Below, piece after piece: positions 1 to 64,000 of a stretch of DNA of 64,000 nucleotides. The notes under the pieces are model-generated. The model did not search any database. It saw nothing but the letters and a program-made list of their open reading frames with translations, and was not told where the DNA came from. A program made the translations under genes and the position numbers. The stretch is from NCBI GenBank assembly GCA_963717085.1, contig CAVQVM010000019.1, forward strand, positions 137,397 through 201,396. The letters are read 5' to 3'. The stretch's first letter is position 1. Each line of letters opens with the position of its first letter. Origin of the DNA: an uncultured bacterium (lineage in GTDB: Bacteria > Actinomycetota > Acidimicrobiia > Acidimicrobiales > VFJN01).

Positions 1-670
1 CCGCGAGGCCCACCACGGGAACCTCGGTGCCGAACCTCGCCGTCGTGCCCACGGACTGGGCGCAGGTGACGATCTCGGGCAGCTCGTCGGCCTCGACGCC
101 GAAGAGGTCGGTGGCCTCCGGTGCCCAGGCGACAGCGTCGAGGTCGAGCAGCAGTGAGCGGGACGCGGTGGCGGCATCGGTGACGAACGCCCCGCACAGC
201 CGGTGTAGCAGCCACGCGTCGGTGGTGGTCGCGACCCCGTCCCGGGTGACGTTCTCGCGCAGCCAGGTGATCTTCGGCGCCACGAAGTAGGGGTCGAGCT
301 CGAGGCCGGTGAGCTCGGCCAGGCGCGGCCCGTGGGCGCGAAGTCGCTCGCACACGCTCGCGGCGCGGCGGTCCTGCCAGACCAGCGCCGGCGTCGCCGG
401 CGAGCCCGTGGCGCGATCCCATGCGAGCACCGTCTCGCCCTGGTTGGAGAGGGCGACCGCGTCGATGGCGGTCGCGGCCGCTTGCACGGCGGCACCGCCG
501 GCGTCCACGACCGACCGCCACAGCTCCTCAGGGTCCTGCTCGACGCCCCCACCGTCGAGCGCCACCGGGTGCACGGCCGCCTCGGCCTCGCCGAGCACCT
601 CTCTACCGGGCCCAACGACGAGCGCCTTGGTCGCCGACGTCCCCTGGTCGACGGCGAGCACGGTCGTCAC
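1..670 (-). CDS. FGGY-family carbohydrate kinase (glycerol/xylulose-kinase-like), N-terminal ~223 aa; the 3' end runs off the window
   Basis: My translation of the minus strand from GTG at 670 gives VTTVLAVDQGTSATKALVV...LSNQGETVLAWDR...LELDPYFVAPKITWL, a typical FGGY N-terminal domain. It is absent from the ORF track because it is open at the window edge. Confidence 0.75.
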   Translation of the reverse strand, partial: MTTVLAVDQGTSATKALVVGPGREVLGEAEAAVHPVALDGGGVEQDPEELWRSVVDAGGAAVQAAATAIDAVALSNQGETVLAWDRATGSPATPALVWQDRRAASVCERLRAHGPRLAELTGLELDPYFVAPKITWLRENVTRDGVATTTDAWLLHRLCGAFVTDAATASRSLLLDLDAVAWAPEATDLFGVEADELPEIVTCAQSVGTTARFGTEVPVVGLA

Positions 671-683
671 GCCGGACCCCTTC

Positions 684-849
684 CTAGTGCCGCGTCAAAC
701 AACGTTTGCGACGTGCCACGCCGGCCAGATTCGCCGCTGGCTGCGTCCTCGTCCTCGACGTAGCTTCGGCTATGCCTTCGTCCTGCGTCCTTGCCAGCGA
801 CGAATCCGACTCGCCGTGACCCGCCGAACGCTGCCTGACGCGGCACTAG
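684..849. repeat. 166-bp CTAG-bounded palindromic repeat element, copy 1 (MITE/REP-like)
   Basis: Perfect 14-bp terminal inverted repeat CTAGTGCCGCGTCA / TGACGCGGCACTAG. The ~85-nt core is ~80% identical to 13993-14075. Confidence 0.8.
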
Positions 850-863
850 CTCAGGCGTCGCCG

Positions 864-2525
864 TTATGTACCGCCCGTAGCGCCTGGAGCGGGGGCCGGC
901 GCCGGCGGGGGCGCAGGAATCCCCTCGCCCCGCTCGAGCGCAGCCAGCTCCCGCTCGATCCTCAGGAGCTCCTCCTCGGAGCCCTGCACCCGGGGTCCGG
1001 TGAACCAATGGCGGGCCGAGACCAGCCACCAAAGCCCTATCAGCACCAGGGCCGCAAGGAACACCGGACCGGCAAAGTTGAACAGGTTCCGGTTGCTGCC
1101 CTCCCATGGCGGCCAGAACGCGTCCACCGGCCCGTACACCGGCAGCACGAACAGGATGACGATGATCACCACCCAGACGATCGCGGTCCAGCCCACGAGC
1201 CCGCTCCAGCGGCCGAGGTTCCACGGCCCTGGGCGGAAGTCGGGGTTGCGGAGCCGCAGGAACACCGGCGTCACATAGGCCGTGTAGAGCCCGATGCCGG
1301 TGATCGCCACGAACGCGAAGAAGGCGTACGAGTAGTTGTCGAATTGGACGAGCGACAGCAGCCCCAGCACTGCGCACACGATGACGCCGAACCAGACGGC
1401 GTTGGTGGGCGTGCGCGTCTTCGGGTTGATGCGGCTCCAGAGCCCGCTGCCGGGTATCCCACGGTCGCGGGCCATCGCGTAGACGGTCCGCGACAGCGAC
1501 GTCATGCCGAACATCCCGCAGAAGAACTGCCCGAGGACCGCGGTGAACACGAGCAGCTTGGCCATGTTGCCGCCGACGGCCTGCTCGAACAGGGTGGGCG
1601 CGGAGTTGATGCCGACGAGGGCGATGTCGTCGTAGGCCCCGACCGGCACTGCGGCGATCATGACCACGGTGATGACCCAGGCGGCCAGCGCCGAGATCCA
1701 CACGGACCGCACCATGGCCTTCGAGGCGTTGACGGCCGCGTCTTTGGTCTCCTCGGCCACGTGGGCCGAGGCGTCGTAGCCCGTGAGCATGTACTGGGAC
1801 AGCAGCAAGCCGATCGGGAAGACGTAGAACCAGTAGGCCCCCGTGAAGCCCCACCCGGTCAGGTTCTTGCCGTCGAGCAGCGAGCCGAAGCCCTCGGTGT
1901 TGCTCGGGATCACGAGCATGGCGATGACGATGAGCGCGGCACCGATCACGTGCCACCACACGCTGATGTCGCCGAGCCACTTCAGCAGGCGGACGCCGAA
2001 GGTGTTCAGCAGGCCGTGGAGGACCAGGATCACCGCGAAGATGATGTACAGGGCGGATGCATCGGCCAGCGAGTACCCGAAGATCGAGTCGATGTAGTAG
2101 TCGAGGAAGAACGACGTGAAGACGGCCAAGGCGTAATCGACGCTGGCGACGACTCCGATTAGGCCGAGGATGTTCACCCAGCCCGTGAACCACGCCCAGC
2201 CTGCCTGGTTCCTCTTGGCCAGCTTTGCCGACCAGTAGTACATGCCGCCGGCGGTCGGGTAGGCCGAGTTCACCTCGGCCATGGCCATGGCCACTAGCGT
2301 CGAGAACAGCCCGACGATGGGCCACTGGAAGAGGATCACCCGCGGCCCGCCGGCCTGCATGCCCAGGTAGAAGACCGTGAGGTTGCCGGCGAGGATCGAG
2401 ATGATCGTGAACGAGACGGCGAAGTTCGAGAACTGACTGAGACCTCGCCGCAGCTCCTGGGCGTAGCCCAGGTGGTGGAGAGTCTGCTGGTCCTCTTCGA
2501 GGACTGCAGATGGGTCTACGGCCAC
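864..2525 (-). CDS. APC-superfamily amino acid permease
   Basis: 553-aa ORF with about 12 hydrophobic segments and an N-terminal LRRGLSQFSNFAVSFTIISILAG...AEVNSAYPTAGGMYYW signature. The overlapping ORFs 309-2162(+) and 667-2574(-) are GC artefacts. Confidence 0.9.
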   Translation of the reverse strand: MAVDPSAVLEEDQQTLHHLGYAQELRRGLSQFSNFAVSFTIISILAGNLTVFYLGMQAGGPRVILFQWPIVGLFSTLVAMAMAEVNSAYPTAGGMYYWSAKLAKRNQAGWAWFTGWVNILGLIGVVASVDYALAVFTSFFLDYYIDSIFGYSLADASALYIIFAVILVLHGLLNTFGVRLLKWLGDISVWWHVIGAALIVIAMLVIPSNTEGFGSLLDGKNLTGWGFTGAYWFYVFPIGLLLSQYMLTGYDASAHVAEETKDAAVNASKAMVRSVWISALAAWVITVVMIAAVPVGAYDDIALVGINSAPTLFEQAVGGNMAKLLVFTAVLGQFFCGMFGMTSLSRTVYAMARDRGIPGSGLWSRINPKTRTPTNAVWFGVIVCAVLGLLSLVQFDNYSYAFFAFVAITGIGLYTAYVTPVFLRLRNPDFRPGPWNLGRWSGLVGWTAIVWVVIIVILFVLPVYGPVDAFWPPWEGSNRNLFNFAGPVFLAALVLIGLWWLVSARHWFTGPRVQGSEEELLRIERELAALERGEGIPAPPPAPAPAPGATGGT

Positions 2526-2617
2526 GCGGGACCCCCCTTCCCGTCAGTGCACCTATGGCAACGATCGATACCACGACTTGGGGGAAATTGCCAGGATCTC
2601 CCGATCGGATGAGCGAT

Positions 2618-3418
2618 TCACTCAGGGGTCACATAAGCAGCGGTGATGCCACCGTCGACCACGAGCGCGGCGCCGGTCATGAAGGAGGACTCGTCGGAGG
2701 CGAGGAACATGGCGGCACGGGCGATCTCCACGGCGGCGCCGGGCCGGCCCATCGGTATGTGCACGAGGCGCCGCGCGGCCCACGCCGGGTCGGACATGAG
2801 CTGGCGCATGAGCGGGGTGTCGATCGGGCCGGGGCACAGCACGTTGGCCCGGATCCCCTGGCGGGCGTACTCGACCGCCGTCTCTCGTGTCATCGCGAGC
2901 ACGCCCCCCTTGCTGGCGGTATACGCGATCTGCGGAACCGCCGAGCCCACCAGGGCGACCAGCGACGAGACGTTGACGATCGTGCCGCCGCCCGACGCGA
3001 GCAGCGCAGGGATCCCGAACTTCATCCCCAGCCAGACGCCCTTGAGGTTCACGTCCAGCACCCGGTCCCACGTGGCCTCGGGAGTCTCGAGCGTGCCCGC
3101 GTCGTCACCGGGGAGGATGCCGGCGTTGTTGTACAGGATGTCGAGCCGACCGAAGGTGTCGACCGCGAAGTCGACCATCGCCTCGGCCTGCGCTGCGTCG
3201 GATACGTCGGCGTGGACGAATGCGGCCTCGCCACCCGCGGCGGTGATCGCGGCCACGGCACCCTCGCCGTCGGCGTCGACCACGTCCGCGATCGCCACCC
3301 GGGCGCTCTCGGCGGTGAAGAGCTCGGCGGCCACGCGCCCGATGCCGCTCGCTGCCCCCGTGATCAGCGCCACCTTGTCGTCGAGTCGTCCCATGCCTGC
3401 TCCTTGATCTGACAGCAC
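2618..3418 (-). CDS. SDR-family oxidoreductase
   Basis: KVALITGAASGIGR Rossmann motif, NNAG, and YTASKGGV catalytic Y-x3-K. The start may instead be the internal ATG at 3394 (MGRLDDK). Confidence 0.9.
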   Translation of the reverse strand: MLSDQGAGMGRLDDKVALITGAASGIGRVAAELFTAESARVAIADVVDADGEGAVAAITAAGGEAAFVHADVSDAAQAEAMVDFAVDTFGRLDILYNNAGILPGDDAGTLETPEATWDRVLDVNLKGVWLGMKFGIPALLASGGGTIVNVSSLVALVGSAVPQIAYTASKGGVLAMTRETAVEYARQGIRANVLCPGPIDTPLMRQLMSDPAWAARRLVHIPMGRPGAAVEIARAAMFLASDESSFMTGAALVVDGGITAAYVTPE

Positions 3419-3663
3419 ACGGCGCCCGGGACAATGGCGAATGCGCCGTCGGCGGTCAATGGCGACGTCGATTCAGCACGTGAGACATCGAGGGACCGCG
3501 TCCCCGGCGGGTCACGGCTTTCGCGACGCCACCACCGGGCCGCTCCGCCAGGCGCGCGACGACGTGCCGACGAGCCCGGCGAAGGCCAGGGTCCAGGCGG
3601 TCAAGGCGATGCCGAACACCAGAGGAGGCAGCCAGCCGAGGGCGGTCACGTCGGTGGCGTCGA

Positions 3664-4142
<479 letters not shown>

Positions 4143-4143
<1 letters not shown>

Positions 4144-5186
4144 CAGCCGAACCCCCCGACGCGGGCGGACTGAGCGAGCGCGACCTGCACCCGCCGACAT
4201 CGCGGGCAGGTGTCCTGGTAGTTGCCGTCGTCCCCGGCGCGGTAGTCGAAGCCGAGCTCCGGAAGGATGGTCTGCACGTCGGCCACCTGCTGGGCGCCGG
4301 CGAACGTCTCGCCGCAGCGCCGGCACCTCGCAGCCGGGCCCTCGTCGTTGGCCCGCCGGTAATAGGCGACGCCGAGGTTGGCGGGCCGCTGGAAGATGTG
4401 GAACAGCTTGCCGAACGGGATGTACATCAGGCCGAGGATGACCGTGAGTGCGTGGAGCGTGTTGAGCGCCGAGTAGAAGCGCCCCTCGAGCCACACGCTC
4501 GAAACGGTGAGGAACAGACCGGTTATCGACACCGCGAACAGGCCGGCGAGGGCGAGGAAGTCGCCGCTACGTTCGGCGGCCAGGGCGCCAGGATCGCGAA
4601 GCCGGCGCCGTAGGAAGATGAACACGCCAGCCAGCACCAGGACGGCGGCGATGTCGAGGGCGTGGAAGATGAGCCAACCGATCACGCTGTCGGCGTCGAA
4701 GCGCAGCGTCCCGACCCCAGACACGAACACCCGGTACCGGTCGGCCTGCTGGCCGACGCTCTCGAAATGCAAGAGGCCGAGCGTCAGGGGGAACGTGACC
4801 AGGGCGGCGAGGATGCAGCCCCAGAACACGAGCTGGTGCCCCAGCCAGCGGGTCGTCGACCGCCGGCGGATGAACCCCTGGGTCAGCAGGTGGGTTGCGA
4901 CCAGTGACGGGAGCGCCGCGGCGTTTCGGGCCTTGTGCTGGCGGAACGTGTCCCACCCGCGCCGGTTCAACAGGGCGGTCGGGGGTCGCCGGAGCCAGAC
5001 GGTGTAGCGGTAGATGACGCCGAAGACGGCGAACACGACACCGAAGAGGTAGCCAGTCAGGGCGGCGTCGAACCAGACGAGCCGGTCGCTGCCGACAAAG
5101 GTGATCGCGATCACCAAGGCCACGCCGACCAAGCCGCGCATCACGGCCCGATGATCGAGCGCTCGACGGGTGCGGGCCGCCTCCAC
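4143..5186 (-). CDS. Polytopic membrane protein, NarI/DsrM-like, with a C-terminal CxxC...CxxC zinc-ribbon tail
   Basis: 347-aa ORF with 5-6 TM segments and a C-terminal CRRCGETF...CPRCRR. It is translationally coupled to the molybdopterin-enzyme fragment. The family call is tentative. Confidence 0.7.
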
Positions 5187-5672
5187 AGCAGCGACCCTAT
5201 GCCCCGGGGGCCGCGCCGATGGCAGCGGTGGGCGTCGACCGCCGCGCCGACCGCGAGGTCATGTTCCGGCTGGGCCACGGCGGGGGAACAGCTCGCCGGC
5301 GGTCGACGAGCACGAGCTTGAGCGGCGTCCAGGCGACGAACACGATCAGCCCCGCTGCGGCCAGGGCAACGCCCGCCCCCGACGGCGCCACCAGCAGGCC
5401 GAGCAGGGCCGGTTCTGCCGTCAGGCTCCCGCCCCCGTGCTCGTCGGGCAGGCCGACCGCCCGCCAGGTCGACCTGGCGCGCACCGATGCCGTCATACGT
5501 CCCGCGGCGGTGCTCGTCGTCACGCGTTCAGGCCCCGACTGGCACGCATCGTCACCGTCTCGCGCAGGGTCATCGGCCCAGGCTCGTCGTCCCGACCCGA
5601 CCCGACCAGAGGGGAAGGTCCCCAAGATCAGGGCCGCGCTCGCCACCGGCACCGGGGCTACCGTTCGCGACG

Positions 5673-6131
5673 ATGAGCGCATCCGTCGCGATCGAGGAAC
5701 GCAAGAAGCTTCTGAGCGACGTGTGGCTGTTCCACGGCGCCAGCGACGAGGAGCTCACGGCGCTGGCCGAGCTCGCCTACGAGGTCACGATCGGTCCGCA
5801 CGTCGACGTCGTCAAGGAGAACGAGTTCGGGGACGAGCTGTTCCTGGTGGTCGACGGGCACGCGGCCGTGACCCGGGGTGGAGTCGACCTGAGCGTGCTC
5901 AACGCCGGCGACTTCTTCGGCGAGATGGCGCTGCTGGGCACCGGGGTTCGGACGTCCACCGTGCGGTCGATCGTCGCCATGACGCTGCTCGGATTGCGAG
6001 CCGAGCACTTCGACGACGTGCTCGCGTCCGACCCCGCGGTCGCCCGGCGCGTGCTCAGCGTCGTGGTGAGGCGCCTCGAGCGGACCGACCGCCGCCTCGC
6101 CGAGCTCGAGGGCCGCTCCCCGTCCAGCTGA
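5673..6131 (+). CDS. Cyclic-nucleotide-binding domain protein (stand-alone cNMP domain, no HTH)
   Basis: ATG at 5673. LLSDVWLFHGASDEELTALA...GDFFGEMALLGTGVRTSTVRS is the cNMP-binding FGE..L....R.A signature. The track ORF 5487-6131 extends upstream. Confidence 0.8.
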   Translation: MSASVAIEERKKLLSDVWLFHGASDEELTALAELAYEVTIGPHVDVVKENEFGDELFLVVDGHAAVTRGGVDLSVLNAGDFFGEMALLGTGVRTSTVRSIVAMTLLGLRAEHFDDVLASDPAVARRVLSVVVRRLERTDRRLAELEGRSPSS

Positions 6132-6181
6132 CTGCGCCGGTCACCGAAGGCGAGTTCGGGCCGCAGACCGCAAGCCTGTCG

Positions 6182-6697
6182 ATGGGCATGGGCGCGCTGG
6201 TGCCGCTGCTGGGGCCGTTGGTCCGTTCGGGCCTGCCCGATCGCGTGCTGACCGCAGCGGCCGGCGGGCGGCTGGCCCTCCTCGGCGAGCTGGCCGAGCA
6301 CACGCCGTGGTTGGCAGGCGAGCTGAAGCGCCTCCACCCGTCCGACATCGTCGGCGCAGGAACGGCCATCGCCAGATTCGATGCGCGGCCATGGCTGACC
6401 GAGTTGGCGGCGCCGGCCGCATCCGTGGTGACACTGCACGATGTCGTCGTCCCACCCGACCGGCAGCGGGCGACCGCGGCGGCACTGGGCGCGCCGGTCA
6501 TCGCGGTCGATGGCGGGCACGCAATGTGCCTGACCGACCCCGAAGCCTTGGGTACCGCGATGCGGCAGGCGGTCGACGTCGTGGCAGGTGGCCGGCGCGA
6601 ACGCCGGAGTCGCACAGTTGCTTGGCTCCGCGTCATCGGCACGGCGCCGTCACCCGCCGTCCCGTCCGGGGACGGTGTGGACAGCATGGCCGGGTAG
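6182..6697 (+). pseudogene. Alpha/beta-hydrolase C-terminal half only (possible remnant)
   Basis: ...ARFDARPWLTELAAPAASVVTLHDVVVPPDRQ...VIAVDGGHAMCLTDPEALG resembles the Asp/His end of the alpha/beta fold. No GxSxG-containing N-terminal half precedes it. Confidence 0.4.
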
Positions 6698-6882
6698 CTC
6701 GTCCGGCAGGAACGGCTCCGCAAGCGGGAGGCGATGACGAACGCCATGGCGGGTGCGAGGCATGACGAACGGTTTCCGCTCGCTACTGCCTCGGGCTTCC
6801 CGGAGCGTGGGCTATTGCCTCGGAGCCCGGACGTCGCGGTACGCGCTCGCCACCCGGTCGCCCGGGAGCGGATAATCACGCT

Positions 6883-7245
6883 ATGGCGGTCGAGCCCCGC
6901 ATGGTGTTCCTCGGATTCGGCAAGTTCGCCCGCGCCGACAAGATCTACGCGCTCGAACCACTGCGGGGCGATCAACGTGGCGACGGGCGACGCACCAACG
7001 TCTGGGTCGAGGGCATCGACGGGCCGATCGTCGCCTCGCGGACCGAGCGCACGATCCTCCACGACATGGGCCAGGACCCGGCCGCGCCGTCCCCGATCGT
7101 CGACGAGGCGCTCGACCTGGCCGAACGCCTCGTCGCCGCGGCCGACGCCGGCCGGGTCGACCTCGGTGACCTCGGCCGGCGCGCCCGCCACCTGCTCGCC
7201 GCGACGACCGCGCCGCCCCGAGATGGTCCCGACGGTCGGGGCTGA
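6883..7245 (+). CDS. Conserved hypothetical protein, possibly DUF370/RemA-like
   Basis: MVFLGFGKFARADKIYALEPL...IVASRTERTILHDM loosely matches the RemA pattern (IGFGN..A.RI.AI...S..ET). The similarity is weak. Confidence 0.45.
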   Translation: MAVEPRMVFLGFGKFARADKIYALEPLRGDQRGDGRRTNVWVEGIDGPIVASRTERTILHDMGQDPAAPSPIVDEALDLAERLVAAADAGRVDLGDLGRRARHLLAATTAPPRDGPDGRG

Positions 7246-7271
7246 GGCGCAGGCCCGTTCGGCTCTGGTCG

Positions 7272-8516
7272 TCAGGCCGCCAGCAGGCGATCGAAGAACG
7301 ACCGGTAGCGCTGGAACGTCACGCGCAGGTCCTCGGTCGAGACGTCGTCGCCCCCTCCCCGCGGCGCGTCGAACGCCTCGAGCTCGGTGGTGAGCCTGCG
7401 CGTCAGGTCGTCCATCATCTCGGTCAGCAGCTCACCCGCGCTCTGGACCGCGTGGCGGGGCTCGTCGACGAACCCTGTCTGGATCTCGTACCAACGGTCC
7501 TGGTAGCCGGTGCCCTCGGCCAGCAACGGCCCTTCCACGCCCGACGGCACGTCGCCGGCGGCGCCGCGGCTGCCGCTGCGGGCCTCGCTGTCCGACGGGT
7601 CACCGTCCACGACGGTGTCGTCCTCCGCGATTCCGACCGGCCCCGGTTCGGGCTCCTCCGGCGCCGAGGGCTCCGGCTCCGCGGCCATCCGGGGTTCGTC
7701 GCCCTCCTCGATCTGGCCGGGCTCGAGTTCGTCGCCGACCTCGGGTTCGTCGGTGGCCTCGTCCGGTGCGAACACGTCGGTCGCAGGCCCGCGATCGTCG
7801 GTCTGGTCCGCTTCGTTCGTGGTCATTGCGCCCTCCCTCCTCAGCGCACGTCGTGCTTGCGGGGCACGTCGTGCTGTTATCTCGTCCTCGACGACCTCGT
7901 CGGCCATGTCACGATCGTCCTCGACGACCTCGTCGGCCATGTCACGATCGTCTTCGACGACCTCGTCGGCGTCAGCGTCCTTGCGTGCGCCGCTGGTGCC
8001 GTCGGCCAAGAGGTCGGCGAACAGCGCCCGGTAACGCTGGAACGCCCCACGTAGGTCGTCGACGGACGCGGAGTCGCTGCCGCTCCGGTCCTGAATGGCG
8101 TGGGCCACGCGGTAGTTCTCGGCGAGCTCCGGATGGTCGACGGAGACCATCTCGAGGCGCTCGTCGAACTCGTCGACCGGGTAGCCGCGCTGACGCATCA
8201 CCTCTTGCACCAGCCGGTCGGCGTCGTCCACCGCTCCGCCCGGATCATCGACGAACCCGGACTGGACGTCCCGCCACCGGGCGGCGAACTGCGACCGGGC
8301 CCCGGGCGGCAGCTCGTGGATCTCCAACTCGTCGCGCCGCTTGGCGCGGTCACGCAGCGATGCCTCGGCGGCGCGGCGGCCGCCCTCCTCATCGACGCTG
8401 CGGTAGTACTCAGGTCCGAAACGCCGCTTCAACGCTGCTGAACGGCCCCGGCCCAACGCCAGGGCCGCCAGCGCGATCACCACGACGATGGCCACGAAAA
8501 CGATCACCCAAGTCAT
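7272..8516 (-). CDS. Membrane-anchored acidic protein with an internally duplicated domain
   Basis: ATG at 8516 follows GGAGGGAGGA. N-terminal TM segment MTWVIVFVAIVVVIALAALAL. Two copies of a W/Y..Q.GFVD.P..AV..A..L..E.M...(50 aa)...DLR..FQRYR..F..LLA module are separated by an Asp/Glu-rich linker. Confidence 0.75.
   Translation of the reverse strand: MTWVIVFVAIVVVIALAALALGRGRSAALKRRFGPEYYRSVDEEGGRRAAEASLRDRAKRRDELEIHELPPGARSQFAARWRDVQSGFVDDPGGAVDDADRLVQEVMRQRGYPVDEFDERLEMVSVDHPELAENYRVAHAIQDRSGSDSASVDDLRGAFQRYRALFADLLADGTSGARKDADADEVVEDDRDMADEVVEDDRDMADEVVEDEITARRAPQARRALRREGAMTTNEADQTDDRGPATDVFAPDEATDEPEVGDELEPGQIEEGDEPRMAAEPEPSAPEEPEPGPVGIAEDDTVVDGDPSDSEARSGSRGAAGDVPSGVEGPLLAEGTGYQDRWYEIQTGFVDEPRHAVQSAGELLTEMMDDLTRRLTTELEAFDAPRGGGDDVSTEDLRVTFQRYRSFFDRLLAA
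7882..7970. repeat. 33-bp tandem repeat, 2.7 copies, inside the acidic linker coding region
   Basis: tcgtcctcgacgacctcgtcggccatgtcacga occurs at 7882-7914 and 7915-7947 (identical), with a partial third unit. It encodes ADEVVEDDRDM repeats. Confidence 0.9.
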
Positions 8517-8635
8517 GGGAGTCCTCCCTCCTCGGCGGCGGTCGTCTACCCGCCAGCGAGGCGTTTCATAACCCGGCGACGCCGGACGACACATCTCGTA
8601 AGCGCTCACGCCGCAGGTCGCGCCACGATGGGCGG

Positions 8636-9259
8636 GTGGCGCAGTCGAATCGCGTGAACCCGTGGGGTGAGGTCATCGCCATCGACCAACGCGGTCTGTT
8701 CATGGGCAACCGGGGGTGCATCCACCGCGACCGGCGGATCGTGCGGCCGTGGCAGGTGCGCCGGTGGATCACGTGCGTCCTCGAGTACAAGGGCTGGGTG
8801 GCGCCGAAGTGGGAGCCCGGCCGCTGGACGCCGCTGTTCTTCTGGGACGAAGCAGTGGCGCTGGCCGCGGGTCACCGACCCTGTGCCCTGTGCCGCCGCG
8901 CCGACTTCAACGCGTGGCTTGACGGGTGGGAATCGGCGTTCGGGGAGCGGCCCAGGGTGGACCCGATGGACCGCCGCCTGCACGCCGATCGCCGCGATGG
9001 GAGGGCGCAGCGGCGCCACTCACGTGCCTGGTCCGACCTGCCGGCGGGTGCATTCGTCGTGATCGACGAGCCGAGCCGCGGCGGGGAAGCGGCACCCGCC
9101 CTCGTCTTGACGGATCGCCTGGTCCCGTGGTCGCCGCGTGGCTATGGCCCGGCGGTCGGACGCCCGGGTCGGGGGGACGCCACGGTGCTCACGCCCCGGG
9201 CCAGCATCGACGTCTTGAGCCACGGCTACCGCCCCGCGCTCCATCCCGCGGCGACCTGA
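8636..9259 (+). CDS. Conserved hypothetical protein
   Basis: In-frame GTG at 8636 within track ORF 7766-9259. NPWGEVIAIDQRGLFMGNRGCIH...WITCVLEYKG...PLFFWDEAVALAAGHRPCALCRR looks like a conserved but unnamed family. The start is uncertain. Confidence 0.6.
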   Translation: MAQSNRVNPWGEVIAIDQRGLFMGNRGCIHRDRRIVRPWQVRRWITCVLEYKGWVAPKWEPGRWTPLFFWDEAVALAAGHRPCALCRRADFNAWLDGWESAFGERPRVDPMDRRLHADRRDGRAQRRHSRAWSDLPAGAFVVIDEPSRGGEAAPALVLTDRLVPWSPRGYGPAVGRPGRGDATVLTPRASIDVLSHGYRPALHPAAT

Positions 9260-9269
9260 CCGGGATCGG

Positions 9270-9845
9270 GTGCGAGTGGCGGAGCAGGCTCAGCGGCGGC
9301 CGGTTGGACGGATGCAGCGGGTCTCGCTCGTGGGGGTCTCAGGCGCCGGCAAGACGACGGTGGGCCGGAAGCTGGCCGCATCGCTGGGCGTCCCCTTCGT
9401 CGAGCTCGATGCGATCTTCCACCAGCCCGACTGGGTCGAGCTCCCGCGCGACGACTTCCGCGAGCGGGTGGGTGCCGCGTTGGCGGCACCGGGATGGGTG
9501 GTCGACGGCAACTACTCGGCCGTGCGCGATCTGGTGTGGGACCGGGCGGACACCGTGGTCTGGCTGGACCTGCCCCGTCGGCTCGTGATGCGCCGGGTCA
9601 TCCTGCGCACCCTCCGCCGTGCCGTCACCCGCGAGGCGCTGTGGAACGGCAACCGCGAGCCCTTAACCAACTTCTACCGGCTGAACCCCGAGGAGAACAT
9701 CATCAGTTGGGCGTGGGTCAAGTACGCCAGCTACGTCGAGCGCTACGAAGCGGCGATGGCCGACCCGGCGTACGACCGACTGCGCTTCGTCAGGTTGCGC
9801 ACACCGCACGAGATCGACGGGTTCCTTGCCGCCAGTTCCCGGTGA
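9270..9845 (+). CDS. P-loop NTPase, adenylate-kinase/topology-modulation-like
   Basis: Walker A VGVSGAGKTTVGRKLA. The likely start is the internal ATG at 9312 (MQRVSLVG). Confidence 0.85.
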   Translation: MRVAEQAQRRPVGRMQRVSLVGVSGAGKTTVGRKLAASLGVPFVELDAIFHQPDWVELPRDDFRERVGAALAAPGWVVDGNYSAVRDLVWDRADTVVWLDLPRRLVMRRVILRTLRRAVTREALWNGNREPLTNFYRLNPEENIISWAWVKYASYVERYEAAMADPAYDRLRFVRLRTPHEIDGFLAASSR

Positions 9846-10213
9846 AGTGCGGCGACCCGTCCTACGGTGGCCTCGTGGAGATCACGAAGGCCTACCTCAT
9901 GGTGCCGGTCGAGGACATGGACCGCGCCGTCTCGTTCTACCGGGACGTGGTCGGGCTGACCCTCGAGTTCCAGTCGCCGTTCTGGAGTGAGCTGCGCTGG
10001 CGCGAGGCGACGATCGCGTTGCACGGCGGTGGCAGCGGCGAGGAGCGCGAGAGCTGGCTCGGGTTTCACGTCACCGACCTCGACGCCGCGCTCGCCGAGA
10101 TCGAGGCCGCCGGTGGCCACCAAGGAGCGGAGCGCATCGAGGGTGGATCCCGGCTGGTCGACGTCGTCGATCCCGAGGGCAACCGCTTGACCTTCGGCGC
10201 CGACGCACCGTGA
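9842..10213 (+). CDS. VOC/glyoxalase-family protein
   Basis: YLMVPVEDMDRAVSFYRDVVGLTLEF...VVDPEGNRLTF. GTG at 9842 overlaps the upstream stop (GTGA). Alternative starts are 9875 and 9899. Confidence 0.8.
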   Translation: MKCGDPSYGGLVEITKAYLMVPVEDMDRAVSFYRDVVGLTLEFQSPFWSELRWREATIALHGGGSGEERESWLGFHVTDLDAALAEIEAAGGHQGAERIEGGSRLVDVVDPEGNRLTFGADAP

Positions 10214-10450
10214 CGGTCGCGTAGCCCGCCCCGACCTCTCGCTGGTCGTTGACTTGCGCGCCCCGTGGTGGGCTCGCAGCGCAGTGCCGGCGGGCGCGAG
10301 GAACCACCCCACTAGCCTGCCGGCGGTGCCGCCCGCCCCTGCGATCCTCGACTGCGAGCGGTGGTTCGTGCGCCGGGGAGTCCCGCACTTCATCGTGCAT
10401 TACGACGCCAGCGAGCACCTCTGGACGCGTCGAAGAACAGGTCGACCACC
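10214..10450 (-). pseudogene. Decayed C-terminal extension of the adjacent ECF sigma factor
   Basis: Just past the sigma stop, another frame reads RQREVVDLFFDASRG and a third reads EVLAGVVMHDEVR. These are pieces of the RQREVVDAF..A...GDF.AL..vLdPDVVLR extension seen in this sigma class, split over three frames. Confidence 0.5.
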
Positions 10451-10984
10451 TCACGCTGGCGGCGCGACATCGGGACCCGGCGCCGGCGCTGCGCCGCGCA
10501 CCCGGCGACGTGCCCGGCTCGCCAGCCGCCGGGTCGCGGTAGGGGAGCGCCCGAGCATGGGAGCGATCTGGTCGAACGGCAGGGCGAACATGTCGTGCAG
10601 GACGAACGCCAGCCGTTCGGCTGGTGTCAGCGTCCCCAACACCACGAGCAACGCCAGGCCAACCGAGTCGGCGAGCACCGCGTCGTCCTGAGGGTCGATC
10701 CAGTTCTCGGGGCGCACCATCGGATCGGGCACGGGAACGCCGACGGGTTCCTCGCGCGGCGAGCGGCGGGAGCGGCGCATGTCGAGGCACACGCGGGTGA
10801 CGATCGTCGTGAGCCAACCGCCCAGGTTCTCGACCCGGCTCGTGTCGGCGCGGCTCATGCTGAGCCAGGCCTCCTCGACGGCCTCGTCGGCGTCGCCGAG
10901 CGAGCCCAGCATCTGGTAGGCGACCGCCCGTAGGTGCGGCCGATTCGCGTCGAACCGTTCCACCAGCCAGTCGTGTCGGTCCAT
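10451..10984 (-). CDS. ECF-type RNA polymerase sigma-70 factor (sigma2 + sigma4 only)
   Basis: 177 aa: HLRAVAYQMLGSLGDADEAVEEAWL (region 2) and LTPAERLAFVLHDMFALPFDQIAPMLGRSPTATRRLASRARRRV (region 4). Confidence 0.85.
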   Translation of the reverse strand: MDRHDWLVERFDANRPHLRAVAYQMLGSLGDADEAVEEAWLSMSRADTSRVENLGGWLTTIVTRVCLDMRRSRRSPREEPVGVPVPDPMVRPENWIDPQDDAVLADSVGLALLVVLGTLTPAERLAFVLHDMFALPFDQIAPMLGRSPTATRRLASRARRRVRGAAPAPGPDVAPPA

Positions 10985-11285
10985 CGCTCACATTTCCTCG
11001 TCGCGCCGTGTCATGCCCGATGACCCGCCAAAGGACGTGGGTGTGACACGGGGCCGGCCCGAGCAACACGAGGTGACCCGCCGCGGCGTCGGCTCGAGCG
11101 GCATTCCGGCGTTCGGAGTGACGGAATCCGGCACATGTGAACACCGCCAACGGGTTGGCCGCAGCCCGGCCAGAGTGTCCTTAATGCCGGCCGGAAGCAT
11201 CGTCGGGCAGGAGGGCGTCGAGTGTCGCGACGACGACGTCGGCCGTTCACGAGCCTCGAACCGGGGGCCAGGTAAAGTACACCCT

Positions 11286-12749
11286 GTGAAAACCCCGTCG
11301 GGTGCCGTTCGGAGCTCGGCACCCTCGCGGGGTCGCCCGCCGGGCGGTGTGGCCCGGCGTGCCAGCCCCGCAGGGGGCAAGCTGGCTGCCACCGTCGCCG
11401 ACCGGATCGTCGACGACGTACTGGCGCAGGGGTGGCCGGTCGGCGAGGTGCTGGGTTCCGAGGCGGAGCTGCTCGACCGCTATGGCGTGAGCCGGGCCGT
11501 TTTCCGTGAGGCGGTCCGCCTTGTCGAGCACCAGCAGGTGGCGCGCATGCGCCGGGGGCCGGGGGGCGGCCTGGTCGTGCGCGAGCCCACGGTCGACTCG
11601 GTCATCGACGCCGTCGTCGTCTACCTCTATCGCCTCGGTGCCCGCTTGGACGACGTCTTCGAGACGCGACTCGTGCTCGAGGAGATCGTCGTCGACCTGG
11701 CGCCGGATCGGGTCGAGGAGGTCGACATCGCGGCGCTGCGCAACGTGATCCAGCGGGAAGCGGCGGGCGACGCTGCGGACCCTCGTGAGCTGCACATGCT
11801 GCTCGCCACGGTCACCCGCAACCCGGCGCTCGAGCTGTTCGTCGACATTCTCAACCGGGTGTCGGCCCTCTACACCGATCTGAGCCTCGTGGCCCCGAGG
11901 ATCTTCCGCGAATCGAGGGAGGCCCACGTGCGCATCGTCGATGCGGTGCTGGCGGGCGATCGGAGCACGGCCCGGCACCGGATGCGGCGGCACCTCGAGG
12001 CCGAGCATGCGTGGCTACGGCGGCGTCGATCGTCGCGCCAGCTCCTCGACCCCACCGGCGTCCAGTTGACCGCCGGCGGTGACAAGCGCGGCGAGGGTGT
12101 GGCTCGTGAGGTGTTCCGGCAGGTGGTCAGCGACGGTTGGCCGGTGGGCACGTTCCTCGGGTCGGAGCCCGAGCTGATGGAGCGCTACGACGTCAGCCGG
12201 GCCGTGCTGCGCGAGGCGGTGCGGCTGCTGGAGCATCACGACATCGCCGCCATGCGCCGCGGCCCCGGCGGAGGGTTGTTCGTCAGCGAGCCGGGCCTCG
12301 CCACCGTCAGCGACACGGTCGCCCTCTACCTCGACCGTCGGGGGATGGACGTGGGCAGCCTCGTGGAGCTGCGCACCGGTGTCGAGATGGCCGTCGTGGA
12401 TCGGGTCATGGACAAGGTGGACGACGACGTCCGCAGCCGCCTGCGCCAGGCGCTCGACGCCGAACGCTCCGCCCCGGACCAGGACGTCGTGCAGGCGGTG
12501 GGCCACGACCTCCACGCCGCCATCGCCCACCTGACCCGCAATCCCGTCCTCGAGCTCGTGGCCCTGGTGCTGATCCGCCTCGCATGGATGCATCAGGTCA
12601 ACCCGTCGGGGCGCAGGCCACGCGAGCTCATCGAGGAGCTGACCCGGGCCCACGAGCGCATCGTCGAGGCGATCGTCTCCGAGGACCGGGAGCTCGTGCG
12701 GCATCGCATGCGGCGTCATCTCGATGCCCTGCGGCCGTACATGGGCTGA
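11286..12749 (+). CDS. Tandem-duplicated GntR/FadR-family regulator (two wHTH+FCD modules in one polypeptide)
   Basis: Module 1: ...LGSEAELLDRYGVSRAVFREAVRLVEHQQVARMRRGPGGGLVV...RHRMRRHLEAE. Module 2: ...LGSEPELMERYDVSRAVLREAVRLLEHHDIAAMRRGPGGGLFV...RHRMRRHLDAL. The start (GTG 11286 or ATG 11184) is uncertain. Confidence 0.8.
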   Translation: MKTPSGAVRSSAPSRGRPPGGVARRASPAGGKLAATVADRIVDDVLAQGWPVGEVLGSEAELLDRYGVSRAVFREAVRLVEHQQVARMRRGPGGGLVVREPTVDSVIDAVVVYLYRLGARLDDVFETRLVLEEIVVDLAPDRVEEVDIAALRNVIQREAAGDAADPRELHMLLATVTRNPALELFVDILNRVSALYTDLSLVAPRIFRESREAHVRIVDAVLAGDRSTARHRMRRHLEAEHAWLRRRRSSRQLLDPTGVQLTAGGDKRGEGVAREVFRQVVSDGWPVGTFLGSEPELMERYDVSRAVLREAVRLLEHHDIAAMRRGPGGGLFVSEPGLATVSDTVALYLDRRGMDVGSLVELRTGVEMAVVDRVMDKVDDDVRSRLRQALDAERSAPDQDVVQAVGHDLHAAIAHLTRNPVLELVALVLIRLAWMHQVNPSGRRPRELIEELTRAHERIVEAIVSEDRELVRHRMRRHLDALRPYMG

Positions 12750-12897
12750 CCGCAGTAACGCTGTGCAAAAGGGATCCCCTTTGCCCAGTGCCAACGCTGG
12801 TTCGGGACCCGGGTGGGGCTGCGGCTGCCGGACCCCGGCGTACTTATCAGTGTCCTCTTCGTCGTAGCTCGGCCCCGCCGGCAAGTAATGTGGGCCG

Positions 12898-13950
12898 GTG
12901 ACCAACATCTCATCCTCGCCCGACCCGCTGCCCCCGGTCGAGCGACTGCGGCCCGGCTTGTGGACCATCCCGGTGCCGCTGCCGAACAACTCCCTCCGCT
13001 ACGTGTTCGTCTACCTGTTCGAGACCGAGCGCGGCGCGTACCTCGTCGACGCCGGCTGGAACACCGAGGACGCGTACGCCGCCCTCACGGCGGGGCTGGC
13101 GGTGGCGGGCTACGCGATCGGCGACGTCCGCGGCGTGCTGGTCACGCACATCCATCCCGACCACTACGGCCTGGCGGGACGCATCCGCGAGGCTTCCGGT
13201 GCCTGGATCGCACTCCACCCCGCCGATGCCGCGCTGGTGCGGGACCGCTACGCCGAGCCCGCCGACCTGCTGGAACGCGTGGGCATGATGTTGCGTCGCG
13301 TCGGTGCGCCGGCGGACGAGGTCGCCACCCTGCAACGGGCGGCGATGCCGGTGCGGCCGTTCGTCGATGCGGTCATGCCCGACGTGTTACTCGAGGACGG
13401 CCAGCGCCCGGACGTCCCCGGGTGGGAGTTGACGGCCATCTGGACACCGGGCCACTCGCCCGGCCACCTGTGCTTCTGGGAACCGGGCCACGAGGTGCTC
13501 CTGTCCGGCGACCACGTGTTGCCGCGGATCACGCCCAACATCTCGTTCCATCCCCAGGCCGGCGACGATCCGCTGGGCGACTTCCTCCGGTCGCTCGACA
13601 AGCTCGACGTCTACGATCCCGACGAGGTCCTGCCAGCCCACGAGTACCGGTTTGCGGACCTGCACCAGCGGCTCGACGAGCTTCGCCGCCACCACAACGA
13701 GCGCTTCCGCGAGGCCGTCGCCGCCGTCGGCGACGGCGTGAGCACGGCGTGGGCCATCGCCTCCCGCATGCACTGGTCGCGCCCGTGGGACGAGATCGAG
13801 GGCTTCATGCGGCGAGCCGCGGTGGGCGAGACCGTGGCCCACCTCCGCACGCTCGAGCACCGTGGCGTCGTACGTGAGGAACCGGGCGAGCCATCCCACT
13901 GGGTGCTCACCGACGAAGCGGGTGAACGCCTCGAGGCTCTCGGCGCCTAG
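12898..13950 (+). CDS. MBL-fold metallo-hydrolase
   Basis: 350 aa with the VTHIHPDHYG (HxHxDH) motif, and a downstream His/Asp pattern in TPGHSPGH. Confidence 0.9.
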   Translation: MTNISSSPDPLPPVERLRPGLWTIPVPLPNNSLRYVFVYLFETERGAYLVDAGWNTEDAYAALTAGLAVAGYAIGDVRGVLVTHIHPDHYGLAGRIREASGAWIALHPADAALVRDRYAEPADLLERVGMMLRRVGAPADEVATLQRAAMPVRPFVDAVMPDVLLEDGQRPDVPGWELTAIWTPGHSPGHLCFWEPGHEVLLSGDHVLPRITPNISFHPQAGDDPLGDFLRSLDKLDVYDPDEVLPAHEYRFADLHQRLDELRRHHNERFREAVAAVGDGVSTAWAIASRMHWSRPWDEIEGFMRRAAVGETVAHLRTLEHRGVVREEPGEPSHWVLTDEAGERLEALGA

Positions 13951-14113
13951 TGGGGCGGCTCGCAACACGGCGCCGGAAATCAACGGCCCCCGACGTCGCT
14001 GGCTGTGTCCTCGTCCTCGCCGCAGCTACGGCTGCGCCGTCGTCCTGCGTCCTTGCCATCGACGCCGGATGGCTCGCCGATTTCCGGGCGAGCGTTACGA
14101 GCCGCCCCACTAG
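13947..14113. repeat. 167-bp CTAG-bounded palindromic repeat element, copy 2
   Basis: Perfect 16-bp terminal inverted repeat CTAGTGGGGCGGCTCG / CGAGCCGCCCCACTAG. The core is homologous to 684-849. The left CTAG contains the MBL stop codon. Confidence 0.85.
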
Positions 14114-14199
14114 GCGGCGCCGCCCGTGTAAAGAGTATGCTCTAATCCTGGTCCCGGCAGGGTCACGAGGAGTGGAGCGACGGAAGGGGAGTTGCCATC

Positions 14200-14622
14200 G
14201 TGAGCGAACGGATCCCGCTGGTCGACTACCTGGTGTTGGGCGACGATCCACACCTGGTCGCCCAGGAGTGCCAGGGATGTGGAGCGAGGTACTTCGATCG
14301 GCGCAACGCCTGCGCGGGCTGCGGTGGGACCGAGTTCTCCAGCGTGCGCGTCGCGGGCGAGGGGGAGGTCAGGGCGTTCACGATCGTGTCGTTGGCGGCG
14401 CCGGGCATTCCGGTGCCGTTCGTGGCGTCGGTGGTCGACTGCGACGGGACGAGTGTGCGGGGCAACGTGGTGAACGTGGAGCCCACGCCGGAGCACGTCA
14501 AGCTGGGGATGAAGGTGCGCTTGACGACGGTGCCCGTGGGCGTGGACGGGGCGGGAGTCGAGGCGGTGGGGTTCGGTTTCGAGCCGCTGGATGTATCCAC
14601 GGTGAGTGAGGGAGGCCAGTGA
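14200..14622 (+). CDS. DUF35 Zn-ribbon/OB-fold protein (thiolase partner)
   Basis: CQGCGARYFDRRNACAGCGG zinc ribbon followed by an OB-fold-like region. The stop overlaps the thiolase start. Confidence 0.85.
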   Translation: MSERIPLVDYLVLGDDPHLVAQECQGCGARYFDRRNACAGCGGTEFSSVRVAGEGEVRAFTIVSLAAPGIPVPFVASVVDCDGTSVRGNVVNVEPTPEHVKLGMKVRLTTVPVGVDGAGVEAVGFGFEPLDVSTVSEGGQ

Positions 14623-15827
14623 TGGCTGCTGACGATGTCTGGATCCTCGGCATTCACATGACGAAGTTCGGGAAGCACCCGGACCGCGACACGGTGGATC
14701 TGGCGGCCGAGGCGGCGCTGGGCGCGCTGGCCGACGGTGGGGTCTCGATGCGGGACATCGGCGTGTTGGCCGCCGGCAACCTTTGGGGGGGTCCCGCGCC
14801 GATCGGCCAGCAGCTGCAGAAGCAGCTGGGTCAGACGGGGATCCCCGTCTACAACGTCGCGAACGCGTGCGCGACAGGGGCCACGGCGTTGCGCACGGCG
14901 ATCATGGCGCTCAAGGCCGGGGAATGCGACCTGGGCCTGGCCGTGGGTGTCGAGAAGCTCGCCGGGGCGGGGCTGTTGGCCGGCGGCAACCGGAAGGCCG
15001 ACGAGGAAGCGTCGTGGACGCCGCGGGGGCGGTTCGGCGCAGTGGCCCCGACCGATGGCCGCATCGGTACCGAGACGATGCCGGGCGTGTTCGCCCAGAT
15101 CGGGATGGAGTACGGGCACCGCTATGGAGGGACCAGCTTCGAGCTGTTCGCGCGCATCTCCGAGAAGAACCACGCCCATTCGACCCTGAATCCGCTGGCC
15201 GCGTACTCGAAGCGGTTCACGCTGGAGGAGATCATGAACGACGTCATGATCGCCTACCCGAACACCCGGCCCATGTGCTCGGCCAACTGCGACGGGGCGG
15301 CCGCAGCCGTGGTGGTGTCCGGCGAGAAGCTCAAGACACTGGACCCGGACCAGCGGCGCCGGGCCGTCAAGGTGGCGGCATCGGTGCTCACCACCGACCC
15401 GTGGGAAGAGGCCTGCCAGGTGCTGCCCAACGTCAACACCCTGACGCGTAACGCCGCCCGGCAGGCGTACGAGAGTGCGGGCGTGGGCCCCGAGGATCTC
15501 GACCTGGTCGAGCTGCACGACTGCTTCGCCACCGCCGAGCTGGTCCACTACGACAACCTGATGCTCTGCGACCAGGGCGAAGCCGTGCCGTTCTTCGAGT
15601 CCGGTGCCCCGTGGCGAGACGGGGCCACGCCCGTCAACGTGTCGGGCGGCCTCCAGTCGAAGGGCCACCCCATCGCCGCCACCGGCATCGCCAACATCTG
15701 GGAGGTCTGCCATCACCTCCGCGACGAGGCCGGCGACCGCCAGATCGCCAACGCCAAGGTCGGGCTCGCCCACGTCATCGGCCTCGGTTCCGCCTGCGGC
15801 GTGCACATCCTCGAGAAGGCCGCCTGA
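14619..15827 (+). CDS. Thiolase-family protein, SCP2/lipid-transfer type
   Basis: 402 aa: VYNVANACATGATALRTA (active-site Cys region), ...VELHDCFA..., GGLQSKGHPIAATG. Confidence 0.9.
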   Translation: MMAADDVWILGIHMTKFGKHPDRDTVDLAAEAALGALADGGVSMRDIGVLAAGNLWGGPAPIGQQLQKQLGQTGIPVYNVANACATGATALRTAIMALKAGECDLGLAVGVEKLAGAGLLAGGNRKADEEASWTPRGRFGAVAPTDGRIGTETMPGVFAQIGMEYGHRYGGTSFELFARISEKNHAHSTLNPLAAYSKRFTLEEIMNDVMIAYPNTRPMCSANCDGAAAAVVVSGEKLKTLDPDQRRRAVKVAASVLTTDPWEEACQVLPNVNTLTRNAARQAYESAGVGPEDLDLVELHDCFATAELVHYDNLMLCDQGEAVPFFESGAPWRDGATPVNVSGGLQSKGHPIAATGIANIWEVCHHLRDEAGDRQIANAKVGLAHVIGLGSACGVHILEKAA

Positions 15828-15936
15828 CGCGGGGATTGTCGTCGCCCACACACGACCATGGCGGTGCGCAACGGCAGCGCCTCGCGGATGTCGGCGCCGC
15901 CGAGCGGCACGGCGTCAACCCGCGAGACTGCACCGC

Positions 15937-16740
15937 ATGACCACCGTGCAGGTTTCGTCACCCCGGCCCGGGGTGGCCCTCATAACCCTCGACCGGCCCG
16001 AGCGCCTGAACGCGATGAGCCACGAGCTCGTCGCCGACCTCCACGACGCCTTCGACGCGGTGGCCGCCGACCGGGGAACACGGGTCGTGGTGCTGACGGG
16101 GGCCGGGCGGGGGTTCTGCGCCGGACTCGACCTGAAGGGCGCCGGCGCCCCGCCCAGCGCGGACGGGCTCGGGCGGATCCCGGCCGGCATGGTGGGCCAG
16201 CAGCACATCGCCTCGCTGGTGCCGAAGATGCGGGCGCTCCGCCAGCCGGTCATCGCCGCCGTCAACGGGCCCGCAGCCGGCGGCGGGCTGGCCCTGGCGC
16301 TGGCCAGCGACGTGCGGCTCGCGGCACCGGCGGCGCGCTTCGGCGTGGCCTTCGTGCGGATCGGGTTGTCGGGCTGCGACATCGGCGTGAGTTGGCTCCT
16401 GCCGCGGCTGATCGGCGCCTCGCGGGCGTTCGAGTTGATGCTCACGGGACGCGTCATCGACGCCGCCGAGGCCGACCGCCTGGGCCTGGTGTCACGGGTG
16501 GTCGAGGACCGGCCGGTGGTCGACGCCGCACTCGACGTCGCCGACGAGATCCTGGCCAACAGCCCGACCGGGGTCTGGATGACCAAGGAGGTCATGTGGA
16601 GCCAGCTCGAGGTCGGGAGCCTCCAGGCCGGCATCGACCTCGAGAATCGCACGCAGGTCATGACCTCGATGACCGAAGACCTGAGGGAAGCCGTCACGGC
16701 CTTCGGCGAGAAGCGCCCACCCAGGTTCGGGGGTCGCTGA
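15937..16740 (+). CDS. Enoyl-CoA hydratase/isomerase family protein
   Basis: ATG at 15937. VALITLDRPERLNAM...VVLTGAGRGFCAGLDL crotonase signature. Confidence 0.9.
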   Translation: MTTVQVSSPRPGVALITLDRPERLNAMSHELVADLHDAFDAVAADRGTRVVVLTGAGRGFCAGLDLKGAGAPPSADGLGRIPAGMVGQQHIASLVPKMRALRQPVIAAVNGPAAGGGLALALASDVRLAAPAARFGVAFVRIGLSGCDIGVSWLLPRLIGASRAFELMLTGRVIDAAEADRLGLVSRVVEDRPVVDAALDVADEILANSPTGVWMTKEVMWSQLEVGSLQAGIDLENRTQVMTSMTEDLREAVTAFGEKRPPRFGGR

Positions 16741-16741
16741 C

Positions 16742-17617
16742 ATGACGTACAGGCAGATCGCCTACGACGTGGCCGACCGCGTGGCCACCATCACGCTCGA
16801 CCGTCCCGACCGCCTCAACGCCTTCACGGTCACCATGCAGCGGGAGTTGTGCGCGGCGGTCGACGCCGTTGACGCCGATCCCGAGGTGCGGGCGGTGGTG
16901 GTTACCGGGCGCGGTCGGGCATTCTGTGCCGGCGCGGACCTCGGTGGGGGCGACGCGACGTTCGACTACGGCGGTGCCCGTGCCGCCGCCGCCGGCGTCG
17001 TGAAGGAGGCCGACGGGCGCCACCGCGACGAGGGCGGCATCGTGGCGTTGCGGTTCTTCTCGTGCACCAAGCCCGTGATCGGCGCGATCAACGGGGCGGC
17101 GGTCGGCGTCGGGATCACGATGGCCCTGCCGTTCGACGTGCGCCTGACGTCCGCCACGGCGAGGTTCGGGTTCGTGTTCGCGCGCCGGGGGATCGTGCCC
17201 GAGGCCTGCTCCTCGTGGTTCCTGCCGCGCGTGGTCGGCATCAGCCGGGCGATGGAGTGGTGCGCGACCGGCCGGGTGTTCGGTGCCGAGGAAGCGCTCG
17301 CCGGGGGACTCGTGCGATCGATCCACGAACCCGATGCCCTGCTGCCGGCCGCCTACGAGATCGCCCACGAGATCGCCGCCCAGACCTCCGCCGTCTCGGC
17401 CACCGTCACGCGGGCGTTGCTCTGGCGGATGCTCGGCGAGCCGCATCCCATGGCCGCGCACCGGATCGACTCGGCACTCCTCGAGGCGCTCGGGCGCGGC
17501 GCCGACGTGCGCGAGGGCGTCACGAGCTTCCTGGAGAAGCGTCCGCCGACGTTCCCGAACCGCGTGCCCGCCGACCTCCCGGCCCCCTATCCGTGGTGGG
17601 AGGACCCGGACTTCTGA
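16742..17617 (+). CDS. Enoyl-CoA hydratase/isomerase family protein
   Basis: VATITLDRPDRLNAF...VVVTGRGRAFCAGADL. It starts 1 nt after the upstream stop. Confidence 0.9.
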   Translation: MTYRQIAYDVADRVATITLDRPDRLNAFTVTMQRELCAAVDAVDADPEVRAVVVTGRGRAFCAGADLGGGDATFDYGGARAAAAGVVKEADGRHRDEGGIVALRFFSCTKPVIGAINGAAVGVGITMALPFDVRLTSATARFGFVFARRGIVPEACSSWFLPRVVGISRAMEWCATGRVFGAEEALAGGLVRSIHEPDALLPAAYEIAHEIAAQTSAVSATVTRALLWRMLGEPHPMAAHRIDSALLEALGRGADVREGVTSFLEKRPPTFPNRVPADLPAPYPWWEDPDF

Positions 17618-17727
17618 CCTGCGCGCGCTCGTGGTGGGCCGCCCGCCGCGAACCGAACCGCGACCCTTGGCGTAGTGAGAGCCAGCGTCGACATCGGGTC
17701 GACGGCGGCACCGAAAGGGTCCCGACC

Positions 17728-18747
17728 ATGAAGGTTCATCGCATCCCCGGAGCTCGTCCACTGGCCGTGACCGCCGGAGCGGCCGCGGCTCTGGCGATCG
17801 GCCTCGCGGCGGCCGGCCCCGCCAACCCGGCGGGCGCGACACAGTCGCCGTCGGCCCGCGTCGCCAACGACACGTTGACGGTCACCGGTACCTCGCGCGG
17901 CGACCGGATCGCGCTGCGGCTCGCCCCGGGCGCACCCGGCACCATGCAGGTCGACCTGAACGACGACGGCATCGCCGAGCAGAGCTTCGATCGCAACACG
18001 TTCAGTCGGATCGAGGTGTTCACGCGCAGCGGAAGCGACCAGTTCCGCGTGGACCAGGCCAACGGCGTGATCGACGAGCCTGCGACCGTGTCGGGTGGCA
18101 GCGGCAACGACAGCTTGAACGGTGGCGACGGCATCGAGCTCTTCATCAGCGGCAGTGGCAACGACGCGGTCGACGGCAACCGCGGCAACGACTCGGCCGT
18201 GCTTGGCTCGGGCCGTGACAGCTTCCGCTGGGACCCGGGCGACGGCAGCGACGTCGTCGAGGGCCGGAGCGGCACGGACACGCTCGACTTCAACGGCGCC
18301 GGGGGTCCGGAGAACATGAGCCTGTCGGCCAACGGCGGGCGGTCGCTGTTCCTGCGGGACGCCGGCAACATCCGCATGGACATGGACGGCGTCGAGCGAC
18401 TGGACCTCACCGCCCTCGGCGGCCCCGACACGTTCACCGTCGAGGACATGTCCGGCACCGACTTCCGCCAGGCCGACGTGGACCTCTCTGGTCCGGTGGG
18501 CGGTGGCGACGGCGAGTCCGACAGCGTGACCGTCAAGGGCACCGACCGGAGCGACCGGATCGACGTCGAGACCGACGGTGCGAGGGTCGACGTCGAGGGC
18601 CTGAGGACCGAGGTGCGGATCACCGGCAGCGAGACCAGCGACGCGCTCCAGGTCAACAGCCTGGGCGGCAACGACGACGTGGACGTCGAGCAGGCGGTGT
18701 TCGCCCTCATCGGCGTGACCGTGGATCTGGGCTCAGGGCAGCTCTGA
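17728..18747 (+). CDS. Secreted calcium-binding repeat protein (RTX/hemolysin-type GG.G.D repeats)
   Basis: ATG at 17728. Signal-peptide-like MKVHRIPGARPLAVTAGAAAALAIGLAAAGPANPAGA, followed by GGSGNDSLNGGDG, GSGNDAVDGNRGND and GRSGTDTLDFNG repeats. Confidence 0.8.
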   Translation: MKVHRIPGARPLAVTAGAAAALAIGLAAAGPANPAGATQSPSARVANDTLTVTGTSRGDRIALRLAPGAPGTMQVDLNDDGIAEQSFDRNTFSRIEVFTRSGSDQFRVDQANGVIDEPATVSGGSGNDSLNGGDGIELFISGSGNDAVDGNRGNDSAVLGSGRDSFRWDPGDGSDVVEGRSGTDTLDFNGAGGPENMSLSANGGRSLFLRDAGNIRMDMDGVERLDLTALGGPDTFTVEDMSGTDFRQADVDLSGPVGGGDGESDSVTVKGTDRSDRIDVETDGARVDVEGLRTEVRITGSETSDALQVNSLGGNDDVDVEQAVFALIGVTVDLGSGQL

Positions 18748-18769
18748 TCGAGCCACGGGGATCGGGGCC

Positions 18770-18783
18770 TCTCGTCGGGAGGC
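18770..18783. repeat. Putative attL core (direct repeat)
   Basis: TCTCGTCGGGAGGC is identical to 36691-36704. It lies 23 nt after the RTX-like stop codon. Confidence 0.65.
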
Positions 18784-18810
18784 ACCCATAAGCCTCTCAC
18801 CAGGGAAAAC

Positions 18811-18848
18811 GGGCCGCTGTGAGCCACAGATGTGAGCCACAGCGGCCC
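18811..18848. repeat. Island left-end repeat: 2 x TGTGAGCCA inside an 11-bp-stem hairpin (possible arm-type recombinase site)
   Basis: GGGCCGCTGTGAGCCACAGATGTGAGCCACAGCGGCCC. The TGTGAGCC motif also occurs twice at 36586-36606 next to the integrase start. Confidence 0.5.
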
Positions 18849-18895
18849 GGCGGTGCGCGAACACCCCCGGGCCCGGACACGGAGGCAGAAGCTCC

Positions 18896-19261
18896 ATGCC
18901 AGACCCAGAATCCCACGACGACGACCGGTGGAACGACACCACCGACCCGACCGGGCAAATCCGGTTCTTCAAGGCCCGCCGGGCCGAAGGGATGTCGCTC
19001 CGCGACGCCAAGGCTCGGTGGGCCGCCGAACACTCGCAGGACCCGCAGGCCCAGCCCGCGGTAGGCGACATGCTCGTGGCGGAGGTCGACGCCCTCGTCG
19101 CCTACGCCACCGCTCTCCTCGACGAGGTGCGGGCGGTGACCGAGCAGCTCGAGCCCGAACGGGCGAGAGCGTGCCGGACCGCCATCATCCTTGCGAGGAC
19201 CGGGGTCGACGAGATTCGGCTACGGGCCCACGCCCGCCCCCTCGACGAACCCGAACCGTAG
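18896..19261 (+). CDS. Hypothetical protein (island)
   Basis: 121-aa ORF preceded by GGAGG. I recognised no family. Confidence 0.4.
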   Translation: MPDPESHDDDRWNDTTDPTGQIRFFKARRAEGMSLRDAKARWAAEHSQDPQAQPAVGDMLVAEVDALVAYATALLDEVRAVTEQLEPERARACRTAIILARTGVDEIRLRAHARPLDEPEP

Positions 19262-19321
19262 CGAGAGGATGTGTCTCGCTTGCCGCCCCCTCGGCCTACC
19301 GGGTCGGGGGGCGGCGCCGCG

Positions 19322-19573
19322 TCAGGGTGACTCTGTCCGGTCTCCGGTGAGCCAGCGGTACAGCGGTCGGAGTCCCTGCGCGTAGGCCAGCACGAACATC
19401 TCCGACGTGAAGGCGAGCAGTGCGCCGAACACCGGCGGCGCTACGCACGCCCCCACAACCGCGGCCAGCGAAGCCAGCACCAGGCCGCCGTCGTTCACCC
19501 ACGCCGTCACGAACGCCAACACGGCGCCACCCGCGGCCAAGGTCCACCAGTAGCGTCTGTCGCTCCAAGTCAT
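19322..19573 (-). CDS. Small membrane protein (island)
   Basis: ATG at 19573 gives MTWSDRRYWWTLAAGGAVLAFVTAWV...VVGACVAPPVFGALLAFTSEMFVLAY, with 2-3 TM segments. Confidence 0.5.
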   Translation of the reverse strand: MTWSDRRYWWTLAAGGAVLAFVTAWVNDGGLVLASLAAVVGACVAPPVFGALLAFTSEMFVLAYAQGLRPLYRWLTGDRTESP

Positions 19574-19778
19574 CGCCCCCGCCCCCTTCGACGCGGGCAG
19601 GCTAGACGGCGGCGACCCGGCGCCGCTGATACTCGGGCCGGGGCGGTTCCGCGTCCGTCGTCCACCGCGATGCTCTACGAACGAATGTTCGAGGATTGTC
19701 TGAGCGTCAGCTCCACAGGAGAAGGTCGGGACCACGGCGGCGAAATCCGTCCACTGGCGCGAGAACCTCCGCTACGAG

Positions 19779-20403
19779 ATGAGCAAGGCACTCGCCACCG
19801 GCTGCACCCTCGAGCACCTAGCCGCGGTGACCGGGTTCGATCACCAGACCATCGAACGGCTGCGGCACGACGATCTCTGCACCGGTGCTGGCCAGCGTCG
19901 TCGCCGCGTCCGTCGCTCAGATCAAGCTCCTCAACGGCGAGATTGCCCGGCTCGAGCGCGACGGTCGCGACGCGCTCGCCGCGCACCCCAAGGCCGCGCT
20001 GCTCGAGGAACTCCCACGAGTCGCCAACGTCAGCCTGGCTCAGCTCATCGCCGAGATCGGCCCGCTGCTGGAACGCTGCGACAACGCCGAACAGGTAGCG
20101 GCCATGTGCGGCGCCGCCCCCGTGACTCGGGCGTCGGGAAAGACCCGCACCGTCGGTTTCCGCTACGCCGCCAACAAGCCCGCCCGGGTCGCCATCACCG
20201 GCTTCGCCGACAACTCCCGGCACTCCTCGGCCTGGGCAGCTGAGCGTTACCGCCAAGCCCGAACCCGCGGTGCTCGCCACCCCCACGCCGTGCGGGTCGT
20301 GGCCCGAGGCTGGATCCGTGTCATCTGGGCCTGGTGGCACACCGGCACCGCGTACACCCCGTCACGACACCGCGGCGAACAGCTCGCAACAGCGATGACT
20401 TGA
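19779..20403 (+). pseudogene. IS110-family transposase remnant (C-terminal half, frame-disrupted, no DEDD N-terminal domain)
   Basis: ...LPRVANVSLAQLIAEIGPLLERCDNAEQVAAMCGAAPVTRASGKTRTVGFRYAANKPARVAI... matches the C-terminal (Transposase_20-type) region. The upstream part lies in a different frame. Confidence 0.7.
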
Positions 20404-20409
20404 CCTAGA

Positions 20410-20472
20410 GAACTCAAACGCTACGTCGCCCGCGAGCTCTACTACCGGCTCCCACCACAACCACTGGCTTGA
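20410..20472 (+). pseudogene. Isolated transposase C-terminal tail fragment
   Basis: ELKRYVARELYYRLPPQPLA* is the typical extreme C-terminus of IS110-type transposases, but nothing precedes it. Confidence 0.45.
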
Positions 20473-21609
20473 CACCACCTAGGAGCATCAATCGGGGCGG
20501 GGCACCTCGGTTCCCATGATCCGCGTGGCGACCCATGCACACCGGTACGCCGGATCGCGAACCAAATCTCGCTAGGCGCCCGTATTGATCGGTGAAGCGG
20601 CGATCCGTCTGGATCGCCCACTCTCAAGACAAGGACGACCATCATGCAACGAGTTCTTCGTGCTCCCATCTTCTGGATCTCTGTCGCAGTCGTCGCCGCG
20701 GCTGTGGTGATCCTCGCTCTCACCATGGGCGGTGGCGCCGCCGGCGGTGGGGTCGGCTACTGATAGGTGCCATCTTGTGGTCCATCACCGAGACCGTTGG
20801 CCGCTGCCGGGCGAGCAGTGGAGCACCAGATCGGGCGCTGGGCTCAGTCGGTGAAAGCAACATGCGCCTCGATCGAGACGGCCAGGTCGGGGAGGGCATG
20901 TGGAGCGGTTGTCGGCTTTGGAGCTGGAACGGATTGCGGAGCTGCTGGCTGAAGACGCGCCGTTCTGGCGGCTGCGTCAGGAGGTGCCGCGGTCGCGGTA
21001 TGCGATCTATCGGGCGGTGAAACGGTTGCGGCGTCCGCCGCCGCCGGAGCCGAACCGCTCGGCGCTGCGGCTGTCGCTGGCTGAACGCGAGGAAATCTCC
21101 CGGGGTGTGGCGGCGGGCGAGTCGCTTCGGGTGATCGCCGGTCGGTTGGGCCGGGCACCGTCCACGGTGTCACGCGAGGTTGCTCGCAACGGGGGCCGGG
21201 GCAGCTATCGGGCGCGCCGGGCGGATCGGGCGGCGGTTCGGAACATGCGCCGCCCCAAGGTCGCCAAGCTCACCCAGTGTCCACGGCTGCGGATGGTTGT
21301 CGAAGCCAAGCTCGAGCTGCGCTGGTCGCCGCAGCAGATCGCGAGTTGGCTGGTCTTGGAGTTCCCCGACGACGCGGAGATGCGGGTGGCGCACGAGACG
21401 ATCTACCTGTCGCTGTTCGTGCAGTCCCGAGGTGCGCTGCGCAAGGAACTGACCCGCTACCTGCGGACCAAGCGCAGTGTCCGCCGTCCCGGCGGCAAGG
21501 CAGCACCCAACGGCCAGAGCCACATCCCGGCGATGGTCAACATCAGTGAGCGACCTGCCGAGGCCGCCGACCGGGCGGTGCCGGGCCACTGGGAATCTCA
21601 ATGGTGTTG

Positions 21610-22815
21610 TCAAGCTGCCTGAGCGACCGGTGGCGGGGCAGTGGTCCAGGTGCGGTTCTCGCGTAGGAGTGCCCAGAGGACGTCGACGCGTCTGCGGGCT
21701 AGGGCGATGATCGCTTGGCTGTGGGTTCGGCCGCGCTCGCGTTTCTTCAGGTAGTAGTCGCGGTTCGGTCCGGCCCGCAGCATGCTGGTTTGCGCCGAAA
21801 GGTAGAAGACGTGTCGTAGCGGTCGGCTGTAGCGCTTGGGGCGGTGCAGGTTGCCTGTGCGGCGCCCGGAGTCGTTCGGGACGGGCACCAGTCCGGCGGC
21901 AGCAGCGAGGTGGCCAGCGCTGGGGAAGGCGCGCAGGTCACCGGCGCCGACCAGCAAACAGGCACCGAGAAGTGGGCCGAAGCCGGGCATCGATTGGATG
22001 ACCGCGGCCTGGGGGTGTTGGTCGAAAGTCTCCGCGATCTGGGCGTCGAGGCTCCTGAGGCGCTCGTCCAGCGCCAGGATGTTCGCGGCGAGCTCGGCGA
22101 TGATGCTGGTGGCGAGGTCTTGGCCGGGGAGCACCGTCCTCTGGGCACGGGCAGCAGCGATGGCTCGAGCGGCGACGCCGGCGGAGTCGCGCACCTTGCG
22201 CTGGCGTAGCCATGCCGCCAGCCGCACGTGGCCGATGCGACGGATCCGGTGTGGGCTGGCATAACCGGTCAGCAGCACGAGCGCACCCTTGCGGGACGCG
22301 TAGTCGAACGCTCTTTCCAAGCCGGGGAACACGCTGGTCATCAGGTCTCGGAGCCGGTTGATCATCCGCACCCGGTCAGCGACCAGATCGGCGCGATGGC
22401 CGGTCAGCATCGCCAGGTTGCGGACCAGGTCGGTGTCTTGGTCGACCACGGCCAGGTCGCAGCGCAGGCGCACCGTCTCCGCGATCACATAGGCGTCCTT
22501 GGCATCGGTCTTGCCCTCACCGGCGTAGGCGCTGCTCATCGCGGCGACCATCCGCCCTGACGCATACCGCAGCGACTGGTCGGCCTGAGCCAGCAACGCC
22601 AACATCAGCGCCGCGGGCGCACCGATGATGTCGACCGCCCAGATGGGCTGCTCCGCCACCCCCTGCACGGTCGCGATGAGCGCAAGGATCTCGGCCTCGT
22701 CGTTCGCGACCTTGACCGATAGCAGCCTCTTGCCGTCGGCGTCGAGCGCGCACACCCAGTGGTGCGTCTTGCCGATATCCACCCCGACCCATGCCGTTTC
22801 CTGTGCTGCTGCCAC
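21610..22815 (-). CDS. IS110-family transposase/recombinase (DEDD RuvC-like N-terminal domain + Tnp C-terminal domain)
   Basis: 401 aa: WVGVDIGKTHHWVCALDADGK...MPGFGPLLGACLLVGAGDLRAFPSAGHLAAAAGLVPVPNDSGRRTGNLHRPKRYSR. Confidence 0.95.
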   Translation of the reverse strand: MAAAQETAWVGVDIGKTHHWVCALDADGKRLLSVKVANDEAEILALIATVQGVAEQPIWAVDIIGAPAALMLALLAQADQSLRYASGRMVAAMSSAYAGEGKTDAKDAYVIAETVRLRCDLAVVDQDTDLVRNLAMLTGHRADLVADRVRMINRLRDLMTSVFPGLERAFDYASRKGALVLLTGYASPHRIRRIGHVRLAAWLRQRKVRDSAGVAARAIAAARAQRTVLPGQDLATSIIAELAANILALDERLRSLDAQIAETFDQHPQAAVIQSMPGFGPLLGACLLVGAGDLRAFPSAGHLAAAAGLVPVPNDSGRRTGNLHRPKRYSRPLRHVFYLSAQTSMLRAGPNRDYYLKKRERGRTHSQAIIALARRRVDVLWALLRENRTWTTAPPPVAQAA

Positions 22816-23021
22816 GCGCTTGACCCCTTCCGGTCGGTCCCGATGTCCAGCTCACGAACCCTGCGGGCACCCCGCTGACGCATCCGTAACCAGCGACCAA
22901 GCGCACATCTCAATCAGCAGCCAGGGCACCCCGGAGGATCAGGCGGACATTCCCAGTTAGCGACCAAAGCGCAAGGCGACCTCAGCCACACCCGACCCCC
23001 CCGGGCGATCCACACCCTTAC
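22816..23021 (-). ncRNA. Candidate IS110 bridge RNA in the 5' leader
   Basis: There are two similar modules, guide-GCGCTT(T)GGTCGCT-guide...GGGGTGCCC. Module 1 guides GGTCGCCTT and ACTGGGAAT match the two target flanks. Module 2 guides ATTGAGAT and TTACGGA match the two IS ends. Confidence 0.65.
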
Positions 23022-23545
23022 GGAAGGCGACCTGCTCTACGGCCAAGGCCCCGGCGTGATCGCCACGCTGGTGGAGAGGCACAGCCGGTTCGTGATGCTC
23101 GTCGGGCTCCCCCAAGACCCACCGAGCCGACGTGGTCGCCGCCGCGCTCGCCGCCAAGATCACCGAGCTCCCCCAACAGCTACGGCGCTCGCTCACCTGG
23201 GACCAGGGCCGCGAGATGGCACAGCACGCCGTGTTCACCGTCGCTAGCGGCGTGCCCGTCTACTTCTGTGATCCCCGCAGCCCCTGGCAACGCGGCAGCA
23301 ACGAGAACACCAACGGGCTGCTGCGCCAATACCTCCCTCGCAACACCCGCCTCGGCGACCGCACCCAGACCGAACTCGACAACATCGCCGACGAGCTCAA
23401 CGGACGGCCTCGACAAACCCTCGGCTGGAAGACACCATCACAAGCACTCGACCAGGCGTTGCGATGACCCCCTGAGACCGCCGGGCAATATGCGTTGGTG
23501 TTCGGCTGGTGGCGTCCGAAGTGCTCGCCACGTTCCAAGGACCGC

Positions 23546-23884
23546 ATGAAGCAGATCGCTGGACCGCTGGCCTGCGTTGCGATCACTGTCGCTCTGGCTG
23601 CCTGCAACGGCGATGACGAACCGGAGCTGAGAGCGGACTTCCTGTCGCGCTTCGAGCAGGCGACCACCGGCACCACGAGCTGCCCGGTCATTGCGATTCA
23701 CTTCGAAGATCGGACGACCGGGCACCCGACCGCCTGGGAATGGACCTTCGGCGACGGCTCGGCATCCTCCGAGCAGAACCCGACCTGGGAGGCCAACGCG
23801 GTATCGGCCGAAGTGACACTCACGGCGAGCCGCGGTGGTCTGGAGGACTCGGTCACGAAGGTGATCTCGACTCCCGAGTGCTAA
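23546..23884 (+). CDS. PKD-domain lipoprotein
   Basis: ATG at 23546. Lipobox VALAAC, then FEDRTTGHPTAWEWTFGDGSASSEQNPTWE...VTLTASRGG, a PKD-domain signature. Confidence 0.7.
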   Translation: MKQIAGPLACVAITVALAACNGDDEPELRADFLSRFEQATTGTTSCPVIAIHFEDRTTGHPTAWEWTFGDGSASSEQNPTWEANAVSAEVTLTASRGGLEDSVTKVISTPEC

Positions 23885-23955
23885 GCGTGCGGGCGTTTTG
23901 GCCGGCATCGCCGCGCCAGATCTGCCGCTCGGGCGCGGGTCGGCGCCGTGCGAGA

Positions 23956-24165
23956 GTGAGCTTGGTGGATGGCCTGTTCGAGGCAGTCGGGTTCGTCGGT
24001 GGAGTCCTGGTCGCAGTGGGTCTCGTGATGATCCTCATGGCGTGGGGCGGCATGGACGAGCGCATGCCCACCCAGGTCCCGCCTAGGCGGCTCGCCCGCT
24101 ACCCCATCGCGGCCGGGACCCTGTTGTTGGCGGTCGCAGCGGTGGGCCTCATCGTCCCCGACTGA
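23956..24165 (+). CDS. Small membrane protein
   Basis: GTG at 23956. Two hydrophobic segments, GFVGGVLVAVGLVMILMAW and IAAGTLLLAVAAVGLIV. Confidence 0.4.
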   Translation: MSLVDGLFEAVGFVGGVLVAVGLVMILMAWGGMDERMPTQVPPRRLARYPIAAGTLLLAVAAVGLIVPD

Positions 24166-24303
24166 AGGAGGCTCCGCTCAGGTAGCAGATCACGGAAGTG
24201 CCGGTTGAGCGAGGCGTGGCGCCACAGATCTGACGCTCGGCGCTCCCTGATTGGTCGATGCCGAGAGCAAGCAACGGGGTACTCGTTCACTAACGTGCTT
24301 GTC

Positions 24304-24483
24304 ATGCCTGGCGGTGGTGGTGGTGAGGGTCTAGCAAGGGCTCAGGCTGATCTGGTTCGAGTACGAGCGGGCTACGGCGAGGTACGCCGGCCTGGCTGGG
24401 TGTACGTCGCGTTGGTGCTCGCAGTCGTGGTCTCGCTGTTCTTACCTCTCCTTGTTGTGACGGTGGTGATGCTCCTGACATAG
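24304..24483 (+). CDS. Possible small membrane protein
   Basis: ATG at 24304. C-terminal TM segment WVYVALVLAVVVSLFLPLLVVTVVMLL. Support is weak. Confidence 0.3.
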   Translation: MPGGGGGEGLARAQADLVRVRAGYGEVRRPGWVYVALVLAVVVSLFLPLLVVTVVMLLT

Positions 24484-24819
24484 GTCAGGTCGCTCGACGC
24501 CTGGGCTGGGGCCGCGAGCTGTCGAAGCGCCACCCGGCCTTCCGCTTGGGATCCCAACGCGCAACGATCACCTGATCGTCAGCTGGGCAGGGGAAGTGGA
24601 CCGCACAGATCTGCCGATCTCGCGCACGGCGTTTTGCCTCGAGCAGGCCGGCGGTCGCAGCGGCTGGTGCCGGCGACGCCCGATTTCGTCCGTTCGGGGT
24701 GATGGCAGGCCCGTGTGGTCCTGGGTCTAATGGGCACCCCAGGTGAACGAGATCGCCAACCGCGCCGACGAGGCATGGACGGCGGCCGTTCCTGGAACCC
24801 CCGTCCGGAGGAGAGTTCG

Positions 24820-25329
24820 ATGGCCAAGCCCGATGCAATGTTCATCTATATCGGCACCTACCCGAGTGAGGCAGCGGCACGAGACGACTATGCCGTGGTG
24901 CAGGATCTCCACTCGCTCGGTGCTGTCGGGAGTTACGACGCGGCTGTGGTCACCAAGGACGACGCCGGCAAGGTCCACGTCAACAAGGATGAGATGGCCA
25001 CCAGGCACGGAGCCTGGGGTGGGGCGGCCGCCGGGGCGGTTGTCGGGATCCTGTTCCCTCCCGCCATCATCGGTTCTGCGGTGGTCGGCGCGGCCGTGGG
25101 CGGCGTTGGAGGCCATTTGTGGCGCGGCCTGTCCCGCTCCGACGTCAAGGAGCTCGGCGACGTCATCGATTCTGGTGAGGCCGCGCTGCTGATCGTCGGT
25201 GAGAGCACGGTGCAGGAGGCGGTGGACAAGGCGGGGTTGAAGGCCGAGAAGCAGGTCGCCAAGGAGCTCGACGTCAGCCCCAAGGACGTCGACGCAGCGA
25301 TCCAAGAGGCGGCTGGCGAGATCACCTGA
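24820..25329 (+). CDS. DUF1269-type membrane protein
   Basis: ATG at 24820 after GGAGGAGAG. ...YDAAVVTKDDAGKVHV...GAWGGAAAGAVVGILFPPAIIGSAVVGAAVGGVGGHLW is a Gly-zipper region typical of DUF1269. Confidence 0.8.
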   Translation: MAKPDAMFIYIGTYPSEAAARDDYAVVQDLHSLGAVGSYDAAVVTKDDAGKVHVNKDEMATRHGAWGGAAAGAVVGILFPPAIIGSAVVGAAVGGVGGHLWRGLSRSDVKELGDVIDSGEAALLIVGESTVQEAVDKAGLKAEKQVAKELDVSPKDVDAAIQEAAGEIT

Positions 25330-25371
25330 CCACCGGCCCCCCTAAGCCAGCACACGGGAAGGACGGAGCCG

Positions 25372-26817
25372 ATGGCCGTCAAGTCCAGGGTCGCGCATCC
25401 GAGTGTGGAGGAACGGCGAGCGCGAGGCGAGGAGGCGCGCAGCCGGACGCCGGTGGCCAGCCATACTGGCTGGGCGGCGGCCACCGGGCGGCCTGATCCG
25501 GTGGGGTTGTTGGAGGAGCAGGACGCCGACCGGGAGCCCGACCTGGTGCCGGTCCGGCACGGGCGGATGGTGGTGTCGCCGTTCACCTTCTACCGGGGGG
25601 CGGCCAAGATCATGGCCGCCGACCTGGACGGCACGCCCGTCGCTGGCCTGCACGTGCAGCTGTGCGGGGATGCGCACCTGTCGAACTTCGGTTTGTTCGC
25701 CTCGCCCGAGCGGCGGTTGTTGTTCGATGTGAACGACTTTGACGAGACCCTGCCGGGGCCGTTCGAGTGGGACGTGAAGCGGATGGCGGCCAGCTTCACG
25801 ATCGCGGGCCGTAACAACGGCTTCGCCAAGGCCGACACCCGGGCGGCGACCCGGGCGTCGGTGCGGGCCTATCGGGAGGCGATGGCCAGCTTCGCCCAGA
25901 TGGGCAACATGGCCATCTGGTACGCGCACCTGGACGAGGACGAGCTCCAGAAGGGGCTCCGCAGCACCGCCGCCAAGGCCTCGAAATCAAAGAAGCAGGC
26001 CAAGCGGGTCGAGAAGCGGGGCGGGAAGGTGTTCGCCAAGGCGCGCACCCGTGACAGCCTGCAGGCGCTGTCCAAGCTCGGCGAGCTGGTCGACGGGCGC
26101 TACCGGATCGTCAGTCAGCCGCCGATCGTGGTCCCGGCGCGGGAGCTGGCAGCCACCTACGGCCTGTCCCGGGATGAGATCGAACACGGCCTCCACGAGC
26201 AGTTCCGCGGCTACCGGGCCACCCTGCGCGACGATCAGCGTCAGCTGCTGGAGCGGTTCGAGTTGGTCGATGTGGCCCGCAAGGTGGTGGGGGTGGGCAG
26301 CGTCGGCACTCGGGCCTTCATCGGCCTGCTTCAGGGTCGCGACCAGCACGACCCGCTGTTCCTGCAGGTCAAGGAGGCGACCGCGTCGGTTCTGGAGGGC
26401 CCCCTGCCCAAGAGCCGCTACAAGCAGCACGGCGAACGGGTGGTGTATGGGCAGCGGATGATGCAGGCCGCCAGCGATATCTATCTGGGCTGGACCAAGG
26501 GAGCCAACGACCCGACCGGCTCAAACCGTCACTTCTACTGGCGGCAGCTGCGCGACATGAAGGGCTCGGTCGAGGTCGAGTCGATGGCCCCGGTTGGCCT
26601 CGGCTTCTATGCCGGAATCTGCGGCTGGACCCTGGCCCGGGCCCACGCCCGATCCGGCGACCCGGTCGCGATCGCCGCCTACCTCGGTAACGACGACCAG
26701 TTCGACCGGTCGATCAGCGACTTCTCCCAGCTCTACGCCGACCAGAACGAACTCGACTACCAGGCCTTCGCCAACGCCATCCGATCCGGACGCCTGGAAG
26801 CCCTCGAAGGCGTCTGA
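25372..26817 (+). CDS. DUF2252 domain protein
   Basis: 481 aa: LVPVRHGRMVVSPFTFYRGAAKIMAADL...GDAHLSNFGLFASPERRLLFDVNDFDETLPGPFEWDVKR. Confidence 0.9.
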   Translation: MAVKSRVAHPSVEERRARGEEARSRTPVASHTGWAAATGRPDPVGLLEEQDADREPDLVPVRHGRMVVSPFTFYRGAAKIMAADLDGTPVAGLHVQLCGDAHLSNFGLFASPERRLLFDVNDFDETLPGPFEWDVKRMAASFTIAGRNNGFAKADTRAATRASVRAYREAMASFAQMGNMAIWYAHLDEDELQKGLRSTAAKASKSKKQAKRVEKRGGKVFAKARTRDSLQALSKLGELVDGRYRIVSQPPIVVPARELAATYGLSRDEIEHGLHEQFRGYRATLRDDQRQLLERFELVDVARKVVGVGSVGTRAFIGLLQGRDQHDPLFLQVKEATASVLEGPLPKSRYKQHGERVVYGQRMMQAASDIYLGWTKGANDPTGSNRHFYWRQLRDMKGSVEVESMAPVGLGFYAGICGWTLARAHARSGDPVAIAAYLGNDDQFDRSISDFSQLYADQNELDYQAFANAIRSGRLEALEGV

Positions 26818-27513
26818 GGAGCCGTCCGCTGAGCATGACAATGCTGGTTGCCATTTGCTTCGCCCTCGGCCAGCAGCTTCGTGGGGAACGGCAAGAACGC
26901 GATGACGAGGAGCAACAGCCGTCCACTCCTGCTGTGGCGGATGAGGTCCGTCCCGACTGCACCGTCATGCCGCGTCGCCCAGCGGTGCGGCAGCTGGCGC
27001 GCCGAGCGCTCGGAATCGCGAGCATGTAATCCATCTGAGCGGTGGCGCCGAGCGCATATCTGCCGATATCGCGCCTCGGCGTTCTGTACCGCCGGCATCC
27101 CGCGATCCCGGGTTTCGGGTGAACTCATACGCCCGCGTAGGCGGAATGATGCGCCGTTGACCCACCCCTGCGGCCGGATCCGGCCGGGACCCAGCCACCA
27201 CCCGGGAATGGATTCGTGCCGCGCACCGGGGGTCCGGCCGCAGGCCACAACAGCAGCCTTACCCGAAGGCGGAGGCGCGGAAACGAATCAAGAATGACGG
27301 GGTGCGTCACTAGCGCCAGAGCGGGCATTCGGCATCGAAGGCTGATTCCGGCTGGGTGAATGACCGCTGATCGGCGGATCTATCCGATCGGGCAGCCGTC
27401 GCACGAGCCGCTCGCCCCTCAAGATGGCGAACGCCACCGAGCGGCACCTTGCGGGAAGTCCTCCGGGCACCCCCTGTTACGTTGTCGACGCGAGAAAGCC
27501 GCGGGTGCTCGAG

Positions 27514-27813
27514 ATGACCGGCCGGGAGAGGATCTGGAAGCTGGAATCCACGATCGCCGGCATGCTGGGAGCGATGGTCGCGCGGAAGCTCATCAGGGCT
27601 TTGTACCGGGCCGTCCGCAAGGAAGCACCCGCTTCGGTCTTCGACCCCAACAGTGCCCGTTTCTCGTGGCCCGATGTGGTGCTGTGGGCGGCGGCGGCCG
27701 GCATCGGCCTCGGCATCGCCAAGGTGACGAGCGCCCGCGTCGCCGCCATCGGCTGGGAGGTCGCCACCGGCACCCGCCCCCCCGAGGTCGTCGAGAAGCA
27801 ACCGGGAGGCTGA
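27514..27813 (+). CDS. DUF4235 domain protein
   Basis: ATG at 27514: IWKLESTIAGMLGAMVARKLIRALYRAV...WPDVVLWAAAAGIGLGIAKVTSARVAAIGWEVATGTRPP. Confidence 0.75.
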   Translation: MTGRERIWKLESTIAGMLGAMVARKLIRALYRAVRKEAPASVFDPNSARFSWPDVVLWAAAAGIGLGIAKVTSARVAAIGWEVATGTRPPEVVEKQPGG

Positions 27814-27965
27814 GTCCGGCGCGTGCAGTCGCCCAACACGCGACGTGCCCGACGGAACGCCGAACTGCCGATCTCGCGCCCCCGTCGTTCAGTGCTGACG
27901 ATCCGCCGGGCGAGGGGTGCACGGTGCGGCAATCGGTGCGCGCCCGTGCCACCGACCCGGCGGTA

Positions 27966-28017
27966 GGTGGCAGTCGGCGGTCAGGTCTCGGGTGGCAGTC
28001 GGCGGTCAGGTCTCGGG
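27966..28017. repeat. 25-bp tandem duplication (2.1 copies) spanning the methyltransferase stop codon
   Basis: ggtggcagtcggcggtcaggtctcg occurs at 27966-27990 and 27991-28015. Confidence 0.9.
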
Positions 28018-28875
28018 CTTCCAGATCCGAATGAGGTTGTCGGGGAGCCGTACGGAGAAGACTCCCGACGGCGAGGCCTCGGCGAGGAGCTGTCGTAGGT
28101 CTGCTTCGAACTCGTCGACTCGGTCGCCGAACAGGTGTGGTGCGGTTGGCGACGATGAGAACCTCGTCGCGACGAGGTCGTCGACGGTGCGTTCGAGGAC
28201 GCGTCCGTCCGGCACGATGATCTCGCGGGCTGGCTCAAAGCCTGCGTCGATGAAGACGGCGTCTTCTCCGTCAGGTGAGGAGTTGCGGATGCTGCGTCCG
28301 GCGCGGGTATCGGGGCCGAGATACCGGCGGCGGAGCTCGACCATCGCGTCGTCGGGCGGGAACGGATGAGGAAGGCCAGGTGCGGCCGCGTCGGCCAGCG
28401 CGTCGCACCGGTACGAAGGCGCGTCGATCTGAATCGCGACGCCGGCCCGATCGAGCATCGAGCGGACGAGCCGCGCGACCTTCCGCCGGTCCATCCAATG
28501 AAGCGACGCGGCAAACGCCACAACGCGGAAGGTTCCCAGTGTTCCGGGGAGTTCCTCTGCGCGCATGCGCACCCATTGCGCGTTCGTGAGGCCGCCGCCG
28601 TGCGCGACTCGTTCGGCCTCGGCGAGCATGTCGGCATCAGGGTCGAGTCCGACGACTTCGTCGAAGAGATGGGCGAGCCGGATTGTGACGGCACCCGGAC
28701 CGCAACCAACGTCGAAAAGCCGTCCGCGGCCGTCGAGCGCTAGCGCCGTACGCAACCGTCCGCGAGCCCCTCGGCATACGGAAGCCGACCCTCCGTGTAA
28801 TACGGCGCGGCGCCGGCGAACAACGTTTCGTCCCACTCCCAGTCTTGCCAGCCGCCAGGGGTCATGCAGTCGCAA
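28006..28875 (-). CDS. Class I SAM-dependent methyltransferase (N-terminal frameshift suspected)
   Basis: RLFDVGCGPGAVTIRLA...VVGLDPDADML motif I. A conserved-looking N-terminus MTPGGWQDWEWDETLFAGAAPYYTEGRLPYAEGLAD starts at 28865 in another frame and stops at 28741. Confidence 0.75.
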   Translation of the reverse strand: MRLHDPWRLARLGVGRNVVRRRRAVLHGGSASVCRGARGRLRTALALDGRGRLFDVGCGPGAVTIRLAHLFDEVVGLDPDADMLAEAERVAHGGGLTNAQWVRMRAEELPGTLGTFRVVAFAASLHWMDRRKVARLVRSMLDRAGVAIQIDAPSYRCDALADAAAPGLPHPFPPDDAMVELRRRYLGPDTRAGRSIRNSSPDGEDAVFIDAGFEPAREIIVPDGRVLERTVDDLVATRFSSSPTAPHLFGDRVDEFEADLRQLLAEASPSGVFSVRLPDNLIRIWKPET

Positions 28876-28950
28876 GCCTACGAACGAATTCCATTCCGGC
28901 CATCGAGCGAGCTGGGGAAGGGTTCACGAGCATCACGGGTTGTGACATGC

Positions 28951-29403
28951 ATGACCTCCGATCTCGAGGCCAGGGTCCGCCGACTCGAGGATCGAGTTCT
29001 GATCAGTGACCGGGTCATCAGCTATGCGGTCTCGGTCGACCAGCGCGACTGGGTTCGGTTCGCTGACTGCTTCACCGATCCGGTGCACGCCGACTACTCC
29101 GAGAACGGGCTGCCGGCCGCCGACTTCGCTCGGGACGATCTCGTCGACATCGTCCGCTCGGCCGTCAGCGGCTACACGGCCACACAACACCTCAGCGCCA
29201 ACCACGTCACCGACTTCGATCTCGATGATCCCGACCGGGCAACCTGCCACTCATCGATGTACGCGCAGCACCATCTCGCCGACGGCGAGGAGCTGCTCAT
29301 CCTGCGCGGCTGGTACGCCAACCACCTGGTCCGTGTTGCGAACGGATGGAAGATCGACCGGATCGTCCAACACGTGAGCTGGCGCGAGGTCAGACGTCCA
29401 TGA
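28951..29403 (+). CDS. SnoaL-like/NTF2-fold protein
   Basis: ATG at 28951: LEARVRRLEDRVLISDRVISYAVSVDQRDWVRFADCFTD...HLSANHV. Confidence 0.8.
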   Translation: MTSDLEARVRRLEDRVLISDRVISYAVSVDQRDWVRFADCFTDPVHADYSENGLPAADFARDDLVDIVRSAVSGYTATQHLSANHVTDFDLDDPDRATCHSSMYAQHHLADGEELLILRGWYANHLVRVANGWKIDRIVQHVSWREVRRP

Positions 29404-29435
29404 CCGACGGTCTCGACCGATGAGAGGACGGCGAC

Positions 29436-29795
29436 ATGGATGAAGGAGCTTCTCCGACGAGCACCGAGCCCGACGTGCGGGCGGTGATCGATCGCTATCT
29501 CCGAGCCCACGATCGGCGTGACACCGACGCGGCGCTCTCGACGTTCGCCGCCAACGCAATCGTGGTCGATGATGGCCAGCGGTACGCCGGCCCCGATCGC
29601 ATACGCGACTGGCTGGCCAATGCGTCGACGGAGTTCAGCTACACACGGACGTTCACCGGTGCCGACGCCGTGGACGCCGACACCTGGCTCGTCACGAACC
29701 GGCTCGAAGGCGACTTCCCCGGCGGGGTCGTCGATCTCGGCTACCGGTTCCGGTTGGCGGGCGATGCGATCGCGGAGCTGCTCATCGCTACCTGA
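29436..29795 (+). CDS. SnoaL-like/NTF2-fold protein
   Basis: 119 aa: VRAVIDRYLRAHDRRDTDAALSTFAANAIVVDDG. Confidence 0.8.
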   Translation: MDEGASPTSTEPDVRAVIDRYLRAHDRRDTDAALSTFAANAIVVDDGQRYAGPDRIRDWLANASTEFSYTRTFTGADAVDADTWLVTNRLEGDFPGGVVDLGYRFRLAGDAIAELLIAT

Positions 29796-29962
29796 CGCCC
29801 TGCATGCCCGAACCGCGGTTCGCTCGGTCGCGTGAACCACCTCCCAAAGCCGGCGTTGGGGGGCGTTGCTCACCGGTTGCTGTGCTTCCCTGGCCCTGCC
29901 GCGGTATCGAATCCTCCGAAACCCGCGTCGTCAGTGCGGCGTCGATGCGTACGGTCTCTGCA

Positions 29963-30352
29963 ATGGATCCTGAGTTCGCCTTGAAGTTCGCTGAGGAGTG
30001 GGAGTCGGCATGGAACTCCCACGACATCGACCGGATTCTCACTCACTACACCGACGACGTCGTCTTCCAATCGCCCTACGTCGTGCATCGCTTCCAAGAG
30101 CCGACGGGTGAGGTGCGCGGCAAGGATGCACTCCGCAACTACTGGGAATCGGGGCTCGAACAGCGGCCTGACCTTCGCTTCACAGTGGAGGACGTCCGCG
30201 TCTCGGTGGACACGCTCGTCGTCAACTATCGCAACCACCTCGGCCACGCCGTCTCCGAGGTCCTGAGGTTCAGAGACGGCCTTGTCTACTGGGGCTGCGG
30301 TGCGTACGTGCCCGGCAAGTCACTGTCAGCGACACGCAGCCTCAACCGCTGA
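29963..30352 (+). CDS. SnoaL-like/NTF2-fold protein
   Basis: ATG at 29963: FAEEWESAWNSHDIDRILTHYTDDVVFQSP. Confidence 0.8.
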   Translation: MDPEFALKFAEEWESAWNSHDIDRILTHYTDDVVFQSPYVVHRFQEPTGEVRGKDALRNYWESGLEQRPDLRFTVEDVRVSVDTLVVNYRNHLGHAVSEVLRFRDGLVYWGCGAYVPGKSLSATRSLNR

Positions 30353-30690
30353 AGCAACGGACTTGGCTGAGCGCGGCCACCTCTCACCCGGCGTTTACGG
30401 ACAGTCCCCGTCAAAGGGCCGGAGCCGTCCGTGGTCAGGACATCTTCTATCCCGAGGCCGGGTCACTCCGTGCTGCGGGTGCCGACCAGCTCGCCGTCAT
30501 TTGGCCGGGCGACAGGCGCTCCCGCTGCTAGTCCCCTGCTGATCGGTGACCCGTCGCTGGTGGAGGTGCCGGCGTGTTCAGCCGGCGAGCCCAACCTGCC
30601 GAAGCCGGCGTCGTCGCCGCCCCAGCCGCTGATCGCGGCGCCGCGATGATTTCGGCCCAGCGGCTTGCGCTCCGTGACTGGACTGAGCTC

Positions 30691-32918
30691 TTACGAGCGT
30701 GCAAGTGCGGCAGCTTCGGCGACGATGTCGTGAGCCCCGAGCGCGAGGGCGGCGTTATTGGCGAGCGAAAGTTGAGCGAGGCCACGCTCGTGATCGCGCG
30801 TGAGGAGCGAGCGCCCCCACTCGAGCCGCGTCCGTGCCGTCCAGACGGGGGCGTTCATTCGCTCGTGGATGTCGGTGGCCTGCGCGAAGGCATCGTCCGC
30901 GTGGCCCGGTCTGTCGAGTCTCGTGGCGAGCATGCCGATGTAGTGCGCCACGCTGCCGAGGCAGGTCGCGGGGGTGACGACGAGCTGGTTGCGCCAGGGT
31001 GACAGCAGTTCGTGCAGCTCGTCGACGATCTTGGGTGTTCCCGCACGCGCAGCGGCGTCAGCGACGAGCGACATCACGGTGAGCCAGAAGCCGTTGTAGG
31101 GCACGTCGGAGAAATCGCGCGCAGCCAGCCCGGTCAGGAGACGTTCGGCATCCCGCGGTTGTGGGAGGTGTGCGTAGGCGTGGCAGGCGAACGCTCGGTC
31201 GAGCGGCAGTTCGAGGGGCATCGAGGCCAGAACGCCGGCGATCTCGGTGAGACGACCTTCGTTCCACAAGATGAGGTAGAGCTGTCCGCCAAAGAGGGAG
31301 TCGGCCTCCTCGCCGGCATCCCGACCGGTCTCCAGTGCAGATCTTGCCTGGCGTTTGGCGGACGGCAAGTCACCGTGCCAGGTGAGTTGGCGGGCTTGGG
31401 TGTACTGCGCACGCCAGCGCGCCCCGCGTTGCCGAGACGGTCGGCGATCTCCGCGGCGGCGACGTCCGACTGCTCGGACTCAGCGTCGTCACCGGCCTCG
31501 AGGCATGCCATCGACCGATTGCTCAATGCTCCCCACCGGGATCTGAGATCGTCCAGTCCTGCAACCACGGCGAGGTCTTCGCAGGTGTTCGACAATCGCT
31601 CGTCGAGAGTGTCGGGTGCCTGAATTGTGGAGAAGCGCGCTGCCAGAACCTGATGCAGTGTCACGGCATCACGTGATGCGCGTGCCAGCCCGAGGGCTGT
31701 GTCGCTGAGCTTGCGGCGTTCCGCGAAGTTCGGTGATGCAACCAGCTCGGATGCGAGGACAGCGAGCACACGCGCGTGATCAGACGGCGTGCTGGCAGCC
31801 TCGAGTGCTCGACGGAGCAGTGCGACCCGCTCCGAGTCGAGCCGTGTGGTTGCGGCATCGATCTGCCGGCTTCCCGCAAGCGCGGCGCGCACCAGCATCC
31901 CGCGATCGCCGAGGTGATCTGCAAGCCGGGCGGCCGCAACACCGGTCGAGCGGCGCGCGGGATCGCCCGCGAGGTACTCGCTCTCCGCCAGCCGCACGAG
32001 CACCTCACACTCGCGCACGAGTGATCCGCCGTCGGCTCCGGCACTGGTGAGCGCCCTGCGGTAGCAGGCCGCCGCCTCGGCGGGCGCGCCCCGCCGGAAC
32101 GCCACGTCCCCTGCGCGCAGCGCATCCTCGGACGCGTTCGTGGGTGAACCAGTCGGCGCCGTCAGCCAGGGAGCGCTGAGAGCGCCCCGCCAGTCCAACG
32201 CTGGGTCTTGGGCGAGGATCGCTGCTTCGAGACGTCGGAGGGCCTCGCTCGGCTCGATGCCGAGCTGGGTGATCATCAGGTCGCGGGCCCGCTGAAACGC
32301 GCGCAGCGCCTCTGCGTGTCGCCCCGACCGGTACAGGGCGGTCATCAACAGCTTCCACCGTCGTTCCCGCAATGGTGCGTCGGCGACGCTTGCCTCGATC
32401 TCCGCTACCGCATCGAGATGCTCCCCCTGCGCGAGCAAAGCGTCCAGGCGGTCCTCGACCACGGTGCGGCAAAGCTCCGAAAGCCGAGCGATCTCACCTC
32501 GAGCGAAGGACCAGTCCCCCAGGTCCTGATAGGGCTCACCCCGCCAGAGTCGGAGGGCTTCATCGAACCTGTCGATCGCCGCTGCAGTGTGACCGACACG
32601 CGACGCCGCTCGGGCGTCGAGCGTGAGCGCCTCGAACCGTTGGGCGTCGATCTCTCCCCGAGCGACCATGAGCACGTAGCCGCCGGGCCGAGTCTCGATC
32701 ATCCCAGTCCCCAGGCTGCGGCGAAGTGCGAGCACGTGATTCTGCACGACCTTGCGGGCGCTCGCCGGAACGTCCTCGCCCCACATGGCGTCCGCGATGC
32801 GCTCGTGGTCGACGGCGTCACCGGTCGCGAACGCGAGCGCGGCGAGGGCGCGGCGACGTAATCGGGCGGGCGGGGTGTCCCATCCGCCCGCGCCGCACAC
32901 CGCGAGCGGCCCGAGCAC
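30691..32918 (-). pseudogene. SARP/AfsR-type regulator (wHTH + BTAD + TPR-like C-terminal region), frameshifted near 31430
   Basis: N-terminal ...HERIADAMWGEDVPASARKVVQNHVLALRRSL...IDAQRFE...WRGEPYQDL...LMTALYRSGRHAEALRAFQRAR. The reading frame switches between track ORFs 31134-32918 and 30691-31368. No NB-ARC P-loop is present. Confidence 0.75.
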
Positions 32919-33001
32919 ACGGCACCGGATCGTGGGCGCAGGCTAACGCAGGTCACCGCAGTTCCTGAGCGAGAGCCGCGTGAGCGGCCCTCGCTCGCTG
33001 G

Positions 33002-33286
33002 TCAGCCGTTGCAGGTGTTCACGGCGATGCTGTCAGGCGTGAGCCCCGCCTGTAGCTGCTGGATCCCGTCACCGAGACCTGGATGGCCGTCGGGCTGTTG
33101 CGCGAAGCCGGAAACGAGGTCCCCGATCGCGCCCGGGGGAGCCCCGAGGTCCCGGAGCGTATTTGCGGCCCCGCTGAACGTCGTCCCCACGCACGCCTGT
33201 ACCACCGGTTCGCTTGCGCCAGCCTCCGTCGCCAGACCGGTCAATACGCACGCTGACACCGCACCCGCAACGATCCATCGCTTCAT
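33002..33286 (-). CDS. Small secreted protein
   Basis: ATG at 33286 after AGGAGGA. Signal peptide MKRWIVAGAVSACVLTGLATEAGA. Confidence 0.7.
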   Translation of the reverse strand: MKRWIVAGAVSACVLTGLATEAGASEPVVQACVGTTFSGAANTLRDLGAPPGAIGDLVSGFAQQPDGHPGLGDGIQQLQAGLTPDSIAVNTCNG

Positions 33287-33889
33287 CTCGATCCTCCTGT
33301 GGAAGTCTTCGAAGCGAGGATGCTCGTCGACGGTCTCGCCCTGGTCTCGCGGCGTTTGGTCGACCGTCGACCGTCCGTACGAAAGCCGATCGGCATCACC
33401 ACACGGCGAAGCGGTAGCCCGAAAGTGCCGATCGGGGACGCTCGCAATCGTGAGCAAGCCAGTCTGACCGGTCGCCGCTGTCGCGCCAGATCTGCAGCGC
33501 GATGTCGAGGGATCGGAGGCGGTCGCACCACGACAGGGGGACTTCGACCTTACGAGGAAGGGACTTTCTCCTCTATTTCGTCACTGACGGTGGCAAAACC
33601 ATCCCTGATGCCTTACGATGTAAGGCGTCAGGGACCCGGGTCGGGCGCTTTCGCCTTTCGGGTCCCAGCGGCGGGCCTCTCAACCCTGTGTGCCCGGCCG
33701 CGCTCGGCCCCTCGACGTAGTGGGCCGAGCGGGGCTGGCGCAGTTGGGGGCGGTGGTGCCGAAGGGCGATGGCAAGGCGGGCACGGGCGGACAGGCCGCG
33801 CGGTTCGAGGTTCGATCCCTCGCGGTGCCACTCCAAGGAAGTACCCGTCCCTCCTGCAAACGCGCCCCGCTGGGCGCAGAAGGAAACAA

Positions 33890-34630
33890 GTGAGTCCCCG
33901 CACAACTACCCCCGCGCAACGTTGGATCGGCCTCGGCATCGCGTTTGTGTGCATCCTGGCCATTGCTGGCGGCGTCATCCTCGCCCTCCGCAACAGCAAC
34001 GACGAGAACGACAACGCCGGCTACATCGACACGTTCCAAGACTTGGCCGCCGACGAAGGCGTCAACATCACCGACAACGAAGCCGAATGCCTCCTCAACG
34101 TCGTCGACGACTACGTCCCGGTTGACGAGTACATCGCCACCTACGCCGACGGCGGCGAAACCGACTTCTCCGACGCCGACGAAACCCAGGCAGGTCTCGC
34201 CATCATGGCGGAGTGCCCGTCGGTAGTCGGCAAGATCTTCGATGCCGATGACTCAGGCGAGTACGACGCCGGCGACCTCGACACCGCCGCCGACGACTCG
34301 GACGAGTCCGCGACGCCGCCGACAACCCTGCCGCCGACACCCCCGACAACGCTGCCGCCGACGCCCCCGACAACGCTGCCGGACGAGTCGCCGGCAACTC
34401 CACCGGCGACGACCGACCAGTCCTGCGGCGACCTGTACCAAGCCACGATCAACGCTCCCCTCGGTTCGGACGAATGGGACGCCTTCGAGGCATCTGGCTG
34501 CGATAGCTACGACGGTGACGGCATCGGCTGCGACGCCTTGTACCAAGACGCCCTCAACGCCCCTGAGGGCCCGGAAGGCGACGACGAATGGCAAGCCCTC
34601 GCCGACAACGAATGCATCGTTGGCGAGTGA
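33890..34630 (+). CDS. Membrane-anchored acidic, Pro/Thr-repeat, Cys-containing protein
   Basis: GTG at 33890. TM segment WIGLGIAFVCILAIAGGVILAL, an Asp-rich region, a PPTTLPPTPPTTLPPTPPTTLP linker, and a C-terminal region with paired Cys. Confidence 0.6.
   Translation: MSPRTTTPAQRWIGLGIAFVCILAIAGGVILALRNSNDENDNAGYIDTFQDLAADEGVNITDNEAECLLNVVDDYVPVDEYIATYADGGETDFSDADETQAGLAIMAECPSVVGKIFDADDSGEYDAGDLDTAADDSDESATPPTTLPPTPPTTLPPTPPTTLPDESPATPPATTDQSCGDLYQATINAPLGSDEWDAFEASGCDSYDGDGIGCDALYQDALNAPEGPEGDDEWQALADNECIVGE
34316..34378. repeat. 24-bp coding tandem repeat (Pro/Thr linker)
   Basis: ccgccgac[a/g]cccccgacaacgctg occurs at 34331-34354 and 34355-34378, with a shortened unit at 34316-34330. 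Confidence 0.85.
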
Positions 34631-34709
34631 GTGACGTCACGCTCACCGACGTCGCCACCCACCACGAATACCGCATCGAACCCCTACATCCCCCGAAAGC
34701 AAGGAAACA

Positions 34710-35423
34710 GTGAACGTTCAACTACCCAACGCACCCTCATCGCCGCCGCCACCACCGCCGTCGGTCGAGCCGGTCGAGCCCGAGCGGAAGCGGAGCAACA
34801 AGGCGGTGCCGGCGCTCATCATCGGCGTGTTTGTGGCCGTCGTCTTCGGCATCGCCCTGGCGGTCAGCGTCGGTGATGGCGACACCGAGAACACCCCGGT
34901 CGTGGCCGAGGACCCGGAGACCACCGAAGCCCCGGCCAGCGATGAGCTGGCGGTCAGCGATGACCCACCGGCCGCCAGCGAACCGGAGCCGCCGTCCACC
35001 ACGACGACAGCCCCGCAACCGTCGATCGTCAACGTCGGGACCACCGAATGGTACGCGTGGGAAGACGGACTTGAGGCCCAGGTCACGTCGATCGAGCAGT
35101 ACACGCCCGAGTACGACGACACGCCGACCCCGGACGTGGTCGTGACGGTCACGGTCAAGAACGGAACCGGCAAGGCATACGACGCCGTGATGTCGTCGCT
35201 GAACCTGTATGGCGGACCCAACGGCGTGCAAGCCGAAAACAGCGGGTCCTACTACGGATTCGAGGGCACCATCCCGCCGGGTGGTACGGCGACCGCCAAG
35301 TGGAGCTTCACGGTTCCGCCCGAGCACTTGGGGCAGATGAGGGTCGAGTTTGCCCCGGGCTACGGCGACGACACCTACATGAACGAGTACGAGCCGGCGT
35401 TCTTCGTTGGATCGGCGGCGTGA
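34710..35423 (+). CDS. Membrane-anchored DUF4352-like protein
   Basis: 237 aa: Pro-rich N-terminus, TM segment VPALIIGVFVAVVFGIALAV, and a C-terminal beta-rich domain ...VVVTVTVKNGTGKAYD...GTIPPGGTATAKWSFTVP. Confidence 0.7.
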   Translation: MNVQLPNAPSSPPPPPPSVEPVEPERKRSNKAVPALIIGVFVAVVFGIALAVSVGDGDTENTPVVAEDPETTEAPASDELAVSDDPPAASEPEPPSTTTTAPQPSIVNVGTTEWYAWEDGLEAQVTSIEQYTPEYDDTPTPDVVVTVTVKNGTGKAYDAVMSSLNLYGGPNGVQAENSGSYYGFEGTIPPGGTATAKWSFTVPPEHLGQMRVEFAPGYGDDTYMNEYEPAFFVGSAA

Positions 35424-35530
35424 TGACGGAGGGCTGCGCCAGCGCGGCCGCCATCCCCAACGTTGGGGAAGCGGTCACGTGCGAGAACCGCGGCGTTGAG
35501 GTCCGAAACGCCTTCAAAAAAGTTCCGCCG

Positions 35531-36586
35531 TTATGGCGATGTTGGCGTGGCCGACCGGTTGAGTCCACGGCGCATGAGGTCTCCGCGCACCCTGGCGTAG
35601 ACGTCGGCGGTGACCGAAATCGACGAGTGGCCGGCGATCGCGGAGACGACTTCGAGCGGGACGCCGTCCTCGAGCAGCAGCGTCAGCGCCGTGTGACGGG
35701 TGCTGTGGAAACGGCGGTGCTCGACCCCGGCCTCGGCCAGCAGGACGGCCCAGCGTTCACCGATGCGGCGTTCGTCGATGGGCCGCCCGTCGGCCCGGCA
35801 GAACACGTAGCCGTCGATCGAGTGCACCGCCTGAGCACGTCGGTGCTCCCGAAGTACGGCCTTGGCTTCGGGGATCAGGGGGAGCGTCCGAACGCCGGCG
35901 GCCGTCTTGGAGCGGCGGACGTGCAGCTGGTCGTCGTCGATGTCCGTCCAGCGCAGGTCGAGCAGTTCGCCGATGCGGAGCCCGTACTTGAGGGCCAGCC
36001 ACCACAGGGCGTAGAGGCCGTCACCGGCGGCGGCCTTGAGGACGGCGCCGGCCTCGCTGGCGGACATGGCGACATCGGCGCCGCCGGTCACTGGCAGCGC
36101 CCGGACGTGGTCGGCGGGGTTGTGGTCGATCATGCGGGCACCGACGGCGTAACGCAGCGCCTGGCGCAGCATCTTGAGCGTCTGGTTGACGACCCCGGGT
36201 GAGAGGCCTTGGCGGCCGAGGTCGTTGACCATCGACTGGACGTGGGTTGCCCGCAGCCTGGCGAGGCGTAGGTGGCCGATGTGGGGGTTGATGCGCAGGC
36301 GGGCACCCTGCCGGTAGGTGCGTAGGGTCTTCGGGGCGATGGTGCCGGCCTTGACCTCCTCGACCCACCAGCCGAGGTACCGCTCCACGGTGCGGTGGCG
36401 GCTGTCGTCGATGCCGGTGTGGGCGGCGCGGCGGAGCCGGTCCATCTCGGCGAGCACGTCGGCCCGGCGGCGGCGGACGATACGGGCGCGGCGCCGTTTG
36501 CCGTTGGGGTAGCGGCCGTTCTCGACCTGGCCGACCCAGTAGCCGTCGGCCCGCCGGTAGATGGAGCCTTCGCCGTGGCCTCTCAT
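35531..36586 (-). CDS. Tyrosine recombinase/phage-type integrase
   Basis: ...LALKYGLRIGELLDLRWTDID...RFHSTRHTALTLLLEDGVPLEVVSAIAGHSSISVTADVYARV (R...HxxR...Y catalytic pattern). Start at ATG 36586, or upstream at 36610. Confidence 0.9.
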   Translation of the reverse strand: MRGHGEGSIYRRADGYWVGQVENGRYPNGKRRRARIVRRRRADVLAEMDRLRRAAHTGIDDSRHRTVERYLGWWVEEVKAGTIAPKTLRTYRQGARLRINPHIGHLRLARLRATHVQSMVNDLGRQGLSPGVVNQTLKMLRQALRYAVGARMIDHNPADHVRALPVTGGADVAMSASEAGAVLKAAAGDGLYALWWLALKYGLRIGELLDLRWTDIDDDQLHVRRSKTAAGVRTLPLIPEAKAVLREHRRAQAVHSIDGYVFCRADGRPIDERRIGERWAVLLAEAGVEHRRFHSTRHTALTLLLEDGVPLEVVSAIAGHSSISVTADVYARVRGDLMRRGLNRSATPTSP

Positions 36587-36606
36587 GTGAGCCGTCCTGT
36601 GAGCCG
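36586..36606. repeat. Island right-end repeat: 2 x TGTGAGCCG at the integrase start
   Basis: TGTGAGCCGTCCTGTGAGCCG shares its motif with 18818-18839. Confidence 0.5.
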
Positions 36607-36690
36607 ACACCGTTGGACCCGTCTGTTCATGTGTGACAGGCTAGTAGGCGTAAACCAGCACATCTGGACACTCACGGACAGGTTGGCGAT

Positions 36691-36704
36691 TCTCGTCGGG
36701 AGGC
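36691..36704. repeat. Putative attR core (direct repeat)
   Basis: TCTCGTCGGGAGGC is identical to 18770-18783. It is followed by CCCGATCC, which completes the hairpin arm complementary to 18759-18766. Confidence 0.65.
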
Positions 36705-36767
36705 CCCGATCCATCGCGTCAGCGCAGACGTCGTTCTGGTTCGCCTCGCAGACCTACGCTCGACGCG

Positions 36768-37280
36768 GTGGCGCCCCTGCAGGGAGACCTGGTTCGGCTG
36801 CGACGGGCGTCGGCGGCCGACATCCCTCGGCTGGTGGAGATCCGCCGCACCCCTGAGGTCTACGCGCGCTGGCGGGGCGGTGACGACATCGTGTCTGCGG
36901 TGCAGGAGGACTTCGCCGAACCGGGCATCGTCGCGTACGTGATCGAGCTCGAAGGTCGGGTAGTCGGGTGGATCCAGTGGCAGGCCGAGGAGGACCTGGA
37001 CTATCGCCACGCCAGCATCGACATCTACGTCGACCCGGCCGTCCACGGGCGGGGGATTGGCACCGACGCGGTCCGAACGCTGGCCCGCCACCTCATCGTC
37101 GAACACGGCCATCATCGGCTGGAGATCGACCCGGCCGCCGACAACGTGGCTGCCATCCGCTGCTACTCCAAGGTGGGGTTCCGGCCCGTCGGCATCTTGC
37201 GCCGGTCTGAGCGGGGGCCGGACGGCAGCTGGCACGACGGTCTGCTCATGGACCTCCTGGCCGAGGAGCTGGCTGGCTAG
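36768..37280 (+). CDS. GNAT-family N-acetyltransferase
   Basis: 170 aa: ...IDIYVDPAVHGRGIGTDAVRTLARHLI...LEIDPAADNVAAIRCYSKVGF. Confidence 0.85.
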   Translation: MAPLQGDLVRLRRASAADIPRLVEIRRTPEVYARWRGGDDIVSAVQEDFAEPGIVAYVIELEGRVVGWIQWQAEEDLDYRHASIDIYVDPAVHGRGIGTDAVRTLARHLIVEHGHHRLEIDPAADNVAAIRCYSKVGFRPVGILRRSERGPDGSWHDGLLMDLLAEELAG

Positions 37281-37296
37281 TGGGGCGCCCCACTAA
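37277..37296. repeat. Minimal CTAG-TGGGG palindrome on the GNAT stop codon
   Basis: CTAGTGGGGCGCCCCACTAA. The perfect 18-bp palindrome TAGTGGGGC/GCCCCACTA equals the two ends of the 13947-14113 element joined together. Confidence 0.7.
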
Positions 37297-37488
37297 AGAC
37301 TGGGTCGAACGACGCCTGGCGATCGCACGAGCCCGCCGGGTCCGAGCCGTGCACGAACGGATCGCCTCGGCACGTTCCCGCCTCGCCTAGGTCGCCGGAC
37401 GTTTCGCCGTGCGGGAAATCGCGAACCGGCTGGGGCTGCGGCACGTACAGGACCGGCAACGGACCGATGCACACGGAGGCAGGAACTC

Positions 37489-37614
37489 ATGGAAGCGTGG
37501 ATCCCACACCTCGTCGAGGAGCGGATGCGCGAGCGCCGGGCAGAGGCCGAGCGGGTGCGACCCGCCCGCCGGCACCGACTCGGCCTGCGCCGGTGGCGGA
37601 GGGACCGGTCATGA
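37489..37614 (+). CDS. Small Arg-rich ORF A (41 aa)
   Basis: GGAGG lies upstream and third-position GC is ~85%. MEAWIPHLVEERMRERRAEAERVRPARRHRLGLRRWRRDRS. The stop overlaps the ORF B start (ATGA). Confidence 0.4.
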   Translation: MEAWIPHLVEERMRERRAEAERVRPARRHRLGLRRWRRDRS

Positions 37615-37757
37615 CCGACGGGACCTACCACGTGCAACCCACATCGTGGCCGTGGGCCAGCCCCACGCTGCTGCGGAGCGCGGGGGTTTCACGGCGCCAT
37701 CGGCTTCGGTGGATTCGATGGGCGCCCTTCCGCGGGGCCGCCGGGGAAGGACGATGA
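37611..37757 (+). CDS. Small ORF B (48 aa), SWPW motif
   Basis: GGAGGG lies 8 nt upstream. MTDGTYHVQPTSWPWASPTLLRSAGVSRRHRLRWIRW... is 14/33 identical without gaps to the ORF at 53604-53750. Confidence 0.5.
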   Translation: MTDGTYHVQPTSWPWASPTLLRSAGVSRRHRLRWIRWAPFRGAAGEGR

Positions 37758-37758
37758 C

Positions 37759-37887
37759 ATGCAGAACACACGCCAACGCAACACCCCGCCCTACTACCGG
37801 GGCCTCCCGGCCGCCGTGTGGGGCGCAGCGTTGGATCCCGGCCGTCGCGCCCGCCGAGCGCGGGAGCGCGCCCGGCGCGCGGCCTGA
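37759..37887 (+). CDS. Small ORF C (42 aa), Y.RG.PA..W motif + Arg-rich tail
   Basis: GAAGGA lies upstream. ...PPYYRGLPAAVWGAALDPGRRARRA is 12/21 identical without gaps to the C-terminus of the ORF at 53847-54122. Confidence 0.5.
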   Translation: MQNTRQRNTPPYYRGLPAAVWGAALDPGRRARRARERARRAA

Positions 37888-37957
37888 TCGGGCCGAGAGT
37901 TCGGGAGGGCCGCACCACCTTGCGGCGCGGGTGACGAAGCCGGGCCGGGCCGGGCGG

Positions 37958-38833
37958 CTACGCCGGAGTGGCGGTCGCGTCCCAGTGGCGCCGGAGGTGC
38001 GGGATCAGGTCGGCGGCGCGTTCGTCGGGGAAGAACAGCTTGGCGCCTTCGATCTCGACGATCTCGGTGACGCCGGGGATGGCGTCGCGCAGCCACCGTG
38101 CCCACGACAGGTCGAAGAACGGATCGCCGGTGCCCCACACCAGCAGCGTCGGTGTCTCGAGCTCCTTGAGCTGCGGCTCGATGGCGAGCAGCGGACCCGG
38201 CTCGAGCTGAGCGACACAGCGCTCGAGCTCGCGGGCGCGCAGGTCGGATTCAGCGAGGGGCGCCAGGTAGGCGCGGAGCACCTCGTCGGGCAGGTCCTGC
38301 GGTCGCTCGTACCCGGACCCGAAGCCGGCGTCGGAGCGGGCCAGCGAGAAGTCGGTGGCGAGGCCCTTGACCACCTCGGCGAGAGCGCCCTGGCGTGCGA
38401 GGTCGACGACCGGGACGAAGCCCGGGGGCGGGATGTTCCCCTGCGTGTCGCAGTTGGTGAGAGTCATACTGCGCAACCGCTGCGGGTTGGTGGCGGCGAA
38501 GATCTGGGCCACGGCCCCGCCGGTGTCGTTGGCGACGAGATCGACCTGGCCGGCGTCGGTCGCATCGCACAGGGCGACGAGCGCCTGCGCTAGGCCCCCC
38601 AGCGACAGGTCCCAGGACTCGGTGGTTCGGGTCTGCCCGTGGGCAGGCAGGTCGATGGCGATGCAGCGCCGCTGTGTGGCGGCGTCGGCGAGCACGTTGC
38701 GCCAGAACAGCGCGTTCGTGAAGACGCCGTGGACGAACAAGGCCGTCGGCCCCTCGCCGACATCGAGATACGAGATCTCGCCGAGTTCTGTGGCTGCGGA
38801 CCGGCGGTGGGCTTCGAGCTCGTTCGGCATCAT
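37958..38833 (-). CDS. Alpha/beta-fold hydrolase
   Basis: ATG at 38833 after GAGGAGG. ALFVHGVFTNALFWRNV...LVANDTGGAVAQ (nucleophile elbow with Asp) ...LVWGTGDPFF. The 700-aa track ORF is an artefactual extension. Confidence 0.9.
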   Translation of the reverse strand: MMPNELEAHRRSAATELGEISYLDVGEGPTALFVHGVFTNALFWRNVLADAATQRRCIAIDLPAHGQTRTTESWDLSLGGLAQALVALCDATDAGQVDLVANDTGGAVAQIFAATNPQRLRSMTLTNCDTQGNIPPPGFVPVVDLARQGALAEVVKGLATDFSLARSDAGFGSGYERPQDLPDEVLRAYLAPLAESDLRARELERCVAQLEPGPLLAIEPQLKELETPTLLVWGTGDPFFDLSWARWLRDAIPGVTEIVEIEGAKLFFPDERAADLIPHLRRHWDATATPA

Positions 38834-38852
38834 GGCTGTGCCTCCTCGCAAT

Positions 38853-38897
38853 TTCACAGACCGACGGTCGGTATATTCACAGACCGTCGGTCGGTAT
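38853..38897. promoter_or_regulatory. Probable TetR operator pair in the divergent promoter region
   Basis: TTCACAGACCG(A/T)CGGTCGGTAT occurs at 38853-38874 and 38876-38897. Each copy contains the palindrome GACCGNCGGTC. Confidence 0.6.
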
Positions 38898-38911
38898 GTC
38901 AAGCTGTAGCG

Positions 38912-39499
38912 GTGAACCAGCGGGTGGAACAGGGGCAGGCGACGAGGGCGGCGCTGATCGACGTGGCAACGGAGCTGTTCGCCACCAACGGGTACGAGGC
39001 GACCGCGATCCCCGCCGTCCTCGCCGCGGCCGGTGTCAGCCGGGGGGCGCTGTACCACCACTTCGAGAGCAAGGAGGCGCTGTTCGAGGCCGTCCTGCAG
39101 TCGGTCGAGGCCGAAGCCACGCTCAAGGTCACTCGTGCGGCGCGCGGTGCCACCGACCCGCTGGACGGGCTCCGCCGGGGCTGCGCCGCCTACCTGGCCA
39201 TGTGTCGCGATCCGGTAGTGCGCCGGATCTCGCTCATCGACGCACCGGCGGTGGTCGGTTGGGAGCGCTGGCGAGAGATCGACGAGCAACATTCCTTCGG
39301 GCTCATCAAGGCCGCGATCGCCGCCATCGCCGCCGATGGGCGGGTCAAGCCCGAACTCATCGACGTCATGGCGCACATGGTGTTGGCGGCATTGCTCGAG
39401 GTGGCGCTCCTGGTCGCCCGTGCCGACGAGGGCCGCCTGGCGATACGCCGGGGGCAGGCGGCGGTCGACGAGCTCCTGACGGCGTTGTTCGCCTCCTGA
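38912..39499 (+). CDS. TetR/AcrR-family transcriptional regulator
   Basis: GTG at 38912: TRAALIDVATELFATNGYEATAIPAVLAAAGVSRGALYHHFESKEALF. Confidence 0.9.
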   Translation: MNQRVEQGQATRAALIDVATELFATNGYEATAIPAVLAAAGVSRGALYHHFESKEALFEAVLQSVEAEATLKVTRAARGATDPLDGLRRGCAAYLAMCRDPVVRRISLIDAPAVVGWERWREIDEQHSFGLIKAAIAAIAADGRVKPELIDVMAHMVLAALLEVALLVARADEGRLAIRRGQAAVDELLTALFAS

Positions 39500-39537
39500 G
39501 CGGGACGTCTCGGGAGTGCTCGCGCCGTGTCGGGGTG

Positions 39538-40053
39538 CTATGCCTCGGCGTCCACGTCGACCATGTATTGATCGTGCCGCTGGTAGAAGGCCGCCAGCTC
39601 CGCTTCGGACAACTGCCGCCCCGACGCGAGGATCTCGGCGAGCTCGCTGAAGAACGCCTCCCGCGGCGTGCCCGGTGCGAACAGGATGAGGATGCTCGTG
39701 TTCTCGCTCGTGTCGTTGCGAAATCCGTGCACGCCGTGCTCGGGCACGTGCAGGAACGATCCCGGACCCGCCGGCACCCACGACCGGCCGTCGAACAGCG
39801 TCACCGTGCCCGACAGAACGTAGAACGACTCGGAGAACCCCGTGTGCAAGTGAGGGGATGCCCCGCCCGCCTGCGGCGTCATGTCGTAGCGGAAGAGCCC
39901 GAAGCGTCCAGCAGTCAGCCGGCCGGGTGCCAGGAACGTCGCCAGGCTCGCAGGGCCGACCTGAACTTGGGGGGCGCCCCCGGACGCAACGAGCGTGGCG
40001 TTGGCCTCGGCGTGGGGGCGGTTGCCACCGGCGGGGTGAACGAGGAACGACAT
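39538..40053 (-). CDS. Cupin-domain protein
   Basis: 171 aa: PHLHTGFSESFYVLSGTVTLFDG...FLHVPEHGVHGFRN. Confidence 0.85.
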   Translation of the reverse strand: MSFLVHPAGGNRPHAEANATLVASGGAPQVQVGPASLATFLAPGRLTAGRFGLFRYDMTPQAGGASPHLHTGFSESFYVLSGTVTLFDGRSWVPAGPGSFLHVPEHGVHGFRNDTSENTSILILFAPGTPREAFFSELAEILASGRQLSEAELAAFYQRHDQYMVDVDAEA

Positions 40054-40127
40054 GCGACAAGCGTGGCGCTGCGCGCGGAGGTCGGGCGCGCCATTTCCGG
40101 CGCCCTCGTGCGCGCCCGAGAACGCCC

Positions 40128-41267
40128 TCAGGTGGGATCCGTCGACGCCGTCAGCTCCTGCGCGCCCCCGGCGTGGAGCGCGGTGTAGATCCGATCTCGG
40201 AGGGCGTTCGCGTCCGTGTCCGTGAGCGTCCGCTCGAGGTGACGGAGCACGACCCGAACGAGCACGTTCTTGTGGCGCCTGTGCATTCCCATGCGTGCGA
40301 TGGCGGATGCTGGCAGCTCGTTGTATGCGGTCTCTGACAGCACTGCGACCTCCTCGACGGCGGCGGCGTCGGCGCCGAGGGCGTCGCGCACGCGGTCGCC
40401 CAACCGTTCGACGTCGTCGTCGGCGTCGACCGCCACCGACAGGTCACGCACCACGGGCGGCATGGCCGAGACGGCGCGGTAGGGCGCCAGGTCGATCATC
40501 TGGCCGGCGACGCGGGGGTCGGCCGAGCGCAGCAGCCGAATGTCCGGGATGTGCTTGCGGAGCATGAGCAGCCGGTCCAGGCCCAGGCCCAGGGCCAGGC
40601 CGTGCCAGCCGGCCAAGCCCGCGCGCGTCAGGACGTCGGGATGGGCGAGGCCACACTCCCAGACCTCCACCCATGCGCGGCCGTCCTGGACGTCGACCTG
40701 ACGGCCGTCGACGGTGTAGGGGTGGATCCGTGGTTCGGCCCGCCAGCGCCGCCCGGGGGCCAGTGCGTCGACGAGCAGGTCGATCATCTCGTCCATGTCG
40801 GCGTTGGTGAGCGGCCGACGCGAGACGCGCCACAGGTCGAGCTGGTGCGGGGTCCCGGTGTGCAGCCGGTCGATGGCGTCCCGGCGGTACACGATGCCGG
40901 GGCAGACCAGCAGGACGTCGTCGAGAGCATCGGCGGCGAGGGCGCGCAGAGCCGGAGGCACCATCGCGCTGGAGTGGCTGCGCAACATCCGTTCGGCGTC
41001 GACGTAGCGCGTGTAGTGGGCGTCCCGGCTGGCGGCGCCGGCCGTGAACCCGAGGTTGTCGTAGTTGTCGGCTATCGGGACGATGCGGGGACCGGGGCTG
41101 GGCCGGATGGGACAGGCCCACGCGGCCACGAGCGCCTCGGCGGCCAGGCCGACGAGCGACCGGATGGCGTGCGGACCGGCGGCCGGATCGGTGAGATCGC
41201 GTAGCGCCAGGTCCCGCGTGAGCTGCTCTGTGGTCAGGTACGGGGGCACGGACTGGCTCCTTGGCAT
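40128..41267 (-). CDS. PheS-like class II aminoacyl-tRNA-synthetase core fused to an FDX-ACB domain (stand-alone ligase-like paralog)
   Basis: LRSHSSAMVPPALRAL...CPGIVYRRDAIDRLHTGTPHQLDLW (motif 2-like), GLALGLGLDRLLMLRKHIPDIRLL (motif 3-like), then YRAVSAMPPVVRDLSVAV...KNVLVRVVLRHLERTLTDTDANALRDRI (FDX-ACB-like). Confidence 0.8.
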   Translation of the reverse strand: MPRSQSVPPYLTTEQLTRDLALRDLTDPAAGPHAIRSLVGLAAEALVAAWACPIRPSPGPRIVPIADNYDNLGFTAGAASRDAHYTRYVDAERMLRSHSSAMVPPALRALAADALDDVLLVCPGIVYRRDAIDRLHTGTPHQLDLWRVSRRPLTNADMDEMIDLLVDALAPGRRWRAEPRIHPYTVDGRQVDVQDGRAWVEVWECGLAHPDVLTRAGLAGWHGLALGLGLDRLLMLRKHIPDIRLLRSADPRVAGQMIDLAPYRAVSAMPPVVRDLSVAVDADDDVERLGDRVRDALGADAAAVEEVAVLSETAYNELPASAIARMGMHRRHKNVLVRVVLRHLERTLTDTDANALRDRIYTALHAGGAQELTASTDPT

Positions 41268-41492
41268 CGGGGACGGTGACGGGGGAGTCCCCCGGCCCGT
41301 GAGCCCGGCGTGGAGTCAGCGGCTCAGACGTCGCGGCGCCACGCGGCTCGAAGGGCCGGGGAGCCGATAAATCGCCTGTTGGCTGCGACGTGCACGACTC
41401 TCATCGTATGCCCGGCCCCTTTGCGGTCACAGCGAATTCTCAGCGGACGCGATCACGCCCGGCGCTCGGTGTCGGCCATAGCTTTGGGTCGC

Positions 41493-42134
41493 ATGCCGCC
41501 CGTAGCCCTCGCCACGGCGATCGACACCGTGGCGTCCGCCGACCCCGTGCTCGCCCGGCTCGTGAGCCTGGTGGGTCCCATCCGGTACCGCCCACGCAAC
41601 CCCGACGGGCACTTCGGCGCCCTGGTGCGGGCGATCGTGTTCCAGCAGCTGGCCGGCCACGCCGCCAACGCGATCTTCCAGCGCGTGCGGGCTCTCGTGG
41701 ACGGCCCGCTGACGCCGGAGGCACTCCTCGCCGTGCCCGACGACGACTTGAAGGGCGCCGGCCTGTCCAAGGCGAAGTTCGCGTCCCTGCGAGACCTGTC
41801 CGCGAAGGTGATGGACGGCACCGTCGTGCTCGGCGGCGCTTCCAGGATGTCGGACGAGGACATCACCACCAGGCTGGTCATGGTCCGCGGCATCGGTCGC
41901 TGGACGGCGGAGATGTATCTGATGTTCGAGCTGCGCCGGCTCGACGTGTGGCCCGTCGACGACCTCGGTGTGCGCCAGGGTTATGGCCTCGCGTGGTCCC
42001 TCGGTGCGCCGCCGTCCCCCCGCGCGCTGCAGCCGCTCGGTGACCGCTTCCGCCCCTACCGTTCGGTGGTAGCGCGCTACTGCTGGGAAGCGGTCGCGCT
42101 CGCCCGCGGGGGAACTGACCCGGCTCTGCGGTAG
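41493..42134 (+). CDS. DNA-3-methyladenine glycosylase II (AlkA/HhH-GPD) family protein
   Basis: ATG at 41493: ...IVFQQLAGHAANAIFQRV...LKGAGLSKAKFASLRDLS...LVMVRGIGRWTAEMYLMF...VWPVDDLGVRQG. Confidence 0.85.
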   Translation: MPPVALATAIDTVASADPVLARLVSLVGPIRYRPRNPDGHFGALVRAIVFQQLAGHAANAIFQRVRALVDGPLTPEALLAVPDDDLKGAGLSKAKFASLRDLSAKVMDGTVVLGGASRMSDEDITTRLVMVRGIGRWTAEMYLMFELRRLDVWPVDDLGVRQGYGLAWSLGAPPSPRALQPLGDRFRPYRSVVARYCWEAVALARGGTDPALR

Positions 42135-42223
42135 GGATGCCGCCGTCCGGATCGGGAGCTGGTTTCCTGGCGCCGAAGTGGTTGGTCAGCAACCATTCCT
42201 TGCGCCAGGAACGGTGCCCGGTG

Positions 42224-42745
42224 CTACGTGGCGCGCCACTGACGGCGGACGGCATGGGTGCCGGGCTGGCCGATGGCGACCCAGCGCGCGACATCGACCT
42301 GCCGGATTTCGAGCTCGAACAGTGGATCGTGCGCGACCGATTCGATCATCCCCCCGACCTCGGTGCGCGCGATGACGGCGCCGATAGCGGCGCGGAGCGA
42401 CTCGTCGGAGGAGACCTCCCGGGCGAGGGCACGGATGCACAGCTCGTCGTCGTCGGCACCCGGCAGGGCATGGATCACGCACCGGGGATCCCGCCGGAGG
42501 TCCCAGCCCTTGGGCGACGAGCGTGGGATGGCCGCGAACAGCCGCCCGTCCGCCAGGATCGGGCAGAAGGGGTGCACGCGTGGGCCGCCGTCGCGCCGGA
42601 CGGTCCCGAGATAGCCGATGGGGAACCAGGACACGCCCTCGGGGAGGGACCGGTTGCGGTACAGCGCCAGCGGGCCGGGCCACAGGCGCGCCGCCACCTC
42701 GGCGATCTCGGGGGCATCACGCTCGAACTGAGTCCAGGTGGCCAC
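42224..42745 (-). CDS. Pyridoxamine 5'-phosphate oxidase-like (split beta-barrel) family protein
   Basis: GTG at 42745: ...IGYLGTVRRDGGPRVHPFCPILADGRLFAAIPRSSPKGWDLRRDPRCVIHA. The start is uncertain. Confidence 0.65.
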   Translation of the reverse strand: MATWTQFERDAPEIAEVAARLWPGPLALYRNRSLPEGVSWFPIGYLGTVRRDGGPRVHPFCPILADGRLFAAIPRSSPKGWDLRRDPRCVIHALPGADDDELCIRALAREVSSDESLRAAIGAVIARTEVGGMIESVAHDPLFELEIRQVDVARWVAIGQPGTHAVRRQWRAT

Positions 42746-42782
42746 ACCGCAGTGTGCCCCGTCGGCGGGGACGTGCGGGCCG

Positions 42783-43931
42783 TCAGCGCCAGAGGCGATC
42801 GGCGGCGATGGCGGCGCCGTCGGCCAACGCGCGCAGCTTGCCCCACGTGACGTCGGGATCGATGCCCTGGGTGCCGACATGGACGCTGAACCCGCAGTCG
42901 ACGCCCGCCATCAGGCGGTCGCGGCCGACCAGCCGGGCATAGCGCTCGATCCGCTGCGCGACGAGCTCGGGGTGCTCGATGTAGTTGGACTGGGGCTCGA
43001 TCACGCCCGGGCACAGGATCTTGTCGTCCGGCACCTCGGTGTCCTCGAACAGCGTCCACTCATGGGCATGGCGCGGGTTGGCGGCCTCGAAGAGCACGGT
43101 CCCCGGCTTGGCGGTCCAGATCAGGTCGATGATGTCCGCCAGGTCGACGTCACGATGGTGCGGACCCGGGTAGTTCCCCCAGCACACGTGCATCCGGAGC
43201 CGGTCGGCCGGAATGTCCCGCACCGCGTGGTTGAGCGCCTCGATGTTCAGGGCGACCCGGCGACGGAACTGGGCGAGGTCCATGTCGGCGTACGCGGAAT
43301 GCCGCCCCATCGCCAGGTCCGGGCAGTCGACCTGGACCGCGGCCCCGCCGGCGGCGATGGCCTCGTACTCGTAGCGCATCGCCTCGGCGATGGCGAAGAG
43401 GTACTCCTCGTCGGTGGCGTAGAACTCATTGGCGAAGAACAGCGACACGACGCCGGGCGACGCGGCGCTCGAGAAGGTGCCGTCGACGGTCGAGCCGGCG
43501 ACCGCGTTGTTGAGGTTGGCCATGTCCTGGGTGATCGCGTCGCGGTCCTTGACCGAGACCGGGCCGTTGCAGGCGGGCGCGGCGCGCTTGCGCCGCCCGG
43601 GGTTGGCGGAGACCATCTCGGCGCTGCGCGGGTAGTCGACGAGGTCGCCGAAGAAGTAGTCCTGCACCGACTCGCCCCCGAAGCCGTGGAGCCGGTCCTT
43701 GACGTAGGTGGCGTAGCTCGGCTTGGACATCTCCCCGTCGTTGACGACGCTCACGCCGGCCTCGGCCTGGCGGTCGACGACCTGCTGCACCGCGCTGGCG
43801 ACGCGATCGGACAGCGCCGCCGCGTCGACCGGGATGCCGTCGCCCTTGGCCCACATCATCTGGATCAGGTCGTCGGGCCGGGGCAGGCTCCCGGTATGGG
43901 TCGTCAGGATGCGTCCTGCACCGATGCTCAT
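42783..43931 (-). CDS. Cobalamin-independent methionine synthase (MetE C-terminal domain)-like protein
   Basis: 382 aa: ILTTHTGSLPRPDDL...VVNDGEMSKPSYATYV...VQVDCPDLA...HVCWGNY. Confidence 0.85.
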   Translation of the reverse strand: MSIGAGRILTTHTGSLPRPDDLIQMMWAKGDGIPVDAAALSDRVASAVQQVVDRQAEAGVSVVNDGEMSKPSYATYVKDRLHGFGGESVQDYFFGDLVDYPRSAEMVSANPGRRKRAAPACNGPVSVKDRDAITQDMANLNNAVAGSTVDGTFSSAASPGVVSLFFANEFYATDEEYLFAIAEAMRYEYEAIAAGGAAVQVDCPDLAMGRHSAYADMDLAQFRRRVALNIEALNHAVRDIPADRLRMHVCWGNYPGPHHRDVDLADIIDLIWTAKPGTVLFEAANPRHAHEWTLFEDTEVPDDKILCPGVIEPQSNYIEHPELVAQRIERYARLVGRDRLMAGVDCGFSVHVGTQGIDPDVTWGKLRALADGAAIAADRLWR

Positions 43932-44081
43932 CGAGGTCCTCCCTGCCGGACCGTGGTGCCAACGACCCCGCTACGGCTACCGTCGACCCACGGTACTCCG
44001 ACCAGGTCGGCTTGACCGGTATGCGGTAAGGTGTCCGTGTAGTGGGCACCACGCGTGGCGTTCCCATCGAAGGGAGAGGTC

Positions 44082-44616
44082 GTGACCACACAAGATCTTC
44101 CGACCAGACTGCACCACAACGCCTTCGTCACGAAGGACCAGGAGGCGACGCGGGCCTTCTACGAGGACCTGATCGGCCTGCCCCTGGTGGCCACGTGGTC
44201 CGAAGCCGACGAGCTCTTCGGTGCCGAGCGGGTGTACTGCCACACGTTCTTCGCGCTCGGCGACGGCAGCGCCCTGGCGTTCTTCCAGTTCGCGAACCAG
44301 GACGATCAGGACCTGTTCGATCCGGACCTGACCCCGTCGCCGTTCCGTCACATCGCGCTCGAGGGTGACGGCCGACCTGCAGCAGGCGATCCAGGACCGG
44401 TTGACCGCGGCCGGCTGGAAGCCGGACGGCACCTACGTCCTCGAGCACGGCTACTGCCGCTCCCTGTACACCGAGGATCCGAACGGCCTGCTCCTCGAGT
44501 TCACCGTCGACGTGTCGAACGCCGACCAGATCGCCGCCGACCGCCGGGCGGATTCCCACGAGACGCTCAAGCGCTGGCTCGGCGGCGATCACACGAGCAA
44601 CAACGTCTACCGGTAG
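44082..44616 (+). pseudogene. VOC-family (glyoxalase/dioxygenase-type) gene with a frameshift at the GGG run 44363-44365
   Basis: Frame 1 reads LHHNAFVTKDQEATRAFYEDLIGLPLVATW...SPFRHIALE. Frame 2 continues from 44365 as VTADLQQAIQDRLTAAGWK...LYTEDPNGLLLEFTV. Removing one G joins the two frames. Confidence 0.7.
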
Positions 44617-44668
44617 TGCGCCCCGGCGTCGACCCGAGGCGGACGAAGGGGGCGAGTCGGCGTCGCGA

Positions 44669-45484
44669 CTACATCGGGCCGAGGGGGTCGGGCACCGGCA
44701 GGCGGGCAAGGTTCATGAATTCCAGCGTGATGGCCTCGGCGGTCGACAACAGCAACGGCAGGTGCCGGCGCTTCAGCTCGTTGACCGACGTCTCGGCGGC
44801 GTGCACGGTGACGTTCACCGCCGCCGCGGTCGCGCCGGTCGCGTCGCGGACGGGGGCGGCGATCGACCGAATGCCGAGTGACAGCCGTTGGTCGGACAGG
44901 GCCCAGCCCCGACCCCGGGCGGTGGCGAGCTCGCGCTCCAGGTCGCGTCGCGATGGCCTGATGCGGGGGATGATGCCCGACTGCGATGGCGTCCTGAGCA
45001 CCCGGAGCAGCTCGGACCGGGGCAGGTCGGCGAGGAGCACGTGGCCCATCGACGTCGCGACGGCCGGGAACCGTGTCCCGATGTGGACGGACAGGGCGAT
45101 GATCTTCGGGACCGGCACGCGGGCCACGTACACGATGTCGCTGCCGTCGAGCTGTGACATCGAGCTCGATTCGCCGGTCTGCGCCACCAGCGCCTCCAGG
45201 TGCGGCCGGGCCAGCTCCCAGATGCCCAGGGCGGCGATGTACCCGGTCCCCAGCTCGAGCACCTTCGTCGTGAGCGTGTACAGGCCGTCGTTGGACCGCA
45301 CGTATCCCAGCTGCTCGAGGGTCATCAGCAGGCGCCGGGCCGTCGGCCGCGGCAACGACGTCCGGTCGGCGGCGTCCGTGACCGACAGCGTCGTGGCGGT
45401 GGGGCTGAACGCCGTGATGATGGCCAACCCACGGGCGAGCGCTTCGACGAAGTCGGAGTTCGACGCGCCCGGCATGGGGCGCAT
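44669..45484 (-). CDS. IclR-family transcriptional regulator
   Basis: ATG at 45484 after GGGAGG: FVEALARGLAIITAF...LSVTDAADRTSLPRPTARRLLMTLEQLGYV...GIRSIAAPVRD. Confidence 0.9.
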   Translation of the reverse strand: MRPMPGASNSDFVEALARGLAIITAFSPTATTLSVTDAADRTSLPRPTARRLLMTLEQLGYVRSNDGLYTLTTKVLELGTGYIAALGIWELARPHLEALVAQTGESSSMSQLDGSDIVYVARVPVPKIIALSVHIGTRFPAVATSMGHVLLADLPRSELLRVLRTPSQSGIIPRIRPSRRDLERELATARGRGWALSDQRLSLGIRSIAAPVRDATGATAAAVNVTVHAAETSVNELKRRHLPLLLSTAEAITLEFMNLARLPVPDPLGPM

Positions 45485-45556
45485 CCTCCCACGGTGGCGC
45501 GACCGCACCAAGCACTCGGACCGCCGTCGATCGACGATGAAGGAGGGTCGAGCGCG

Positions 45557-46744
45557 ATGACCCGAGACGCACCGACGGACTCGCCCCGCGGCCCGCTCGC
45601 GGGCCTGGTCGTCGCCGACCTGTCCCGGGTGCTCGCCGGGCCCTACTGCTCGATGCTCCTCGGTGACATGGGCGCCACCGTCATCAAGGTGGAGGGTCCC
45701 GGTGGCGATGACACGCGCACGTGGACGCCCCCGGTGAAGGACGGGGTCTCGACCTACTACCTCTCCATCGGGCGGAACAAGCGGTCCGTCGTGCTCGACT
45801 TCCGAGACCCCGAAGACCGCGCCCTGGCGGGCGAGCTGCTGCGCCTCGCCGACGTCGCCATCGAGAACTTCAAGCCCGGAGGCCTCCACAAGTTCGGGCT
45901 CGACTACGAAACCGCCGCCGAGCGCAACTCCCGGCTCATCTACCTGTCGATCACCGGGTTCGGAACCGGGGAGGGAGCGTGGCTGCCCGGCTACGACCTC
46001 ATGGTCCAGGCCGTCTCCGGGCTGATGAGCCTGACGGGCGACCCCGACGGGCCGGCGTTCCGGGCCGGCATCTCGGTGTTCGACGTCATGGCCGGCCTGC
46101 ACGGGTTGATCGGCATCCTGGCGGCACTCCACCAGCGCGACGAGACGGGCCGTGGCCAGCACGTCGAGGTGAACCTGCTGTCGTCGGCGATGTCTGGCCT
46201 CGTCAACCAGACGGCGGCCTACACGGCCGGCGGCGTGGTGCCGATGAGGATGGGCAACGCCCACCCGAGCCTGTTCCCGTACGAGACGATGCCCACCGCC
46301 GACCGGGACATGATCATCACCGCCGGCAACGACCGGCAGTTCCGGGCCCTCTGCGAGGTGCTCGGGATCCCCGAGGTGCCCGACAACCCGCAGTTCGCGA
46401 CCAACGCCGATCGGACCCGCAACCGAGAGCCACTGCGCGCCATCCTCGTCGCCGAGCTCGCGAAGTGGAAGGCCGACGACCTGTTCGTGGCGCTGAACAA
46501 GGCGGGCGTGCCCTGCGGGCCGATCAACACCATCGGGGAGGGCGTCGAGCTGGCGGAGTCGCTCGGGCTTGCGCCCCGCGTCGAGCTCGGCACCGGGGAT
46601 CGGGCCGTGTCGCTCGTGCGCAACCCCATCGGGTTCGGCGACGCCGAACTGAGCTACGACCTTCCGCCCCCCGAGCTCGGGGAGCACAGCGACGAGATCA
46701 GGTCCTGGTTGCGCACGAGCCTCGAGCATCGGGGCGCCGAGTGA
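45557..46744 (+). CDS. Family III CoA-transferase (CaiB/BaiF)
   Basis: ATG at 45557 after GAAGGAGGG: GLVVADLSRVLAGPYCSMLLGDMGATVIKVE...ENFKPGGLHKFGL...GYDLMVQAVSGLMSLTG. Confidence 0.9.
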   Translation: MTRDAPTDSPRGPLAGLVVADLSRVLAGPYCSMLLGDMGATVIKVEGPGGDDTRTWTPPVKDGVSTYYLSIGRNKRSVVLDFRDPEDRALAGELLRLADVAIENFKPGGLHKFGLDYETAAERNSRLIYLSITGFGTGEGAWLPGYDLMVQAVSGLMSLTGDPDGPAFRAGISVFDVMAGLHGLIGILAALHQRDETGRGQHVEVNLLSSAMSGLVNQTAAYTAGGVVPMRMGNAHPSLFPYETMPTADRDMIITAGNDRQFRALCEVLGIPEVPDNPQFATNADRTRNREPLRAILVAELAKWKADDLFVALNKAGVPCGPINTIGEGVELAESLGLAPRVELGTGDRAVSLVRNPIGFGDAELSYDLPPPELGEHSDEIRSWLRTSLEHRGAE

Positions 46745-47529
46745 GCACGGTGGACGGCGCGTCCTACCGGACCGGCATCGGCACGTCCACGGCCGACACC
46801 ATCACGCTGCTCGGCCACGATCTCGCTCGGGACCTGATCGGCCAGGTCAGTTTCGGCGAGCTGGCGTTCTGGCTGCTCACCAAGCGGCGCCCCACGCCGC
46901 CGGAGTCGGCCATGTTCGAGGCGGTGCTCGTCTCGCTCGCCGACCACGGGTTTACGCCCACCGCGATCGCCGCCCGATTGACCTACACCAGCGCCCCGGA
47001 GGCGTTGCAGGGCGCGGTCGCCGCTGGCCTGCTCGGCGGGGGATCGAGGTTCCTCGGGGTGACCGAGGATGCAGCCCGCTTCCTGTCCGAGGCTCTCGCG
47101 GGGCAGTCCCCGCGACCCGACGACGAAGCGGGCTGGGACCAGCTGGCCGTCGCCGTCACCGCCGCGACGACGGCGGCCGGCCGGTTCGTCCCGGGGCTCG
47201 GGCACCCGGTCCACAAGGTCGAGGACCCGCGAGTGCCGGTGCTCTTCGAGCTCGCCCAGCGCCACGACCGCTTCGGGGACCACCTCCAGCTGTTCGCGGC
47301 GATCGGGAGGGTGCACCCCGAGATCCTGGGCAGGACGCTGCCGTTGAACGGCGCCGGTGCCTGTGGCGCGGTCCTCGCCGACCTCGGCCTGCCCGTATCG
47401 GTCATGCGGGGCGTCGCCCTGTTGGCCCGGTGTGCCGGGATCCTCGGGCACCTGGCCGAAGAGCAGGCCGATCCGGTCGGCATGGACATCTATCTGAGCG
47501 TCGACCGCAACGTCGATTATCGGCCCTGA
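46741..47529 (+). CDS. Citrate-synthase-fold short protein (citryl-CoA-lyase-like)
   Basis: GTG at 46741 overlaps the upstream stop (GTGA): ...VLVSLADHGFTPTAIAARLTYTSAPEALQGAVAAGLLGGG...VPGLGHPVHKVEDPR. Confidence 0.8.
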   Translation: MSTVDGASYRTGIGTSTADTITLLGHDLARDLIGQVSFGELAFWLLTKRRPTPPESAMFEAVLVSLADHGFTPTAIAARLTYTSAPEALQGAVAAGLLGGGSRFLGVTEDAARFLSEALAGQSPRPDDEAGWDQLAVAVTAATTAAGRFVPGLGHPVHKVEDPRVPVLFELAQRHDRFGDHLQLFAAIGRVHPEILGRTLPLNGAGACGAVLADLGLPVSVMRGVALLARCAGILGHLAEEQADPVGMDIYLSVDRNVDYRP

Positions 47530-47619
47530 CACAACCGTTATCGCGACCGCTCTGTGGTAGCTTGACCGCCTGTCGGGCATAACAGCCGACGTGAAACGGG
47601 GCCAAGAGGGGGAACACAA

Positions 47620-48207
47620 ATGGCAGCTCCGACATATACGACTACTCAGAGCGAGCAAACGGTCGCTGAGCCGGCGCGGGTAGGGATCGCCGAAGCCTCC
47701 GCCTGGTGGTACGACTGGGTGAACCTTCACCGCGTGGGCGCGGCCGCACTCGTTGGCGTGATCGCCACGGCGATCGCGACCTATTTCGGCTACGTCTTCC
47801 CGGCGATCGGGCTCCCGACCGTCCCGTGGCCGCTCTTCAACGGCGTCCTCGGCGCGCCGGTGGAGGAGTTCGGCACGCCCGCCTCTTACTTCGTGGGCCA
47901 GTCGATCCACTTCGTGAACGGCGTCGTCTTCACGATCCTCTACGCCGCGCTGGCGCTGCACGTGCTGCCCTTCCGCAACACGCACGGCGGGAACATCCTC
48001 AAGGGCATCCTGTACAGCGTCGTGCTGACGATCATCAGCCTCGGGGTGCTGGTGCCTTACGCCTACGTGCCCAAGCAGGGCTACGGCCTCTTCACGTTCT
48101 ACGGGCCGGACGGCTGGAAGCTGCCGGCGGCCGTGCTCCTGTGGCACGTGATCTGGGGCTTCTTCATCGGCGTGCTGTACCAGCTCCGGGGAACCAGGCG
48201 GGCGTAG
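47620..48207 (+). CDS. Integral membrane protein, unknown family
   Basis: 195 aa with 4 TM segments, preceded by AGAGGGGGA. Confidence 0.75.
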   Translation: MAAPTYTTTQSEQTVAEPARVGIAEASAWWYDWVNLHRVGAAALVGVIATAIATYFGYVFPAIGLPTVPWPLFNGVLGAPVEEFGTPASYFVGQSIHFVNGVVFTILYAALALHVLPFRNTHGGNILKGILYSVVLTIISLGVLVPYAYVPKQGYGLFTFYGPDGWKLPAAVLLWHVIWGFFIGVLYQLRGTRRA

Positions 48208-48366
48208 CCCCGAGCTCCCGAGATTCGAGGCGTCTCCCCGGCCGGCCAGGTCCCGGTCGGGGAGCGCCCCGTTCCACTAGCCCACGCAACCACCGGGTTC
48301 GATCCCCGGCGGCGTTCGGTCGTGCCTGCGAGCGCCCGTCCCCGCCGCCGATAGGCTCCGGCCGCG

Positions 48367-49458
48367 ATGGTGGCCGTCGCCCGGGTCTTGGCCTTTGTCG
48401 CCGGGGCGACGATCGTCATGGCCACGCTCGCCTCGGCGGTCAAGTCAGTAGTGGTTCCCCGGGCCGAGCCGGTGCTGATGGCCCGGTGGGTGTTCGTCAC
48501 CCTCCGCAAGCCATTCGACCTGCGGGTCCGCCGCGCCGCCACGTGGGACGCCGCGGACCGCATCATGTCCCGGTTCGCGCCGTTCGCGCTGCTCACGCAG
48601 CCCCTGGTGTGGGTGGCCGCGGTGCTCCTGGGCTTCATGCCGATCTACTGGGCGCTGGGCCTCGAATGGCCCCGCGACGCCTTCGAGGAGTCGGGCTCGT
48701 CGCTGCTGACGCTCGGCTTCGCCGTCGATCATCACGGACCGGTGGTAGCCGCCATGTTCGTCGAGGCCACCCTGGGACTGGGTCTGGTGGCGCTGCTCAT
48801 CAGCTTCCTGCCGACCATCTACCAGCACTTCTCCCGCCGCGAGGTGCTGGTCTCGCAGCTCGACGTGCGGGCGGGGACGCCGCCGACTCCCGTCGCCCTC
48901 TTCGAGCGGGCGACGCGGATCGGCTGGATCGACGAGTTGGATGACCTCTGGCTGGAGTGGGAGCGCTGGTTCACCGAGCTCGAGGAGTCGCACACCTCGT
49001 ACCTGTCGCTGCCGTTCTTTCGCAGCCCGACCCCCGGGCGCTCGTGGATCACCGCCGCCGGCGCCGTGCTCGACAGCGCCTCCTTGCGCCTAGCGGCCAT
49101 CGACCTGCCGCGCTCGTGGCAGGCCCAGCTGTGCGTCCGGGCGGGGTACCTGGCGCTGCGGCACATCGCCGAGCCGTACGGCATCCGCTTCGATCCCGAC
49201 CCGGCCCCCACCGATCCCATCTCGATCACCCGGGATGAGTTCGACCAGGTCCTGGCCGAGCTCGCGGACCTCGGGGTCCCGCTCAAGTCGGACCACGACC
49301 AGGCGTGGCGCGACTTCGCCGGCTGGCGCGTCAACTACGACACCGTGCTGCTGCCGTTGTCGGGCCTGGTCATGGCCCCGTACTCGCCGTGGTCGTCCGA
49401 CCGGGGCATCAACTACCGCGTGCGTCTCGTGCGGCCCGGCGCCCGGCGCAAGGCCTGA
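48367..49458 (+). CDS. Membrane protein with a soluble C-terminal domain, unknown family
   Basis: 363 aa with 3-4 N-terminal TM segments. I recognised no family. Confidence 0.7.
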   Translation: MVAVARVLAFVAGATIVMATLASAVKSVVVPRAEPVLMARWVFVTLRKPFDLRVRRAATWDAADRIMSRFAPFALLTQPLVWVAAVLLGFMPIYWALGLEWPRDAFEESGSSLLTLGFAVDHHGPVVAAMFVEATLGLGLVALLISFLPTIYQHFSRREVLVSQLDVRAGTPPTPVALFERATRIGWIDELDDLWLEWERWFTELEESHTSYLSLPFFRSPTPGRSWITAAGAVLDSASLRLAAIDLPRSWQAQLCVRAGYLALRHIAEPYGIRFDPDPAPTDPISITRDEFDQVLAELADLGVPLKSDHDQAWRDFAGWRVNYDTVLLPLSGLVMAPYSPWSSDRGINYRVRLVRPGARRKA

Positions 49459-49491
49459 GCGCCCGCCGCCCGAGCGCCCGCCGCCGAAGCG

Positions 49492-50463
49492 TCACGCCCT
49501 CGCCGCCGTCCGCAGCAGGTCGTCGGCTTGGCTGACGGTGCGGGTGACGATCTCGGCGGCCGGCTCGATGGCGTCGACGAGGCCCGCCGACTCGCCCGCG
49601 TACATCGGCATGGCTTCGATGTCGCCCTCGGCGTCCACGGCCGGCGGGACGAACCCGAACCGCGGCACATCCAGGGTCGTAGGGCCGATCCGAACGGTCG
49701 CAACGGTGGCGCCGTCGGGGAGCGAGGCGTTGCGCTCGAACGCGGACCGCAACACCCGGGAGTCCGCCACCGAGTCCGGCCAACCGGTCCTGAACGCGTC
49801 GGTCAACACGGTGCCATCGCCGTCGGCGCGGACGATGGCGTCCTTGTAGGTGGGATGCGCTCCCGACTCGGGCGTGACGATGAAGCGCGTGCCCATCCGA
49901 CACGCGGCCGCGCCGGCGGCGATGGCGGCGGCAAGACCGCGGCCGTTGGCGATGCCCCCGCTGGCGACCACCGGGACGTCGACTGCGTCCAGAACCTCGC
50001 TCAGCAGAGGCCACAGGCTGCGGTCGCCGTGCATGCGCCCGCCGCCCTCGGTGCCGCGCGCCACGATCAGGTCACAGCCCGCGTCGACCGCAGCTCGCGC
50101 CTGGTCGACCGCGCCGACCTGCCACCCCGCCAGTGCGCCGCCCCCGTGCACCCGCGCCACCAGGGATGCGTCGACGGGACCGTGGTAGAAGTCCACGTAA
50201 CGGCACCGGGCTGCGGCCACGTCGACGACGTCGGCGTCGAGGAACGGGATGAGCACGTTGAAGCCGAAGGGCCCCGCGACCTGCGCGCCGAGCGCGTCGA
50301 GCATGGCGGCCACCGCCGGCGCAGGCGCCCCGGGCATGCTGGTCATGCCCATGGCCCCGGCACCGACGACGGCGGTCACGAGCTCGGGCGTGCAGATCGC
50401 GCCCATGGGTGCCAGCTGGATCGGTACCTCGCAGCCGACAAGGTTGGTGAACGCCGTTCGCAT
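49492..50463 (-). CDS. Nitronate monooxygenase (NMO/2-nitropropane dioxygenase) family
   Basis: 323 aa: VPIQLAPMGAI...IVARGTEGGGRMHG...VVASGGIANGRGLAAAIAAGAAACRMGTRF. Confidence 0.9.
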   Translation of the reverse strand: MRTAFTNLVGCEVPIQLAPMGAICTPELVTAVVGAGAMGMTSMPGAPAPAVAAMLDALGAQVAGPFGFNVLIPFLDADVVDVAAARCRYVDFYHGPVDASLVARVHGGGALAGWQVGAVDQARAAVDAGCDLIVARGTEGGGRMHGDRSLWPLLSEVLDAVDVPVVASGGIANGRGLAAAIAAGAAACRMGTRFIVTPESGAHPTYKDAIVRADGDGTVLTDAFRTGWPDSVADSRVLRSAFERNASLPDGATVATVRIGPTTLDVPRFGFVPPAVDAEGDIEAMPMYAGESAGLVDAIEPAAEIVTRTVSQADDLLRTAARA

Positions 50464-50594
50464 CTTCCTCCACTCCCCGGGTCATCCGGACGCGGCCATC
50501 TTGGTCCATGTCGTCCGGCGCGGTCATGGGCATCGGGGGGCCGGGACGGCGGGACAGGTATCGTCAATGCCGCCGGTATCACGGCGGACTGCGA

Positions 50595-51422
50595 ATGACC
50601 GACAGATCTGAGCCCCGCACGACCGGCCGGACCCGACCGGCGGTCCGGCGACCGTCGTTGCTGCTGGGCGCGCTGGAGCAACAGCGGGCCCTGGCCGAGC
50701 TGGTCGGATTCGGCGTATCACTCCCACTGTTTCGCCTGATGCCGGCCGGCGACGGCCATCCGGTGCTCGTCCTCCCCGGGTTCATGGCGGACGACTGGTC
50801 GACCGTGGCGCTGCGCTCCGTCCTCCAGTCCCGCGGCTACCAGGTCCACCGCTGGGGCCTCGGGAGGAACTTCGGTCCCCGGGCCGCCACGGTGGACGGA
50901 CTCGTGGGCCGGCTCGACGCCATCCACCGCGACGGTGGGCGCACGGTCAGCCTGGTGGGGTGGAGCCTCGGCGGCATCTATGCCCGCGCCCTGGCGCGCT
51001 GGCGGCCACAGGCCGTCCGGCGCGTGATCACCCTCGGCAGCCCGTTCCGCATGCGGCCCGAGGACCGCAGCAACGCCTCCCGCCTGTTCGACCGGCTCAA
51101 CCCGGGTCCCGGACGGCCCCATCATGCGGCCATCGAGGCGCAGCCGCTCCCCGTGCCGTCGACCGCCATCTACACGCGCACCGACGGCGTGGCCCGCTGG
51201 CACCTCTGCATCGAGGCGGAGCACCCCCGTGCCGAGAACATCGAGGTCAGGGGCAGCCATTGCGGGCTCGGCCACAACCCGGCCGTCATCCTGGCGATCG
51301 CCGACCGGCTGGCGCAGCCGGAGGGATCGTTCCGCCGGTTCCGACCGCCACGCGCTGCGGCCGCCCTGTACCCGCCGCCGACGTGGTGGCGCGCCACCGC
51401 CGACGGGGCCGGCGCCGCCTAG
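50595..51422 (+). CDS. Alpha/beta-fold hydrolase
   Basis: ATG at 50595: PVLVLPGFMADDWST...VSLVGWSLGGIYAR (GxSxG) ...GSHCGLGHNP. Confidence 0.8.
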   Translation: MTDRSEPRTTGRTRPAVRRPSLLLGALEQQRALAELVGFGVSLPLFRLMPAGDGHPVLVLPGFMADDWSTVALRSVLQSRGYQVHRWGLGRNFGPRAATVDGLVGRLDAIHRDGGRTVSLVGWSLGGIYARALARWRPQAVRRVITLGSPFRMRPEDRSNASRLFDRLNPGPGRPHHAAIEAQPLPVPSTAIYTRTDGVARWHLCIEAEHPRAENIEVRGSHCGLGHNPAVILAIADRLAQPEGSFRRFRPPRAAAALYPPPTWWRATADGAGAA

Positions 51423-51444
51423 TGGGGTGGCTCGTAGCCACCCC
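51419..51444. repeat. Minimal CTAG-TGGGG unit and hairpin at the shared stop of two convergent genes
   Basis: CTAGTGGGGTGGCTCGTAGCCACCCC. CTAG supplies TAG on both strands. The first 16 nt match the terminal repeat of 13947-14113 at 15/16 positions. The stem is GGGGTGGCT/AGCCACCCC. Confidence 0.65.
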
Positions 51445-52948
51445 CGTCAGCGCCGCCGCCCGTGGCGCTTGGCTTGCGCTTGCCGCGGCTTGACCGCGCC
51501 GCGGGAGCCGAGCGCTTCGCGCTTTTCCGGCGTGCGCTGTCGGTGCGGTGCCCGTTGGTAGGCAGCAGCTCGGTCAGGCCGTTGGAGATGCCGTTGACGA
51601 GAACGTCGATGTCGGGCGCGCAGTCGTAGTCGCCGGTCACGCCGAAGACGAGCTCGCCGTCGTAGGAGAAGATCGCCACCCCCACGCGGAGGGGCGCGGC
51701 GAGCGGCACGTACGGGCAGGCGCGCACCATCCGGCGCCCGCACAGGTACAGAGGGAACTGCGGGCCGGGCACGTTGGTCGTGACCGTGTCGAGCTGGCCC
51801 ATCCGGCGGGCGACGCGGGTGGCGACGCGGCTGCCGAGCGTCAGCAGCATCGGCGGGGCGAAGCCCGACAACGACGTGAGCGCCTCGCCGGCCACGGCCT
51901 GCTTGGACTGTTTGAGGTCGTCGAGCTGCGTGCTGATTGCCGCCAGCCGCGCGATGGGATCGTCGACGCCGACCGGCAGCTCGGCGAACATCGCCGAGAC
52001 CCGGTTCTCCATGGTGCCGTCGCCGTGGGCCGGGCCCGCCGCGGAGCGAGCGCGCACCGAGACCGGCACCAGGGTCCGGATCACCCGGCCGTCGGTCGCT
52101 TCATCCCGCGAGCGCAACAGGTCGCGGAACCCGCGGGTGATCAGCGCCAGGACCACGTCGTTGACCGTCCCACCGTGGGCGGCCCTGATCCGCTTGATGT
52201 CCGCCAGGTCGGCGACCGTCCAGGTGTAGCGGCGGTGGGGTCCGATGGGCCCGTTGAGACTGGTCGGCGGCGTCGGCTTGACGATCCGGGACAGCGCCAC
52301 CGATCCCGTGGCCAGCTCGCGCACCGTCTCGAGGGTGTGCCTCGGGCGGCGGACGACCGACCCCGCGGCCCGCACCTGCTCGTAGGGGCTCGTGAGCAGG
52401 TCGACGACCGCGTCCCGGGCCAGCCGGACGGGGCTGGGCTCGGGCCTCGGGCGCCATCCGTCGGCGACCGGCTCGGGCACCTCGGGCGAGAGGTCGAGCA
52501 ACACCGCGAGCAGTTCGGCCCCCGACACGCCGTCCACGAGGCAGTGGTGGACCTTCGACACCATCGCCCAGCGGCGGTCCTCCAGCCCCTCGGCCATCCA
52601 GATCTCCCACAGCGGCTTGCTGCGGTCGAGCCGCTGCGACATGACCCGGCCGACGAGGCGGCGCAACTCGGCATCGCCACCGGGCTCGGGGAGCGCCGTG
52701 TGGCGCACGTGATACTCGATGTTGAAGTGCGGGTCGTCGACCCACACCGGGCGGCCCAGCGACAGCGGGACCATCGCCACCTTCTGGCGGTAGCGCGGCA
52801 CGAGCGCCAGGCGGCCGCCCACGGTGCTCGTGAGCTCCTCGTACGTGGGGGGCGGGCCCTCGAAGATCCCGACGGAACCGATGTGCATGTGGTTCACGTC
52901 GTCCTCGATGTGGAGGAACGACGCGTCCAGGGGGCTCAAGCGATCCAT
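51419..52948 (-). CDS. Wax ester synthase/diacylglycerol acyltransferase (WS/DGAT)
   Basis: 509 aa: SPLDASFLHIED...HMHIG and the HHCLVDGVSG catalytic motif. Confidence 0.95.
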   Translation of the reverse strand: MDRLSPLDASFLHIEDDVNHMHIGSVGIFEGPPPTYEELTSTVGGRLALVPRYRQKVAMVPLSLGRPVWVDDPHFNIEYHVRHTALPEPGGDAELRRLVGRVMSQRLDRSKPLWEIWMAEGLEDRRWAMVSKVHHCLVDGVSGAELLAVLLDLSPEVPEPVADGWRPRPEPSPVRLARDAVVDLLTSPYEQVRAAGSVVRRPRHTLETVRELATGSVALSRIVKPTPPTSLNGPIGPHRRYTWTVADLADIKRIRAAHGGTVNDVVLALITRGFRDLLRSRDEATDGRVIRTLVPVSVRARSAAGPAHGDGTMENRVSAMFAELPVGVDDPIARLAAISTQLDDLKQSKQAVAGEALTSLSGFAPPMLLTLGSRVATRVARRMGQLDTVTTNVPGPQFPLYLCGRRMVRACPYVPLAAPLRVGVAIFSYDGELVFGVTGDYDCAPDIDVLVNGISNGLTELLPTNGHRTDSARRKSAKRSAPAARSSRGKRKPSATGGGADGGGYEPPH

Positions 52949-53017
52949 CGGCGTTGCCTCCTCATCGGGGAGGTGCTTACCTCCCTGGGGCCATCCAATC
53001 AGCCCGTCCCGGCCATG

Positions 53018-53503
53018 TCATCCGGATCGGAGGCACTGGTCCAGTGCCGAGGCCTCGATGTCCAGGCGCCGGAGCAGCCCCGGAACGATGCGGCGTTCGG
53101 CGTTGCCGCCCACGATCGGCACCTCCACCACCAGCTCACCGTCCAACGTGCGCCGCGTGCCACCATCGTCGGGCTCGATGACAACGTCGGCGCGGCCGTG
53201 GAGGCGCCGGGGGTCGGCCTCGGCCGCGAACGTGAGCCGTCCCGCGCCGCTCGCCCGGTCGACACGCAGCTCCTGCAGCCACGTCAGCCGGCGGCCACCC
53301 AGGAGCCGGCGCGCGAGCGGGTCGAGGTGGCCGACGAAGTCGTAGCGCAGCCGCAACACGGTCTCGGACTGGTTGGGGTGCACGTCGGCGTCGAGCAGTT
53401 TCAGGTCCGGAAGCTGCAGCCCACGGTGGAAGGCCGGGTCGGTCAGGCCGGCGATGACGGCGTCGACCGGTGCGGCGAACCGATGCTCGGCGGTGAAGTG
53501 CAT
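53018..53503 (-). CDS. SRPBCC-fold protein (DUF2505-like)
   Basis: ATG at 53503: MHFTAEHRFAAPVDAVIAGLTDPAF...GGNAERRIVPGLLRRLDIEA. Confidence 0.75.
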   Translation of the reverse strand: MHFTAEHRFAAPVDAVIAGLTDPAFHRGLQLPDLKLLDADVHPNQSETVLRLRYDFVGHLDPLARRLLGGRRLTWLQELRVDRASGAGRLTFAAEADPRRLHGRADVVIEPDDGGTRRTLDGELVVEVPIVGGNAERRIVPGLLRRLDIEASALDQCLRSG

Positions 53504-53603
53504 GCGACATCCTGGCAGTTCACCATCGGCACGACGCGGCGCCGTCACTCAGCGCAGACGAATCATGCGGCGCGTGGGACGTGACGGACCACCGTCCGTA
53601 AGG

Positions 53604-53750
53604 TCAGCCGCGTGACGCTCGCTGCTGCGCTCGCCGGATCAAGCGGCGGCGCTGGCGTCGCGTCACCTCGGTTGGGAACCGACCCGCGCGGTGGCTCCAC
53701 GGCCACGACCCGGCTGGCAGTTGATACGTGGTGGACCCGTAGGGGTTCAT
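53604..53750 (-). CDS. Small ORF (48 aa), SWPW motif + Arg-rich tail; paralog of ORF B at 37611
   Basis: Strong SD (GAAGGAG) 7 nt before ATG 53750. MNPYGSTTYQLPAGSWPWSHRAGRFPTEVTRRQRRRLIRRAQQRASRG. It is too short for the ORF track. Confidence 0.55.
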   Translation of the reverse strand: MNPYGSTTYQLPAGSWPWSHRAGRFPTEVTRRQRRRLIRRAQQRASRG

Positions 53751-53846
53751 CGGACACTCCTTCTCACGTTCTCGGCCTTATGATCGACGGTGCGGCGGCG
53801 GGGTGGTGTGGGGCGCGGTGATCGAGCGATCGGAACCGATGCTCGG

Positions 53847-54122
53847 TCAGGCACAGACGCCGGCGAGCGGCGTGTCCCGGAACCGGCGACCCTTCGAGAT
53901 GGCGCCCATCCATTCGGATGCGGGCCGGCCCCGCAGGTAAGCGATCCGACCGGCGCGATGCGGGCCCGCGACGCGCGGTTCATGGAGCCGAACGGCATCC
54001 AGATGCCCCGTCGGGCAACGGAGGTACCCGACCGGCCCGTCGCTGGTGTCGTGCAACGCAACGAGGCTGCGTGTCTGTACGGGAAACGAGACATCACAGC
54101 TGACGCAGTAGAGCTTGAACAT
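53847..54122 (-). CDS. Small CxxC...CPxGH protein (91 aa) with a C-terminal Y.RG.PA..W motif
   Basis: GGAGGTGG precedes ATG 54122. MFKLYCVSCDVSFPV...YLRCPTGHLDAV...IAYLRGRPASEWMGAISKGRRFR. Confidence 0.55.
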   Translation of the reverse strand: MFKLYCVSCDVSFPVQTRSLVALHDTSDGPVGYLRCPTGHLDAVRLHEPRVAGPHRAGRIAYLRGRPASEWMGAISKGRRFRDTPLAGVCA

Positions 54123-54256
54123 GCCGCCACCTCCATGGGGGAGTTCCGCTTGGGCGTAGCCGATCACGCGCTCTTGACCGTTCGCGGACGTTCGGCTGAC
54201 GCGGCGCCTGCGCCGGACGTCAGCGTGTGACCCTCGCCACGCCCGCCGGGCGATCC

Positions 54257-54673
54257 TCAGCTCGCGGCCTCGTCGTACGCCTCGGTGAGGAGGTCGCGCA
54301 GGTCATCGTCGAGGTCGGCGGGTTCGGCCACGTTGGCGACGTGGAAGTATCTCTCGCCGTACCGGACCACCTTTCGTGTGATGGTGCGATGGCTTGCCGG
54401 GCGCCGCAGGTAGAACGAGAGGGCGGTCCAACGTTGCAGCGGGCGTAGCTCTGCGAACTTGCGCGGGTTCTTCAGGAAGATCCCCACCGACACGGGCTCC
54501 ACGTACACCGGGCCCACGCCTTCGAGGTGGCGCATCACTGCGTCGAAGATCGGCCGCTCGTGCCGGGGCCCGGTGGCGAAGTATTCGTCCAAGGTCATCG
54601 CAGGCGCGCAGTCGTGTGATTGCCGGGCGCGGCCGAACCGGCGGTCGCAGTCGGGGCAGGTCCATGCCCGCAT
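54257..54673 (-). CDS. Conserved hypothetical protein (DUF5655-like), N-terminal CxxC
   Basis: ATG at 54673: MRAWTCPDCDRRFGRARQSHDC...VSVGIFLKNPRKFAELRPLQRWTALSFYL. The family name is from memory. Confidence 0.7.
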   Translation of the reverse strand: MRAWTCPDCDRRFGRARQSHDCAPAMTLDEYFATGPRHERPIFDAVMRHLEGVGPVYVEPVSVGIFLKNPRKFAELRPLQRWTALSFYLRRPASHRTITRKVVRYGERYFHVANVAEPADLDDDLRDLLTEAYDEAAS

Positions 54674-54704
54674 CCACCCCAGCCTGCCCCACCGAACCGG
54701 TGGG

Positions 54705-55613
54705 TCAGTCGACAGGACGGATGTCGAGGCCGAACAGCTCCTCGAAGCGGGCGTAGTAGGCGGCGTCGTCGGGGGCGGCACCCAGTGCCAGCCACTCCGC
54801 GTCGGTCATCCGTTCGCGACCCTGGATGAGCTCCTGGGCGCCCCACGAGGTGACGTATCGGAGCTGGGGCTCGTCGGAGGTTGCGGCCCGGTGGATCACC
54901 TCGGCGACCTCGAAGGGGTCGGTGGCGACCGGGATCCCGGTGGCATAAAACTGCAACATGCGCTGGTAGGGGGCGTCGTAGGCCCCGGTCACGTGGGGAA
55001 AGTCGACGGACTTGGCGAATATGGCCGACTTGGTGATGCCGGGCTCGACGATCACGACCCGGACGCCGAACGGCGCCAGCTCCTGGGCCAGGCCCTCGCT
55101 GACCCCCTCGAGGGCCCACTTCGACGCGACATAGGGCGACTGCGCCAGGGCGGCCACCCGGCCTACCACCGACGTGACATTGACGATGGCGCCGCGGCCG
55201 CGCTCGCGCATGCCGGGCAGCACCGCCTGTGTGCAGCGAACGGCGCCACACAGGTTGACGTTCATGACGTCGAGGTAGTCGGACGGGCTGGTCTCCTCGA
55301 CGACACCGTTGCCGCCGACCCCGGCGTTGTTCACCAGGACGTCGACCCCTCCGGTGCGCTCGAGGATCTCTTCGAAGCCGCCCCGCACCGACTCGTCGTC
55401 GGCGACGTCGAGCTCGACCAGCTCGACATCGACGCCGCGCTCGGCCGCCATCGCGCCGAGCTTGGTGGCCCGGGTGCGGTCCCGAACCGTCCCGACCACC
55501 GAGTAGCCCCTCGCTGCGAAGTGGATTGCGGTGGCGCGCCCGATGCCCGAGTTCGCGCCCGTCACGACCGCTACGGAGGCCATGCCCTCGACAGTAACGG
55601 CCGGCTCCGGCAT
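54705..55613 (-). CDS. SDR-family oxidoreductase
   Basis: VAVVTGANSGIGRATA, NNAG and YVASKWALEG. The start is 55613 or 55583. The 406-aa track ORF is over-extended. Confidence 0.9.
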   Translation of the reverse strand: MPEPAVTVEGMASVAVVTGANSGIGRATAIHFAARGYSVVGTVRDRTRATKLGAMAAERGVDVELVELDVADDESVRGGFEEILERTGGVDVLVNNAGVGGNGVVEETSPSDYLDVMNVNLCGAVRCTQAVLPGMRERGRGAIVNVTSVVGRVAALAQSPYVASKWALEGVSEGLAQELAPFGVRVVIVEPGITKSAIFAKSVDFPHVTGAYDAPYQRMLQFYATGIPVATDPFEVAEVIHRAATSDEPQLRYVTSWGAQELIQGRERMTDAEWLALGAAPDDAAYYARFEELFGLDIRPVD

Positions 55614-55725
55614 CGGTAGCCCGTTCCGGTTGTGGCTGTCCGGCGATTGACGGCACAGCTGCAGCCAGTCTCGGGTGGGAAGGTAATCTGGACAGCTGCG
55701 CATTACCGGCCTTACTGTCGGGATC

Positions 55726-57381
55726 GTGACGACGCTGCTCGCCCCGCCCTGGCCATCGCTGCTCGACACCGGGGGAGAGGCGTTCGAGCGGAACCGCGCC
55801 GACATGCTCGAACAACTCGCCGTGATCGAGGAGCTGCTCGACGAGGCCGATGCCGGGGGAGGGCCGGCAGCGGTCGAGCGCATGCGGTCGCGGGGCAAGC
55901 TGCCGATTCGGGAGCGCATCGCCAACGTGTTGGACCCCGACAGCCCCTTCCTGGAGATCAGCGCCCTCGCGGGCTACGGCTCGGACTACACCGTCGGCGG
56001 CGGCATGGTCGTGGGCATCGGCGTGATCGCCGGCGTCGAGTGCGTGGTGATGGGCAACGATCCCTCGGTGATCGGCGGTGCGCTCACGCCGTACGCCATC
56101 AAGAAGTGGATGCGGGCCATCGAGATCGCACGCGACAACCGGATCCCGTACATCAGCTTCGTCGAGTCCGCCGGCGCCGACCTCCGGGTCGAGACCGGCG
56201 GGGGCGGCGGAGGTGAGGGTCGCCGCCGTCGGGCGCAGACGGAGCACTTCGCGGAGAGCGGCCGGGCCTTCTACGAGATGATCGAGCTCTCCAAGCTCGG
56301 GATCCCCACCGTGTGCGTGGTGTTCGGATCGTCGACCGCGGGCGGCGCCTATCAGCCCGGCCTCTCCGACTACGTGATCGTGATCGAGGAGCGCTCGAAG
56401 ATCTTCCTGGCCGGGCCGCCGCTGGTGAAGATGGCGACGGGCGAGGAGAGCGACGACGAGACGCTCGGCGGCGCGCAGCTCCATGCCGAGGTGTCGGGCC
56501 TCGGTGACTACCTGGCCACCGACGAGATGGATGCCATCCGCCTCTGCCGCGAGGTGATCTCGCACCTCAACTGGCGCAAGGCGGGGCCCCCGCCCTCGCC
56601 CCATGTCGAGGACCCGCTCTACGACCCCGAGGAGCTGCTGGGGCTCGTCAGCCGCGACCTACGCCAGCCGGTCGACGTGCGAGACGTGATCGCCCGCGTG
56701 GCCGACGGCTCGCGCTTCGAGGAGTTCAAGGGCCGTTACGGCGCCACGGTGGTGTGCGGCTGGGCGTCCATCCACGGCTACCCGGTCGGCATCCTCGGCA
56801 ACAACGGCGTGATCTACCCGGAGGGCGCAGAGAAGGCGGCGCACTTCATCCAGCTCTGCAACCAGAGCGACGTCCCCCTGCTGTTCCTCCAGAACATCAC
56901 CGGCTACATGGTGGGTCGCGACTTCGAGGCGGGGGGGATCGTCAAGAAGGGGTCGCAGATGATCAACGCCGTCACCAACTCGACCGTCCCGCACCTGACC
57001 GTGATCATCGGATCGTCGTACGGCGCCGGCACCTATGGCATGTCCGGGCGTGCCTTCGGCAACCGGTTCACGTTCCTGTGGCCGACGGCGAAGATCGCCG
57101 TAATGGGCCCCAAGCAGATCGCAGGGGTCATGTCGCAGGTCCGTCGGGCGCAGGCGGCCCGCAAGGGCACCGAGTTCGACGAGGAGGAGGACGCCAGGGT
57201 CGTCGCCGCCGTCGAGTCCATCCAGGAGAAGGGCTCGCTGGCGCTGGTCGCGACCGGTGCCGTCAGCGACGACGGCATCATCGACCCGCGGGACACCCGG
57301 ACCGTGCTCGGCATGTGCCTGTCGGTGGTCCGCAACCGGCCGGTAACCGGGGCGACCGGCTACGGGGTCTTCCGCCTGTGA
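55726..57381 (+). CDS. Acyl-CoA carboxylase, carboxyltransferase (beta) subunit
   Basis: 551 aa, two carboxyl-transferase halves: GKLPIRERI..LLDPDSPFLE...GVIAGVECVVMGNDPSVIGG... Confidence 0.9.
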   Translation: MTTLLAPPWPSLLDTGGEAFERNRADMLEQLAVIEELLDEADAGGGPAAVERMRSRGKLPIRERIANVLDPDSPFLEISALAGYGSDYTVGGGMVVGIGVIAGVECVVMGNDPSVIGGALTPYAIKKWMRAIEIARDNRIPYISFVESAGADLRVETGGGGGGEGRRRRAQTEHFAESGRAFYEMIELSKLGIPTVCVVFGSSTAGGAYQPGLSDYVIVIEERSKIFLAGPPLVKMATGEESDDETLGGAQLHAEVSGLGDYLATDEMDAIRLCREVISHLNWRKAGPPPSPHVEDPLYDPEELLGLVSRDLRQPVDVRDVIARVADGSRFEEFKGRYGATVVCGWASIHGYPVGILGNNGVIYPEGAEKAAHFIQLCNQSDVPLLFLQNITGYMVGRDFEAGGIVKKGSQMINAVTNSTVPHLTVIIGSSYGAGTYGMSGRAFGNRFTFLWPTAKIAVMGPKQIAGVMSQVRRAQAARKGTEFDEEEDARVVAAVESIQEKGSLALVATGAVSDDGIIDPRDTRTVLGMCLSVVRNRPVTGATGYGVFRL

Positions 57382-59378
57382 GCGCCCCACTCACCGGCGT
57401 CCTGGTCGCCAACCGCGGGGAGATCGCGCGGCGCGTCTTCCGCACGGCGCGGTCCATGGGGCTCCGGTGCGCCGCGGTCTACACGGACGCCGATGCCGCG
57501 GCCCCCTTCGTGGCCGACGCGGACGAGGCGGTGCGCCTGGGCGGTGGCTACCTCGACGGGCCGGAGATCGTCGCCGCGGCCCTGGCCACCGGTGCGGACG
57601 CCGTCCACCCCGGCTATGGCTACCTGGCGGAGAACGGCGCATTCGCGACCGCGGTCGCCGACGCCGGGCTGGCCTGGGTCGGCCCACCGCCGGAGGTGAT
57701 CGACGCGATGGGGGACAAGCTGGCGGCCAAGCGCGCTGCCGTCGACGCGGGCGTCCCCACGCTCCCGTCGTCGGACGACCCCGCTGCGGACGGCGACGTC
57801 GGCTACCCGCTGCTGGTCAAGGCGGCCGCCGGGGGTGGTGGCAAGGGCATGCGCATCGTGGACCGGCCGGATGACCTCGCGGAGGCGGTGGCCGCCGCCC
57901 GCCGGGAGGCCGCAGGCGCCTTCGGCGACGATCGGGTCTTCCTCGAGCGCTACGTGGGCCGGGCCCGCCACATCGAGATCCAGATCCTCGGCGACCACCA
58001 CGGCGGGCTGGTGCACCTCGGCGAGAGGGAATGCTCCATACAGCGGCGCCATCAGAAGATCATCGAGGAGTCGCCGTCCTCGGGGATCGTCGACGACCAG
58101 CTGCGGTCGACCATGGGCGATGCCGCGCTGCGGCTGGCGCGCGCGCTCGGCTACCGGTCGGCGGGCACGGTGGAGTTCCTGCTCGACGACGCCACCCACG
58201 AGTTCTTCTTCCTCGAGGTCAACACCCGGCTGCAGGTCGAGCACCCGGTCACCGAGGAGGTCACCGGCATCGACCTGGTGCGCGAGCAGCTACGCATCGC
58301 CGCCGGCGAGCCGCTCGGCTACGGGCAGCAGGCGATCTCGTTCCGCGGCCACGCCATCGAGGCCCGCCTCTACGCCGAGGACCCCGGCGCCGGGTTCCTC
58401 CCGGCCACCGGCACGCTGGCGGCCTTCGCCCCCGCGCCCGAGCCCGAGGTCCGCTGGGACTCGGGGGTGGAAGCCGGATCGGTGGTGGGCCTGGACTTCG
58501 ACCCGATGCTCGCCAAGGTGGTCGCCCACGCGCCGACGCGGGGCGAGGCGGCCGCCCGGTTGGCCCGCGCCCTGGAGCGCCTCCACCTCGGCGGCGTGAC
58601 CACCAACCGCGAGTTCCTGGCCGCCGCCCTACGGCACCCGGCATTCCTCGCCGGCGACACGACCACCGACTTCATCGATCGAGTCGATCCCTCCGCGACG
58701 CTGGACCTGGACGACGACGAGCTCGGGCGCTTCGCCACGCTGGCGGCGCTGTGGCTACAGGACGACAACCGGTCACGGGCGTCGGTGCTGTCGGCGATGC
58801 CCAGCGGCTGGCGCAACGCCCGGCTCCCGGCGCAGCGGGTCACCCTCGCTCACGGCGCCCGTACCGTCACGGTGAGCTACCGAGCCCGGCGCGACGGCCG
58901 GTTCGTGCTCGGCGGCGCCGACGCAGCCGAGGCCGACGGCGGTGCGGGTCCCGACGGCGGCTCGGCCCGGGTCCATCGATGGACGCCCACGAGCATCGAC
59001 GCCGAGGTCAACGGGCGGCGTGCGACCGCACGGCTCACCCGGGACGGCGATCGGCTCTACGTGCAGGCGCCCGGCGGGACGGTGGCGTTCGACGTCGTCC
59101 CCCGCTTCGTGGCGCCCGGCGCCGCGTCCGCGACGGCCGGCGGCCTGGTGGCGCCCATGCCGGGGATCGTGCTCGACGTCCGCTGCGCCCCCGGCGACGT
59201 GGTCGACGCCCGGCAGACCCTGGTGGTGCTGGAGGCGATGAAGATGGAGCACCACGTGCGAGCCCCCGCCGACGGGGTCGTCTCGGAGGTGCGGGTGGCC
59301 AAGGGCCAGCACGTCGAGAACGGCGCCGTCCTGCTCGTCCTCGAGCCGGTCGAGGACGACAGCGGGGAGCGCGGCTGA
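57378..59378 (+). CDS. Acyl-CoA carboxylase alpha subunit (biotin carboxylase + BCCP)
   Basis: GTG at 57378 overlaps the upstream stop (GTGA): VLVANRGEIARRV...HPGYGYLAENG...VLEAMKMEH biotinyl-Lys motif. Confidence 0.9.
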   Translation: MSAPLTGVLVANRGEIARRVFRTARSMGLRCAAVYTDADAAAPFVADADEAVRLGGGYLDGPEIVAAALATGADAVHPGYGYLAENGAFATAVADAGLAWVGPPPEVIDAMGDKLAAKRAAVDAGVPTLPSSDDPAADGDVGYPLLVKAAAGGGGKGMRIVDRPDDLAEAVAAARREAAGAFGDDRVFLERYVGRARHIEIQILGDHHGGLVHLGERECSIQRRHQKIIEESPSSGIVDDQLRSTMGDAALRLARALGYRSAGTVEFLLDDATHEFFFLEVNTRLQVEHPVTEEVTGIDLVREQLRIAAGEPLGYGQQAISFRGHAIEARLYAEDPGAGFLPATGTLAAFAPAPEPEVRWDSGVEAGSVVGLDFDPMLAKVVAHAPTRGEAAARLARALERLHLGGVTTNREFLAAALRHPAFLAGDTTTDFIDRVDPSATLDLDDDELGRFATLAALWLQDDNRSRASVLSAMPSGWRNARLPAQRVTLAHGARTVTVSYRARRDGRFVLGGADAAEADGGAGPDGGSARVHRWTPTSIDAEVNGRRATARLTRDGDRLYVQAPGGTVAFDVVPRFVAPGAASATAGGLVAPMPGIVLDVRCAPGDVVDARQTLVVLEAMKMEHHVRAPADGVVSEVRVAKGQHVENGAVLLVLEPVEDDSGERG

Positions 59379-61231
59379 TGAACATGTCGTCCGCTCCTGC
59401 CGCTTCGCAGCGGGCCGCTCGGGCCCCGGCTTCGCCAGGCGGCGAAGCCTCAAGTCCCATCCGCATCGCCAACTGCTCGGGCTTCTACGGCGACCGCCTC
59501 TCGGCCGCCCGGGAGATGGTGGAGGGCGGGCCCATCGACGTCCTCACCGGCGACTGGCTCGCCGAGCTCACCATGCTCATCCTCGCCCGGACCCGCGCCA
59601 GCCGGGGGCCCGGGGGCGGCTACGCCCGGAGCTTCGTCGCCCAGATGGAGCAGGTGATGGGCGCCTGCATGGACCAGGGCATCAAGGTGGTGTCGAATGC
59701 CGGCGGGCTCGACCCGGCGGGGTGCGCGGAGGCGGTGGGCGAGGTCGCCGACCGGCTGGGCCTGTCTCCCACGATCGCCTATGTCGACGGCGACGACCTC
59801 CTGCCGCGGCTCGAAGAGCTGACGGCGGCCGGGGTCGACCTCTCCCATCTCGACACCGGGGAGCCGGTGGGGGACGTCGCCCGGTTCGTCAGCGCCAACG
59901 CCTACCTCGGGTGCTGGGGGATCGTCGAGGCGCTCGGGCGGGGTGCCGACATCGTCGTGACCGGCCGCACCACCGACGCCGCGGTGGTCTGCGGCCCGGC
60001 GGCGTGGCACCACGGCTGGGCCCGTGACGACTGGGACGCGCTGGCCGGGGCGGTGGTCGCCGGCCACGTCATCGAGTGCGGCACGCAGGCCACCGGCGGC
60101 AACTACTCGTTCTTCACCGAGGTGCCGGGCATGACCCGTGTCGGCTTTCCGTGGGCCGAGATCGCCGCCGACGGCTCGTCCGTGATCGGCAAGCACGAGG
60201 GAACCGGGGGAGAGGTGTCGGTGGGCACCGTCACGTCGCAGCTCCTCTACGAGATCGCGGATCCCGCCTACCTCGGACCCGACGTCACCGCCCGGTTCGA
60301 CACGATCCGGATCGAGCCCGAGGGCCCGGCGCGCGTGCGCCTCCACGGGGTGCGCGGCGAGCCGCCGCCGCCAACGCTGAAGGTGGCCATGAACGAGCTG
60401 GGCGGCTACCGCAACGACATCGCCGTGGCGCTCACCGGCCTCGACATCGAGGCCAAGGCGCAGCTCGTGGAGGACGCGTTCTGGGAGGCGTGCCCGTACA
60501 AGCCGGAAGACTTCGCCAGCGTCACTGCGCGGGTGGTCCGCACGGACAAGGGCGATCCCGCCAGCAACGAGGAGGCGGTCGCGGCCTGGCGACTGACGGT
60601 CAAGGACCCCGACGAGCGCAAGGTGGGCCGCGCCGTGTCCAACGCGATGGTCGAGCTCGGCCTCGCCACCATCCCGGGGTTCTTCGGCCTGTCCGGCGGG
60701 CCCCGCGAGGCCCGGCCGTACGGTGTCTTCCGGCCGGCGCTGGTGCCGGCCGAGCTGGTGCCCCAACACGTGGTGGTACTGACCACAGGCGAACGCACCC
60801 TCGTCGAGTCCACGGCACCCCTCGCCACGCCTGCGACGGTCGGGGTGGACCCCGCGCCCGGGCCGGCGGTGAGGGCGCCCGGCGGCGCCACGGTGCTGGC
60901 GCCGCTGGGACATGTCGCCGGCGCCCGCTCGGGCGACAAGGCCGGCAACGCCAACCTCGGCGTCTTCGCCCGCACCGACGAGTCCTGGGCCTGGCTCGAC
61001 GGGTTCCTCACCGTCGACCGGCTCCGGCAACTGCTGCCCGAGACCGACGACCTCGACGTCGACCGCCATCGGCTGGCCAATCTCCGCGCCCTCAACTTCG
61101 TGATCCACGGCCTGCTCCAGGAAGGCGTGGCGGCGTCCACGCGCCAGGATGCGCAGGCCAAGAGCCTGGGCGAGTGGCTGCGGGCGCGGGTGGTCGAGCT
61201 GCCCGCGGCGCTGCTCGCCGACGGGCCATGA
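59378..61231 (+). CDS. AtuA-family (DUF1446) protein, long form
   Basis: IRIANCSGFYGDRLSAAREMVEGGPIDVLTGDWLAELTM...GHVIECGTQATGGNY. The start overlaps the upstream stop. Confidence 0.85.
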   Translation: MNMSSAPAASQRAARAPASPGGEASSPIRIANCSGFYGDRLSAAREMVEGGPIDVLTGDWLAELTMLILARTRASRGPGGGYARSFVAQMEQVMGACMDQGIKVVSNAGGLDPAGCAEAVGEVADRLGLSPTIAYVDGDDLLPRLEELTAAGVDLSHLDTGEPVGDVARFVSANAYLGCWGIVEALGRGADIVVTGRTTDAAVVCGPAAWHHGWARDDWDALAGAVVAGHVIECGTQATGGNYSFFTEVPGMTRVGFPWAEIAADGSSVIGKHEGTGGEVSVGTVTSQLLYEIADPAYLGPDVTARFDTIRIEPEGPARVRLHGVRGEPPPPTLKVAMNELGGYRNDIAVALTGLDIEAKAQLVEDAFWEACPYKPEDFASVTARVVRTDKGDPASNEEAVAAWRLTVKDPDERKVGRAVSNAMVELGLATIPGFFGLSGGPREARPYGVFRPALVPAELVPQHVVVLTTGERTLVESTAPLATPATVGVDPAPGPAVRAPGGATVLAPLGHVAGARSGDKAGNANLGVFARTDESWAWLDGFLTVDRLRQLLPETDDLDVDRHRLANLRALNFVIHGLLQEGVAASTRQDAQAKSLGEWLRARVVELPAALLADGP

Positions 61232-61911
61232 CCACCGTCGTCGTCGACGAGATGCGGCGGCGGCTGGGGGCGGTGCGGCGGCCCCGACCGATCATGGGCC
61301 GGGACCGCGAGCGGGCGCTGACCGACCGCCAGCGGGAGCTGCTCGACCAGATGGAGCACCTGTTCGCGGGCGGGTTCGCGACGCTGACGATGGCCGAGCT
61401 GGCGGCACGCCTGAACTGCTCGCTGCGCACGCTCTATGCGCTGGCCCCCAGCAGGGACGAGCTCGTGCTGGTGGTGGTCGACCGCAACCTGTGGCGCGTC
61501 GGACGGGCGGCGCGCGACGCCCTCCGCGAGGACCTGGCGCCGCTCGATGCGGTACGCGCCTACCTCGAGGCGGCGACGGTGGCGGTCAGCGACTGGACCG
61601 AGGCGTTCGCCCGCGACCTGGCGGCCGTCCCGGCGGCGCAGGAGCTCGAGGAGGGCCACAACGAGTACCTGTTCGACGTGACCCGCACGCTGCTCGACCT
61701 GGCCGTGGAACGGGGCGACATCGCCGACGTCGACACCGCCGCCGTCGCCCGGGTGCTCGCCGGTCTCGGCCGGTTCTTCTCCCGGCCCTGGGTGATCTCC
61801 AGCCTGGAGTCGTCGCCCAAGGAGGCGGCCGACGAGGTGGTCGACCTGGTGTTGGGGGGCCTGCGCAGCCGTGCCGGGGAGGCCAGAACAACGGGGAGGA
61901 TGACCGGATGA
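61228..61911 (+). CDS. TetR-family transcriptional regulator
   Basis: ATGA overlap with the AtuA-family stop: LTDRQRELLDQMEHLFAGGFATLTMAELAARLNCSLRTLYALAPSRDEL. Confidence 0.8.
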   Translation: MTTVVVDEMRRRLGAVRRPRPIMGRDRERALTDRQRELLDQMEHLFAGGFATLTMAELAARLNCSLRTLYALAPSRDELVLVVVDRNLWRVGRAARDALREDLAPLDAVRAYLEAATVAVSDWTEAFARDLAAVPAAQELEEGHNEYLFDVTRTLLDLAVERGDIADVDTAAVARVLAGLGRFFSRPWVISSLESSPKEAADEVVDLVLGGLRSRAGEARTTGRMTG

Positions 61912-62711
61912 CCGATGTGCACCAGGTGGCGGCCGACCTGCGCGCCGAGCAGGGCGCCCTCGATGCGATCGTGGCCGGCCTGACCGCGGAGCAGTGGCGG
62001 CTGGCGACCCCGAGCCCGGGGTGGACGGTGGCGGACCAGATCGGCCACCTGACGTACTACGACGGGGCGGCCGCCTCCGCCATCGAGGATCCGCCGGCGT
62101 TCAAGGAATCGATCGCCGAGCTCCTCGCCGACCCGAGCCGGATCGACGTCCTGACGCTCCACCGCCACCTGGCCCCGCCCGACCTGGTCGACACCTGGCG
62201 TGCCACGCGCCGCCGGCTGGCGCGGGCCGCGAGCACCCTCGACGACGACCGGCGGGTCGAGTGGTATGGGCCCTCGATGGGCGCGAAGTCGTTCCTCACC
62301 GCCCGGCTGATGGAGTGCTGGGCCCACGGCCAGGACGTCGCCGACGCCGTCGGTGCGCCAAGGCAGCCCACGGACCGGCTCCGCCACGTCGCCCAGCTCG
62401 GGTTCATCACCCGCGGGTGGTCGTACGTGAACCGCGGGCTCGAGCGGCCGGCGGGCGACGTGCGGGTCGAGCTCGTCGGGCCCTCGGGGGACGCCTGGCG
62501 CTTCGGCGACGACGACGCCGCCGACGTCGTGCGCGGTCCCGCTGAGGACTTCTGCCTCGTGGTCACCCAGCGCCGCCACGTCGACGACACCGCGCTCGAG
62601 GTCGCCGGGACGCTGGCCCGCGACTGGCTAGCCAAGGCCCAAGCATTTGCCGGCCCGCCCACCGACGGGCCCGGCCCCGGGGAGAGGCAGGGCCGGGGGA
62701 GCCGAACATGA
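61908..62711 (+). CDS. DinB/maleylpyruvate-isomerase-N-terminal-like protein (TIGR03084-like)
   Basis: ATGA overlap with the TetR stop: LTAEQWRLATPSPGWTVADQIGHLTYYD...LMECWAHGQD. The family name is from memory. Confidence 0.8.
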   Translation: MTDVHQVAADLRAEQGALDAIVAGLTAEQWRLATPSPGWTVADQIGHLTYYDGAAASAIEDPPAFKESIAELLADPSRIDVLTLHRHLAPPDLVDTWRATRRRLARAASTLDDDRRVEWYGPSMGAKSFLTARLMECWAHGQDVADAVGAPRQPTDRLRHVAQLGFITRGWSYVNRGLERPAGDVRVELVGPSGDAWRFGDDDAADVVRGPAEDFCLVVTQRRHVDDTALEVAGTLARDWLAKAQAFAGPPTDGPGPGERQGRGSRT

Positions 62712-63517
62712 GCGTGATCGAGACCGCCCTGGACGCCAGGGGTGTGCTCACCGTGACGCTCGCCGACGAGGCCAACCGCAACGCGCTGAGCGCCCGGCTC
62801 GTCGGCGAGCTGAGCGAGGCGCTCGACGCCGCGGACGCCGATCCGAAGGTGCGGGTGGTGGTGCTCACCAACCGGGGCCGGGTGTTCTGCGCCGGCGCCG
62901 ACCTGTCCGAGCGCTCGGCGGGGTCGGGCGCCGGCGACCGGCCGGCGGCGGTGCGACGCCCCGAGGATCTCTTCGGCCGGTTCGCCCGGTCGCCCAAGCC
63001 GTACGTGGGGAGGATCGCCGGCCATTGTGTCGCCGGGGGCATGGGGCTCGCCGCCGCCATGGACATCTCCATCGCCGCGGACGACGCCAAGTTCGGGTTC
63101 ACCGAGGTGCGCGTCGGCGTGGCGCCGGCGGTCATCTCCGTGGTCTGCCTGCCCAAGTTGCGTCCCGCCGACGCCCGGGCTGCGTTCCTCCGGGGCACGC
63201 GGTTCCCGGCGGCCGACGCGGCCCGGATGGGCCTGATCAACGCCGCGGTGCCCGCGGATCGGCTCGACGACGAGGTCGCCGCGGCCGTCGACGACCTGCT
63301 CGCGGGCGGACCCGGCGCGCTCGCCGCATCCAAGCGGCTGCTCGCCGAGGTGCCGGGGATGCCGGTCGACGAGGCGTTTTCCTGGACCGGTGCCCTGTCG
63401 GCGGAGCTGTTCGCCGGCGACGAGGCGAGGGCCGGCATGCGGGCATATCTCGAGAAGCGCCCGGCGCCGTGGGTCGCTGCCGTGCCGGGCGGGGATGTCG
63501 CCGAGCAAGGAGGCTGA
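62708..63517 (+). CDS. Enoyl-CoA hydratase/isomerase family protein
   Basis: VLTVTLADEANRNAL...VVLTNRGRVFCAGADL. Confidence 0.9.
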   Translation: MSVIETALDARGVLTVTLADEANRNALSARLVGELSEALDAADADPKVRVVVLTNRGRVFCAGADLSERSAGSGAGDRPAAVRRPEDLFGRFARSPKPYVGRIAGHCVAGGMGLAAAMDISIAADDAKFGFTEVRVGVAPAVISVVCLPKLRPADARAAFLRGTRFPAADAARMGLINAAVPADRLDDEVAAAVDDLLAGGPGALAASKRLLAEVPGMPVDEAFSWTGALSAELFAGDEARAGMRAYLEKRPAPWVAAVPGGDVAEQGG

Positions 63518-63519
63518 CC

Positions 63520-64000
63520 ATGCGCACCGCCGTCACCGAGATGTTCGGGATCGACGTGCCGATCCTCGCGTTCAGCCATTGCCGCGACGTGGTCGCCGCC
63601 GTCACGAGGGCGGGTGGCATGGGCGTCCTCGGTGCCGCCGCTCACTCGCCGGAGCAGCTCGAGATCGACCTTGACTGGATCGAGGCCGAGGTCGGTGACC
63701 GGCCCTACGGCGTCGACCTGATCGTCCCGGTGAGCTACGCGGGGTCGGCGGCGGGTGGCCTGTCCATCGAGGACGTCCGCGCCCTGATTCCGCCCCAGCA
63801 CCGGGCCTTCGTCGCCGACATCCTCCGCCGCTACGACGTGGCCGAGCTGCCCGACGAGGGCGGGCCCGCGGGAGAGCCCTCGGCGCGTGACGGCGCCGTC
63901 GGCGACGCCGGTGCCGGGATGATCTTCTCGGCCGAGCGCGCCGACCCCCAGCTCGAGATCGCGCTCGCCCACCGGACCGCGCTCGTCGTCAACGCCCTCG
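63520..64000 (+). CDS. Nitronate monooxygenase family protein, N-terminal part (runs off the window)
   Basis: ATG at 63520 after AAGGAGG: MFGIDVPILAFSHCRDVVAAVTRAGGMGVLGAAAH. Confidence 0.8.
   Translation, partial: MRTAVTEMFGIDVPILAFSHCRDVVAAVTRAGGMGVLGAAAHSPEQLEIDLDWIEAEVGDRPYGVDLIVPVSYAGSAAGGLSIEDVRALIPPQHRAFVADILRRYDVAELPDEGGPAGEPSARDGAVGDAGAGMIFSAERADPQLEIALAHRTALVVNAL

What the first reader, a model, noticed from the sequence alone, without database searches (positions are those of the whole stretch)
18759..36712. 17.9-kb integrase island inserted into a terminator-like hairpin; the junctions rebuild the hairpin
TCTCGTCGGGAGGC occurs at 18770-18783 and at 36691-36704. A 14-mer repeat alone is not rare in GC-rich DNA. 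Here, though, the 8 nt after the right copy (CCCGATCC) are the exact complement of the 8 nt starting 11 nt before the left copy (GGATCGGG). Deleting the interval therefore yields the perfect hairpin GGATCGGGGCCTC-TCGTCGG-GAGGCCCCGATCC, starting about 11 nt after the RTX-like stop codon. A tyrosine integrase gene ends about 100 nt inside the right junction. The interior is enriched in IS elements, lower-GC spacers and broken genes. Targeting a protein-gene terminator rather than a tRNA is less usual.
Basis: seen in the sequence. Interest (0 to 1): 0.65.

Follow-up and report, generated by a model that had tools for sequence, protein, structure and literature searches.

The report
Integrase island in a palindromic hairpin site
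A 17.9-kb mobile-element remnant with its own integrase was inserted by site-specific recombination into a perfect hairpin just after a gene, and a near-identical strain has the empty hairpin exactly as predicted; this is a clean but ordinary example of a known process.

Summary
TCTCGTCGGGAGGC flanks a 17,921-bp interval. A metagenome contig 98-99% identical to both flanks (L015) carries the uninterrupted site GGATCGGGGCCTC-TCGTCGG-GAGGCCCCGATCC between the RTX-like and GNAT genes, exactly as predicted.

The same site is empty in three more distant relatives. It is occupied by different elements with related integrases in L003, L019 and L007-9, so it is an integration hot spot.

The attL/attR identity block is 14 bp here, 7 bp in L003 and 22 bp in L019. 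The shared part is the 7-nt hairpin loop. The loop therefore behaves as the overlap (crossover) region and the stems as inverted core-type half-sites. This is the classical lambda-type layout.

Four TGTGAGCC repeats, two per arm, are the only copies in the window. They are conserved in all relatives and look like arm-type sites. The integrase is intact.

The island has none of the excisionase-like HTH_17, primase or capsid genes seen in relatives. Its interior is IS-ridden cargo, so it is probably a remodelled, non-autonomous remnant.

Terminator function of the hairpin is plausible but unproven, because there is no U-tract. Verdict: a new member of a known kind, of modest interest.

The parts
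17728..18747 (+). Upstream host gene: secreted calcium-binding-repeat (RTX-like) protein. The hairpin begins 11 nt after its stop codon.
   Evidence: ORF and likely ATG start with a signal-peptide-like N-terminus. Weak HemolysinCabind match. Syntenic in L003, L014, L015, L016 and L019.
18759..18783 (+). attL core. Host left stem GGATCGGGGCCTC (18759-18771), 7-nt loop/overlap TCGTCGG (18772-18778) and GAGGC (18779-18783). The 14-bp repeat copy is 18770-18783.
   Evidence: The left part is identical to the empty site in L015.
18784..18895 (+). P' arm of the element. Two direct TGTGAGCC repeats (18818-18825, 18831-18838) sit inside a 12-bp-stem hairpin (18810-18849).
   Evidence: The same arm sequence is present in L003 and the repeat pair in L019.
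18896..19261 (+). Small helical ORF of the element backbone. Function unknown, no family match.
   Evidence: It is 68% identical over 66 aa to the attL-proximal ORF of the L003 island. No Pfam, PHROG or NCBIfam hit.
19831..23467 (.). IS debris. IS110 C-terminal fragment (19831-20403, +). IS30-family transposase gene split into 20855-21622 and 23096-23467 (+) by a complete IS110 copy (about 21569-23036; transposase 21610-22815, -).
   Evidence: Pfam. Plasmid BLAST hits annotated IS110 and IS30.
24715..35423 (.). Cargo genes: DUF1269 (24715-25329), DUF2252 (25372-26817), DUF4235 (27424-27813), three SnoaL-like genes (28864-29403, 29436-29795, 29804-30352), SARP/BTAD regulator (31134-32918, -), acidic-repeat ORF (33299-34630) and DUF4352/phrog_806 protein (34710-35423).
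   Evidence: The DUF1269-DUF2252 pair is also IS-flanked in an unrelated context, L057.
35531..36586 (-). Tyrosine integrase, 351 aa, apparently intact.
   Evidence: Pfam Phage_integrase, Phage_int_SAM_3 and Phage_int_M. R204, K227, H294, R297, H320 and Y330 are invariant in the alignment with relatives. Lambda Int chains align to residues 9-232, which includes the N-terminal region.
36586..36690 (+). P arm of the element. Two direct TGTGAGCC repeats (36586-36593, 36598-36605) abut the int start codon, followed by a conserved 85-nt stretch up to the core.
   Evidence: Conserved in L003-L009, L019, L023 and L058, and as GTGAGCC pairs in phage contig L024.
36691..36712 (+). attR core. The 14-bp repeat copy is 36691-36704, with loop/overlap TCGTCGG at 36693-36699. 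The host right stem GAGGCCCCGATCC is 36700-36712.
   Evidence: The right part is identical to the empty site in L015 and to attR of L007-9.
36768..37280 (+). Downstream host gene: GNAT acetyltransferase, AAC(6')-like but below the family cut-off.
   Evidence: Pfam and NCBIfam. The exact product is on record in L023.

Best explanation
Window 18784-36704 is an integrated genetic island. Equivalently, it is 17,921 bp bounded by the two 14-bp repeats. A lambda-type (heterobivalent) tyrosine integrase encoded at its right end inserted it into a chromosomal attB.

The attB is a perfect 13-7-13 palindrome lying 11 nt downstream of the RTX-like gene. The two stems act as inverted core-type integrase half-sites, with consensus about GG(G/T)G(C/T)(C/T)TC. 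The 7-nt loop is the overlap region where strands are exchanged. Paired TGTGAGCC repeats on both element arms are the arm-type sites.

The site is a hot spot used by several different elements of this integrase clade in closely related soil Actinomycetota.

The copy in the window is a remodelled remnant. It keeps an intact int, both arms and one backbone ORF. It has lost the excisionase-like and replication or packaging genes of its relatives, and it now carries IS elements and ordinary accessory genes. It probably cannot move without help in trans.

What is shown: the insertion itself, the empty site, hot-spot use, and confinement of the shared identity to the loop. What is inferred: the binding roles of the stems and the TGTGAGCC repeats, the hairpin acting as a terminator, and the present immobility.
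For: 1. Repeats and rebuilt hairpin.

2. Empty site. L015 is 98.7% and 98.1% identical to the flanks and has the predicted hairpin with the same loop. L014, L016 and L018 (85-90% identity) are also empty.

3. Hot spot.
- L003 is syntenic at 88-90% and has a roughly 5-kb island at the same site. Its int is 87% identical and it carries a capsid-gene fragment.
- L019 has a roughly 4.9-kb island with int plus HTH_17.
- L007-9 have a flank 97.5-98% identical to L015. They carry a different element (int 78%, HTH_17, Toprim/AAA_25 primase-helicase) at an identical attR.
- L023 (99.4% identical) carries the same island as the window.

4. Crossover region. The attL/attR identity block is 14 bp here, exactly the 7-nt loop in L003, and 22 bp in L019. 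The intersection is the loop. Each element's overlap equals its host's loop (TCGTCGG, TCGGCGG, TGGGTGG).

5. Arm sites. TGTGAGCC occurs only four times in the window, all within 110 nt inside the junctions and all in one orientation. The pairs are conserved in every relative. A 51-kb temperate-phage contig with a 50%-identical int has the same 2+2 layout, with about 125 nt between the pairs against 133 nt here.

6. The integrase's catalytic residues are intact.

7. Remnant status. Only int, the arms and ORF 18896-19261 match the relatives. An HTH_17 profile finds nothing in the island at E < 2, although it finds the L019 gene at 1e-18. The interior contains IS110 and IS30.
Against: - No excised circle or attP junction was found. 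There is no read-level evidence and no experimental recombination data.
- No recombination directionality factor was identified in the island.
- The stems were fixed by my search pattern. Their perfect conservation among the pattern-derived loci is therefore ascertained, not independent. Only L003 and L007-9, which were found through int, give independent support.
- The hairpin has no U-tract, and the simple terminator scan does not call it.
- The window and L023 differ by single-base indels. This suggests long-read assembly errors, so some 'broken genes' could be artefacts.
- The source organism could not be named.
Confidence: 0.85

Rival explanations
1. The island is still a self-sufficient mobile element (an integrative mobilizable island) that excises and reintegrates as a 17.9-kb unit. 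It would use an unrecognised directionality factor, for example the small ORF 18896-19261.
For: - The integrase is intact, attL and attR are intact with a 14-bp identity, and both arm-site pairs are present.
- Presence and absence are polymorphic within about 1-2% sequence divergence.
- The small ORF next to attL is conserved in L003.
Against: - There is no HTH_17/Xis homologue, primase, relaxase, transfer or packaging gene.
- The interior is dominated by IS elements and gene fragments.
- The L023 copy of int carries two indels.
Confidence: 0.25
2. The palindrome is not a transcription terminator. It would be kept only as a recombination site, or as a binding site for some host protein, and its position after the stop codon would be incidental.
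For: - There is no U-tract after the stem, and the consensus terminator scan does not report it.
- From my own knowledge, mycobacterial RNA polymerase has been reported to need a U-tract at intrinsic terminators.
- Such perfect hairpins are rare in this window, so this is not the genome's usual terminator form.
Against: - The site sits 11 nt after the stop codon of a gene that is followed by a co-directional gene.
- It is kept in species 10-15% diverged, while the rest of the 99-nt spacer drifts and the loop varies.
- It is very stable as RNA.
Confidence: 0.35
3. The island was ancestral. The empty sites would then arise by deletion through short-repeat (14-bp) recombination, not by integrase action.
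For: - Direct repeats can mediate deletions.
- int and flank divergence between the window and L003 are similar: 85% against 88-90% at the nucleotide level.
Against: - Empty sites occur in four lineages with three different loops.
- The occupants differ in content and in the length of the identity block (7, 14 and 22 bp), as expected for independent attP x attB events.
- A 7-bp repeat is too short for homologous deletion.
Confidence: 0.05
4. The insertion was made by a transposase (IS110 or IS30), and the 14-bp repeat is a target-site duplication.
For: The interval contains IS110 and IS30 sequences.
Against: - The IS copies are internal, and there are no terminal inverted repeats at the island ends.
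- The ends are instead the conserved arms of an integrase family found with the same layout in a phage.
- The repeat length varies between occupants.
Confidence: 0.02
5. The integrase recognises the site as a folded hairpin or cruciform (single-stranded or extruded DNA). This would resemble integron attC sites or the CTX-phage attP, rather than ordinary duplex DNA.
For: The attB is a perfect 13-bp-stem palindrome able to extrude.
Against: - The attP cores are only imperfect inverted repeats, 6 of 8 positions.
- Arm-type repeats and a lambda-like N-terminal region point to the duplex, intasome-type mechanism.
- The integron-integrase model scores 33 bits against a cut-off of 265.
Confidence: 0.04

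Closest known systems
Phage lambda Int / attP / attB (heterobivalent tyrosine integrases)
   Same: - It has the catalytic R-K-H-R-H-Y set.
- The lambda Int sequence match includes the N-terminal region.
- The core consists of inverted half-sites around a 7-bp overlap that is identical in both partners.
- Repeated arm-type sites lie on both arms.
- int abuts attP.
   Different: - Sequence similarity to lambda Int is only remote (E about 2e-5).
- The attB here is a perfect 13-bp-stem palindrome, whereas the lambda core repeats are imperfect.
- Arm sites are arranged 2+2.
- No Xis is present in this copy.
Actinobacterial tRNA-targeting integrases: mycobacteriophage L5-type phages and integrative plasmids of the pSAM2/SLP1 type (from my own knowledge)
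   Same: - The hosts are high-GC Actinomycetota.
- The integrase has the N-terminal GSIY..DG.W motif typical of these enzymes.
- Relatives have the gene order int-xis(HTH_17)-primase.
- The 7-nt loop flanked by a stem mimics the anticodon or T-loop geometry that tRNA-targeting integrases use.
   Different: - The target is not a tRNA or tmRNA gene. None is found in the window.
- The best annotated phage integrases are below 40% identity.
- No replication or transfer genes are present in this island.
Phage satellites and small prophage-derived islands (PICI-like elements)
   Same: Relatives of this integrase sit in 5-9-kb elements. These carry HTH_17, PrimPol or primase-helicase genes, a TerL-like gene or a capsid-gene fragment.
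   Different: The window's island has none of these modules. Satellite status of the relatives was not tested.
Mobile elements that target terminators or palindromes by other chemistries: class C group II introns, REP-targeting IS elements, Tn7 at the glmS terminator (from my own knowledge)
   Same: The insertion lies immediately after a gene, in or next to a hairpin. This avoids gene disruption.
   Different: The enzymes are entirely different. Here the hairpin sequence itself is the recombinase core site and is partly duplicated.

Membership tests
Lambda-type tyrosine integrase site-specific integration system | Tyrosine recombinase with a complete catalytic set | tested here: met
   Pfam PF00589 at 7e-25. 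R204, K227, H294, R297, H320 and Y330 are invariant across 8 homologues.
Lambda-type tyrosine integrase site-specific integration system | Core site made of inverted half-sites around a 6-8-bp overlap that is identical in attP and attB | tested here: met
   The attB is 13-7-13. The identity blocks of three independent occupants intersect on the 7-nt loop. The attP cores GGTGTTTC and GAGGCACC are imperfect inverted repeats.
Lambda-type tyrosine integrase site-specific integration system | Arm-type binding sites on the P and P' arms, plus an N-terminal arm-binding domain | tested here: inconclusive
   TGTGAGCC occurs 2+2, only at the island ends, and is conserved in all relatives and in a phage attP. 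Lambda Int aligns from residue 9. Binding itself was not tested.
Lambda-type tyrosine integrase site-specific integration system | An unoccupied attB exists in related genomes | tested here: met
   L015, L014, L016 and L018.
Lambda-type tyrosine integrase site-specific integration system | Element-encoded excisionase / directionality factor | tested here: not met
   The HTH_17 profile built from relatives finds nothing in the island at E < 2. tblastn also finds nothing.
Prophage | Virion structural, packaging and lysis genes | tested here: not met
   No such Pfam or PHROG hits were found. The only hit is phrog_806, of unknown function.
Integrative conjugative element / actinomycete AICE | Transfer (FtsK/TraB-like or relaxase/T4SS) and replication genes | tested here: not met
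   None was found among the ORFs scanned. Small or frameshifted ORFs were not exhaustively scanned.
Intrinsic (rho-independent) terminator | GC-rich hairpin shortly after a stop codon | tested here: met
   The hairpin starts 11 nt after TGA and has a 13-bp perfect stem.
Intrinsic (rho-independent) terminator | U-tract following the stem; termination activity | tested here: not met
   The stem is followed by ATCGCGTCAGCG, and the terminator scan does not report it. Activity cannot be tested with these tools.
Integron integrase / attC folded-hairpin recombination | IntI-type integrase and imperfect hairpin with extrahelical bases | tested here: not met
   TIGR02249 scores 33 bits against a cut-off of 265. 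The hairpin is perfect, with no bulges.

The most novel reading that the evidence does not exclude
A clade of actinobacterial lambda-type integrases has moved from tRNA stem-loops to protein-gene terminator palindromes as attB.

- It uses the 7-nt hairpin loop as the overlap region, in the way tRNA-targeting integrases use anticodon or T loops.
- Element and host loops co-vary between species.
- The element's P' arm supplies a look-alike half-stem plus a strong hairpin of its own, so the upstream gene keeps a 3' structure after insertion.
- Sister integrases (78-79% identity; L004, L005) use a second site about 45 nt after another gene's stop codon. This would make the clade a natural series for learning how core-site specificity is re-programmed.
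Probability: 0.3. Interest if true: 0.45.

Novelty: new member of a known kind. Interest (0 to 1): 0.3.

Why it matters
This is a fully resolved natural example. It includes attL, attR, a reconstructed attP, real empty attB sites, several alternative occupants and a phage relative, all for a tyrosine integrase whose attB is a short perfect palindrome outside any tRNA gene.

Practical value:
- It marks the island boundaries to the base for annotation.
- It offers a compact 33-bp attB and a roughly 250-bp attP that could be tried as an integration tool for high-GC Actinomycetota.
- It provides related integrases with different cores for specificity studies.

It does not change how site-specific integration is understood.

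Tried and rejected
- **Genome-collection scan.** I scanned for the core plus either flank. It gave only two chance matches, in a Desulfobacteraceae and a Myxococcota MAG, with no flank similarity.
- **Viral-contig scans.** Scans for the P-arm motif and for the P' repeat pair found nothing.
- **Exact-product look-ups.** The window's DUF2252 and enoyl-CoA hydratase proteins are not on record.
- **P0084 look-up.** It returned the same phage contig as L024.
- **L058.** The element has an int 57% identical, but its second junction could not be located. Whether more distant clade members also use hairpins remains open.
- **Second attB.** The site used by L004 and L005 could not be reconstructed, because those contigs end before attL.
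- **Literature.** Two searches gave no direct precedent or contradiction.
- **Organism name.** Cluster look-up returned no names.
- **Rejected ideas.**
  - tRNA or small-RNA target.
  - Dispersed REP-like repeat.
  - Tandem accretion through an internal att site.
  - Transposase-made duplication.
Full report
**1. The observation**

The 14-mer TCTCGTCGGGAGGC occurs at 18770-18783 and 36691-36704 and nowhere else in the window, even with one mismatch allowed. None of 100 dinucleotide-preserving shuffles gave two copies.

GGATCGGG (18759-18766) precedes the left copy. Its exact reverse complement CCCGATCC (36705-36712) follows the right copy. Removing the 17,921 bp between the repeats gives GGATCGGGGCCTC-TCGTCGG-GAGGCCCCGATCC.

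This hairpin starts 11 nt after the TGA (18745-18747) of the upstream gene. In context it folds at -42.1 kcal/mol, z = -4.3. Only two other perfect hairpins with a stem of >=10 bp and a short loop exist in the 64 kb. The sequence is not a dispersed repeat. No tRNA, tmRNA or Rfam family is present in the window.

**2. The genes**

- The upstream gene, most likely 17728-18747, encodes a secreted protein with GGxGxD calcium-binding-type repeats.
- The downstream gene, 36768-37280, is a GNAT acetyltransferase.
- A 351-aa tyrosine integrase lies on the minus strand at 35531-36586. Its start codon, not its end, is 105 nt inside the right repeat.
- Its catalytic residues R204, K227, H294, R297, H320 and Y330 are invariant in an alignment with seven homologues.
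- Full-length lambda Int aligns to residues 9-232. The similarity therefore reaches into the N-terminal region, where lambda Int has its arm-binding domain.

**3. The decisive test: empty sites**

I scanned the metagenome collection for GATCGGGGCCTC-N7-GAGGCCCCGATC and got 13 loci.

- L015 is a 2.6-kb JGI contig, 98.7% identical to the left flank and 98.1% identical to the right flank. It has the two genes adjacent, separated by exactly the predicted hairpin with the loop TCGTCGG.
- L014, L016 and L018 are 85-90% identical to the flanks. They are also empty, with loops CCGCCGG or TCGGCGG.

**4. The site is a hot spot**

Homologues of the integrase led to several other contigs.

| Locus | Relation to the window | What occupies the site |
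|---|---|---|
| L003 | syntenic, 88-90% nucleotide identity | island of about 5 kb; int 87% identical; same arm sequences; fragment of a major-capsid gene; otherwise unrelated content |
| L007, L008, L009 | chromosomal flank 97.5-98% identical to the empty-site contig L015 | another element (int 78%, HTH_17, Toprim/AAA_25 primase-helicase) joined to the GNAT side by the identical attR TCTCGTCGGGAGGCCCCGATCC |
| L019 | 84-85% nucleotide identity to the flanks | island of about 4.9 kb with int and an HTH_17 gene |
| L023 | 99.4% identical | the same island as the window |

Within about 2% sequence divergence the site therefore exists in three states: empty, filled with the 17.9-kb island, or filled with a different element.

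**5. Where the strands cross**

The sequence shared by attL and attR differs between occupants:

- 14 bp in the window;
- exactly the 7-nt loop (TCGGCGG) in L003;
- 22 bp (TCTGGGTGGGAGGCCCCGATCC) in L019.

The only part common to all three is the loop. In each case the element's loop equals that of its host species.

On the element side, the bases next to the loop are GGCGATTC, GGTGGTTT or GGTGTTTC on the left, and GAGGCACC, AAGCCACC or GAGGCCCC on the right. These form an imperfect inverted repeat related to the host stems GGGGCCTC/GAGGCCCC.

This is the standard layout of a tyrosine-recombinase core: two inverted half-sites around a 7-bp overlap that must match between the partners. I infer that the loop is the overlap region and that the inner 8 bp or so of each stem are the core-type sites. 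Cleavage positions were not determined.

**6. The arms**

TGTGAGCC occurs four times in the window, all on the plus strand.

- Two copies (36586, 36598) abut the int start.
- Two copies (18818, 18831) lie 34 nt inside attL.

The total count is not unusual for the window's composition. However, all four copies fall within about 110 nt inside the two junctions. By simple arithmetic this has a chance probability of the order of 1e-11.

The int-side pair is conserved in every relative. The second pair is conserved in L003 and L019.

A 51-kb contig carries tail, endolysin, repressor, HTH_17 and Mu-Gam genes, so it is a temperate phage. Its int is 50% identical. It has an uninterrupted attP with the same arrangement: two GTGAGCC copies next to int and two more about 125 nt further on. 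The spacing in the attP rebuilt from the window is 133 nt. These are very likely arm-type sites, but binding was not tested.

**7. What kind of element the window copy is**

Against the proteins of five related elements, the island matches only in three places: int, the arms, and the small ORF 18896-19261. That ORF is 68% identical to the attL-proximal ORF of L003.

A profile of the family's HTH_17 (excisionase-type) proteins recovers the L019 gene at 1e-18. It finds nothing in the window island. No primase, capsid, terminase, relaxase or transfer gene was found.

The interior holds:

- an IS110 fragment;
- an IS30-family transposase gene split by a complete IS110;
- a PKD fragment;
- DUF1269, DUF2252 and DUF4235 genes;
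- three SnoaL-like genes;
- a SARP regulator;
- an acidic-repeat ORF;
- a DUF4352 protein.

DUF2252 has thousands of homologues above 80% identity. In another contig the DUF1269-DUF2252 pair is again flanked by IS110, IS30 and ISL3 sequences.

GC is 67.7% in the island against 70.6% and 71.6% in the flanks. There is no internal att-like site that would indicate tandem accretion.

The simplest reading is a small phage- or satellite-derived element whose interior was replaced by IS-borne cargo. It retains a working-looking integrase and intact att sites. Whether it can still excise is open, for example with a directionality factor from a co-resident relative.

**8. Is the hairpin a terminator?**

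For:
- Its position, 11 nt after a stop codon and followed by a co-directional gene.
- Its stability.
- Its retention across species while the rest of the 99-nt spacer and the loop change.

Against:
- There is no U-tract, and the consensus scan does not call it.
- Stem conservation among the pattern-derived loci was imposed by my query. Only L003 and L007-9 are independent of that query.

After insertion, attL keeps a weakened version of the hairpin, because the element's right half-site GAGGCACCCAT resembles GAGGCCCCGAT. A strong element hairpin follows at 18810-18849. The upstream gene therefore still ends in structured RNA. This could be a by-product of core-site similarity rather than an adaptation.

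**9. Comparison with what is known**

The system works like lambda Int and the actinobacterial phage and plasmid integrases. The best annotated phage integrases are below 40% identical, and plasmid-borne ones are about 30-34% identical.

From my own knowledge, tRNA-targeting integrases commonly cross over in the 7-nt anticodon or T loops, with the flanking stems providing symmetry. The present attB has the same geometry in a non-tRNA hairpin.

Insertion next to terminators is known for other kinds of mobile element that use different enzymes. Two literature searches found no paper describing this particular site or clade.

I therefore class it as a new member of a known kind.

**10. Caveats**

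It is a soil-metagenome Actinomycetota by GC content, gene content and one named homologue.
- Single-base indels between the window and L023 suggest long-read assembly errors. Frameshifts should be read with care.
- No read-level or experimental evidence for excision is available.

Noticed in passing
window 35924-36690 compared with L023 9157-9922: The window and the 99.4%-identical contig L023 differ by about 6% only in the 5' two-thirds of int and the P arm. The rest of int is 100% identical and the flanks about 99.8%. The divergent tract stops right at the att core. L023 also has two indels that break int. This looks like replacement of the int-proximal segment by recombination with a third, unsampled element, bounded on one side by the crossover site.
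   Followed up: partly
window 21569-23036 within 20855-23467: A complete IS110-family element is inserted into an IS30-family transposase gene. The HTH_38 part lies upstream and the rve part downstream.
   Followed up: partly
window about 42155: The window lacks about 1.2 kb carrying MarR and SnoaL-like genes. These are present at this point in L023 (99% identical) and in L003. It is a clean deletion or indel polymorphism unrelated to the island.
   Followed up: no
window 15828-16713: An extra ORF (15858-16745, 295 aa, no Pfam match) lies between the thiolase-like and enoyl-CoA hydratase genes. It is absent from the syntenic relative L003.
   Followed up: no
window 27966-28015: There is a perfect tandem duplication of a 25-mer (GGTGGCAGTCGGCGGTCAGGTCTCG x2) inside the island.
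   Followed up: no
L004 1-240; L005 3880-4010: Integrases 78-79% identical to the window's are joined to a different chromosomal sequence (TCAGGTAGTA[G/C]GTCCCGGCC). In L005 this lies about 45 nt after the stop codon of a T2SSE/CpaF-like ATPase gene. It is a second target of the clade, again just downstream of a gene. The other junction was not available.
   Followed up: partly
window 27311, 29856, 33865, 35516, 37862, 40128 compared with L023: There are isolated single-base indels between two otherwise near-identical assemblies. This is typical of long-read consensus errors. Some apparent frameshifts in either record may be artefacts.
   Followed up: no
window 36768-37280: The GNAT gene next to the site matches the Streptomyces-type aminoglycoside 6'-N-acetyltransferase model at 1.5e-50. 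The score is 171 bits, below the 250-bit cut-off.
   Followed up: no
L010-L013, L020-L022; L017: The same 12-bp stems (GATCGGGGCCTC/GAGGCCCCGATC) occur with the loop CCATGGC/GCCATGG in an unrelated, recurrent metagenome locus, and with the loop CCGGTGG in L017. Neither shows flank similarity to the window. These are probably independent GC-rich hairpins.
   Followed up: no

What the first reader, a model, noticed from the sequence alone, without database searches (positions are those of the whole stretch)
22816..23021. IS110 5' leader has bridge-RNA architecture, with guides matching its own target and donor junctions
Read on the minus strand, the leader contains two similar modules. Module 1 (22949-22981) is GGTCGCCTT-gcgctttggtcgcta-ACTGGGAAT. 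GGTCGCCTT equals the minus-strand flank at 23024-23032, and ACTGGGAAT equals the plus-strand flank/junction at 21588-21596. So the two guides read opposite strands of the interrupted IS30 site. Module 2 (22882-22914) is ATTGAGAT-gtgcgcttggtcgctgg-TTACGGAT. ATTGAGAT equals the element end at 21595-21602 (minus strand), and TTACGGA equals the other end at 23018-23024 (plus strand). Each module is followed by GGGGTGCCC. Four matches of 7-9 nt, in the right order, to exactly the four junction half-sites, is the target-binding-loop/donor-binding-loop logic reported for IS110 bridge RNAs (IS621). Here it can be read straight from one insertion.
Basis: partly seen in the sequence, partly recalled or inferred. 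Interest (0 to 1): 0.75.

Follow-up and report, generated by a model that had tools for sequence, protein, structure and literature searches.

The report
IS110 bridge RNA aimed at IS30 genes
The non-coding leader of this IS110-type mobile element encodes a typical two-loop "bridge RNA" whose guide segments spell out its own ends and its insertion site. That site is the DNA coding for the conserved catalytic HWEGD motif of IS30-family transposases, and relatives of this element hit it almost every time.

Summary
On the minus strand the leader (22816-23023) carries GGTCGCCTT, ACTGGGAA(T), ATTGAGAT and TTACGGA(T), in that order. They equal the left flank, the reverse complement of the right flank, the right end and the reverse complement of the left end. 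Chance is about 1e-11.

A 63-sequence alignment of relatives folds into two internal-loop stem-loops: 98.5% of cells paired, and 17 of 39 pairs with compensatory changes. The four blocks lie in the loops. Across relatives the guides track each copy's own flanks and ends (0 of 5000 permutations). The 401-aa ORF is an intact IS110 RNA-guided recombinase.

This is a new member of a known kind (IS621-type bridge RNA), not a new mechanism.

The added finding is the target. The guides read AC-TGG-GAA-GGC-GAC-C, the codons for H-W-E-G-D-L of the IS30 transposase. In 120 metagenomic copies with the same guide, 99 of 102 left flanks and 41 of 42 right flanks lie at this motif, in at least 78 different IS30-type genes. 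Mismatches fall on third codon positions.

Not shown: the transcript, its ends, and activity. Not resolved: the exact core dinucleotide, and a 1-nt difference in guide register from sister clades.

The parts
21596..23023 (-). Whole IS110-family element, 1428 bp, lying between two TT dinucleotides (23025-23024 and 21595-21594). It is inserted antisense in an IS30-family transposase gene.
   Evidence: The ends are defined by alignment with 18 close and about 60 distant relatives: the left end is CCGTAAG and the right end ATTGAGA. Removing 21596-23025 restores ...[15 protein letters not shown].... The excised sequence aligns colinearly with annotated intact IS30 transposase genes. The exact crossover within the shared T-T-C-C is ambiguous.
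22864..23001 (-). Predicted bridge RNA core (target-binding loop plus donor-binding loop), element nt 23-160. The transcript ends are not known.
   Evidence: RNAalifold consensus of 63 relatives and pair counts. The window copy keeps 36 of 37 consensus pairs.
22985..23001 (-). Target-binding loop, 5' strand of the basal stem (GGGGGGTCGGGTGTGGC). It pairs with 22948-22933.
   Evidence: Helices 2-3: 14 pairs, 9 with compensatory changes, 98.7-99.2% of cells paired.
22973..22981 (-). Left target guide GGTCGCCTT. It equals the top strand of the left flank plus core (23032-23024) and would pair with the bottom strand.
   Evidence: In relatives this block tracks the left flank: 7.37 of 9 matches against 4.55 when pairings are permuted. 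Within the clade, guide G/A against flank G/A gives Fisher p = 3e-8.
22960..22972 (-). Inner hairpin of the target-binding loop (GCG-CTTTGGT-CGC).
   Evidence: Helix 4: 3 pairs, 2 with compensatory changes (CG 47 / GC 16), 100% paired.
22949..22957 (-). Right target guide ACTGGGAA plus one handshake base (T). ACTGGG is complementary to the right-flank top strand CCCAGT, and AA to the core TT. The final T is complementary to the last base (A) of the element's right end.
   Evidence: In relatives the block tracks the reverse complement of the right flank: 7.43 of 9 against 4.94 permuted. The handshake rule is taken from PMC11208158.
22933..22948 (-). Target-binding loop, 3' strand of the basal stem (GTCCGCCTGATCCTCC).
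22919..22932 (-). Donor-binding loop, 5' strand of the basal stem (GGGGTGCCCTGGCT). It contains the first GGGGTGCCC.
   Evidence: Helix 5: 13 pairs, 4 with compensatory changes, 98.3% paired.
22907..22914 (-). Left donor guide ATTGAGAT. It equals the right end ATTGAGA plus the first core T (21602-21595).
   Evidence: The block is conserved across the family together with the right end. L065 has ATTGAAAT in the guide and ATTGAAA at the right end.
22893..22904 (-). Inner hairpin of the donor-binding loop (GCG-CTTGGT-CGC).
   Evidence: Helix 7: 3 pairs, 100% paired, nearly invariant, so uninformative for covariation.
22880..22889 (-). Right donor guide TTACGGA, followed by T-G-C. TTACGG is complementary to the left end CCGTAA, and A to the second core T. 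T mismatches the first core base. G is complementary to the last target base before the core (C), as expected of a handshake position.
   Evidence: Across clades this block changes with the left end: TTACGG with CCGTAA, TTAGGG with CCCTAA, TTAAGG with CCTTAA, TGAGGG with CCCTCA.
22864..22876 (-). Donor-binding loop, 3' strand of the basal stem (AGCGGGGTGCCCG). It contains the second GGGGTGCCC.
21610..22815 (-). Recombinase gene, 401 aa, GTG start, with the TGA stop inside the right-end TTGACA.
   Evidence: PF01548 3.6e-43 and PF02371 8.6e-19. NF033542 'IS110 family RNA-guided transposase', 230 bits against a cut-off of 140. PDB matches to ISCro4 (9t56, 8e-9) and IS621 (8wt6, 1.7e-6). 139 of 140 near-invariant residues of 75 relatives are kept, including S316 of the SG motif.
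21608..21613 (-). TTGACA in the right end. In a circular right-end/left-end junction it would lie 17 nt upstream of TAAGGG (23020-23015). This is an inferred junction promoter for the bridge RNA and recombinase.
   Evidence: Read by hand. The same TTGAC(A/T)-17 nt-TAAGNN arrangement appears in the virtual junctions of 67 of 68 relatives. The stricter sigma-70 scan called no promoter, either in the integrated copy or at a natural tandem junction. Junction promoters are known for the IS110 family (PMC12288879).
23024..23032 (-). Left target half-site plus core (GGTCGCC-TT). On the plus strand this is AA-GGC-GAC-C, coding (E)-G-D-(L) of IS30.
21588..21595 (-). Core copy plus right target half-site (TT-CCCAGT). 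On the plus strand this is AC-TGG-GAA, coding (H)-W-E of IS30.
20900..23467 (+). Interrupted IS30-family transposase gene, the target. N-terminal part 20900-21595, C-terminal part from 23026.
   Evidence: HTH_38 and rve_3 domains. The restored N-terminal 263 aa match NF033563 IS30 family transposase, 126 bits against a cut-off of 80. The gene also carries a frameshift between 23026 and 23132.

Best explanation
The leader of this 1428-bp IS110-group element encodes a bridge RNA of the IS621 type. Once the element is a circle, its right and left ends are joined through the core (...ATTGAGA-TT-CCGTAAG...). That junction puts a right-end TTGACA 17 nt upstream of a left-end TAAGGG, which should drive a transcript running through the leader into the recombinase gene.

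The leader RNA folds into two stem-loops, each with a large internal loop.
[quoted passage not shown] Both cover the core.
[quoted passage not shown] Recombinase dimers bound to each loop bring donor and target together and exchange strands at the core, using the conserved serine (S316 here). The element is inserted without a classical target duplication. One base after each 3' guide fits the non-cognate partner (U with donor A7, G with target C7), as handshake guides do.

The programmed target is AC-TGG-GAA-GGC-GAC-C, the codons of the H-W-E-G-D-L motif of IS30-family transposases. The element and its clade therefore insert, in one fixed orientation, into IS30-type genes of many hosts and inactivate them.

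**Shown here:** the matches, the conserved structure, guide-target and guide-end covariation, target constancy, and an intact recombinase.
**Inferred:** the transcript and its ends, the junction promoter, the core assignment TT, the strand-exchange chemistry, and present-day activity.
For: - **Matches and chance:** the four matches are exact, with a chance estimate of about 1.5e-11.
- **Consensus fold:** 63 relatives fold into two internal-loop stem-loops. 98.5% of cells are paired, against 41-57% when partners are slid by 1-3 columns. 17 pairs show changes on both sides, against 8.8 +/- 1.5 in shuffles (0 of 500).
- **Window copy:** it keeps 36 of 37 consensus pairs. With the four guides forced single-stranded, the minimum-free-energy fold is the two-loop structure.
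- **Guides track flanks:** left target guide 7.37 of 9 matches against 4.55 +/- 0.21 permuted; right target guide 7.43 against 4.94 +/- 0.20; 0 of 5000 permutations reach the observed values.
- **Right donor guide** changes together with the left end across clades.
- **Within the clade:** guide G/A against flank G/A gives Fisher p = 3e-8. The tolerated mismatches are those that allow rG.dT or rU.dG wobble with the predicted strand: 13 cases against 1, and 31 CT flanks under a UU guide.
- **Target constancy:** 13 of 17 genome relatives restore PGHWEGDLI, and the other 4 are decayed versions of the same site. Of 120 metagenome copies with the same guide, 99 of 102 left flanks read (E)GDL..., with 78 distinct flanking peptides, and 41 of 42 right flanks end in (H/D/N)W.
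- **Empty site:** an intact annotated IS30 transposase gene carries CACTGGGAGGGCGACCT.
- **Recombinase:** NF033542, related to the solved IS621 and ISCro4 recombinases, with conserved residues kept.
- **Junction promoter:** the geometry is conserved in 67 of 68 relatives.
- **Published rules:** the architecture and pairing rules agree with PMC11208160 and PMC11208158.
Against: - **Single-sequence folding gives no support.** The MFE of the 208-nt leader is -89.8 kcal/mol, z = 0.22. The unconstrained MFE of the 172-nt segment (-74.2) beats the consensus fold (-44.8) and pairs the left target guide with G-rich sequence.
- **No Rfam 15 family matched**, and the published covariance model could not be run.
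- **No promoter was called** by the sigma-70 scan in the integrated copy or at a natural tandem junction; the -10 matches only 3 of 6 to TATAAT.
- **Core pairing in the donor loop is imperfect.** The left donor guide covers only the first core base, and the right donor guide only the second.
- **The core dinucleotide is ambiguous,** because donor and target share T-T-C-C.
- **Register difference.** The left target guide match ends flush with the inner hairpin here, but 1-2 nt earlier relative to the junction in sister clades. This is unexplained (note 3).
- **No expression or activity data.**
- **This copy may be dead.** The host IS30 gene is also frameshifted, so the insertion may be old.
Confidence: 0.9

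Rival explanations
1. The four blocks act as DNA, not RNA. They would be subterminal copies of the element ends and of the preferred target, serving as recombinase-binding or synapsis sites in the double-stranded element.
For: The matches are equally present in the DNA. No transcript has been shown. Single-sequence RNA folding is not significant.
Against: - DNA binding sites would not need the surrounding sequence to keep base pairing through compensatory changes: 17 pairs, 0 of 500 shuffles.
- The two halves of each site read opposite strands and are split by a conserved hairpin. This is the RNA-loop geometry solved for IS621.
- The mismatch asymmetry fits RNA-DNA wobble (G.T and U.G tolerated, A.C rare).
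- The recombinase belongs to the family shown to be RNA-guided.
Confidence: 0.04
2. The element is a decayed relic. The leader once encoded a bridge RNA, but this copy is no longer transcribed or active, and the matches are only a fossil of one past insertion.
For: The integrated copy has no recognisable promoter upstream. The host IS30 gene carries a further frameshift, which suggests age. There is only one copy in 64 kb. The exact protein is not on record elsewhere.
Against: The ORF is open and full length, with 139 of 140 near-invariant residues kept. 36 of 37 structural pairs are kept. All four guides match their sites perfectly. Weak expression from integrated copies is normal for IS621 (PMC13626964). 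This reading concerns present activity and does not contradict what the leader is.
Confidence: 0.15
3. The matches arose by chance, or from low-complexity G+C-rich sequence.
For: The region is G+C-rich, and short matches are common in such DNA.
Against: Dinucleotide-preserving shuffles give about 1.5e-11 for all four blocks. The same arrangement recurs in about 180 related copies, with guides changing along with their flanks.
Confidence: 0.001

Closest known systems
IS621 bridge RNA and recombinase (E. coli; Durrant et al. 2024, PMC11208160; Hiraizumi et al. 2024, PMC11208158)
   Same: - The RNA is encoded in the left end, upstream of a DEDD/Tnp recombinase.
- There are two internal-loop modules, target loop first and donor loop second.
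- The 5' loop strand pairs with the bottom strand over 8-9 nt, and the 3' strand with the top strand over 6-8 nt.
- The core is covered by the target guides.
- A base following each 3' guide fits the non-cognate partner (handshake).
- The right end supplies a -35 element and the left end a -10 element.
   Different: - Protein similarity is remote: only the Tnp domain aligns, E = 1.7e-6.
- There is no separate 5' stem-loop in the consensus. Instead the target loop has a long basal stem of about 14 pairs, and a 4-bp helix closes both modules.
- The core reads TT (or YT) rather than CT.
- The donor guides cover the core only partly.
- The target is a protein-coding motif rather than an intergenic repeat.
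IS900 / IS116-type actinobacterial IS110 elements (target CATG-N6-TCTCCTT; PMC8141618)
   Same: These are the sister clades in the same alignment (54-64% protein identity). They share the same leader scaffold, the same ATTGAGA right end, and a CC(G/C/T)TAAG left end.
   Different: Their target guides spell the reverse complement of a ribosome-binding site plus start codon. Those of the window clade spell the IS30 HWEGD codons. The left target guide register relative to the junction differs by 1-2 nt.
IS4321 / IS5075 and IS1111-attC elements, which are IS1111-group elements that insert into the inverted repeats of Tn21-family transposons or into integron attC sites (from my own knowledge of the IS literature; not re-checked here)
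   Same: Members of the IS110/IS1111 family that are specialised to a conserved sequence carried by other mobile elements.
   Different: They belong to the IS1111 group, where the RNA is encoded in the right end. Their targets are non-coding recombination sites, not the coding sequence of another transposase's active site.

Membership tests
IS110-group bridge RNA (IS621 type) | Encoded in the non-coding left end, upstream of and on the same strand as an IS110-family DEDD/Tnp recombinase gene | tested here: met
   The leader 23023-22816 lies directly upstream of the 401-aa ORF, which has PF01548 and PF02371 and matches NF033542 at 230 bits against a cut-off of 140.
IS110-group bridge RNA (IS621 type) | Two stem-loops, each with a large internal loop interrupted by an inner hairpin, with the target loop 5' of the donor loop | tested here: met
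   RNAalifold consensus of 63 relatives: 98.5% of cells paired, 17 of 39 pairs with compensatory changes, slid controls 41-57%. The window copy keeps 36 of 37 pairs. Single-sequence MFE does not recover the fold.
IS110-group bridge RNA (IS621 type) | The 5' strand of each loop equals the top strand of the left half-site (8-9 nt). [quoted passage not shown] The core is included. | tested here: met
   Left target guide 9 of 9, right target guide 8 of 8, left donor guide 8 of 8 (7 plus the first core base), right donor guide 7 of 7 (6 plus the second core base). Core coverage in the donor loop is partial.
IS110-group bridge RNA (IS621 type) | Guides covary with target and donor sequences across orthologues | tested here: met
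   Permutation tests, 0 of 5000. The right donor guide changes with the left end across clades. Within the clade, Fisher p = 3e-8.
IS110-group bridge RNA (IS621 type) | Handshake bases 3' of the right target and right donor guides are complementary to position 7 of the non-cognate DNA | tested here: inconclusive
   In the window, U after the right target guide fits donor A7, and G two bases after the second-core-base pair of the right donor guide fits target C7. Donor A7 is invariant in the family, and the core assignment is ambiguous, so there is no independent covariation test (note 3).
IS110-group bridge RNA (IS621 type) | Match to the published bridge-RNA covariance model or a curated RNA family | not testable with these tools
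   Rfam 15 gave no hit in 21000-23600 at E <= 1. The published model is not available here.
IS110-group bridge RNA (IS621 type) | The RNA is transcribed, binds the recombinase and is required for recombination | not testable with these tools
   No expression or biochemical data. Only a conserved TTGAC(A/T)-17 nt-TAAGNN arrangement at the virtual right-end/left-end junction.
IS110 family insertion sequence (IS110 group) | No terminal inverted repeats, a left end longer than the right end, site-specific insertion, and a 2-nt core at both junctions instead of a classical duplication | tested here: met
   The left-end non-coding region is 208 nt, and the right end is 14 nt past the stop codon. TT lies at both junctions. 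Excision restores the IS30 reading frame at the join.
IS30 family transposase gene (the target) | HTH plus DDE integrase core, with the conserved HWEGD block | tested here: met
   NF033563 at 126 bits against a cut-off of 80 for the restored N-terminal part; HTH_38 and rve_3. Colinear with annotated IS30 transposase genes. That the D of HWEGD is the first catalytic residue rests on my own knowledge of the family, not on a test here.

The most novel reading that the evidence does not exclude
This element belongs to a widespread soil and actinobacterial clade of IS110 elements whose bridge RNA is hard-wired to a protein-coding sequence: the H-W-E-G-D-L active-site block of IS30-family transposases. 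A mobile element would then use an RNA guide to home into, and knock out, the catalytic core of a different family of mobile elements. The guide tolerates exactly the wobble-type mismatches that synonymous codon variation produces. I found no report of this target in the searchable literature.

A second, smaller point concerns geometry. In this clade the left target guide pairs one nucleotide closer to the inner hairpin than in sister clades. The first 'core' base is always target-derived at the left junction and donor-derived at the right junction. This hints that only one core base needs to be shared.
Probability: 0.8. Interest if true: 0.55.

Novelty: new member of a known kind. Interest (0 to 1): 0.42.

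Why it matters
As a bridge RNA it adds nothing new in principle. Published covariance-model surveys already predict such RNAs in most IS110 elements.

The value lies in three things.
- **A worked natural example.** All four guides, one handshake base and the empty site can be read from one insertion, in a high-G+C lineage far from IS621.
- **The target.** A whole clade is aimed at the codons of another transposase family's catalytic motif. That gives the element a multi-copy, horizontally travelling site that is harmless to the host. It also makes the element a natural antagonist of IS30 elements.
- **A natural mismatch-tolerance data set.** About 100 independent insertions are available with one guide. 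The core and register observations could inform off-target rules for engineered bridge recombinases.

Tried and rejected
- **Rfam 15** scan of 21000-23600 at E <= 1 gave only three chance-level hits to unrelated families.
- **Single-sequence folding** of the leader was not significant and gave the wrong topology. It was dropped in favour of comparative analysis.
- **Exact-protein look-up** for other copies found nothing on record.
- **Other sites in the window:** a search for further target sites or further copies of the guide block found none beyond chance.
- **Sigma-70 scan** of the integrated leader and of a natural tandem junction (L032) called nothing. The junction promoter is therefore only a hand reading, supported by conservation.
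- **Literature searches** for an IS110-into-IS30 relationship ('IS110'+'IS30'+'bridge RNA', 'HWEGD', 'seekRNA'+'IS30') turned up nothing relevant.
- **Alternative core assignment.** I considered core CT at GGTCGC-CT-TCCCAGT with donor core AT. This would put the left target guide in the same register as sister clades. I rejected it because it would require a CC core at GAG-type targets, with no base shared with the donor. It would also worsen the fit of both the right target guide and the right donor guide.
- **Custom covariance model:** I did not build one. The alignment already shows homology, and the test would be circular for the window.

Full report
**1. The observation**

Read on the minus strand, the element starts CCGTAAGGG at 23023 and ends ATTGAGA at 21596. 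TT lies on both sides, at 23025-23024 and 21595-21594.
- GGTCGCCTT (22981-22973) equals the left flank plus TT.
- ACTGGGAAT (22957-22949) is the reverse complement of A-TT-CCCAGT at the right junction.
- ATTGAGAT (22914-22907) equals the right end plus one T.
- TTACGGA (22889-22883) is the reverse complement of T-CCGTAA at the left junction.

In 200,000 dinucleotide-preserving shuffles of the leader, each block turned up in 0.1-0.3% of shuffles and all four never. The product of the single frequencies is about 1.5e-11.

**2. The element and its setting**

The 401-aa ORF (22815-21610, minus strand) carries PF01548 (DEDD_Tnp_IS110) and PF02371. It scores 230 bits on NF033542, 'IS110 family RNA-guided transposase', against a cut-off of 140. 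Its Tnp domain matches the solved ISCro4 and IS621 recombinases, with E = 8e-9 and 1.7e-6. It keeps 139 of 140 residues that are at least 97% conserved in 75 relatives, including S316 in the SG motif.

Removing 21596-23025 (1430 bp) restores an IS30-family reading frame through the join...[38 protein letters not shown].... The restored N-terminal part matches NF033563. The excised sequence aligns in one colinear piece with annotated intact IS30 transposase genes on plasmids. One of those genes carries the uninterrupted site CACTGGGAGGGCGACCT.

**3. Is it an RNA structure?**

Single-sequence folding says nothing useful. The 208-nt leader has an MFE of -89.8 kcal/mol with z = 0.22, and the topology is not two loops. 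Rfam 15 has no matching family.

Comparative analysis is decisive. A protein-guided scan returned 80 related loci at 54-84% protein identity. Element nt 1-172 of 62 non-redundant relatives plus the window were aligned (A1). RNAalifold predicts the following:
- a long basal stem (columns 25-42 with 81-100) that encloses an internal loop split by a 3-bp hairpin;
- a second basal stem (102-115 with 166-178) that encloses another internal loop split by a 3-bp hairpin;
- a 4-bp helix closing both.

Pair counting gives 98.5% of cells paired, against 41-57% when partners are slid by 1-3 columns. 17 of 39 pairs have changes on both sides, against 8.8 +/- 1.5 in shuffles (0 of 500). The window copy keeps 36 of 37 of these pairs. 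When its four guide blocks are held single-stranded, the MFE is exactly this two-loop fold. The unconstrained MFE is lower (-74.2 against -44.8 kcal/mol), so thermodynamics alone does not favour it.

The four blocks fall on the four loop strands. The motif is self-complementary through G.U pairs.

**4. Do the loop strands behave as guides?**

In the more distant relatives, the block after the conserved GGGTGTGGCT differs from clade to clade and follows each copy's own left flank. Two examples: L067 has flank CAAGGCGGCT and guide CAAGGCGGCTT; L080 has ATGGCACGT and ATGGCACGTT.

The 3' loop strand follows the reverse complement of the right flank. Examples: L035 has CTGTGGGAG against CTCCCACAG; L067 has CGGAGCGAG against CTCGCTCCG.

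Permuting which flank goes with which guide lowers the mean matches. The left guide falls from 7.37 to 4.55 +/- 0.21 of 9, and the right guide from 7.43 to 4.94 +/- 0.20. None of 5000 permutations reached the observed values.

The right donor guide changes with the left end: TTACGG with CCGTAA, TTAGGG with CCCTAA, TTAAGG with CCTTAA, TGAGGG with CCCTCA. In L065 the left donor guide ATTGAAAT goes with a right end ATTGAAA.

This is the pairing scheme published for IS621. [quoted passage not shown] The core is included, and the first loop addresses the target while the second addresses the donor (PMC11208160).

The extra ninth match of ACTGGGAAT is explained by the handshake rule (PMC11208158). 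The base after the right target guide pairs with donor position 7, here the final A of ATTGAGA. Likewise, the G two bases past the second-core-base pair of the right donor guide fits the last target base before the core (C).

**5. The target**

On the plus strand the two target guides together read AC-TGG-GAA-GGC-GAC-C. These are the codons of H-W-E-G-D-L in the IS30 transposase.
- All 17 close relatives with readable junctions (L001, L003-L018) sit at the same place. 13 restore (A/I)(V/I)PGHWEGDLI in otherwise divergent IS30-type proteins. The other four are decayed versions: a 1-nt loss, a W-to-stop change, an H-to-R change and an indel.
- Of 102 loci with at least 20 nt of left flank, 99 read (E)GDL..., with 78 distinct 14-residue continuations. 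Of 42 with a readable right flank, 41 end in (H/D/N)W.
- Flank variation is confined to positions -2, -5, -8 and -11, the third codon positions.
- The guide polymorphism GGTC/GATC follows the Asp codon GAC/GAT. The counts are 61 G-G, 14 A-A, 13 G-A and 1 A-G (guide base first, flank base second), giving Fisher p = 3e-8.
- The asymmetry, together with 31 CT flanks under a UU guide, is what rG.dT and rU.dG wobble with the predicted DNA strand would allow.

**6. Expression (inferred)**

The recombinase stop codon lies inside a right-end TTGACA (21613-21608). In a right-end/TT/left-end circle this hexamer would sit 17 nt upstream of TAAGGG (23020-23015). The same TTGAC(A/T)-17 nt-TAAGNN arrangement is present in the virtual junctions of 67 of 68 relatives.

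The tool's sigma-70 rule needs at least 4 of 6 matches in the -10 element. It calls nothing, either in the integrated copy or at the natural tandem junction in L032.

Junction promoters that drive the bridge RNA and recombinase are known in this family (PMC12288879). Weak bridge-RNA expression from integrated IS621 copies is also documented (PMC13626964).

**7. What stays open**

- **Core assignment.** Donor (ATTGAGA-TT-CCGTAAG) and target (GGTCGCC-YT-CCCAGT) share T-(T)-C-C, so the exchanged dinucleotide cannot be read from the junctions. The first 'core' base is target-type at every left junction. In the metagenome set it is TT in 63 copies and CT in 36, corresponding to Glu GAA and GAG. It is T at nearly every right junction (34 of 35). 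The right target guide fits the donor-type base, and the right donor guide does not fit the donor's first core base.
- **Guide register.** The window clade and the sister clades all have 11 nt between GGCT and the inner hairpin, ending in CTT. Even so, the left target guide match ends flush with the hairpin here, and 1-2 nt earlier relative to the junction in sister clades (note 3).
- **Transcript and activity.** Neither has been shown.

**8. Comparison and verdict**

In mechanism and architecture this is an IS621-type bridge RNA in a distant actinobacterial lineage. Its sister clades are IS900/IS116-like elements, whose guides spell the known CATG-N6-TCTCCTT target (PMC8141618).

It differs from IS621 in four ways:
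- it lacks a separate 5' stem-loop;
- it has a long target-loop stem plus a closing helix;
- its core reads TT or YT;
- its donor guides cover the core only partly.

The finding is a new member of a known kind.

The clade-wide aiming at the IS30 active-site codons is the part a specialist might not expect. I found no report of it in the searchable library. I cannot exclude that ISfinder or other literature records it.

Noticed in passing
window 19885-20403 (+): A 172-aa ORF with only the C-terminal IS110 domain (PF02371, 8.6e-12). It looks like a 5'-truncated second IS110-family recombinase gene, unrelated in sequence to the element studied, about 500 bp upstream of the IS30 gene start.
   Followed up: no
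window 23026-23132 (+): The interrupted IS30 gene is also frameshifted. After ...LVGLPQD the frame is lost, and the C-terminal part continues in another frame (ORF 23132-23467). A run of five C near 23100 is the likely place. This is either a real pseudogene or a sequencing error.
   Followed up: partly
L032:1413-1428 (Streptomyces sp. NPDC058773 contig): Two complete copies of a sister element lie head to tail, joined as ATTGAGA-CT-CCGTAAG. This is either a true tandem dimer or a circular form captured by assembly. It shows the donor junction sequence directly.
   Followed up: partly
L022, right flank of the element (Nocardioides sp. AE5): The right end is followed by ATCCGTAAACAGCGAC. This is the reverse complement of the right-donor-guide block of a bridge-RNA gene. 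The DNA encoding that guide mimics the donor left end, so this may be a recombination between an element end and a bridge-RNA gene.
   Followed up: no
L026-L080 (Streptomyces, Kitasatospora, Nocardia and others): Sister clades are inserted at CATG-N6-CT|CCTT. This is the reverse complement of a ribosome-binding site plus ATG, and is the motif reported for IS900 (PMC8141618). Their target guides spell this site and vary with the N6 spacer.
   Followed up: partly
L003, L102, L103 (left junctions): Three copies of the window clade have a left junction one nucleotide shorter (GATCGCC-T-CCGTAAG). This is the length expected if the left target guide paired in the register used by sister clades.
   Followed up: no
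L112, L123, L173 (right flanks): A few copies with the same guide sit next to ...R(V/L/I)GDW instead of ...PGHW. They may lie in a divergent branch of IS30-like or other DDE transposases that shares the W-E-G-D block.
   Followed up: no
L087 (metagenome contig Ga0209875_1004670): 87% identical to window 22942-23489 over 564 nt, covering the same IS30 fragment and the left end of the element. This is a related genome with the same insertion.
   Followed up: no
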